Below are positions 1 to 32,000 of a stretch of DNA of 32,000 bases, piece by piece. Within the stretch, counting starts at the first letter, position 1. Every line of letters starts with the position of its first letter. The DNA comes from Candidatus Methanophagaceae archaeon (GTDB lineage Archaea > Halobacteriota > Syntropharchaeia > Alkanophagales > Methanospirareceae), in NCBI GenBank assembly GCA_003194425.1, contig PQXB01000001.1, forward strand, positions 670,444 through 702,443, in the 5' to 3' direction. A model generated the notes under the pieces. The model worked only from the letters and a program-made list of their open reading frames with translations. It made no database searches and was not told where the DNA came from. Position numbers and translations under genes: made by a program.

Positions 1-413
1 AGGGGGTGAAGAGCCACGTAGAAGCGGGCAGAGAGCGGATTTTTGCGTTAATTTCGGGCGCTGGGGGAGGGGAAGAGGAGGTAAAAAGAGGCGGAAAAAA
101 GAGAGAAGCGGCAGAAGTAGCAAGTCCTGAAGTAGCAAGCCCTGACCCTCCCACAAGAGACAAAAAAGGGAAAAAAGACGAAGAAGAGAGTGAAGAAGAG
201 AGTAAGGAAGAGTTTCAGGTAGTTCGAGCGTTAGAAGACCTGCCCACTTTTATGGGCATTGACGGCAGGATTTATAAAGTGAAAAAAGAAGATGTTCTTA
301 CGCTGCCCAAGACCAACGCTGAAATATTGTGCAACCGCGGAGTCGCAGTGCGGTTGAGAGGAAGGGGGAGGGTAGAAAGAAAAGGAGAAACAGAAACAAA
401 AACAGAAAAATGA
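1..413 (+). CDS. C-terminal part of a GINS-like (Gins51/Gins15-type) replication factor; the 5' end lies outside the window
   Basis: The frame of track ORF 6..413 is open to the window edge. From memory, the C-terminal segment [45 protein letters not shown] resembles the B-domain of archaeal Gins51. It is preceded by a low-complexity linker with EVASP x2 (114..143) and EEES x2 (181..204) tandem duplications. The stop overlaps the next start (ATGA at 410..413). Family call not verified. Confidence 0.4.
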
Positions 414-688
414 AAATGCCGAAACGACAGAGGGTGCACTGCCCGTTCTGTGGCAGGCACACCGTGCACGAGGTAGAAAAGGTAAAGAAGGGACGACCGT
501 CTTCGCTGACCTGGATTGTGGGGCAGAAGAAGCGCAGGTCAGGGCTTGGCAACGCAGGGAAGTTCTCGAAGGTTCCCGGCGGCGACAAGCCGACAAAAAA
601 GGTCTTTCTCAGGTACAAATGCACCGAATGCAAGAAGTCGCACCAACGAGCAGGCTTTAGAGTCTCCAAACTTGAACTCGTGGAGTGA
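410..688 (+). CDS. rpl44e: 50S ribosomal protein L44e (eL42)
   Basis: [22 protein letters not shown]...[13 protein letters not shown] has the CxxC...CxxC zinc ribbon and basic composition typical of L44e. ATG 410 lies inside track ORF 329..688, in the same frame. Confidence 0.9.
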
Positions 689-702
689 GGTGAAAACGGA
701 AA

Positions 703-888
703 ATGAAAAAAGAGAGAAAAACGAGGAGTAAATTCTTGGTTGTAAAATGTAGCGACTGCGAGAACGAGCAGGTTGTCTTTGACCACGCCTCAACGCTTGT
801 GAAGTGCAATGTCTGCGGTAGGACTTTGGTTGAGCCGCGAGGCGGGAAAGCAGAGACAACGGGCAGGGTAATTAAGGTGCTTGAGTGA
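703..888 (+). CDS. rps27e: 30S ribosomal protein S27e (eS27)
   Basis: 61 aa. FLVVKCSDCENEQVVFDHASTLVKCNVCGRTL is the S27e zinc-ribbon signature. The gene follows L44e as in many archaea. Confidence 0.9.
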   Translation: MKKERKTRSKFLVVKCSDCENEQVVFDHASTLVKCNVCGRTLVEPRGGKAETTGRVIKVLE

Positions 889-909
889 GACAACCTTCAG
901 GCAGTTATG

Positions 910-1044
910 TCAGCCTGCTTTAACCTCAACCTTTAACGCCTCACTGTAGCCTGCAATTGCTTCTCTGACGTTTCTTACCGCCTCTTCCCAGGTCTCCCCT
1001 GAGAGGCGCCCATTTGCTCTTCTCCTTTTTACAAAAACATTTCG
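910..1044 (-). pseudogene. Remnant of a HicB/UPF0150-family (antitoxin-like) gene, C-terminal fragment without a start codon
   Basis: The minus-strand frame reads RNVFVKRRRANGRLSGETWEEAVRNVREAIAGYSEALKVEVKAG*. The G-E-T-x-E-E-A-x-x-N-x-x-E-A-I-x-x-Y core matches the family motif PGCxSQGxTxEEAxxNxxEAI. The frame is closed by a stop just upstream and has no ATG, GTG or TTG. Confidence 0.35.
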
Positions 1045-1141
1045 TTAAGAAAGCGTTAAGAAAGAAAACTTTACCAAAGAAAAAAATAGAAATAGAAACA
1101 GTTTTTCAAAAAATTTAAAGAGAGAAAGATAAGAGAAAAAG

Positions 1142-1936
1142 ATGAGAGAGGAGTGGCCGGAGAGGGGGGAGTTGGTAGTTTGCACGGCGGAAGCGCTTAG
1201 GCCGTTTGGGGTCTTCGTTAGGCTTGAGGAGTACGAGGGGAAAGAGGGGTTGATTCACATTTCTGAGGTTACCACGGGCTGGGTGAGGCATTTGCGGGAC
1301 TACGTGCGGGAGGGGCAGAAGGTGGTCTGCAAGGTGCTGCAGGTGGACGCGCAGCGGGGGCACATTGACCTCTCGCTAAAGAAGGTGAAAGAGGGGCAGA
1401 AAAAGGAGCGGATAACAGAATGGAAGCAGGACAAGAAAGCCGAGAAGTGGCTCTCGCTCGCTCTTTCTGACACGGCACCCAGCAGCACAGAAGAGTTCAA
1501 GAGGATCGAGGCGAAGTTGTCGGAGGCTTACGGGAGTTTGTACAACGCGTTTGAGGAGGTTGTAAAGACTGGCAAAGAAGCACTGACCTGTCTTGGCGTA
1601 GCGGAGGAGTACGCAGAGGCGGTTCACGAGGTTGCGGTCGCAAATATGAAACTGCCTTCGGTGCAGATTCTCGGGTTTTTGGAACTGACCTGTCCTCTGC
1701 CCGACGGTGTAGAGAAGATAAAAGAAGCGTTGAGGGCTGCAGAGGCAGTAAAGGGGGCAAAGAAAGAGGCTGAGTTGGAGTGTCTCTACCTTGGGGCGCC
1801 GAAGTACAAAATGCGTGTCGTCGCGTCAGACTACAAGACCGCGGAAAGCGTTTTAAGTGCCGCGTCGGAGGCTGCTCTTGAAGTGATTAAGAAAAATAGC
1901 GGCTGGGGGCGGTTCTACCGCAAAACTTTTTCTTAA
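1142..1936 (+). CDS. eif2a: Translation initiation factor aIF2 alpha subunit
   Basis: N-terminal S1 fold (GELVVCTAEALRPFGVFVRLEEYEGKEGLIHISEV), with length and layout typical of aIF2-alpha. It sits in the conserved L44e-S27e-aIF2a-Nop10 neighbourhood. Confidence 0.9.
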   Translation: MREEWPERGELVVCTAEALRPFGVFVRLEEYEGKEGLIHISEVTTGWVRHLRDYVREGQKVVCKVLQVDAQRGHIDLSLKKVKEGQKKERITEWKQDKKAEKWLSLALSDTAPSSTEEFKRIEAKLSEAYGSLYNAFEEVVKTGKEALTCLGVAEEYAEAVHEVAVANMKLPSVQILGFLELTCPLPDGVEKIKEALRAAEAVKGAKKEAELECLYLGAPKYKMRVVASDYKTAESVLSAASEAALEVIKKNSGWGRFYRKTFS

Positions 1937-2016
1937 AAAGAAAAACTTTACTAAAAGAAATTGCGAAAATGGTAAAACTTTCTTTTTGAGAAAGGTTTCT
2001 TTTAAAGAAAGGTTTT

Positions 2017-2178
2017 ATGAAGTCAAAGATAAGGAAATGTGTAGCGTGTGGTGACTACACGCTAAAAGAGGTCTGCGAGAGGTGCGGGCGGGAGACGGAG
2101 AGTTCAGTGCCTCCGCGGTTCTCGCCCAAAGACCCTTACGGAAAATACAGAAGGATGACAAAAATATGGAAGAAATAG
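2017..2178 (+). CDS. nop10: H/ACA RNP protein Nop10
   Basis: 53-aa ORF below the track cutoff: MKSKIRKCVACGDYTLKEVCERCGRETESSVPPRFSPKDPYGKYRRMTKIWKK. It has the zinc ribbon plus the PPRFSPxDxYxxYR motif of Nop10. Confidence 0.85.
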   Translation: MKSKIRKCVACGDYTLKEVCERCGRETESSVPPRFSPKDPYGKYRRMTKIWKK

Positions 2179-2930
2179 AAGTGCGTGAGCTGAAGAAGGT
2201 GAAATTGGAGAATCCGGTAATGATTGAGGGGCTGCCGGGAGTGGGAAATGTGGGGAAGTTGGTGGCAGAGCATTTAATCCAAGAGTTGAACGCCGAGAAG
2301 ATTGTTGAGATTTACTCGTGGCATTTTCCTCCGCAGGTCTTGGTAAACAACGACGGAACGGTCAGGCTTTGCAAGAACGAGGTCTTTGCGTGGAAGTCAA
2401 AAACAAAGCAGCAGGATTTGTTGATCGTAAGCGGGGACGAGCAGAGTGTTACGAACGAGGGGCATTATTTTATAACCGAGACGCTACTTGACCTAGCACA
2501 GAAATACAAGGTCTCCCGCATTTTTACTCTCGGCGGCTACGGAATCGGTCAGCTCGTCGAGAAGCAGTCTGTGCTCGGTGCTGCGAATGAAATCAGGCTT
2601 GTAGAGGAGATGAAAAAATATGGGGTAGAGTTCCGCGAGGAAGAACCAGGCGGTAGCATTGTGGGTGCGTCAGGGCTTCTGCTCGGTCTCGGAAGGCTGA
2701 GAGGCATTCCCGCGATGTGCCTTCTTGGTCTTACCTCGGGTTACTTGGTTGACCCCAAAAGTGCTCAAGCGGTTCTCAAGGTTCTCTGTCAGGCGTTGAA
2801 CCTCGAGATTGGAATGCAGGCGTTGAAAGACCGCGCAGAAGAAATGGAGAAGGTCATTGAGCGGCTGAAGGAAATGGAGAAGGCGCAGATTCCGAGACAC
2901 CGCGAAGAAGAACTCGGCTACATTCGCTGA
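2166..2930 (+). CDS. PAC2-family protein (archaeal proteasome assembly chaperone-like)
   Basis: The start was chosen at MEEIEVRELKK inside track ORF 2082..2930 and overlaps nop10 by 13 nt. The IEGLPGVGNVGKLVAEHLI motif is typical of PAC2/DUF75 proteins, which commonly follow nop10. Confidence 0.7.
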   Translation: MEEIEVRELKKVKLENPVMIEGLPGVGNVGKLVAEHLIQELNAEKIVEIYSWHFPPQVLVNNDGTVRLCKNEVFAWKSKTKQQDLLIVSGDEQSVTNEGHYFITETLLDLAQKYKVSRIFTLGGYGIGQLVEKQSVLGAANEIRLVEEMKKYGVEFREEEPGGSIVGASGLLLGLGRLRGIPAMCLLGLTSGYLVDPKSAQAVLKVLCQALNLEIGMQALKDRAEEMEKVIERLKEMEKAQIPRHREEELGYIR

Positions 2931-2954
2931 ACCTGCACCGCTGAACCCGCTAAA

Positions 2955-4247
2955 TTAAGCGGAGTTCTGTGTTAGTATTTTGAGGGATGCTGGCTTCCTG
3001 ACCACGTCCCCCATTTTTATCCCGACCACAAAATCCAAGTTCTTCTCTCTCGCCAAATCCACGATTCGCTGCGTAACCATTCCGTCGAAGACCACTGCCG
3101 TCACTTTCTCGCTCGCCTCTTTCAACTCCTTTGCTAACTCTCGCACCGCCGTCTCCTTCACGATTTTTTTCTCATTGTTCAGCAGTCGTGCCTTAAAACT
3201 GCCCTCAAGTTCTTGCAAGTGCCTCTTAAAAGGGTTTGGGCTTTTTTCTGCCTTCTCTTCCTCCTCCTTAACCTTGACCGCAGTAGCAGTGCTCTTTCTC
3301 TGAATTACTCTCGTCGTCGACCTTGTCGCTGGCTCTCTCTCTGCTCCGTTCGCTACCGTCTGTCTCGCCGCCGCTGGTGGCTGTGACGGTGGTGGACGCT
3401 GGTCGCGCTTTTGTGTCTGTACCTGCTCCTTCTTCCTGAGGCTCTCCTTCTGCTCCACCGGCATTTTATTCTGCAACGCTTTTGAAATCTCCTTGTATGT
3501 CATATCCTCAACGCTGCGTCCTTCTGGCGAAGTCGCGATGAAATCAACTTCCGCGACCTGCAAGAGCTCCTTCAGAATAAGTTCCCCGCCTCGGTCGCCG
3601 TCGAAGAAGGCTGTGACCGTCTTTCGCTTGCTCAGCTTGGCAATAGTGGGAGGAATGTTCGTGCCTTCTACGGCTACAGTGTTTTTTATCCCGTATTTGA
3701 GCAGGTTCAAAACATCTGCCCGTCCCTCTACAATTAAAACAGCGTCCGAGCTCTCTACGTTCGGTCCCGCGGGCAAGCCCTTGTAACTGACGATTTCCTC
3801 CATCCGAACCGCCCGTTTCACCTCGCTCACCATCGTCTCAGTGTCAATGCTCTTCTCAATCGCCTCGCGCATCAGTTCTTTCGCCCGCTCTGTGATTTGT
3901 CTTCGCTTTGTCGCCCGAATGTCCACCACCTTCGTGACATTTACGTGCGCAACGCACGGACCTACCCTGTCAATCGTCTCCAAAGAAGCAGCAAGAATTG
4001 CGGTCTCTACCTTATCCAAGCCCGATGGAATGAGAATTTCTCCGCTTGATTTCCCTGTCTTCGACTCAATGTTCACCTCAATTCTGCCGATTCGGCTGCT
4101 CTTCTGCAAGTCTCGCAAGTCCAAATCGTCGCCCAACAGCCCTTCGGTTTGGCCAAAGATTGCACCCACCACATCAGATTTCTCAACGAAACCCTCGGCT
4201 GTGATGTTAGCGTGAATTACATATTTTGTCGTGTCTATTTCTGACAT
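2955..4247 (-). CDS. dnaG: Archaeal DnaG-type primase (Toprim, exosome-associated)
   Basis: The N-terminus KYVIHANITAEGFVEKSDVVGAIFGQTEGLLGDDLDLRDLQKSSRIGRIEV is near-invariant in archaeal DnaG. A Toprim region (VLIVEGRADVLNL...FFDGDRGGELI) is present. There is a low-complexity P/Q/K/E-rich insertion before the C-terminal domain. Confidence 0.9.
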   Translation of the reverse strand: MSEIDTTKYVIHANITAEGFVEKSDVVGAIFGQTEGLLGDDLDLRDLQKSSRIGRIEVNIESKTGKSSGEILIPSGLDKVETAILAASLETIDRVGPCVAHVNVTKVVDIRATKRRQITERAKELMREAIEKSIDTETMVSEVKRAVRMEEIVSYKGLPAGPNVESSDAVLIVEGRADVLNLLKYGIKNTVAVEGTNIPPTIAKLSKRKTVTAFFDGDRGGELILKELLQVAEVDFIATSPEGRSVEDMTYKEISKALQNKMPVEQKESLRKKEQVQTQKRDQRPPPSQPPAAARQTVANGAEREPATRSTTRVIQRKSTATAVKVKEEEEKAEKSPNPFKRHLQELEGSFKARLLNNEKKIVKETAVRELAKELKEASEKVTAVVFDGMVTQRIVDLAREKNLDFVVGIKMGDVVRKPASLKILTQNSA

Positions 4248-4296
4248 TTTATCTTTCTCTTCTCCTCTGTCTTTTTTTGTCTTTTATTTTGGTAAC

Positions 4297-4437
4297 TTTT
4301 CCTACTTATCTTTTGCTCCTTTTCCTACTTATCTTTTGCTTGCTTTAACCTTTGCTTGCTTTAACCTTAACTTTTAAACCGAGGTTAGCCGTAGAGGATA
4401 CCGAGGTTAGCCGTAGTACCGAGGTTAGCCGTAGAGG
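4297..4437. repeat. Three adjoining tandem duplications between the dnaG start and the tRNA-Val 3' end
   Basis: The three units are ttttcctacttatcttttgctcc x2 (23 bp, 4297..4342), tttgcttgctttaacc x2 (16 bp, 4335..4366) and accgaggttagccgtag x3 (4378..4434, spacing 22 and 18 bp). Confidence 0.85.
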
Positions 4438-4461
4438 CGTTTCCAACTTTAAAGGAAGAAA

Positions 4462-4534
4462 TGGGCTCGATGCGATTCGAACGCATGACCTCCGCCTCGT
4501 GAAGGCGGTGTCATTCCAACTAGACCACGAGCCC
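4462..4534 (-). tRNA. tRNA-Val (anticodon CAC), no intron
   Basis: The reverse complement folds as a cloverleaf: GGGCTCG/CGAGCCC acceptor, CCGCC-TTCACGA-GGCGG anticodon arm, ATGCG-TTCGAAT-CGCAT T arm, discriminator A. CCA is not encoded. Confidence 0.9.
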
Positions 4535-4598
4535 CGCACTTTTCATCTTGTTTCTTTTGCTATTTTTTATCTGTTTAATAAAAAATAAAAAAGGAAAG

Positions 4599-5819
4599 AT
4601 GAAAATAAAAGCGGTTAAGGGAGGGCTTTGCGCTGTGAACGGGGTGCGGGCGAACGGAGTAAGAGAGGGAAGCAAGGGGTTGGCGTTGATCGCGGGGAAG
4701 GAAAGAGGAGGGACGGCGGTAGGAATGTTCACGGCAAACAAGATAAAAGCAGCACCTGTACTGCTCACGGCGAGGCTGCTTGAGAAGGGCGGTGGGAGAG
4801 TAAGTGCAATAATTGCGAACAGCGGTTGCGCGAACTGTTTTACAGGGGCGGAAGGAAAAAGGAAAGCGGAGAGAATGGCGGAGCTCGTTGCTTCTTCGTT
4901 GGGCGTTCCCGAGGAAGAGGTCGCGGTCGCGTCTACCGGTCCGATCGGGAAGCAGTTGGACATTGGGCTAATCGAGAGGCAGCTCGGCGAGGTGGCGGAA
5001 GGGCTGACTTCTGAAGCGCGGGGAAGCACGGCGGCGGCGAAGGCGATAATGACCACTGACACCTTTCACAAGGAGCAGGCGGTGAGCATTGAGACCGACG
5101 CGGGCGGACGAGTGGCGGTCGGCGGAATTGCGAAAGGCTCGGGGATGATTTTTCCACACCTGCAGCTAAGCGGCGGCGGACGCGGGGCGACGATGCTCGC
5201 TTTTATTTACACGGACGCCGACCTCTCGGAAGAGGTGTTGAGAAGGAGTTTGGAGGACGCAGTTGAGAACTCGTTTAATATGGTCGTGGTGGACGGGGAT
5301 ATGAGCACGAACGATATGGTTTTGCTGGTCTCCACGGGGTCTGGAGAGGCAGGCGAGGCAGAGAAAATAAGTGAAGCAGAGTTTAGAGCGGGCTTGGATT
5401 TCGTCTGCAAGGAGCTTGCGAAGCAGATTGCGCGGGACGGCGAGGGGGCGACGAAGTTTGTTGAGGTGCGAGTGAGGGGGGCGTCGTCGGTTGAGGACGC
5501 GAGAGAAGTGGCGAGGGCAGTCGTCAGGTCGCCGTTGGTGAAGAGTGCGATTTTTGGCGGGCGCCGCCCTGACCTCGTGCGTGGTCGTGTAGCTGCAGCG
5601 GTCGGGAGTTGTGCCGTCGCTGGCGAGTTTGGAGAAGAGGAACTCTCGGTAACCTTGAAAAGCGAGGGCAGGGAAATTTTTATTGAAGTGGATTTGGGCG
5701 CAGGGGCTGGCGCAGGGGCGAGAGCAGGGGAAGGAAAGAGAGAAAGGAAGGGAGAAGGAGAAGCGACGGCGTGGGGCTGCGACCTTTCTTACGACTACGT
5801 CCGGATAAACGCGGGTTGA
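4599..5819 (+). CDS. argJ: Bifunctional ornithine acetyltransferase / N-acetylglutamate synthase ArgJ
   Basis: GCANCFTG, MTTDT and the self-cleavage motif GATMLAFIYTDA are present, and the C-terminus is DYVRINAG. ATG 4599 was chosen inside track ORF 4548..5819. There are insertions next to the cleavage site and near the C-terminus (GAGAGAGARAGEGKRERKGEGE). Confidence 0.9.
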   Translation: MKIKAVKGGLCAVNGVRANGVREGSKGLALIAGKERGGTAVGMFTANKIKAAPVLLTARLLEKGGGRVSAIIANSGCANCFTGAEGKRKAERMAELVASSLGVPEEEVAVASTGPIGKQLDIGLIERQLGEVAEGLTSEARGSTAAAKAIMTTDTFHKEQAVSIETDAGGRVAVGGIAKGSGMIFPHLQLSGGGRGATMLAFIYTDADLSEEVLRRSLEDAVENSFNMVVVDGDMSTNDMVLLVSTGSGEAGEAEKISEAEFRAGLDFVCKELAKQIARDGEGATKFVEVRVRGASSVEDAREVARAVVRSPLVKSAIFGGRRPDLVRGRVAAAVGSCAVAGEFGEEELSVTLKSEGREIFIEVDLGAGAGAGARAGEGKRERKGEGEATAWGCDLSYDYVRINAG

Positions 5820-5824
5820 GTTAG

Positions 5825-6430
5825 TTAGGCGTAGTTTATTTTTTCGTAGAGGCTGTTCCCTCGCACGTCTATGCTGACTACGAGGGGGCCGAAATCTTCG
5901 ACGAGTAGGTGCCAGACCGCTTCAGCAATGCCGAGGTCTTCCCAGTAGACGGCTTTCACAGTTTTTATGCGTGTAGCAGCCAAGACACCTGCACCGCCGG
6001 TCATCGCGAGATAAACGCAGCCGTATTTACGCATCGCTTCTCGCGTGGAAACGCCCATTCCTCCTTTTCCAATTACGGCACGAATTCCTAACTTCTCAAT
6101 CACTTCTGGGGTTGCTGCGTCCATTCTTGCACTTGTGGTGGGACCCGCGGCTAAAATTTCCCCTTCTCCGACTTTCCCCTCCCGCATTCGGACGAGCGGG
6201 CCGCAGTGGTAAATTACAGCGCCCTTTTTAATCGGTATTTTTTTCCCCCTTTCTCTTTCTTTTCCCCTTTCCGTTCCCTTTTCGTGTTTTTCCCTTGAGT
6301 ATTTTAGAATCCTTTGGTGCGCTCTGTCTCTCGCGGTGTAAATTTCGCCGCTGAGCGACACGACCTCCCCCAGCCGCAGTTGCTTTATTTCACTTTCTTC
6401 GAGTGGCGTGTGTAACTTCTTTTTCGTCAT
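5825..6430 (-). CDS. Class I fumarate hydratase / tartrate dehydratase beta subunit (Fe-S hydro-lyase C-terminal domain)
   Basis: LSGEIYTARDRAHQRI...GPTTSARMD...IGKGGMG...YLAMTGGAGVLAA...EDLGIAEAVWHLLVEDFGPLVV matches the FumA C-terminal/TtdB family. ATG at 6430 (MTKKKL) is preferred over TTG at 6445. No alpha subunit is in the window. Confidence 0.75.
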   Translation of the reverse strand: MTKKKLHTPLEESEIKQLRLGEVVSLSGEIYTARDRAHQRILKYSREKHEKGTERGKERERGKKIPIKKGAVIYHCGPLVRMREGKVGEGEILAAGPTTSARMDAATPEVIEKLGIRAVIGKGGMGVSTREAMRKYGCVYLAMTGGAGVLAATRIKTVKAVYWEDLGIAEAVWHLLVEDFGPLVVSIDVRGNSLYEKINYA

Positions 6431-6435
6431 TAATC

Positions 6436-7851
6436 TCACCCCCAATCTTCCCCGCAGCCATTCAATTCTATTCCCACTTCCAACACATCCAACTCCTTCA
6501 CCTCCGCTTTCACTTCGACTCCCCCCTCCTCGGCTCCCCCCACCTCGGCACCGAGCAACTCACTCAAACTCGGCTTCGTCCTTCCTCCGTCCCCTGAAAC
6601 GAGTTCTTTTATGTACAAACCTCCCTCGCATTTTATCTCCACCACTGCCTTCACCTCCAAGAGTGCAGGCTCTTCAAACGAGGAGTCCGAGACAGAGAGC
6701 AACCTCGCACTCTGCACTCTCCGCTGCCGCACCAAGTCCGCCCGTCGGTGCAGCACCCTCGTCGGCGTCCTTTGCTTTACCACCGCACCAGTCAGCACAG
6801 CCAAAGCATTTCTCAAATCCTCTTCAGACACCTTCGCCTTTGTCTTCGTCTTCAACGCCACCACGACCCTGTAAGTCTTGTCAGGCTTCTCCTGTTTTAC
6901 CTTCGCCACCGCCTCTCGCCCAACGAGCCGAAGACCCAGAACCTCTATTTTTCCCCTGCACTCCGGCTCCGACCGAATCCGCTCCTCTAACCTCCGCAAG
7001 TCCAAATCCACGCCCTCTCCTTCTCTCCGCCGTCCTTCTCTCCGCCGTCTCGGCTTCTTTACCTCGAGCACAAAAGGGCGACCAGAGCCGAGCATTCGTG
7101 CGTCAATGTCCTCTCGCCCGCAGCCGTGCAGCACTAACTCCTCTCCCCCAAACTCCTCCAACACCGGCCCACCCAGCAGTTCTTCGACTGACTCGGCGTA
7201 AAGTTTCCCTGTAAAACCACACCTCTCGCAGCCCCTACCGCGGCACTCCCCGCAGAACCACCTCGTCTGCGGCAGCCCCCGTTCGAACTTCCTGTACCTG
7301 CCGTAAACGAAGACCGGGCTCACCTGCAACTCCACCTCCTCCGTCCACAAGTTCAGCACCACCACGACCTCAGGCGACGCAAAATCAACAACCCTCGCGG
7401 TCTCTCGCTCTAACCGCTTTCCCACCTCCCTGTTCAACTCTGCCTTCAGCGGCTCGGCGTAAGTCGCCCCCGCAGTCTCCCAGAGCAGTTCCTCGTTCTC
7501 CAGCAGCAGCCCGCTCACTTTCGTGCCGACCAGAAACGAGCCGAACTCGTACTCCTTCAGCCGCTCCAACGCCCTCGCCACCCACGCCTCCAAATTCTCA
7601 CTCCGAAACAGACCGTTGCAGACCCAGCATTTTCCCTCTTCTATTCCCTCTTCTATTTCTTCGTCTTCTTCGTCTCTCAAGGACTCTTTTACTACCCGCC
7701 CCCGCTCCTCGTTCGAGAGACCCGAGGAAATCTTCGCGAACTGCCTGCCGAGGCAGTTGTCGCAAATTGGTCCTTCTTTTATTATTTTTAGTGCGATTTT
7801 TGCTACTTCCTCTGCTCTTAAGTCTTTAAAATTTTTCATCAACTCACTCAT
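6436..7851 (-). CDS. pus10: tRNA pseudouridine synthase Pus10
   Basis: CDNCLGRQF...CWVCNGLF zinc-binding N-terminus, CGECRGRGCERCGFTGK motif and a C-terminal GGLYIKELVSGDGGRTKPS motif. The start at MSELMKNF overlaps the thrS stop (ATGA at 7848..7851). Internal RRREG x2 (7019..7048) and IEEG x2 (7632..7655) duplications are present. Confidence 0.8.
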   Translation of the reverse strand: MSELMKNFKDLRAEEVAKIALKIIKEGPICDNCLGRQFAKISSGLSNEERGRVVKESLRDEEDEEIEEGIEEGKCWVCNGLFRSENLEAWVARALERLKEYEFGSFLVGTKVSGLLLENEELLWETAGATYAEPLKAELNREVGKRLERETARVVDFASPEVVVVLNLWTEEVELQVSPVFVYGRYRKFERGLPQTRWFCGECRGRGCERCGFTGKLYAESVEELLGGPVLEEFGGEELVLHGCGREDIDARMLGSGRPFVLEVKKPRRRREGRRREGEGVDLDLRRLEERIRSEPECRGKIEVLGLRLVGREAVAKVKQEKPDKTYRVVVALKTKTKAKVSEEDLRNALAVLTGAVVKQRTPTRVLHRRADLVRQRRVQSARLLSVSDSSFEEPALLEVKAVVEIKCEGGLYIKELVSGDGGRTKPSLSELLGAEVGGAEEGGVEVKAEVKELDVLEVGIELNGCGEDWG

Positions 7852-9887
7852 GCACCCACGAACTTTGCACGCTCCGACAACCTGTAAGAACCTGGCAATC
7901 CCCGGAACGGCTTCCCTCTCAACCCCGCCGCCAAAATCCGCTCCTTCAACGCAGCAGCACTCACCTCCTCCCTCGTTCCCTTCCCCTTCGCTCCGCTCGA
8001 CCTTACCGTAACACTCAAAGTCTTCCGCTCCACTTCCCTGTCCCCGACCACCGCGACAAAAGGAATCCACTCACGCCCCGCGTCCCGGATCTTTTTCGAG
8101 ACCGTCTCCTCGCGGTCGTCCACATCCACTCTTATTTTGCTTAACAACGGCAGAACCTCCTCAACGTACTCCAAATGCCGCTCCGCCACCGGAATTATCC
8201 GCAACTGCGTAGGAGCGAGCCACAGCGGAAGCATCGGCAGAACCCCCTTTCCCTCTCCTCCCGCTCCTGCCTTTTCAGTCTCCAAATACGCCTTCTCAAG
8301 CAGAGCGTAAATGCACCGCTCGATCGCACCGCTGGGCGAGCAGTGAAGAATAATCGGGCTCCTCTCCTCGCCGTCCGCAGTCACGAATTTTATGCCGTAC
8401 CGCTCCGCGTTCTCAACATCAATTTGCACGGTCGAGAGAGCCGACGCCTTGCCCAACGCGTCCACGAAGTTGAACTCGAACTTGAGCACGAAGTAGAAGA
8501 ACCGCTCGTCCCACTGCTCCACAAGCACTGGCTTGCCCGCCGTCCGCGCCAACTCAGCTACAAAGTCCTTGTTCGCACCTCTCTCCTCCTCTTTCTCCTC
8601 CTCCCCCCCCGCCTCTTCGTAAGCCTCTTCGTAAAACTCCTTCGTAAATCTAATCGCGACCTCGTAGTCCTTCGCAGAAAATCCAATCCCTTCCAAAACC
8701 CGAATGCAGAGCTCGTACTGTTTCTTGAACTCCTGCAACGCTTCTGGAATGTCCCGGCAGAAAGTGTGCATATCCGGCATCGTGAACTTTCTCAGACGCC
8801 GCAGCCCCACGAGTTCGCCCCGTTTTTCACGCCTGAACGACGAAGCGAGTTCGAAAATCCGAAACGGCAGGTGCTTGTAAGAAATGCTCGCGTCCTTCGC
8901 CATCAAGAACTGCCCGAAGCAAGCAGCAAAACGCAGGAACAAGTCCGCCTGCCCTACTTTTTCCTGCCTCTTCTCCTGCCCCTTCTTTTCCTTCCCTGCC
9001 TTCTTTTCCTTCCCTGCCACCGAGTACTGCCTTGCAGGGAAGCGCTCGAGGTAGTCTTTCAGCGACGGGTGTGTAGTGCTGTACATTATCGGCGTCTCCA
9101 CCTCCGCAGCACCGTAGCCCGCAATCGAATCCCGAACAAAGTCTTCCAGCAGCGACTTTATCAACTTCCCCTTCGGGTAGAACCGCAAGTTCCCGGGGTC
9201 CGAAGACGGCTCGTAGTCCGCAATTTCTAACCGCTTCATCAACTCCACGTGCGGCGGCACCTTGTCCACTGCCCTCCTTTTCTCGCTCTCGTACACGAAG
9301 AACCGCCGTAAATTCTCCCTCTCTCTTCGTTCTTTACCGAAATCAAAATCCTTGGGTCTCACAAGACCGCCCTCCTCGTCCAGAAAGAAGAACTGCGACT
9401 CCGCTTTCTCCTCCGCCTCCAACGCCTTTGACTTCTTTTTTACTGCCCCTCCCTCCTCACGAGCAGGAGCCCGAATTTTCCGCGACAACTCGGAGAGCGG
9501 GTGCCCCTTGCACCGCAGGGAAAACGACTTGTACCAGCCAAACGGCGCCCTCCTCACTTCCACACCCCGCGAACCCAACGCCTGCACCAGCCCCTTCAAA
9601 ATCTCAACGCTCTGTCCTGGCGACGCCAACTCCGAGCTCAAATGCGCGTAAGGGTACAGAACAACCCGCTCTGCACCGACCTTCTTAAAGACAGAGACCA
9701 CTTCTTCCGTCGCCCGCTCTACCACGCCGCTCGCATCTTTCTCGTCCTCTCGCTCCACCGCAGTAAAAACAACCAAGACCTCTTCTACACGCTCTCGCTT
9801 CTCCAATTCGGGAATCGGCTCCGCAACCCGCGTCTTCGCTCTCACCTCGTATTCTAAGTAGTCAGAATGCACTAACAGCAGTTGCAA
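7848..9887 (-). CDS. thrS: Threonyl-tRNA synthetase, archaeal type with N-terminal editing domain
   Basis: The N-terminus (M)QLLLVHSDYLEYEV is typical of the archaeal ThrRS editing domain, and a class II core and anticodon-binding domain are recognisable. The apparent start codon is TTG at 9887. Low-complexity insertions include AGKEKK x2 (8982..9017). Confidence 0.9.
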   Translation of the reverse strand: MQLLLVHSDYLEYEVRAKTRVAEPIPELEKRERVEEVLVVFTAVEREDEKDASGVVERATEEVVSVFKKVGAERVVLYPYAHLSSELASPGQSVEILKGLVQALGSRGVEVRRAPFGWYKSFSLRCKGHPLSELSRKIRAPAREEGGAVKKKSKALEAEEKAESQFFFLDEEGGLVRPKDFDFGKERRERENLRRFFVYESEKRRAVDKVPPHVELMKRLEIADYEPSSDPGNLRFYPKGKLIKSLLEDFVRDSIAGYGAAEVETPIMYSTTHPSLKDYLERFPARQYSVAGKEKKAGKEKKGQEKRQEKVGQADLFLRFAACFGQFLMAKDASISYKHLPFRIFELASSFRREKRGELVGLRRLRKFTMPDMHTFCRDIPEALQEFKKQYELCIRVLEGIGFSAKDYEVAIRFTKEFYEEAYEEAGGEEEKEEERGANKDFVAELARTAGKPVLVEQWDERFFYFVLKFEFNFVDALGKASALSTVQIDVENAERYGIKFVTADGEERSPIILHCSPSGAIERCIYALLEKAYLETEKAGAGGEGKGVLPMLPLWLAPTQLRIIPVAERHLEYVEEVLPLLSKIRVDVDDREETVSKKIRDAGREWIPFVAVVGDREVERKTLSVTVRSSGAKGKGTREEVSAAALKERILAAGLRGKPFRGLPGSYRLSERAKFVGA

Positions 9888-9900
9888 TTTTCTCTTCCTC

Positions 9901-9942
9901 TCCTTCCTCTCCTTCTCCTTCCTCTCCTTCTCCTTCCTCTCC
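9901..9942. repeat. 15-bp tandem repeat in the thrS leader
   Basis: tccttcctctccttc x2 plus a partial third copy. It is purine-rich (GGAGAGGAAGGAGAA) on the thrS sense strand and ends about 14 nt upstream of the TTG start. Confidence 0.85.
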
Positions 9943-9950
9943 GCTCTCCT

Positions 9951-9973
9951 TTTTATATGTTTTTATTTATAAA
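9951..9973. promoter_or_regulatory. Candidate shared TATA-like element of the divergent thrS/glmS promoters
   Basis: ttttatatgtttttatttataaa is the only AT-rich block between two divergent genes, and repeat-containing leaders flank it on both sides. The assignment is by position and composition only. Confidence 0.4.
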
Positions 9974-10018
9974 GAGAGGAGCAAAGAGAGGAACAAAGAG
10001 AGGAGCAAAGAGAGGGAA
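9971..10018. repeat. 12-bp tandem repeat in the glmS leader
   Basis: aaagagaggagc / aaagagaggaac / aaagagaggagc / aaagagagggaa, four copies, each with a GAGG Shine-Dalgarno-like core. Confidence 0.85.
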
Positions 10019-10051
10019 AAAGCAAAGTGATGGAAAAAGAGAGGGTAAAAA

Positions 10052-11827
10052 ATGTGCGGAATAATTGGCTACATCGGACCGAAAAACGCGACTGAGACGA
10101 TGCTCTCCTGCCTTCAGTCTTTGGAATACCGCGGCTACGACTCGTGGGGTCTCGCTGTAAATACTGAAAACGGAATCGCATTTGTCAAGGAAGTGGGCAA
10201 AATCGGAGCGGTCTCAAGTGTCTCCGCCTTGCCTAAAAGCAGCGTCGGCATCGGGCACACTCGCTGGGCGACACACGGCAGAGTAACGAGAGCAAACGCT
10301 CACCCCCACTTCTCAAACAACAAGAAAATCGCAGTCGTCCACAACGGAATTATCGAAAATTTTCAAGCCCAAAAGAAATTCTTAACCCAGCAGGGCTTCA
10401 AATTCTACTCGGACACCGACACTGAAATAATCCCTAACACGATTGAGTACCACATGCGCAGGGGCTACGACTTCGTTGAAGCCGCTAAACGCTCTCTCAA
10501 CCACTTAGAAGGGCAGTACGCGATCGTGGCATTGCACGCCGACGAAGACCAAGACCAGCTAATCGCGATTCGTAAAGAAGCACCACTCGTAATCGGGATG
10601 GGAAAGGAAGAGAACGAGTTTTTCGTCGCCTCTGATGTCCCCGCCTTCTTGGACCACACGAAGAAGGTCATTTTTTTGGAAGAGCAAGACCTCGCGATCA
10701 TAAACCGCAAACTCACGATTTTCAACCTTTCCAAAAATATTGAGGTACACCGAAAAATAGAAAATATTGGCTGGGACCCTGTGCAAGCGAAAAAAGGTAA
10801 TTTTGACCATTTTTTTATGAAAGAAGTTGCGGAGCAAGCGGAAATTATAGAACGAGTTGTGAACATTGACAAAGTTCTTATTAAAGAAATCGCGGACGAA
10901 ATGCGTAAAGCACAAGGCGTTATTTTTGTCGCCTGCGGGTCTGCAGCACACGCCTGCCTGAGCGGCGTTTACACCCTCGCGAGCGTAGCGAAAATGCACG
11001 CAAACTTTTATTTCGCACACGAGTTCAAGAACTTCAAAAAGTTTTTAACGCCCGAGAGCCTTGTAATCGCGATTTCACAAAGCGGCGAGACCGCAGACAC
11101 GCTCGACGCGATTAGAGTTGCTAAGAGCTGCGGTGCGAAGACGATTTCAATAACCAATACTTTCGGCTCCTCGCTCTCTCGTGAATCGCACAGAACGATC
11201 ATCGAGCGGGCAGGTCCTGAAATCTGCGTCCTCTCTACAAAAACTTACACCGCTCAACTCGCAGTCCTGACTTTGTTGGCGTACGAATTAGCAGGAAAAA
11301 TGGACGAAGGCGTAGCAAAACTCAAGGAACTTATCCGCTACATTTATTACTTAACCTCTGAAGAAGTCCGAAAATTCATAAAGAAAATCGCCGAGAACCT
11401 CCGCTACACAGAGCATTTGTATCTAATCGGTCGGGATTTGCAGTACCCTACTGCTCTCGAAGCAGCACTTAAAATCAAGGAGGTTACCTACATTCACGCC
11501 GAGGCGTTTGCAGGCGGCGAGCTGAAACACGGCGTAATCGCACTGATTGTGCACGGCACGCCCTGCATCGTCTTCACCTCCGAGAAGAACGAGCGAGAAA
11601 TCATCAGCAACGCGATGGAACTGAAAGCGCGGGGGGCTTACATCATCGGCGTCGGTCCGAACAACAACGAGGCGTTTGATGTCTGGATAAAAGTGCGGGA
11701 GGACGAGGAGGCGAACTCAATCTGCCAAATTATCCCGATGCAACTGCTGGCTTACCAACTCGCAATTCTCCGCGGCTGCGACCCTGACAAGCCGAGAAAC
11801 CTCGCTAAATCCGTGACCGTTAAGTAG
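10052..11827 (+). CDS. glmS: Glutamine--fructose-6-phosphate aminotransferase (isomerising)
   Basis: MCGIIGYIG N-terminal nucleophile, two SIS domains (SQSGETADT) and C-terminal KPRNLAKSVTVK. Confidence 0.95.
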   Translation: MCGIIGYIGPKNATETMLSCLQSLEYRGYDSWGLAVNTENGIAFVKEVGKIGAVSSVSALPKSSVGIGHTRWATHGRVTRANAHPHFSNNKKIAVVHNGIIENFQAQKKFLTQQGFKFYSDTDTEIIPNTIEYHMRRGYDFVEAAKRSLNHLEGQYAIVALHADEDQDQLIAIRKEAPLVIGMGKEENEFFVASDVPAFLDHTKKVIFLEEQDLAIINRKLTIFNLSKNIEVHRKIENIGWDPVQAKKGNFDHFFMKEVAEQAEIIERVVNIDKVLIKEIADEMRKAQGVIFVACGSAAHACLSGVYTLASVAKMHANFYFAHEFKNFKKFLTPESLVIAISQSGETADTLDAIRVAKSCGAKTISITNTFGSSLSRESHRTIIERAGPEICVLSTKTYTAQLAVLTLLAYELAGKMDEGVAKLKELIRYIYYLTSEEVRKFIKKIAENLRYTEHLYLIGRDLQYPTALEAALKIKEVTYIHAEAFAGGELKHGVIALIVHGTPCIVFTSEKNEREIISNAMELKARGAYIIGVGPNNNEAFDVWIKVREDEEANSICQIIPMQLLAYQLAILRGCDPDKPRNLAKSVTVK

Positions 11828-11833
11828 CCTAAA

Positions 11834-13234
11834 CTAAAAAAGCAAAGAGAGCCGTTCTTCTTTCTTCTCCCCTTCCTCTTTTTTCCCACCTCCCAGCCGG
11901 TTCTCCCTGAGCACCCGGTTCTCCCTGAGCGTTTGTTCGGCTCTGAAGAACAAAAATTTGTTCGGCTCTAAATCTTGAGTGACCACCGTGCCTGCACCGA
12001 CAACCGAATTTGCCCCGATTCTTACGCCAGGCATTATTGACGCGTTGACCCCGACTTTGCAGTTCTCCGCCATTAGGCAGCCCAATTTGTCCAAGCCCGT
12101 GTCTGTCTGCACGCCCGCTACTGCCACCGAAATGTTCTTCTCGTCGAATCGTAAATTGGCAGTCACCGCGCCGGAGCCGAAGGAGCAGCCGTTCCCGATT
12201 ACGCTGTCGCCGACGTAGTTCGTGTGGAACCAGCAGTCGTCGCCGATGTACGAATTCTTTATCTCGGTGGAGTAGCCAACGACGCACCTGTCTCCGATCT
12301 GCGAGCCGCGAATCAGTGCGTTGTTCCCGACGACCGAGTCTCGCCCGATGTACGCGGGACCTTTTATTACAACATTATCAAAAATCTTCGCTCCCGCCTC
12401 TACAACTACTTTCCCCGCCCCTTCCTCGACCTTCACGCTCTCCGGGATTTTTGCAGTTGCAGGATTTACGACCTGTTTCTCGTGAAGTTTGTCGGTCGTA
12501 CTCAGGAAATAAGCCATTGCGTTGAGAATGTGCCAGGGGAATTTTATCGCAGTCCAGAAGCCGTCGTATTCAACGACCCTAAAATCAAAACCCGCCTTCA
12601 TCATCCGCCCCATCGCCCGCTCATAAACATCGTCTCGGTCGTTCCCTTTCCCCCGCCGCTCGTTCTCCGCCTCTAAAAACTCAATAAATTCGTCTGCGCG
12701 GCGGTGAAGGTGAAGCACAATATTTATCAAGTCGCTGGGCTCTTTTCCCGCTCCCGGCTTCTCTACAATCCCTCTTATCTTCTCCCCTTCTTCAACGACG
12801 AGGTAGCCGCCGGGGAAGTATTTGTCCACCTTGTAGCCGAGAATATTCGCGTCTCCTCTCCCTCTCGCTCCGCCCTTCTTTAAAATCGCCTCGTAAGCGG
12901 CGGGTTCGAGAATGTCGTTTGGATTCACGATGAGAAGGTCTTCGCCGGGACTGCGAATGAGGTTCTCCTCGTTCGCTGTGAGCACCGCGTCTGCCATTCC
13001 TCTTGGGCTTTTCTGCACTGCATATTTTACACCCCCGCCGCAGAGCCCCCTCAATCGCTCAATATTCGCAGGATTCCCAACGAAGACGAAATCCTCTTCC
13101 TTGAACCCCAGCGCCTTCAAATGACCCGTGTGGTGCAAGAGCAGTTCTTTCCCGAGAAACTTGAAGAAGAATTTGTCCTCCCTGAGCGGCTGCATCCTTT
13201 TCCCAACCCCACCGCACAAGAAAAGTATTTTCAT
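11834..13234 (-). CDS. Sugar-1-phosphate nucleotidyltransferase with C-terminal left-handed beta-helix acyltransferase domain (archaeal GlmU-like)
   Basis: N-terminal MKILFLCGGVGKRMQPL nucleotidyltransferase motif and C-terminal hexapeptide repeats (IGDRCVVGYSTEIKNSYIGDDCWF...). The start overlaps the glmM stop (ATGA at 13231..13234). The C-terminal tail carries LRENR(V) x2 from an 18-bp duplication (11897..11931). Confidence 0.75.
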   Translation of the reverse strand: MKILFLCGGVGKRMQPLREDKFFFKFLGKELLLHHTGHLKALGFKEEDFVFVGNPANIERLRGLCGGGVKYAVQKSPRGMADAVLTANEENLIRSPGEDLLIVNPNDILEPAAYEAILKKGGARGRGDANILGYKVDKYFPGGYLVVEEGEKIRGIVEKPGAGKEPSDLINIVLHLHRRADEFIEFLEAENERRGKGNDRDDVYERAMGRMMKAGFDFRVVEYDGFWTAIKFPWHILNAMAYFLSTTDKLHEKQVVNPATAKIPESVKVEEGAGKVVVEAGAKIFDNVVIKGPAYIGRDSVVGNNALIRGSQIGDRCVVGYSTEIKNSYIGDDCWFHTNYVGDSVIGNGCSFGSGAVTANLRFDEKNISVAVAGVQTDTGLDKLGCLMAENCKVGVNASIMPGVRIGANSVVGAGTVVTQDLEPNKFLFFRAEQTLRENRVLRENRLGGGKKEEGEKKEERLSLLF

Positions 13235-14751
13235 CGTAGTTCCCTCCCTGCTGCCTTTACAACTTGAATTCCCTTGCTCAGCAGTCTTTCGAGTTTTTCC
13301 TCGTCCCTCGACTCTCCAACAACCCTTATCTTCGGCTCAGTCCCGCTCGCCCTTATCAAAAGCCACGAATCCTCAAAATCCAATCTCAGACCGTCGAGGG
13401 AATTGAGGCGGTGCTCTGGAAAGAGATCCAAGAAACCACGAGCGCGAACTCGCTCTACAATTTCGTATTTCAGCCGGTCGTCAGTGGAAACCTCCCTCTT
13501 ACCGAAGTAGAGCGGTGGCATTCCTGAAAAGAACTCCCGAATCTCGCTCGCACGCTCAATGTTCGCCAGCAGGAAGAGTGCTGCGAAAATGCTGTCCGGG
13601 TAGTAGCCCATCTCGGGCATTATGTAGACGCCGACCTGCTCAACGCCGACCGCAGCACCCTCCGCCTTCACCCCTCGACCCACAAATCCGTCCCCAACTC
13701 TGCCTCTCACTACCTTCACCCCCTCCTCTCCACCAAGATCCGCAACTGCGTGCTCCAGTAGAAAACCGGTCTCAACCGTGGTTACGACTTTCTTACTTCC
13801 TCTTCCACCGCTTCCGCCGCTTCCACCGCTTCCACCGCTTCCGCCGCTTCCACCGCTCTCCCCGCCGGACAACTTCAGCCGCGAGATGAAAGAAATCGCC
13901 TCGTTGTAGCCGATAAAACCCTGCTTGTCGCAGAAAACGACCCTGTCCGCGTCGCCGTCAAAACAGACTGCGAGGTCTGCGTTTTTCCTCCGCAGGAACG
14001 AAATCGTCTCTTTTAGTGTTTCCGCGGTCGGCTCGGGGCTTCTGTTCGGGAACAACCCGTCTGGCTCGTCGTTTATCGCGAGAACTTCTAAACCCGCCTT
14101 CTTAAAGACCGCAGCCGCGTAACCCGCAGCAGCACCGTTCCCGGGGTCAACGACAACCTTGAACCGCTTTTTAATCTCTACCCTCTTCAAAACTTCGTCT
14201 GTGTGCGCCTTTTTCGCCTTTTTCGCCACTCCCTCGTCCTTGTCCTCGCCCTCGCCCTCGACCTCGACCTCACCCTCGACCTCGCCCCCGAAATCAGAGA
14301 TCAGCGTGCCGACTTTGTTCCACGCCGGCGCCCTGTATTCGTTCCATCTTAACGCGTCTTCAATCAGTTCTTCGTCGTGCGTGGAGTAAGCCACGCCGTC
14401 ACGCCAGAGTTTTATGCCGTTGTATTCCGGGGGGTTGTGCGAGGCTGTTATCATCACGCCTGCGTCGTATTCAGTGGCGTAGTCTGCGGTGCGGTCTCTA
14501 CGAGTCGTTAAAAAGGCAAGCACAGGCGTAGGCGCGATCCCGAGGTCCGCGACATTCACGTTACCCCCCAACAGTCCAGAAATAAGTGCGCTCTTCAGGA
14601 GGTCTCTCGTCACCCTGCTGTCAGTTGCCACTGCAATCTTCGCTTTTTCAGGCAGAGAAGCGGCAACGGCTCTCCCCAGGTTGAGGCAGAACTCGGGGGT
14701 TATTCTTTTAAAGACCTCCCCTCTGACCCCGCTTGTTCCAAACAATCTCAT
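13231..14751 (-). CDS. glmM: Phosphoglucosamine mutase / phosphohexomutase
   Basis: MRLFGTSGVRG, active-site TASHNPPEYNGIK and the FDGDADR metal-binding loop. There are two low-complexity insertions (GEVEGEVEVEGEGEDKDEG and GGSGGSGGSGGSGGSGG). Confidence 0.85.
   Translation of the reverse strand: MRLFGTSGVRGEVFKRITPEFCLNLGRAVAASLPEKAKIAVATDSRVTRDLLKSALISGLLGGNVNVADLGIAPTPVLAFLTTRRDRTADYATEYDAGVMITASHNPPEYNGIKLWRDGVAYSTHDEELIEDALRWNEYRAPAWNKVGTLISDFGGEVEGEVEVEGEGEDKDEGVAKKAKKAHTDEVLKRVEIKKRFKVVVDPGNGAAAGYAAAVFKKAGLEVLAINDEPDGLFPNRSPEPTAETLKETISFLRRKNADLAVCFDGDADRVVFCDKQGFIGYNEAISFISRLKLSGGESGGSGGSGGSGGSGGSGGRGSKKVVTTVETGFLLEHAVADLGGEEGVKVVRGRVGDGFVGRGVKAEGAAVGVEQVGVYIMPEMGYYPDSIFAALFLLANIERASEIREFFSGMPPLYFGKREVSTDDRLKYEIVERVRARGFLDLFPEHRLNSLDGLRLDFEDSWLLIRASGTEPKIRVVGESRDEEKLERLLSKGIQVVKAAGRELR
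13802..13855. repeat. 9-bp tandem repeat x6 inside glmM
   Basis: cttccaccg/cttccgccg alternating for six copies, encoding (GGS)n in frame on the minus strand. Confidence 0.9.
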
Positions 14752-14957
14752 AACTTAATCTCCTGTTTTTAAAAAATAAAATCTTCTCTATTAGAATATG
14801 TGAGTTGGCGATGAACAGAATTAAAAACGAGATTTCACAGACACGATTGAGTAGCTTAGGTAGAGAAGTAGGTGCAGGTGTAGGTGCTGGTGCAAACACA
14901 GAGCAGGAAGAGAAAAATGTATTTTTAAGGAAAATAATTAGTAAAAATCCAAAAAGT

Positions 14958-15696
14958 ATGAACAAGTATAAGAGAGTTGCGGTTTCTCCAATAAGATACG
15001 CTGGCGGAAAAAGTTTAGCTGTCGGTTATGTTATTGAGTTGTTGCCTGACAATGTAAAAAGAGTTGTCTCTCCTTTTTTTGGTGGGGGTTCTATTGAGAT
15101 TGCTATGAGCAAATATCTTAATTTAGAAGTCATAGGATACGATATTTTTGAAATTTTAATAAATTATTGGAAATTTCAGATAAAAAATCCAAAACTTTTA
15201 TACGAAAAACTTAAAGAATTAAAACCTAATCAGAAAACTTTTGATGAGGTCAGATTAACATTAAAAGAGCACTGGAACGGAAAATTCAAATTAGACGGTC
15301 TTACTTTAGCAGTTTATTATTTCTTTAATTTTAATCTTTCTTACGTATCCAAATGACTTCTTTTATTGCGACCCCCCTTATTATATTGGAGAAGATTCAA
15401 AAATGTTCAGGGGAATTTATCCTATGAAAAATATTCCAATTCATCATAACGGATTTAAACATAAACTTTTGAGAGATTTATTGAAAAAACATAGAGGGGG
15501 ATTTATTCTTTCTTATAACGATTGCCCAACTATAAGAGAATGGTACAAAGAATTTAAACAAGTTTTCCCAAGTTGGCAATACACGATGGGACAAGGAGAA
15601 ACAAGAATAGGAAAGAATAGAATAAAAAATGGAAGTAATCATATAAAAGGTTCTCACGAGATAATAATATTTTGCCCCCCCTCCTCCAAGAAATAG
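14958..15696 (+). pseudogene. Dam-type (D12 class) N6-adenine DNA methyltransferase, frameshifted and apparently internally deleted
   Basis: Part 1 (frame of 14805..15356) has SPIRYAGGKS and PFFGGGS (AdoMet motif I). Part 2 (open from 15310, track ORF 15403..15696) has FYCDPPYY (motif IV) only in the other frame. Only about 12 codons separate the FNFNLSY region from DPPY, against roughly 60 in E. coli and T4 Dam as I recall them. The region is visibly AT-rich relative to its flanks. Confidence 0.7.
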
Positions 15697-15863
15697 ATTA
15701 TAATTTAAATGATTTTATAGCTTTTCCAAAAACATAAATATTTGGAGTTCTCTTTTTATATTCTGGTACTCCTTTTTTTAAAACATCCATCGCTCTTAAT
15801 TTCAGCATATTAAAAAGAACACTTTCTTTTAAATGCGTGAATTTATCTTAAGAAGGTTGGAAA

Positions 15864-16781
15864 ATGAAAGCAGTCGTAACAGGCGGGGCAGGGTTCATCG
15901 GCTCAAATCTCACCGAAGAACTGGCGAAGGAGCAGGAGAACGAAGTTGTTGTTGTGGACAATTTGTCTACAGGGAGGAGAGAGAATCTTCAGAATTTGAA
16001 AAATTTAAAGAAATGTTTGTTTGTCGAAGGGAGCGTTACGGACTTGGATTTGGTGAGGGGGGTTTTTAAGGGCTGTGATTTCGTTTTTCACCAGGCTGCG
16101 ATTCCCTCGGTCCCGCGGAGTGTGAAAGACCCGCTTACCACTAACAACGCGAACACGAACGGGACGCTGAATGTTTTGGTCGCGGCGCGGGACTGCGGCG
16201 TGAAGAAGGTTGTTTTTGCGTCCTCCTCGTCGGTCTACGGGGACACGCCTGAGCTGCCGAAGCGGGAAGAAATGACGCCGAATCCGTTGTCGCCTTACGC
16301 GGTGACAAAGCTGGTCGGGGAGTACTACTGCAAGGTTTTTGAGGAGGTTTACGGCTTAAAGACGGTCTCGCTGCGGTATTTCAATGTCTACGGACCGAGA
16401 CAAGACCCGCACTCTGACTACGCAGCGGTCGTCCCGAAATTCGTAAAAAGCGTCTCGGAGAACAAGCCGCCAGTGATTTTCGGGGACGGCGAGCAGACGC
16501 GGGATTTCACTTTTGTTAAGGATGTGGTGCGGGCGAACCTCCTTGCTGCTAAGAGCGGGGCTACGGGCGTCTTCAACATCGCGAGTGGCAGAAGAGTGAG
16601 CATAAACGAACTCGCAGAAAAGATAATAAAAATACAGGGCAAGGAGTTAGAGCCTGTGCATTCAGAGCCGAGAGAAGGAGATGTAAAGCATTCTCTTGGC
16701 GACATTTCGAGGGCACAGCGGGGTTTTGGCTTTGAGCCACGCTACAGCCTGGAAGAGGGGCTTGGTTTGCTTGCGGTTTAG
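15864..16781 (+). CDS. NAD-dependent sugar-nucleotide 4-epimerase (GalE/WbpP-like)
   Basis: MKAVVTGGAGFIGSNL Rossmann motif, the SSSSVYG and YAVTKLVGE (YxxxK) catalytic motifs, 305 aa. Confidence 0.8.
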   Translation: MKAVVTGGAGFIGSNLTEELAKEQENEVVVVDNLSTGRRENLQNLKNLKKCLFVEGSVTDLDLVRGVFKGCDFVFHQAAIPSVPRSVKDPLTTNNANTNGTLNVLVAARDCGVKKVVFASSSSVYGDTPELPKREEMTPNPLSPYAVTKLVGEYYCKVFEEVYGLKTVSLRYFNVYGPRQDPHSDYAAVVPKFVKSVSENKPPVIFGDGEQTRDFTFVKDVVRANLLAAKSGATGVFNIASGRRVSINELAEKIIKIQGKELEPVHSEPREGDVKHSLGDISRAQRGFGFEPRYSLEEGLGLLAV

Positions 16782-16798
16782 CGGTGGTTTAGCGGTTG

Positions 16799-17881
16799 TT
16801 AAGGAACCAGCCCCGGAGACCACAGCCCCTCCGCCTCGTCCAGCCTGAAGATCAAGTTCATATTTTGCACTGCCTGTCCGGAGCCGCCTTTAACGAGGTT
16901 GTCAATCGCGGAAATCACCACTACCCTCTCGGTTTCCCCTTTTTCCCCCTCTTCAATCTCGAACCAAATGTCGCAGAAGTTAGTGCCTCGCACGGAGCTC
17001 AACGACGGCACCCCTCGCGTGAGCCTTACAAACTTCTTGTCCTCGTAAAACCGCTTGTAAACCTCTTCGATTTCCGCCTGTGTTCTCCCTCTTTCTCGCG
17101 CGTTCAAAAAGATGTGCGCAGTCGTGAGAATGCCTCTGATGGAGGGGAGGATATGGGGAGTGAAACTTACCTTCACGCCGCCTGCCCCCAACTCGCCTGC
17201 CCCCAACTCCTGCCGCATCTCTGCGACGTGCCTGTGCGCGGTTACTTGGTAAGGGACGATATTTTCGGCGAGGTTTGGGAAATGCGACTTCTCCGAGGGT
17301 TCTGCACCCGCACCCGAAATGCCTGACTTCGCATCGAAGACCACCTGTCTCACCAGCCCCTCCTTCACCAGCGGTGCGACCGCGAGAATTGCACCTGTAG
17401 GGTAGCACCCGGGGTTCGCAACCAAATCCACTCCTGCCGCGGCAACCTCGGGGTGCAACTCGGTCAGCCCGTAAACAGCCTCTCGCTCCTCGCTCTGCCT
17501 GTCCTTGTGTCGCAGTCCGTAGACCCTCTCGTACTCCGCCCTCTTCAGCCTGTAGTCTGCACTCAAGTCAATTACCTTCACGCCACCCCTTCCTCTTCCA
17601 CTCCCCCTCGCCAGCAACCCCGGCACGTAGTTCATCGCACTGCCGTGCGGAACTGCGAGAAAAACAACATCGCTTCTGTCCGTGACCTCTGCTGCGTCCA
17701 CATCCTCGTACTCGAGCTCGCCAGAGAACGGGAACAAGTGCGGATTCACTTCGCTCACCTTCCTTCCTCTGTGCCTTCTGGAAGTTACCACCGAGATTTC
17801 GACCCTCGGGTGCCCCAAGAGCAGTCGCAGTAACTCAAGACCAGTGTAGCCAGCACCTCCGATTATTCCCGCTTTTATCAT
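16799..17881 (-). CDS. argC: N-acetyl-gamma-glutamyl-phosphate reductase (ArgC; a LysY-type function cannot be excluded)
   Basis: MIKAGIIGGAGYTGLELLRLL and active-site ANPGCYPTG. The start overlaps the leuD stop (ATGA at 17878..17881). There is an ELGAG x2 duplication (17180..17209). Confidence 0.85.
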   Translation of the reverse strand: MIKAGIIGGAGYTGLELLRLLLGHPRVEISVVTSRRHRGRKVSEVNPHLFPFSGELEYEDVDAAEVTDRSDVVFLAVPHGSAMNYVPGLLARGSGRGRGGVKVIDLSADYRLKRAEYERVYGLRHKDRQSEEREAVYGLTELHPEVAAAGVDLVANPGCYPTGAILAVAPLVKEGLVRQVVFDAKSGISGAGAEPSEKSHFPNLAENIVPYQVTAHRHVAEMRQELGAGELGAGGVKVSFTPHILPSIRGILTTAHIFLNARERGRTQAEIEEVYKRFYEDKKFVRLTRGVPSLSSVRGTNFCDIWFEIEEGEKGETERVVVISAIDNLVKGGSGQAVQNMNLIFRLDEAEGLWSPGLVP

Positions 17882-18381
17882 TTTCTCTCTTTATCCTTTT
17901 CTCCCCCTCCGCTTTTTATGTAAGGCACTAACCCCCCCCACTCCAGCAACCTCTGCATAAATTCAGGCAGCGGCTTGAACTTGCACTCCTCTCCCTTCGT
18001 AAGATTCCGCACCACGCCCGCCTCAAAATTCATCTCCACCTCGTCCCCCTCGTCTACGCTCTCGCAGAGGTCGGCTTCGACCAGCGGCAGCCCGATGTTT
18101 ATCGCGTTCCTGAAGAAAATCCTCGCAAAACTCTTCGCGACCACGCAACTCACTCCCGCACCGAGCAAAGCACGAGGAGCGTGCTCCCTTGAACTGCCGC
18201 ACCCGAAGTTCTCGCCTGCCACGACGACGTCCCCTTCTTTCACCTTCCTCGCAAACTCCGGCCGCGACTTTGCGAACGCGTGAGTTGCGAGCTCCTTCGC
18301 GTCCCCTGTCGTCAAATACTCCGCAGGAATTATCTGGTCCGTGTCCACATCGTCTCCAAACTTCCAAACTCTTGTTTTCAT
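17878..18381 (-). CDS. leuD: 3-isopropylmalate/homoaconitate dehydratase small subunit
   Basis: 167 aa. KFGDDVDTDQIIPAEYL and GENFGCGSSREHAP are LeuD/aconitase swivel-domain motifs. It immediately follows leuC (TAAATG junction). Confidence 0.8.
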   Translation of the reverse strand: MKTRVWKFGDDVDTDQIIPAEYLTTGDAKELATHAFAKSRPEFARKVKEGDVVVAGENFGCGSSREHAPRALLGAGVSCVVAKSFARIFFRNAINIGLPLVEADLCESVDEGDEVEMNFEAGVVRNLTKGEECKFKPLPEFMQRLLEWGGLVPYIKSGGGEKDKERK

Positions 18382-19761
18382 TTAAACTTTTGTTTTCGTC
18401 ATTTTCGCTATTTCTGCTGGGTCAGTTATTCTCCCCCTGACCGCCGAAGCAGCGACCACCGCGGGGTTCGCCAAATAAACCTCTGAATCCTTGTGCCCCA
18501 TTCTGCCGACGAAGTTGCGGTTCGTTGTGCTCACGCATTTTTCTCCGCTGGCGAGGACGCCCAGGTAGCCACCAAGACAGGCACCGCAGGTCGGACCGCA
18601 GACAAACGCCCCTGCTGCAAGGAAGATTTTAATCAAACCCTCGTCGAGAGCCTGCTCAAAGACCCGCTTGCTCGCCGGCACCACAATCATCCGCACCTCC
18701 TGACTCACTTTCCTGCCCCGCAAAATCGCAGCCGCAACCCGAAAATCTTCAATCCTGCCGTTCGTGCAAGACCCCAAGTAAGCCTGGTCAACGGGAACGT
18801 CCAACTCACTCGCAGGCACGGTGTTCGCAGGCGAGAACGGCTTCGCTACCGTCGGAACGATTTCTGCTGCGTCGTACTCAAAGACCGCCTCGTAGTCGCT
18901 TTCGTCGCCGACGGCGTCGGCGTAAACGGGCTTGTAGTCTCCCCTCACTCGCCCCTGCAAGAACTCGAAGACCTTCTCGTCGGGCGGAACAATTCCCGCT
19001 TTCGCACCTGCTTCTACCGCCATATTTGAGATTGTTATTCGGTCGGAGAGGCACAAATTTTTTATCGTAGTGCCGTAGAACTCCTGCGATTTGTAAAGCG
19101 AGCCCGAGACGCCGATTTCACCGAGAATGTGCAGAATTATGTCCTTTCCCCCCACGAACCGCGCCAACTCGCCGTCAACAACGAACTTCTGCGTCGCCGG
19201 AACCTTGAACCACAGCCGTCCGGTAGCCATCGCCGCTGCCGCCTCGGTCGAGCCAACACCCGTAGAAAAAGCGCCTAAAGCACCGTAGGAGCAGGTGTGC
19301 GAGTCTGCACCGATTATTAACCGCCCCGGCGCCGCAAACCCCTCCTCAATCATAACTTGATGGCAAATCCCGCTACCCTCCTTCCCGACCTCGTAGTAGT
19401 TCGCAATCCCGTACTTCCGAGCGTAGTCCCGCAACGCCTTCGCCTGCTCCGCCGACGCCACATCCTTGCTCGGAACGTAGTGGTCTTGCACCACCACTAC
19501 CTTCTCCCGCTTTATCCCGACCCCTGTCTCACCCCCTCCTGTCTCACCCCCTCCTGTCTCACCCCCTCCTGTTTCTCTCCCTCCTGCCTCTCTCCCTCCT
19601 GCCTCTCTCCCCTCCGCCAGCTCTTCAAGCACCTCAAACAGCTCTTCAAGCACCTCAAACGCCGGCACGCCCGTTATGTCGTTCACCATCACGTAGTCCA
19701 CTTCACATTCCACGATTTCGCCTACCTCTTTACCCAATATTTTCTCCGCAATCGTCGCCAT
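18382..19761 (-). CDS. leuC: 3-isopropylmalate/homoaconitate dehydratase large subunit
   Basis: MATIAEKILGK, GADSHT, GSCTNGR and CGPTCGAC are the aconitase-family Fe-S ligand motifs. An insertion of about 45 aa built from tandem repeats lies near the N-terminus. Confidence 0.85.
   Translation of the reverse strand: MATIAEKILGKEVGEIVECEVDYVMVNDITGVPAFEVLEELFEVLEELAEGREAGGREAGGRETGGGETGGGETGGGETGVGIKREKVVVVQDHYVPSKDVASAEQAKALRDYARKYGIANYYEVGKEGSGICHQVMIEEGFAAPGRLIIGADSHTCSYGALGAFSTGVGSTEAAAAMATGRLWFKVPATQKFVVDGELARFVGGKDIILHILGEIGVSGSLYKSQEFYGTTIKNLCLSDRITISNMAVEAGAKAGIVPPDEKVFEFLQGRVRGDYKPVYADAVGDESDYEAVFEYDAAEIVPTVAKPFSPANTVPASELDVPVDQAYLGSCTNGRIEDFRVAAAILRGRKVSQEVRMIVVPASKRVFEQALDEGLIKIFLAAGAFVCGPTCGACLGGYLGVLASGEKCVSTTNRNFVGRMGHKDSEVYLANPAVVAASAVRGRITDPAEIAKMTKTKV
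19523..19659. repeat. Compound tandem array inside leuC
   Basis: A 15-bp unit is present x6 (cctgtctcaccccct x3, then cctgtttctctccct, cctgcctctctccct x2; 19523..19613). It is followed by a 21-bp unit cagctcttcaagcacctcaaa x2 (19618..19659). Together they encode FEVLEEL x2 and (R/G)E(A/T)GG x6. Confidence 0.9.
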
Positions 19762-19808
19762 TTCTTGCTCTCCTACTACTCGCCCTCAACCCCAGCCTAA
19801 ACCCCAGC

Positions 19809-20405
19809 CTAAACCGGAACCCCCCACATCGGGTACCAGTTCTCCACCTCTTTCTCCACCGGCAGTTCCCGCTCCAGCAAACTCCCCAGTTTCATCTCGT
19901 ACTGCTCGTCCCTCGCTCTGCCCTTGCCCTTCAGCGGAACGAACGGGTAAAACCGCCCTTTCTTGTAGTTGTAGATAAAATAAACGACCGCTTCCCCCGC
20001 CGCCCTCGCAGTCCCCGCTGCCCGCTCGAACCTGAAGACCGAACTCAGCAACAGCCCCCCAAAACCGTTCTCAATCAGCGTCTCTGAAACGAGGTGCAGC
20101 GTGGTCACCAAATCCTCAAATTCCGCGTCGCTCAGCACAATCCAAAGGTAGCCGAAAGCGTCTTTAACCATTCTGAACTCGGTCGAGGTCTCCTTTTTCC
20201 CAAGTTCCAACAGCTCCTCCAAATCGCTCTTCAACCGCTCAAAAGAGGTGGACTGAACAATCTTAAAGCAAATCCCCGCCTTTCCCGCCGGCAGAATGTC
20301 CAACTTCGTCGCCAACGTAACCTGTGCCGTAGAAATGCTGAACAGAGCGTCGGTCTTGGACGGTGCAGGCTTCACCCGTCCCAGTAACGCGTCAAGAAAT
20401 TTCAT
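19809..20405 (-). CDS. Conserved hypothetical protein; possibly the family annotated as PspA-associated protein PspAB (recollection only)
   Basis: 198 aa with an ATG start. From memory, the N-terminus MKFLDALLGRVKPAPSKTDALFSISTAQVTL and C-terminus FYPFVPL...NWYPMWGVPV resemble a family shared by Actinobacteria and archaea. Not verified. The gene is adjacent to and co-directional with htpX. Confidence 0.55.
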   Translation of the reverse strand: MKFLDALLGRVKPAPSKTDALFSISTAQVTLATKLDILPAGKAGICFKIVQSTSFERLKSDLEELLELGKKETSTEFRMVKDAFGYLWIVLSDAEFEDLVTTLHLVSETLIENGFGGLLLSSVFRFERAAGTARAAGEAVVYFIYNYKKGRFYPFVPLKGKGRARDEQYEMKLGSLLERELPVEKEVENWYPMWGVPV

Positions 20406-20412
20406 TTTTCGA

Positions 20413-20466
20413 TTTTTCGAACTCCCTTCCTTTTTCGAACTCCCTTCCTTTTTCGAACTCCCTTCC
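20413..20466. repeat. 18-bp tandem repeat x3 in the leader of the 19809..20405 gene
   Basis: tttttcgaactcccttcc x3, plus a partial copy (tttttcga, 20405..20412) whose first t is the A of the minus-strand ATG (20403..20405). The sense-strand unit is GGAAGGGAGTTCGAAAAA. Confidence 0.9.
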
Positions 20467-20473
20467 TTACTTC

Positions 20474-21421
20474 TTAAAACCCTTCCAGCCCAAACCCTTC
20501 CAGCCCACGCTCCAACTCCCGAAGCTTCTCAATCCGCTTCTCAATCGGCGGGTGCGTCGAGAACAGGTTCATTATTGAACCGCTCGAGAGTGCAGGAATA
20601 ATAAAGAACGCGTTCATTCCTTCAACCTCCCGCAAATCCCGCGACGGCACCCTTTTCATCGCACCGCTTATTTTTGAGAGCGCGGAAATCATCGCAGGTG
20701 GGTTGCCTGTAATTATCGCCGAGCCACGGTCTGCTGCAAACTCCCGGTACCGAGACAACGCACGAATTAGCAGGAAACTGACGAGCCAGACGAGCACGGA
20801 GACGACCAGAATTACGACCGTTGCACCAGCAGCATTTCTGTCCCTTCCTCCACCGCCCCCGCCCCCTCCTCCACCAATGCCTCCAAACATCGAAGAGTAG
20901 AGCGAGAACCGCATCACAAACCACGCAACGGTCGAGAGGAAGCTCGCAACCGTGATTACAAGCACATCGCGGTTCTTAATGTGCGTGAGTTCGTGCCCCA
21001 GCACCGCCTCCAACTCCGAAGCGTTCAGACTGCTCAAGAGCCCTGTAGTGACCGCGACGACCGCGTTCTTCTGGTTTCGCCCAGTCGCGAACGCGTTTGG
21101 CACCGCACTTTTTACGACCGCTACTCTCGGCTTCGGCAGGTCTGCGAAGTTGCAGAGCCGCTCCACGAGAGTGTGAAGTTCTGGCTGCTCCTGTGGAGAA
21201 ACAATTTTCGCACCCGTGCTCCAGAGAACCAGTTTGTCCGCGAAGTAAAATTGAGCGAACAAAAAGACGGCTGCAATTCCCACCAAAACCGTAACCCCAG
21301 GGTTAAGGAAGACGAACAAAGCCGTGAGAAAGGCGAGGTAGACGACCGCCAGCAGCCCCGTCGTCAGAATCATCCTCGCAGTCAGCCCCGTGTCCTTACC
21401 GTACCACTCTCTCTTTTTCAT
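20474..21421 (-). CDS. htpX: Zinc metalloprotease HtpX (M48 family)
   Basis: HELTHIKNRD zinc motif, N-terminal transmembrane segments and C-terminal STHPPIEKRI. ATG at 21421 (MKKREWYG) is preferred, with GTG 21433 as the alternative. There is an internal run of 10 Gly, and the C-terminus GLEGF x2 comes from a 15-bp duplication (20477..20506). Confidence 0.85.
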   Translation of the reverse strand: MKKREWYGKDTGLTARMILTTGLLAVVYLAFLTALFVFLNPGVTVLVGIAAVFLFAQFYFADKLVLWSTGAKIVSPQEQPELHTLVERLCNFADLPKPRVAVVKSAVPNAFATGRNQKNAVVAVTTGLLSSLNASELEAVLGHELTHIKNRDVLVITVASFLSTVAWFVMRFSLYSSMFGGIGGGGGGGGGGRDRNAAGATVVILVVSVLVWLVSFLLIRALSRYREFAADRGSAIITGNPPAMISALSKISGAMKRVPSRDLREVEGMNAFFIIPALSSGSIMNLFSTHPPIEKRIEKLRELERGLEGFGLEGF

Positions 21422-21442
21422 TTTCCTTTCCACACCAATTCT

Positions 21443-21591
21443 AAATTTACCTTTCTCTTTAAAATTTACCTTTCTCTTTAAAAGGTTTAACTTGCCCTAC
21501 CTCTCTCTACCTTACTCCTCTCCCTACCCTACTCCTCTCTCTACCCTACTCCTTTCTCTACCCTACTCCTCTTTCAACCCTACTCCTCTCT
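21443..21591. repeat. Two tandem arrays between the htpX start and the cmk end
   Basis: aaatttacctttctcttta x2 (19 bp, 21443..21480) and a 17-bp unit (ctaccctactcctctct and variants) x5 (21507..21591). The second array runs into the last codons and stop of cmk. Confidence 0.85.
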
Positions 21592-22111
21592 CAACATTCT
21601 CCGCCGCCACCTTCACCACCGCCACTACACCCCTCTCGCCCCACCTCGCAGAATTTAGCACCAAGTCGTAAAGGGAAAGGTCGTCCAAAATTATGCCGTA
21701 ATATTTTTCGTACCGCTCCCGTTCCGACCGCTCTCGGTTCTTCATCGCGGAAAACGCCGCCTCGTAACCCTCTCCTTCCCTGCCGGCAATTCGGCTCGCT
21801 CGCACCGCTGACGGGGCTTTCAGCCAAACCTTCAGGTCCGCGTCAGGAACGAAGAACCCAGACAACCGCCCCTCAACGACGACCTCTGCCCGCTTCCTTG
21901 CCTCTTCCGCCTGCCGCTCGTCTACCTTCCTGTCGAAGTCCTCGTCCTCTTCCGCCAACTCGCTGAACTGCTCTAACCGCAACTTCTCCGCACTCGCCAA
22001 CTCCCGAAACATCTCGCCCGCGGAAATTAGTTCCAGCCCCAGCTCCTTCGCGAGCAGCCTCGCAACCGTCGTCGTTCCGCTGCCCGGGAGACCGCTTAGC
22101 GTTATTTTCAT
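21563..22111 (-). CDS. cmk: Archaeal-type cytidylate kinase
   Basis: MKITLSGLPGSGTTTVARLLAKELGLELISAGEMFRELA P-loop N-terminus; length of about 180 aa is typical of archaeal Cmk. Confidence 0.8.
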   Translation of the reverse strand: MKITLSGLPGSGTTTVARLLAKELGLELISAGEMFRELASAEKLRLEQFSELAEEDEDFDRKVDERQAEEARKRAEVVVEGRLSGFFVPDADLKVWLKAPSAVRASRIAGREGEGYEAAFSAMKNRERSERERYEKYYGIILDDLSLYDLVLNSARWGERGVVAVVKVAAENVERGVGLKEE

Positions 22112-22135
22112 TCACCCCTTTCACCCTTTTTACTT

Positions 22136-24982
22136 TCACCCCTTAATCACGCCGACAGCCCGAAAAGCCGCCACCTTCTTCGCAATTCCCGCAACCTCGC
22201 AACTCCGAACCACGACCTCGGGGTCTTTGTAAGCCGCGGCAACCTCCTCCGCCAACTCGCCGTACTTGTCAAATTGAAGCCCTCGTCCTCGTTTCCGACG
22301 CACATCTTTTTTCGTCCGCTCCTGCGCCTTCACCAAAATGTTCCGCTTCGCCAACTCGGCTCGCACCTCGCTACCGCGGTATTTCCGCATCGCCGCAGTC
22401 CTGCTCATCTCGCGACCGCTGCCGTGCGCACAGCTGCCAAAAGTCTCAGATTTCGCTGCTTCCGTTCCCACGGCTAAAAAGCTGCGTCTGCCCATCGAAC
22501 CCGGAATCAAGACAGGCTGACCAACGCTTCTGTAAAAGGCAGGCAGTCGTTCGTCGCCCGCGGGAAACGCTCTCGTCGCCCCTTTTCGGTGCACGCACAA
22601 CTTCCTCCGCTTCCCGTCCACCAAATGCTCCTCCTGCTTCGCAATGTTGTGTGCAATGTCGTAGACCAGCCGAATCCCCAAATCCCCTCTCTTCGCGTCC
22701 GCACTCCTCCGCAGCACATTTTCAAAGACCTCCCGCACCCAGTGCGTCGCGAGTTGCCGGTTCGCAAACGCGTAGTTCGCACACGCAGACATTGCCTCAA
22801 AATAGTCCCTCCCCGCCCTGCTGCTCAAGTACGCGCAAGCCAACTCCCGCTCTAGCGTGAGTATTTTCGAGAGCGTCGGGTCCCTGCTCATCTCCCGCTC
22901 AAAAGTTCGCAGGTAGTAGGTGCAGACTCCGTGCGAGAAGCCCCGACCGCCGGTGTGAATTAGAACTGTTACCTGCCCTTCTTCTTCGATTCCGAACGCC
23001 TTCGCGAGCCGAGCGTCAAAAATCTCGTCGACCACCTGCACCTCAAGGAAGTGGTTGCCGGAGCCGAGCGTGCCGAGTTGCGGCGCACCCCGCTTCCTCG
23101 ACTTCTCGTCGATCTTCGCCGGGTTCGCAGCCTCCAGCCGCCCTCCCTCCTCGGTCCGCTCCACGTCCTCCTCCCAACCGTAGCCGTTCTCAACGCACCA
23201 CTCCGACCCACCCTGCAGCACCTCGTCCAACTGGCTGTACGACAACCTCACCTTCCCAGACAGCCCCAGCCCCGCGGGAATTGACTCAAACAGCCCGTCC
23301 AAAATCGCAGGCAGGTGTGGTCTCACCTCCTCCTCGCTCAAGTCGGTGCGGAGCAGCCGGACGCCGCAGTTGGAAACCACGAAACAGTCGGCGACGAAAT
23401 TGTGATTCTTGTCCTTCACTGAGAGGTCGTACACCCGCTCGTTAAACGGCTCCTCCTCTAACCCCACAATTTCATCGTAAACCACCTCCCCGTCTGAAAA
23501 CCGCTTCAAGAACTCTTCAAACTTGACGAAGCCAAACGGTGGTCTGGCTCTCTTCAGCCTCGTGTAAACGACAGCCGCCAACGCAAGTCGTCTTCGCTCT
23601 CTGTTGTACTCGTAGCCCACCCTCGACAAAAGCCTAACAAGGTTCTCTGGGTTCGCCTTTACCAAGAGCCTGTAAATCCTCCTCTCCTCGGTCTCCTCGG
23701 TCTTCTCGGTCTCCTCGGTCTCCTCGGTCTCCTCAGAAACCGAGACTGTCGAACTCACGCCGAACTCGGTCAGCATTTCTTGCAACTCACTCAAGAATTC
23801 GTCGCTTCCCTTCTCCCTCTCCCTGCTCTTGTTCACAGACCGCTTTACCTCGGGCATAAAAAAATTGTAGCCGTTCAGGGTCTTTGATTTTGACATTTCC
23901 GCCCCGAAGAAAGAGGCTAAGAACAGTCGCTTCAGCCATTTCGGCAGCCTGAGCAGCCACTCTGGAATTCGCAAATCCTCCTCCTTTTTTCCCTTCGGGT
24001 AGCCGAGTGCAAAGAGAAGTTCAGCGAGACTCCGTGCAGAGACCTTTAAACAAGCCTCCTTCGTGCAGAACTCGTAGCCCTTGAGGCGGTGGTTTCGCTC
24101 TCGCTCGTAAATTCTGCCCGCGTAGCCCAGAACACGAATGTCCGTTTTAATCTCCTCCAAATCCGCCTTCTCCCCGTAAAAAACCACATTTTTGTCGCAA
24201 ACCGTCCCGTCCCCCAGCAAGTAGCCGAAAATCTTCACGAGGTAAGGCAGCTTGGCGTTCTCGGCAGCGAGCGGCGGAGCCAGCCTCCGCTTTTTTAACT
24301 CCGCTCTGACCGCTCTGCTGAACTCTTGCTCGTCTTTCTCAGAGAGAATCTCAAATCTCGGCGGTGCCTCAAACTCCACGCCCTCAAACGGGTGAACCCC
24401 AACCGCCTCGCCGAGCGAGAGATTTCGTGCCTCTTTCATTCCTGCTCTCGTGAGAACCGGGTGGTCTTTAGTGAGCCTCAGCTCAAACCCCGCCGCGGTT
24501 CTGACCCTCACCAAACTCCTCTCCGCCCTGCTCAACGCTAAAACGACTTCCGTCGGCTTCGCTTGACCTTGCCTCAGAACCGCGACCTCCTCGCCCGGCA
24601 AGACACTCTCAATCTCAACCCAGTACCCCAGAGGACTCAAAACTTTGGTCTCGGCGGGAAGGCAGTTTATGTCGTACCCGACCCCGCCTGGTGAAATGAC
24701 GCCCTCTTCGAAGTCCGTAGCTGCGACGCCGCCGATTGGAAACCCGTAGCCCTGGTGCCCGTCTGGCATTACCAGCGAATATTTCTCGATGCCCGGAAGC
24801 GAGGCGACCGTGATCGTCTGCTGCAGCGTCAGGTCGCCCTTCATCTTCTCTAACAGCCCTTCAGCCGCGTAAATCCGCGCCGGCACCCGCATGTAGTCCT
24901 TGTAAGTCTGCGGCACTTCCCACACATCTTCCCGTATCTTTTTAAGCGGAACTCCCCCCTTCCTCTCCCTCTCCCCTTTCAT
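22136..24982 (-). CDS. rtcB: RNA-splicing ligase RtcB, interrupted by an intein
   Basis: The start was chosen at MKGERERKGG (ATG 24982). Extein motifs are MPDGHQGYGFPIGGV, GGVGYDIN|C...|CGVRLL, GSGNHF and a C-terminal HRKGATRAF...PGSMG...CHGSGR. The longer track ORF (to 25333) reads through an unrelated repeat region. Confidence 0.9.
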   Translation of the reverse strand: MKGERERKGGVPLKKIREDVWEVPQTYKDYMRVPARIYAAEGLLEKMKGDLTLQQTITVASLPGIEKYSLVMPDGHQGYGFPIGGVAATDFEEGVISPGGVGYDINCLPAETKVLSPLGYWVEIESVLPGEEVAVLRQGQAKPTEVVLALSRAERSLVRVRTAAGFELRLTKDHPVLTRAGMKEARNLSLGEAVGVHPFEGVEFEAPPRFEILSEKDEQEFSRAVRAELKKRRLAPPLAAENAKLPYLVKIFGYLLGDGTVCDKNVVFYGEKADLEEIKTDIRVLGYAGRIYERERNHRLKGYEFCTKEACLKVSARSLAELLFALGYPKGKKEEDLRIPEWLLRLPKWLKRLFLASFFGAEMSKSKTLNGYNFFMPEVKRSVNKSREREKGSDEFLSELQEMLTEFGVSSTVSVSEETEETEETEKTEETEERRIYRLLVKANPENLVRLLSRVGYEYNRERRRLALAAVVYTRLKRARPPFGFVKFEEFLKRFSDGEVVYDEIVGLEEEPFNERVYDLSVKDKNHNFVADCFVVSNCGVRLLRTDLSEEEVRPHLPAILDGLFESIPAGLGLSGKVRLSYSQLDEVLQGGSEWCVENGYGWEEDVERTEEGGRLEAANPAKIDEKSRKRGAPQLGTLGSGNHFLEVQVVDEIFDARLAKAFGIEEEGQVTVLIHTGGRGFSHGVCTYYLRTFEREMSRDPTLSKILTLERELACAYLSSRAGRDYFEAMSACANYAFANRQLATHWVREVFENVLRRSADAKRGDLGIRLVYDIAHNIAKQEEHLVDGKRRKLCVHRKGATRAFPAGDERLPAFYRSVGQPVLIPGSMGRRSFLAVGTEAAKSETFGSCAHGSGREMSRTAAMRKYRGSEVRAELAKRNILVKAQERTKKDVRRKRGRGLQFDKYGELAEEVAAAYKDPEVVVRSCEVAGIAKKVAAFRAVGVIKG
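23369..24664 (-). mobile_element. Intein (432 aa) with LAGLIDADG homing-endonuclease domain inserted in RtcB
   Basis: It begins CLPAETKVL directly after GYDIN and ends FVVSN, followed by Cys +1 (CGVRLL). Block B is TKDHPVLT. The LAGLIDADG motifs are IFGYLLGDGTV and LFLASFFGAEMS. Removing it restores the conserved GYDINCGVRLL. The penultimate residue is Ser rather than the usual His. Confidence 0.85.
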
Positions 24983-25021
24983 CTTTGAAAACACCTGCCC
25001 TTCGTTGAACTTATCTTTTGG

Positions 25022-25035
25022 TTTTTTATATAAAA
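25022..25035. promoter_or_regulatory. Candidate symmetric TATA-like element between divergent rtcB and the 25062 gene
   Basis: ttttttatataaaa lies in an 79-bp divergent spacer, about 27 nt from the ATG at 25062 and about 40 nt from the rtcB ATG. The assignment is by position and composition only. Confidence 0.35.
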
Positions 25036-25061
25036 GAGAAAGAACAGTTTGGTGAAAAAAG

Positions 25062-26012
25062 ATGAATTTCGTTGTTCTTGCATTTTCTGAATTCTTGAAT
25101 TGGGTTGTCTTAAACTGGAACTGGGACGCCCTCGGTGTAATATGCAATAGTATTCTTGTTTTTGTGCTGGTTGTTATATTCTTGAATTGGGTTGTCTTAA
25201 ACTGGAACTGGGACGCCCTCGGTGTAATATGCAATATTATTCTTGTTTTTGCGCTGGTTGTTATAACTTGGTGGTACGCAAAGAAAGTTAGCGAACAAAC
25301 GGAATTAATGGTAAAAGACCGAGAAAGAAACAAGATTTTAGAGGAGGTTCAAGATGTTTTAACGCCGACTATTCTTTCTTTGAAAACGGAAATTAAAGCG
25401 ATTCAGGACAACAAAATCTTTTGGAAGCGTTATCCCTCATGGGTAGGTTTCGACGAGAAAGGACCCTCAAAACTTTTAACAGACAATAAAAAAGACCGTA
25501 GTGGTGCAGTAAAAGACATCTTCAGAAAGTTCCCTATATTGGAGGGGAGATTTTCTTCCCACGATTCTTTATGTGATAAACTGAATGATTTCTACGCCAA
25601 AATTGAAAGCGAGGTTAAAACCCCGGAACTTACAGAACGCTTAAAAACTCTGGTTAAGGAATTCAATGAATCACGAGAGGGTTCTTATAGAATAAGTAAG
25701 GAGCATTCTGAAAACCCCGATCAGATTTTTGTGTATTGTATCATAAATTTTAGATATCCGATAGAACGAAGCTCAGATTCCCCCCTACCTAATATTACCC
25801 CCCTACCTAATATTATTTTTTGGGAAAAATACAAAAATGAATTATTAAAATTTAGAGACACCGCACAGATTAAAGAACTTGATAAAGAAATTGAAGAAGT
25901 ACTAACTCAATTAAGAAAATTAGATGAGGAACTTTTAGGGAAGATTGAAGAGATAAGAGAGGATTATCGAGTAACGTACAACTTTACTAAATATGAAATT
26001 GACTCTGAATGA
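25062..26012 (+). CDS. Hypothetical membrane-anchored protein with charged, probably coiled-coil C-terminal region (no family recognised)
   Basis: 316 aa with an ATG start. The N-terminus has a 29-aa hydrophobic module repeated twice, followed by a K/E-rich soluble part. Codon usage is AT-rich, unlike neighbouring genes. Internal PLPNI(T/I) x2 comes from an 18-bp duplication (25780..25815). Confidence 0.6.
   Translation: MNFVVLAFSEFLNWVVLNWNWDALGVICNSILVFVLVVIFLNWVVLNWNWDALGVICNIILVFALVVITWWYAKKVSEQTELMVKDRERNKILEEVQDVLTPTILSLKTEIKAIQDNKIFWKRYPSWVGFDEKGPSKLLTDNKKDRSGAVKDIFRKFPILEGRFSSHDSLCDKLNDFYAKIESEVKTPELTERLKTLVKEFNESREGSYRISKEHSENPDQIFVYCIINFRYPIERSSDSPLPNITPLPNIIFWEKYKNELLKFRDTAQIKELDKEIEEVLTQLRKLDEELLGKIEEIREDYRVTYNFTKYEIDSE
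25091..25264. repeat. 87-bp tandem duplication (2 copies, 2 mismatches seen)
   Basis: Copy 1 is 25091..25177 and copy 2 is 25178..25264 (attcttgaattgggttgtcttaaactggaactgggacgccctcggtgtaatatgcaata...gctggttgttat). It is in frame and duplicates FLNWVVLNWNWDALGVICN(S/I)ILVF(V/A)LVVI. Confidence 0.95.
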
Positions 26013-26093
26013 ATTGAAAGAAAAATGAAAGGAAAAATTTAGCTGGGATTTGGATGTCTGTTTTGCTAAGTGTGTTGTGCGGGGTGGGAGCAG

Positions 26094-26786
26094 TCACTTC
26101 AACACCTTCCCCGTCTCCAGCCACCACAAATACAAATCCAACTCCCCCAAACTCATCCCTACCTCCCCCGCCAAACCCTCCAACCTCCGCTCCAACTCCA
26201 AATACTTCCTCTTCGTCAGTGCCTTCGTCAACCTCCCAGGAATCTCCTCACAAATCCCGAACCTCTGCATCGCACGCAAAATATGCCGGTCCAAAATCGC
26301 GACATTTCCAAACCCCAGATTCCGCAAAAAATGGCTCGCCTCTTTGTAGCCAAGACCCTTAACATTTTTAACCAGCCACTCTCGTGCCCTCCTCTCGTCT
26401 CCAAACGAGCCAACAACCGCTTTTACCCCGCTCCCAACTTTCCGCCGCGCAGCCACGATAAATTCACTCCGCCGCTTGTAAAATCTGTGCCCCTCTTCTT
26501 TCAAAACCGTCTCTAACTCCTCTAAAGGCAGATTCAAGAACCCGTTAGACCCTTCCCCTTCCTCTGCCTCTTCCCCCAACCGCTCTTGAATCTTCATTCC
26601 AAGCGCTGCCGAAGAATTCGCGGTCAGCAGACAGAAACAGAGCTCCGAGAACCAACGCTCCCCTCCTCTCTCTCGATTCGCCTCAAACTCTTCTAACCTC
26701 GTTTTTATCTGGCTCGCTACTCTCCTATCTTTTTGTAAAACAACGAGTTCCTTTTTAATATTTAGTTTTTTTTTAATATCTAACAT
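26094..26786 (-). CDS. N-glycosylase/DNA lyase (archaeal Ogg2-type 8-oxoguanine glycosylase, HhH-GPD)
   Basis: WFSELCFCLLTANSSA, the KGLGYKEASHFLRNLGFGNVAILDRHIL helix-hairpin-helix with catalytic Lys/Asp context, and a length of about 230 aa. A GEEAEEGEGS insertion is present. Confidence 0.8.
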   Translation of the reverse strand: MLDIKKKLNIKKELVVLQKDRRVASQIKTRLEEFEANRERGGERWFSELCFCLLTANSSAALGMKIQERLGEEAEEGEGSNGFLNLPLEELETVLKEEGHRFYKRRSEFIVAARRKVGSGVKAVVGSFGDERRAREWLVKNVKGLGYKEASHFLRNLGFGNVAILDRHILRAMQRFGICEEIPGRLTKALTKRKYLELERRLEGLAGEVGMSLGELDLYLWWLETGKVLK

Positions 26787-26823
26787 TTTTGTTTAAGAAA
26801 GATAAAAACAAAAGCGAAAAAAA

Positions 26824-26938
26824 GCGTCGATGGTCTAGAGGTATGACTTGGGCCTTCCAACCAAACTTTTTAGAAAAAAGTTTGATAAAAAAGAAGGGAA
26901 GACAGCCCACTGCCCGGGTTCAAATCCCGGTCGACGCA
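26824..26938 (+). tRNA. tRNA-Gly (anticodon UCC) with a 44-nt intron at the canonical 37/38 position
   Basis: Exon 1 is 26824..26859 and exon 2 is 26904..26938. The features are a GCGTCGA/TCGACGC acceptor, a TGGGC...GCCCA anticodon stem restored only after removing 26860..26903, and a CCGGG-TTCAAAT-CCCGG T arm. Intron GGAA (26897..26900) can pair with TTCC (26855..26858), forming the central helix of a bulge-helix-bulge-like motif. The intron also has a 9-bp hairpin (26863..26883). Confidence 0.85.
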
Positions 26939-26949
26939 TTAAACTTCTT

Positions 26950-27681
26950 CTAAAAGTTTGACCAAAAACGCTTCGCAGAAGAGCGATAAACCCCCAACCC
27001 CAGAGCCTCCTCGATTCTTCCCAACTCCGCACCCGTCGTCTCCGCACCCACGACGTAGCCCTTCGTGTTTGCCACCAAACCCGCACCCACTAAAGGCGCG
27101 CCGAAATTTACACTCCCGATTTCCACGGGCAATTCAAAGACCTGCTCCAAAAATTCCAACTCCGCACGGCTGGCGTTACTGTTCGCCAAGACGCCCTTGT
27201 TCGTCGCCACCGCAGCCATTCCCACCGTCTTCAACCCCCCTACCGTACCCTTGTAGACCTTCACTCCCAGCGTCTCCCTCACCTCCTCCACCGTCTTCTC
27301 CGACAACTCCGGGTGAACCAGCGCCACCGAATCGTTCGCGAGCACGAGGTTTCCAACAGCGTTCATTTTGTCCCTCTCCCCTCCCGCTCCCGGCAAGCGA
27401 CTAATTTTTCCCAACCCTTCCCCCTCTACTCGCTCCTTAACTCGCCGCAGCTCGCTCTCCAACGCGTAAGGCGAGAGGAGAAAACCATTCGAGTTCCCAA
27501 CCGCCAAGCAGCCGAGTAAAGACATCTCCGCAACCGAAGTTCTCACCGCCACCTCCACCTTCAACGCACGCTCAATTTCCGCCACCAACTCTTCCGACGC
27601 CGAAGAGGGCAGAAGAACCGCAGACTCGGTGCAGACCGCAAAAAGACCGACGTACGGGCTTCCCTCAAGCCTGAATCTCAT
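26950..27681 (-). CDS. eif6: Translation initiation factor aIF6
   Basis: MRFRLEGSPYVGLFAVCTESAVLLP, with repeated pentein-fold segments (GNLVLANDSVALVHP, GVLANSNASRAELEF, GLVANTKGYVVG). The start overlaps the rpl31e stop (ATGA at 27678..27681). Confidence 0.9.
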   Translation of the reverse strand: MRFRLEGSPYVGLFAVCTESAVLLPSSASEELVAEIERALKVEVAVRTSVAEMSLLGCLAVGNSNGFLLSPYALESELRRVKERVEGEGLGKISRLPGAGGERDKMNAVGNLVLANDSVALVHPELSEKTVEEVRETLGVKVYKGTVGGLKTVGMAAVATNKGVLANSNASRAELEFLEQVFELPVEIGSVNFGAPLVGAGLVANTKGYVVGAETTGAELGRIEEALGLGVYRSSAKRFWSNF

Positions 27682-27956
27682 TCGACAAGTTCTGCCCTTA
27701 CCCTCTCCTCCTCCTCTGTCACCCTCACGCGAATCCTTGAAGGCGGCTTCTGCGAGCCCCGCTGCCAAACCTTCTCGTTCACCGCAGCGTCTAAAACGAC
27801 CTCCTCAGATTTTGTGTGCCGCCTCAAAAAGCCCCGTATTTCTGCAATCGCACGGTTGCTCCGCTTCCACCTCGCCGCCTTCTTCACCTTCCGCAAAGGA
27901 ATCGTGTAAATCCTCTCTCCCCCTTCTCCTACTCCTCCTTTTCTTTCTTCGCCCAT
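27678..27956 (-). CDS. rpl31e: 50S ribosomal protein L31e (eL31)
   Basis: ERIYTIPLRKVKKAARWKRSNRAIAEIRGFLRRH...NEKVWQRGSQKPPSRIRVRV is typical of L31e. Confidence 0.9.
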   Translation of the reverse strand: MGEERKGGVGEGGERIYTIPLRKVKKAARWKRSNRAIAEIRGFLRRHTKSEEVVLDAAVNEKVWQRGSQKPPSRIRVRVTEEEERVRAELVE

Positions 27957-27957
27957 T

Positions 27958-28014
27958 TTCTCTCCTCTTTTTCACCTTCTCTCCTCTTTTTCACCTTCTC
28001 TCCTCCTTTTCACA
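27958..28014. repeat. 19-bp tandem repeat x3 between rpl39e and rpl31e
   Basis: ttctctcctctttttcacc x2 plus a diverged third copy. The sense-strand unit is GGTGAAAAAGAGGAGAGAA, and the array ends 1 nt before the rpl31e ATG. Confidence 0.9.
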
Positions 28015-28018
28015 CACT

Positions 28019-28177
28019 TCACGCCTTCAACTTTGTTCGTCTCCAGTGCCGCCTCTTTGGATGCGTCGTCACCCGCCGACTCGTCTTTACCATTATCCAC
28101 GCCGGCAGCCGTCTGTTCTGCTTGTTCGCCTTGCTGAGCCTAATCTTCTTGCCCTTCGTCTTTTTTCCTATCGCCAT
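28019..28177 (-). CDS. rpl39e: 50S ribosomal protein L39e (eL39)
   Basis: 52-aa ORF below the track cutoff: [52 protein letters not shown]. It follows the L39e pattern and sits upstream of rpl31e-eif6 as in other archaea. Confidence 0.85.
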
Positions 28178-28470
28178 CGTATCTTTCAAAACTTCTTTTT
28201 ATTTATTAAATACAAGAAAAGAACGAATGTTAGGAGGGAGGGAATAAAAATGGGGAAACACAAAAATTTTTGAGAGTGGCGGACGTGCAGGCGTTTCCGG
28301 ACGACTTGAGTGAAAGAACTTCGGGTCAGAGGAGGGCGAGGGCGGGGCGAGAAGTAGGAAAAGGTTTTTTAGTCAAGGTTTCTAAACCGAGCAATACTCA
28401 ACTTTTTATTGAACAATTATAAATGAATAAGAGAAGAAAAGAAAAGAGAAGAGAAGAGAAAAGAAGAAAG

Positions 28471-28842
28471 ATGAAACTCGGAATATCGGCGGATTTCAGC
28501 GCTGCACACTCGCTGCCCCGACACCCAGGGAAATGCAAGAACCTGCACGGGCACACCTACAAAATTGAGGTGGTGGTAGAGGGTGAGAAGAAGGAGGGGA
28601 CGGAGTGCGTGGCGGATTTCGCGGAAGTGCGGGCGCTGGTAGAGGGGGTGCTTGAACTCGTTGACCACAAGTTCCTGAACGAGATAATTTCGTACCCAAC
28701 GAGCGAGAACATTGCGTTGTTTCTGGGGGGGGAGTTGGAGAAGAGGTTGCGAGGCGCGGATTTGGAGTTGGGCGTGAGGCTGCGTTCTGTAAAAATATGG
28801 GAAGGCAAGGACAAATGGGTGAAGGTAGAGTATGAAAACTGA
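28471..28842 (+). CDS. queD: 6-carboxy-5,6,7,8-tetrahydropterin synthase / 6-pyruvoyl-tetrahydropterin synthase family (QueD)
   Basis: [22 protein letters not shown] carries the zinc/catalytic His and Cys motifs, and the protein is about 123 aa. ATG 28471 was chosen because the upstream part of track ORF 28423 is a GA-rich leader. Confidence 0.8.
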
Positions 28843-29764
28843 AGAGACGAAGAGGGAGAGAGGAGAAGGAGAGGTAGGAGAGGCAGGAAAGGCAGGAAAG
28901 GCAGGAAAGGCAGGAAAGGCAGGAAAGGCAGGAGAGGAAGAGGATTTGGTAGACGCGAGAATGGGAAAGGTAAAGCACAAGATAATGGTGATGAGCGGAA
29001 AGGGGGGAGTGGGAAAGACGACGGTAGCTGCGAACCTCGCTTTTGCTCTCGCGATGCGGGGTTTGGATGTGGGCTTGATGGACGCGGACATTCACGGACC
29101 AGACATTCCAAAAATACTAGGAATTGAGGAGCAGCGACCGGAGGTCTCGGAAGAGGCGGGGAAAATGCGTCCGATTTTGGTCACGCCGCGGCTGAAAGCG
29201 ATGTCAATCGGGTTTCTGCTTCCTGACACGGACTCCCCGATTATCTGGCGAGGACCGATGAAAATGAACGCGATCCGGCAGTTCCTCTCGGATGTTGAGT
29301 GGGGCGAGCTGGACTACTTGGTCGTTGACTTGCCCCCCGGAACTGGCGACGAGCCGCTCAGCGTTGCACAACTGCTGAAGAATGTGGACGGTGCGATAAT
29401 TGTAACGACGCCGCAGGACTTGGCGTTGCTGGATTCGAGGAAGGCGGTGAACTTTGCGGGGGTGCTGAAAGTGCCGGTCGTCGGGATAATTGAAAATATG
29501 AGCGGGTTTGTCTGCCCTCACTGCGGAAAGGAGACGAGGATTTTCAAGTACGGCGGAGGCGAGAGAGCAGCAGCGGAGTTGGGCGTGCCGTTCCTCGGGC
29601 GAGTGCCACTTGACTCGAAGATGGTCGAGGCCGCAGACAGCGGAACGCCGTTCGTGCTGCAGCGAGAGGCGGAGGCGACGGCGCGAGAGGCGTTTGAGCA
29701 GATTGTTGAGAAAGTGCGGGCGTTTGTGGAAGCTGACCCCAAGCTAAAGCAGAGGGAGTTCTGA
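28832..29764 (+). CDS. Mrp/NBP35/ApbC-family Fe-S cluster carrier ATPase
   Basis: Deviant Walker [12 protein letters not shown], DxPPGTGDE, and the CPHCG CxxC cluster-binding motif. The start is ambiguous. ATG 28832 overlaps queD and adds an N-terminal tail with (GKA)5. ATG 28961 ([16 protein letters not shown]) would place the repeat in the leader. Confidence 0.85.
28882..28935. repeat. 9-bp tandem repeat x6 at the 5' end or leader of the Mrp gene
   Basis: ggcaggaaa x5 followed by ggcaggaga. Confidence 0.9.
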
Positions 29765-29993
29765 GGTCGGTAGCGTCCTTACCGTTGCCTCTTTGGGAAT
29801 CCGTGCTCCCCTACGCAGCAATCTGCTAATGCACGCACAATGCTCGCCCACCACCCACGAGCAGCATGTTGTAGTATATATATTTCTTCTTCTTATAATT
29901 TCTTCTTCTTATATTTTTTCTTCTTCTTTGTTGATCCTGTGGCATATCGGAAGGAGGGCGTGGTAATTGGAGTAGGTGTGATCGCAGGTTAAA

Positions 29994-30965
29994 ATGTTTA
30001 GTCTTTTTATCTCAGCGTCTCTGACTGCCCTTTACTGGCTGTTTCGGGTTGTGCCAGTCGTAGCCACGGGCATCTTTGCAACGAGTTTCGCAGTCAACCT
30101 CGGGCTGATGAAGAAGTTCAGCAGGCTGGTAGAACCGCTCTCCAGCAAAGCCAAAATCAGTGCAGTCTCGGCTCTCGCAGTCGTAACCTGCACTTTCAGC
30201 ACCACCGCGGGTTACTCAATGCTCGTGGACGGGCTGAACAAAAAGGTCGTCTCGGAGCAGGAGGTCGTCGCAACCACGCTAATCTCCTCCTTTCCAAGCA
30301 TCCTTTCTCACCTCTTCACATTTTTCATCCCCGTCATAATTCCGATTCTTGGGCTCACTACAGGAGCGATTTATGTCTGCCTCGTTGGGCTCGTGGCACT
30401 CTTAAAGTCGTGCTTTGGCGTTTTCCTCGCGAGGCTGTGGCACTCTGCAAACCCCGAATCCAGCAAATCCAAACTCTCAAACCCCCAAACCCCAAAACCT
30501 CTAACCTCAAACCTCAAGCAAGAGGCGTTAAACAAGAGTACCCGAAGCACCTACAAAATGCTCAAGCGGGTTGTGCCGACGATGTTCGTCACTCTTTTTC
30601 TGGTCTCGGTGGCGGAGGAACTGGGGCTGTTCGAGTCGTTCTCTGCGGTTTTACAGCCGCTCACGAGCGTTCTGGGTTTGGAAAGCGAGGTCGTCCTAAT
30701 CAGTGCAACCGATGTTGTGAACTCTTACTCTGGACTAATCCTCGCGGGCAGCCTTCTGGAAGGGGGGCGGGTAACGACGAGAGGGGTGCTGGTTGCGTTG
30801 CTGCTTGGAAATGTGGTCTCGTTCTCTGCGAGGTTTGCGAAGCACTCGCTACCGCTCCACTTCTCGCTCTTTGGACCGAGGTTGGGGAGCAGGACGGTTG
30901 CGGTAAACGCGGGGACGACGCTTGTTTTGGACGCGGTTTTTATTGTTGTGCTACTGATGATTTAG
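29994..30965 (+). CDS. Polytopic membrane protein, possibly of the nucleoside-recognition (Gate) domain family
   Basis: 323 aa with multiple hydrophobic segments in two halves, joined by a low-complexity hydrophilic linker ([25 protein letters not shown]). The family call is from general resemblance only. Confidence 0.5.
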
Positions 30966-31036
30966 AAGTTTTAAGTATTGTTATATCGTTTTAAATAGTT
31001 ATAAATTTATAGGGGTAAAATAAAAAAAGAAGGGAA

Positions 31037-32000
31037 ATGACACACCACATCAGAAGAGAAATATTACCGTTTACCGCGATTGTGGGGCAGGAGCGGATGA
31101 AGAAGGCGTTGGTTTTGAACGCGGTTAACCCGCGAATCGGCGGCGTGCTTATTCGGGGCGAGAAGGGGACGGCGAAGTCCACTGCCGTGCGGGCGCTTGC
31201 AGAACTGCTGCCTGAGATTGAGGTGGTAAAAGGCTGTAGGTTCAACTGCAACCCTCACGACGAGGCGGAGATGTGCGACCTCTGCTACGCCAAGAGGACG
31301 AACGAGAGAGCGAACAAGGACGGAGAAGAAGGAGAAGAAGGAGAAGAAGGAGAAGGAAGAGAAGAAGGCGAAGGAAGAGAAGAAGGCGAAGAAGAAGGCG
31401 AAGAAGGCGAAGAAGAAGGCGAAAGAGGAGAAGGACGGGAGGGGAAACAGGAGGTAGCGAGGCGGAGGATGTGGGTCGTCGACCTTCCGCTCGGTGCGAC
31501 CGAGGACAGGGTCGTGGGCTCAATAAATGTGGAGAAGGCGATAAAAGAGGGGATAAAAGCGTTAGAGCCGGGCATTCTGGCTGCTGCGAACCGAGGCATT
31601 CTTTACATCGACGAGGTGAATCTCTTGGACGACCACGTCGCGGATGTCATTCTCGATTCCGCGGCGATGTCAATAAATGTGGTCGAGCGCGAGGGCGTCT
31701 CGGTCTCGCACCCCGCTAAATTCATCCTCGTCGGTACGATGAACCCCGAAGAAGGCGAGCTCAGACCACAACTCCTCGACAGGTTCGGACTTCAAGCCAG
31801 CGTAGAAAGCATCGACGACGCGGAGAAGCGGGTGGAGATTGTGAAGCAGGTGGAGGGTTTTGAACGAGATCCGGCAGAGTTCAGGGAACGGTTCGAGGCG
31901 CGACAGAGAGCGTTGCGGGAGAAGATTGTGCAGGCGAAGCAAATTCTTAAGGCGGTGCAGATTAGCGACGATTTGCTGAAACTGACCGCGGAGACCTGCG
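31037..32000 (+). CDS. Mg/Co-chelatase ATPase subunit (ChlI/BchI family, AAA+); the 3' end lies outside the window
   Basis: It is absent from the ORF track because no stop occurs before the window end. My translation from ATG 31037 reads [49 protein letters not shown] (Walker A)...[15 protein letters not shown]...[17 protein letters not shown] (Walker B)...[20 protein letters not shown]. An E/G-rich repeat insertion is present. Confidence 0.85.
31322..31430. repeat. GA-rich tandem array inside the chelatase ATPase gene
   Basis: ggagaagaa x3 (31322..31348), ggaagagaagaaggcgaa x2 (31355..31390), then gaagaaggcgaa-type units. It encodes [33 protein letters not shown] in frame. Confidence 0.9.

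Follow-up and report, generated by a model that had tools for sequence, protein, structure and literature searches.

Pervasive short tandem repeats in chromosomal DNA of an uncultured Methanophagales (ANME-1) lineage

Repeat loci of the window

The window, the whole 32-kb stretch analyzed here, comes from the chromosome of an uncultured, methane-oxidizing archaeon of a Methanophagales (ANME-1) lineage and harbors short tandem repeats in genes, leaders and spacers alike. The loci below are calls of Tandem Repeats Finder (TRF), the main repeat caller, except 11897..11931, which TRF missed and which came to light because strains differ there by one 18-bp unit, so that all tandem duplications located by eye in the earlier note were found again. 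Strand is given in parentheses, "exact" marks loci also detected by an exact-match scan, and L001, L002, L005, L091, L092 and L096 are strain labels.

114..145 (+): 15 bp ×2.1 in GINS51 (EVASP ×2); 3 copies in L092
180..212 (+): 12 bp ×2.8 in GINS51 (EEES repeats); L091 allele 30 bp shorter
374..408 (+): 18 bp ×1.9 (6-bp sub-period), GINS51 C-terminus
1043..1083 (+): 11 bp ×2 (perfect) and imperfect 15-bp repeat, aIF2-alpha leader; exact; single copy in L096
1118..1150 (+): 13 bp ×2.5, polypurine, adjoining aIF2-alpha start codon
1979..2015 (+): 17 bp ×2.2, aIF2-alpha/Nop10 spacer
4296..4368 (-): 23 bp ×2 and 16 bp ×2.1, DnaG leader; exact; 16-bp unit in 1, 2 or 3 copies by strain
4378..4437 (no strand): 18-22 bp ×3, downstream of tRNA-Val; at least 4 length alleles
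5696..5730 (+): 12 bp ×2.9, close to ArgJ C-terminus (GAGAGAGARAG)
6511..6549 (-): 15 bp ×2.6, close to Pus10 C-terminus
7018..7049 (-): 15 bp ×2.1, perfect, Pus10 (RRREG ×2); exact
7632..7675 (-): 12 bp ×2.2 and 9 bp ×2.1, perfect, Pus10; exact; 12-bp unit single in 5 strains
8611..8647 (-): 12 bp ×3, ThrRS
8962..9018 (-): 12-bp and 18-bp repeats, ThrRS (AGKEKK); exact; at least 5 length alleles
9894..9951 (-): 15 bp ×3.5, sense-strand polypurine array 12 nt upstream of ThrRS; +15 and -15 bp alleles
9971..10039 (+): 12 bp ×4.3 (AAAGAGAGGAGC), GlmS leader; 4 alleles
11897..11931 (-): 18 bp ×2, close to NTP-transferase C-terminus (VLRENR ×2); single copy in 4 strains
13802..13865 (-): 9 bp ×6.2 (27-bp super-period), PGM/PMM (GlmM-like) gene, (GGS)n; exact; -9 and -36 bp alleles
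14206..14287 (-): 9 bp ×2.4 and 6/18 bp ×3.2, GlmM-like gene (KKA; GEVE); L096 allele +24 bp
14868..14892 (+): 12 bp ×2.1, truncated D12 methyltransferase
16775..16800 (no strand): 11 bp ×2.4, filling the convergent epimerase/ArgC spacer; exact
17179..17209 (-): 15 bp ×2.1, perfect, ArgC (ELGAG ×2); exact; single in L001 and L005
19523..19615 (-): 15 bp ×6.1, LeuC (GREAG/GGETG); -15 and -30 bp alleles
19618..19660 (-): 21 bp ×2, perfect, LeuC (FEVLEEL ×2); exact; single in L001 and L002
19784..19815 (-): 12 bp ×2.7, over PspAB stop codon and LeuC leader; exact
20413..20468 (-): 18 bp ×3.1, perfect, filling HtpX-PspAB spacer; exact; 2 copies in L001 and L002
20477..20546 (-): 15 bp ×2.1 (GLEGF ×2) and 12 bp ×1.9, HtpX C-terminus; exact
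21443..21483 (-): 19 bp ×2.2, perfect, HtpX leader; exact; single in L001 and L002
21500..21592 (-): 17 bp ×5.5, Cmk 3' end into spacer; L001 -34 bp (2 units)
23683..23734 (-): 9 bp ×5.8, in RtcB intein (ETE repeats); +9 and +27 bp alleles
25091..25265 (+): 87 bp ×2, ORF of strain-specific low-GC island; island absent in L001 and L002
25780..25815 (+): 18 bp ×2, perfect, low-GC island ORF; exact
26550..26576 (-): 6 bp ×4.5, Ogg (EEAEEGEG); +15 bp duplication in L001 and L002
26752..26790 (-): 18 bp ×2.2, Ogg start
27958..28013 (-): 19 bp ×2.9, filling L39e-L31e spacer; L001 -19 bp
28429..28471 (+): 5/10/15-bp pure-purine repeat, PTPS leader; L001 -30 bp
28867..28937 (+): 9 bp ×7.9, Mrp/ParA N-terminus ((AGK)n); exact; L001 +9 bp
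29877..29925 (no strand): 16 bp ×3.1 (TATA-like unit), upstream of Gate-domain membrane gene; exact
31312..31435 (+): nested 9/12/18/21-bp repeats, ~12 copies, ChlI-like AAA+ ATPase ((GEE)n); exact
31536..31559 (+): 12 bp ×2, ChlI-like gene

Repeat excess, reading frame and composition

At a TRF score of at least 30, the window yields 90 rows that merge into 59 loci, and at a score of at least 50 it holds 31 loci covering 1,760 bp (5.5% of its length), while sequences shuffled with dinucleotides preserved have 5.6 ± 1.8 loci at the lower and 0.1 at the higher score, in agreement with the at least 30 tandem-duplication loci of the earlier note. Codon shuffling within genes removes all coding repeats (~0 left) and leaves the ~11 untouched intergenic loci, and the exact-match scan detects 45 perfect repeats (at least two copies, period of at least 7). 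Density in the window is 0.97 loci/kb, compared with 0.067 loci/kb across 43 loci from other ANME-1 species (491 kb) and 0.055 loci/kb across 36 loci from other archaea (383 kb), and is ~15-fold that of these 79 loci combined (874 kb of DNA of other ANME-1 and of related archaea), hence the suspicion that such density is unusual among archaea was justified. Density is the same in the upstream flank of 8.9 kb (1.13 loci/kb) and in another strain, L101 (0.98 loci/kb); ~41 kb of contiguous sequence from one region form the whole basis for this genome. A second lineage, ANME-1-LC, has the same repeat syndrome, without purine bias.

Metagenome assemblies underlie these data, and the sense strand of the genes is 57-65% purine, so that the repeats might be suspected of being an assembly artefact, or ordinary low complexity such as arises when a thermophile genome is purine-loaded. 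This is contradicted by composition- or codon-preserving shuffles, which give ~0 repeats, by ANME-1 relatives with equal purine loading, which have almost none, and by the recurrence of the repeats, with whole-unit copy differences, in at least 10 assemblies made independently, with different assemblers, at four sources; in addition, reads are longer than the arrays and the coding units keep the frame, and we consider the explanation hardly credible. Neither purine asymmetry (rho 0.15) nor the density of purine/pyrimidine runs (rho 0.08) predicts repeat density over 63 loci, hence the excess is not an effect of composition.

The period is divisible by three at 24 of 26 coding loci (13 of 13 clean ones), compared with 7 of 12 intergenic loci (Fisher p=0.02), so that the frame rule proposed earlier for every coding repeat largely holds, while the accompanying claim that non-coding periods are never multiples of three does not. 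Repeats are 7-fold denser in non-coding (6.2/kb) than in coding DNA (0.89/kb). The conserved enzyme cores to which they had been assigned are not their location, as the coding insertions sit in loops, termini, linkers and an intein, outside catalytic cores: the LeuC and GlmM-like repeats are alignment gaps relative to solved structures (PDB 1wqa for the (GGS)n repeat at 13802..13865), and the RtcB repeat falls within the intein at 23366-24664. The frame rule in genes, the non-coding density and the placement in loops and termini fit frequent mutation filtered by selection, as the earlier note had supposed.

The encoded peptides are enriched only in Glu (2.5-fold) and Gly (2.6-fold), and the description of the insertions as also rich in K, R, S and T is not upheld. 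The sense strand of repeats does exceed that of their own gene in purine fraction, by 0.16 on average (p=6e-5; genes of both strands). Mutational preference and selection could each account for this purine and Gly/Glu bias. The purine bias, together with divergent spacers in which each leader has its own sense-strand polypurine array, accords with the polypurine-associated (H-DNA/R-loop) duplication proposed earlier, in which non-template tracts forming R-loops or H-DNA would lead to nicking and duplication. However, purine/pyrimidine mirror repeats of the H-DNA type overlap just 4 of 43 repeat loci, which argues against H-DNA as a general cause, and neither the unbiased ANME-1-LC nor the nearly repeat-free, equally purine-loaded ANME-1 relatives agree with a purine bias intrinsic to the mechanism. 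The convergent spacer has repeats as well, as does an ORF of the low-GC island whose sequence is not rich in purines, and selection for hydrophilic insertions would give an identical coding-strand bias; a transcription-linked or non-B DNA origin therefore appears improbable.

Copy-number change among strains and repeat junctions

At least 10 independent assemblies (ENA, JGI, NCBI, Logan), ~99.5% identical and with 0.4-0.5% point substitutions between strains, were compared. Among 51 distinct indels between strains, 38 are 9-36 bp in size, nearly all of them whole-unit copy-number changes, and these map to ~26 repeat loci, of which many have 3-5 alleles. Of the 27 loci with a TRF score of at least 50 that could be compared, ~19 are polymorphic. 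One strain without a single SNP over 3.9 kb nonetheless differs by one 15-bp LeuC unit, and protein length varies between strains in ThrRS (672-685 aa) and the NTP-transferase (460 vs 466 aa). Recombination between strains could redistribute alleles, inflating apparent recurrence. The LeuC insertions are missing in LeuC of 16 other ANME-1 sequences and the ArgC insertion in ArgC of 15, and since orthologues from the other ANME-1 genera lack the insertions, the process is both recent and still under way, as had been suggested from the near-perfect copies.

Junction microhomology is short (1-5 bp, mostly 1-2 bp), or partial flanking copies are present. Of 32 simple duplications, 5 have k=0 (52% expected under the null) and 18 have k≥2 (20% expected), with a partial extra copy in 7; at the 25 junctions without such a copy, only 2 have microhomology of at least 4 bp. 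The excess is significant only after adding alleles of other strains and the upstream flank (n=32), and not for the window alone (n=17). Neither a junction motif nor a shared unit sequence was found among the repeat loci, every unit sequence being different, and unit lengths are continuous (9-27 bp, one of 87 bp). These features, and the lack of a candidate gene within the 41 kb examined, make it very improbable that units are inserted by a dedicated integrase- or nuclease-based enzyme system, a possibility raised for Borg elements (PMC9879509) to which the partial flanking copies at some arrays would be suited.

Proposed origin and known repeat systems

The repeats are probably the product of a lineage with an unusually high tandem-duplication rate, in which units are gained and lost by misalignment and purifying selection acts on the outcome. 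Segments of mostly 9-27 bp would be duplicated in tandem, and whole units then gained or lost through strand misalignment in replication or repair. The input of duplications appears widespread, and may prefer purine-rich, low-complexity DNA locally and use very short junction microhomology. Outside genes, nearly any unit length would be tolerated, so that spacers may come to consist mostly of repeat, while the survivors in genes would be units that keep the frame and add flexible, Gly/Glu-rich peptide to loops, termini, linkers and the intein. We infer a cause that is heritable and lies in the replication/repair machinery of the lineage, for example in polymerase slippage, strand displacement or lagging-strand 5' flap processing, and further that most repeats are passengers, either neutral or slightly deleterious, and that the trait reaches beyond the 41 kb of one region.

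Adaptive repeats, selected as functional disordered protein segments and as regulatory elements of leaders (Shine-Dalgarno-like, TATA-like units), would be an alternative to passengers. Many leader repeats hold GGAGG/GAGAGG-type units directly before start codons and one unit is TATA-like, another ANME-1 has an independent repeat (ENANENANAN) in the same LeuC loop, and the Borg authors favor function for Borg repeats (PMC9879509). However, repeats are 7-fold more frequent where constraint is lowest, the convergent 3' spacer included, near-identical strains differ greatly in copy number, the affected housekeeping enzymes have orthologues that work without insertions, and the loci have neither unit sequence nor junction motif in common, which makes adaptation unlikely.

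The closest known case, a parallel absent from the earlier note, is that of Borgs, extrachromosomal elements of Methanoperedens with pervasive tandem repeats (Schoelmerich et al., 2023, PLoS Biol, PMC9879509). Borgs and the window share near-perfect short repeats with a unit of their own at each locus, genic units divisible by three next to unconstrained intergenic units, variable copy number (between and within populations in Borgs, between strains here), homologues without repeats, some arrays flanked by partial repeats, and a coding-strand compositional bias (PMC9879509). By the Borg criteria, which the arrays at 20413..20468 and 28867..28937 pass, density is equal, as repeats make up 0.50% of the window (0.86% in the upstream flank) and 0.62% of Borg genomes (PMC9879509). 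In contrast to Borgs, whose hosts are reported to be virtually without repeats, the bias here is toward G+A (Gly/Glu) instead of A (Pro/Thr/Asp/Lys), and cytoplasmic enzymes instead of extracellular or membrane proteins are affected (PMC9879509). Most arrays here have 2-8 copies and lie in a cellular chromosome, in core housekeeping genes (ThrRS, LeuC, ArgC, GINS, ribosomal-protein spacers), and ANME-1 is not among the known Borg hosts, so that a Borg-like repeat pattern is found here inside chromosomal housekeeping genes.

Bacterial VNTRs and contingency loci likewise owe hypervariable copy number to slipped-strand mispairing. Contingency loci are few, have units of mostly 1-9 bp, and are kept by selection as on/off switches that act on surface or restriction genes through frameshifts, whereas loci in the window number dozens per 30 kb, lie in frame in housekeeping genes and have no on/off logic. 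In Plasmodium falciparum, the surface loops of conserved housekeeping enzymes carry lineage-specific, slippage-derived low-complexity insertions, and there, as here, the insertions are compositionally biased and mirror the nucleotide bias of the genome. P. falciparum is a eukaryote of extreme AT bias with Asn/Lys-rich tracts and mostly degenerate repeats, while the window is archaeal, with near-perfect units of 9-27 bp.

In microhomology-mediated tandem duplication (MTD) and the rad27/FEN1 duplication-mutator phenotype, single-copy segments likewise become tandem duplications that can grow into multi-copy repeats, with junction microhomology above chance (Wei et al., 2026, preprint, 10.64898/2026.02.28.708716). 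However, arms exceed 3 bp in about half of the variable duplications of that preprint, whose tool assumes arms of 4-25 bp (10.64898/2026.02.28.708716), longer than most microhomology in the window. As a domain, Archaea have the lowest density of short repeats (PMC12699852).

Repeat census and coding constraint

TRF returned 90 rows for the window, which merge into 59 loci at a score of at least 30 and 31 loci at a score of at least 50, the latter amounting to 1,760 bp or 5.5% of the sequence, whereas dinucleotide-preserving shuffles gave 5.6 ± 1.8 and 0.1 loci, respectively. When codons were shuffled within genes and intergenic DNA was left unshuffled, only ~11 intergenic loci survived, so that codon usage alone predicts approximately zero coding repeats. 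An exact-match scan found 45 perfect repeats with at least two copies and a period of at least 7. All repeat coordinates listed in the earlier note were recovered; 11897-11931 was missed by TRF, yet an 18-bp unit is present or absent there among strains. Unit lengths are broadly spread over 9-27 bp, with one of 87 bp and few below 9 bp, and among the 56 distinct units seen across strains none is common to two loci. The units adjoin head-to-tail without spacers, and CRISPR arrays, for which unique spacers of similar length between the repeats were the criterion, were rejected. Together with the 8.9-kb flank that adjoins the window on its 5' side, ~41 kb of contiguous sequence of the source genome was covered.

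The window is ~91% coding, with 2.7 kb of non-coding DNA, and carries the following genes in order:

First block: GINS51, L44e, S27e, aIF2-alpha, Nop10, PAC2, archaeal DnaG, tRNA-Val
Second block: ArgJ, a fumarase-C-like gene, Pus10, ThrRS, GlmS
Third block: a sugar-nucleotidyltransferase, a PGM/PMM (GlmM-like) mutase, a truncated D12 methyltransferase, an epimerase
Fourth block: ArgC, LeuD, LeuC, PspAB, HtpX, Cmk
Fifth block: RtcB with a 433-aa intein, a 1.1-kb low-GC island, Ogg
Sixth block: a tRNA with a presumed intron, eIF6, L31e, L39e, PTPS, Mrp/ParA, a Gate-domain membrane protein, a ChlI-like AAA+ ATPase

The window derives from the chromosome of a distinct ANME-1 lineage. The locus holds ribosomal-protein, aminoacyl-tRNA synthetase, aIF2 and biosynthetic genes, lies within a 363-kb contig of GCA_026133975.1 in one strain, and shares the clustering of LeuC with its neighbors ArgC, LeuD, Cmk and HtpX with other ANME-1 loci. 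The best match of LeuC is a 'Methanophagales archaeon' protein, 96% identical and with the mismatch confined to the repeats, and the next matches are ~77% identical and labeled ANME-1, Methanophagales or Methanosarcinales.

Periods are divisible by three in 24 of the 26 repeats that lie wholly inside genes, and in 13 of 13 with an identity of at least 90% and a score of at least 50; both deviating repeats are degenerate, low-complexity matches. Intergenic periods are divisible by three in 7/12, hence the earlier statement that non-coding periods are not multiples of three fails, yet the contrast between coding and non-coding repeats stands (coding versus non-coding, Fisher p=0.02; coding versus an expectation of one-third, p=5e-10). 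Repeat density is 0.89 loci/kb in coding and 6.2/kb in non-coding DNA; repeats are present in most spacers longer than ~40 bp, and several spacers, including a convergent 3' spacer, consist almost entirely of repeats.

Among the residues of the encoded peptides, only Glu (2.5x) and Gly (2.6x) are enriched, which leaves two residues of the G/E/K/R/S/T-rich insertions proposed before. The peptides are sited at termini or in linkers, within the RtcB intein, or opposite gaps in alignments to solved structures, and thus not in catalytic cores, contrary to the suggestion that conserved enzyme cores are duplicated. In PDB sequence alignments, the LeuC insertion corresponds to residues 40-85, set opposite residues 67-76 of 4nqy, and the GlmM-like (GGS)n tract falls in a gap relative to 1wqa; these alignments were used for placing the LeuC insertion, as an AlphaFold2 model from an 18-sequence alignment had a mean pLDDT of 37.8 and was unusable. 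Phase-variable contingency loci, for which the criterion was a repeat-number change that shifts the reading frame or promoter spacing of a switchable gene, were likewise considered and rejected, as the clean coding units are all divisible by three and the genes hit are housekeeping genes.

Copy-number polymorphism and lineage distribution

Contigs of the same species were found by exact-protein look-up (LeuD, aIF2-alpha, GlmS) in ENA, JGI, NCBI and Logan assemblies, and 19 segments were aligned to the window (MAFFT fast mode). The comparison reached window position 29478, since an exact look-up with the membrane protein at 29994-30965 gave no record. The strains differ from the window by ~0.4-0.5% point substitutions and by 51 distinct indels, comprising 10 of up to 5 bp, two of 6-8 bp, 38 of 9-36 bp and one of 140 bp, where the strain 'alleles' are assembly consensus sequences and gain versus loss is unpolarised. 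In the 9-36 bp class, nearly every indel adds or removes one or several complete units or is located in an imperfect array. These events hit ~26 loci, several with three to five alleles; of the 27 loci with a TRF score of at least 50 that could be compared, ~19 are polymorphic. Copy-number polymorphism among related strains, for which the earlier note had proposed looking, is found at ~26 repeat loci in strains that are ~99.5% identical. Over 3.9 kb, one contig is free of substitutions but has one 15-bp LeuC unit fewer, and a strain pair has ~1 repeat event for every 5-10 substitutions. At each of the loci 4335, 9899, 114, 17179, 19618, 21443 and 7632, the strains carry one, two or three copies of the unit. 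Protein lengths vary to match this gain and loss of units (ThrRS 672-685 aa, GINS51 246-261 aa, GlmM-like 503-521 aa, LeuC 440-459 aa).

For comparison, GTDB species representatives were scanned with a LeuC alignment, which gave 80 loci, one region of ~2-21 kb per species. Against 0.97 repeat loci/kb in the window, the 43 ANME-1-like regions (491 kb) have 0.067/kb and the 36 regions of other archaea (383 kb) 0.055/kb; for periods of 9-30 bp alone, the window has 0.94/kb and the comparison regions ~0.04/kb. This bears out the impression that the density is atypical for archaea. The upstream flank (1.13/kb) and a further strain (0.98/kb) are like the window. The sole other lineage standing out is ANME-1-LC from Lost City, with 0.87 loci/kb, periods divisible by three in 4/4 repeats inside ORFs and in 1/12 outside (11/12 not divisible), and no purine bias, so that the syndrome is sporadic within ANME-1 and the purine bias is not intrinsic to it.

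Alignment of orthologs agrees with the view that the insertions are recent rather than ancient. The LeuC insertion, which consists of FEVLEEL twice followed by six GREAG/GGETG units, is missing from 16 other ANME-1 LeuC sequences, and the ArgC ELGAG duplication is missing from 15 orthologs; one other ANME-1 LeuC carries an unrelated ENANEN repeat at the same loop.

Two further repeat structures were seen in the comparison set. The ANME-1-LC contig has a composite intergenic module in two copies ~8 kb apart (L050, 4371-4569 and 12330-12484), built of GGGTTCA xn, (GCCTTTA x7), TATTTCTTGAGAT x2 and AACCCTG/AACCGTG xn, which looks like a dispersed repeat element made of short tandem repeats. In another ANME-1-like genome, a 132/267-bp tandem repeat of 83-88% identity inside an ORF (L032, 7858-8449) is a repeated protein domain, of another kind than the short duplications.

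Purine bias, junctions and relation to Borg repeats

The repeats are purine-rich on the sense strand, as had been noticed by eye, with a purine fraction on average 0.16 above that of their own gene (p=6e-5), and the divergent DnaG/ArgJ and ThrRS/GlmS spacers have a separate sense-strand purine array in each leader. Purine asymmetry and the density of purine/pyrimidine runs do not correlate with repeat density (rho 0.15 and 0.08, 63 loci), and several ANME-1 relatives with equal purine loading have zero repeats; purine loading or polypurine-run density was therefore rejected as the cause. A precondition in H-DNA, raised in the earlier note as polypurine-associated duplication, fares no better, since H-DNA-type mirror repeats (purine/pyrimidine mirror symmetry, arms of at least 10 nt, spacer of at most 8 nt) number only five in the window and overlap just 4 of 43 repeat loci. 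The divergent promoter regions 9888-10051 and 4248-4598 have own-strand polypurine leaders with GGAGG/GAGAGG units near the start codon, which may be multiplied ribosome-binding sites.

The junction analysis combined simple duplications of the window, of its strains and of the upstream flank (32 in all), with in-silico duplications as the null and k as the number of nucleotides by which the periodicity continues past two exact copies. Here, k=0 was found in 5/32 (16%) versus 52% expected, k of at least 2 in 18 versus 20% expected, and k of at least 4 in 9 versus 3% expected. In seven of the nine, the extension is a partial third copy of 7-17 nt; it is 0-5 nt at the remaining simple loci. The microhomology at the junctions is thus real but short, mostly 1-2 nt. 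In the window-only sample (n=17) the excess was not significant, and the view that there is no microhomology at all, which rested on that sample, was dropped after the significant short excess at n=32. A motif search at the junctions found no sequence motif beyond general purine richness.

According to these data, short tandem duplications enter the DNA of this lineage at an unusually high rate, and their units are then gained and lost. Selection weeds out frame-breaking and structurally harmful duplications; some repeats in leaders or loops may be adaptive. The cause would be a heritable trait of the machinery that replicates or repairs DNA in this lineage, for example slippage or strand-displacement behavior of the replicative polymerases, or 5' flap processing, and a cause of this type fits what is known of rad27 mutants and archaeal PolB/PolD slippage.

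In surveys, short-repeat density is lowest in archaea of any domain and unenriched compared with simulated genomes (PMC12699852). The literature search found no paper that reports pervasive short tandem repeats in chromosomes of ANME-1 or Methanophagales, and variants of up to 50 bp were discarded in a recent ANME-1 hotspot study. The closest match to the window repeats is the pervasive tandem repeats of Borgs, extrachromosomal elements of Methanoperedens. Under the criteria used for these (perfect, at least three units, at least 50 nt), repeats make up 0.62% of Borgs and at most 0.01% of host genomes (PMC9879509), compared with 0.50% of the window and 0.86% of the upstream flank. Both have near-perfect tandem units with a sequence of its own at each locus (45 perfect repeats and 56 unshared units here), and in both, unit lengths are divisible by three in genes, while intergenic units are unconstrained (24/26 versus 7/12 in the window, 4/4 versus 1/12 in ANME-1-LC). 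Further likenesses are copy numbers that vary in populations and repeats missing from homologs (LeuC and ArgC here), and arrays flanked by partial repeats (7/32 simple loci, 7-17 nt). For Ochre Borg, ongoing turnover of copy numbers has been shown within one sample. The compositional bias of the coding strand is comparable in part: it is toward A in Borgs, and here toward purines (G+A, encoding Gly/Glu) rather than A alone, at +0.16 over the gene background, with no bias in ANME-1-LC. In contrast to the giant linear extrachromosomal Borgs, whose host chromosome is repeat-poor, the repeats described here lie in a cellular chromosome, affect core cytoplasmic enzymes and belong to ANME-1 as the host clade. 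Microhomology-mediated tandem duplication (MTD) shares the reversible one-, two- and three-copy states at the same locus (seven loci here). Its published detection scheme uses arms of at least 4 bp; the junction microhomology here exceeds chance, but its mode is 1-2 bp, below the arm lengths reported for MTD, with k of at least 4 in 9/32 and seven of these partial copies.

Host machinery and element machinery are both candidate makers of Borg repeats, and the Borg study emphasized how nearly absent such repeats are from host chromosomes (PMC9879509). An ANME-1 chromosome with a Borg-like syndrome of equal density, which reaches aminoacyl-tRNA synthetase, leucine- and arginine-biosynthesis and replication genes, shows that such a state is possible for the genome of a cell itself. 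A tentative reading, to which we give somewhat less than an even chance, is that some free-living archaea, this ANME-1 and independently ANME-1-LC, are in a heritable 'tandem-duplication mutator' state through the same process that generates Borg repeats. If so, the determinant would belong to the cell (its replisome, its flap processing or a repair polymerase) and not to the Borg, could emerge from comparing repeat-rich with repeat-poor sister ANME-1 genomes, and would give core enzymes a lasting supply of new disordered segments. The natural contrasts between repeat-rich and repeat-poor sister lineages, and the dozens of loci polymorphic among strains, bring the cause within reach of comparative genomics and read-level population analysis. 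The locus further illustrates clearly how mutation pressure leads to new Gly/Glu-rich loops in conserved enzymes; in practice, it offers VNTR markers for strain tracking of uncultured methane oxidizers and calls for caution in the assembly and annotation of repeat-rich ANME-1 genomes.

Other sequence features of the locus

The RtcB intein (433 aa, window 23366-24664, - strand; CLPAETKV to VVSN, followed by C) houses a 9-bp ETE repeat whose length varies from strain to strain (RtcB 948-959 aa). Between RtcB and Ogg, the low-GC island (24993-26095, 1.1 kb, GC ~0.36-0.41) is missing in the strain contigs L001 and L002; its only ORF (25062-26012) has no credible Pfam match, has a hydrophobic N-terminus and carries the 87-bp duplication. 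The D12-class adenine methyltransferase (14811-15356) is truncated by a 136-bp out-of-frame deletion with its junction at 15345 and is whole in two other strains (L003, 341 aa; L101, 340 aa), in the second of which a 254-aa gene without a Pfam match adjoins it; the surrounding low-GC region (window positions ~14.8-15.9 kb) looks like a horizontal acquisition.

The tRNA at 26824-26938 (+ strand, 115 nt) is matched by the Rfam model with 52 bits and missed by ARAGORN, hence an intron is presumed; strains have a 13-bp duplication just 3' and a 1-bp indel just 5' of it. At 18402, a 4-bp indel (TTTT/AAAA) at the LeuC 3' end alters the C-terminal tail and also sets the LeuC-LeuD spacing, the genes abutting in the window and lying 17 bp apart in L001, L005 and L006. 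The sole large non-repeat indel is in strain contig L090 (JGI 3300005264), where 140 bp are missing inside ArgJ at window position 5380, giving two ORFs, through either a real deletion allele or an error of an older assembly.
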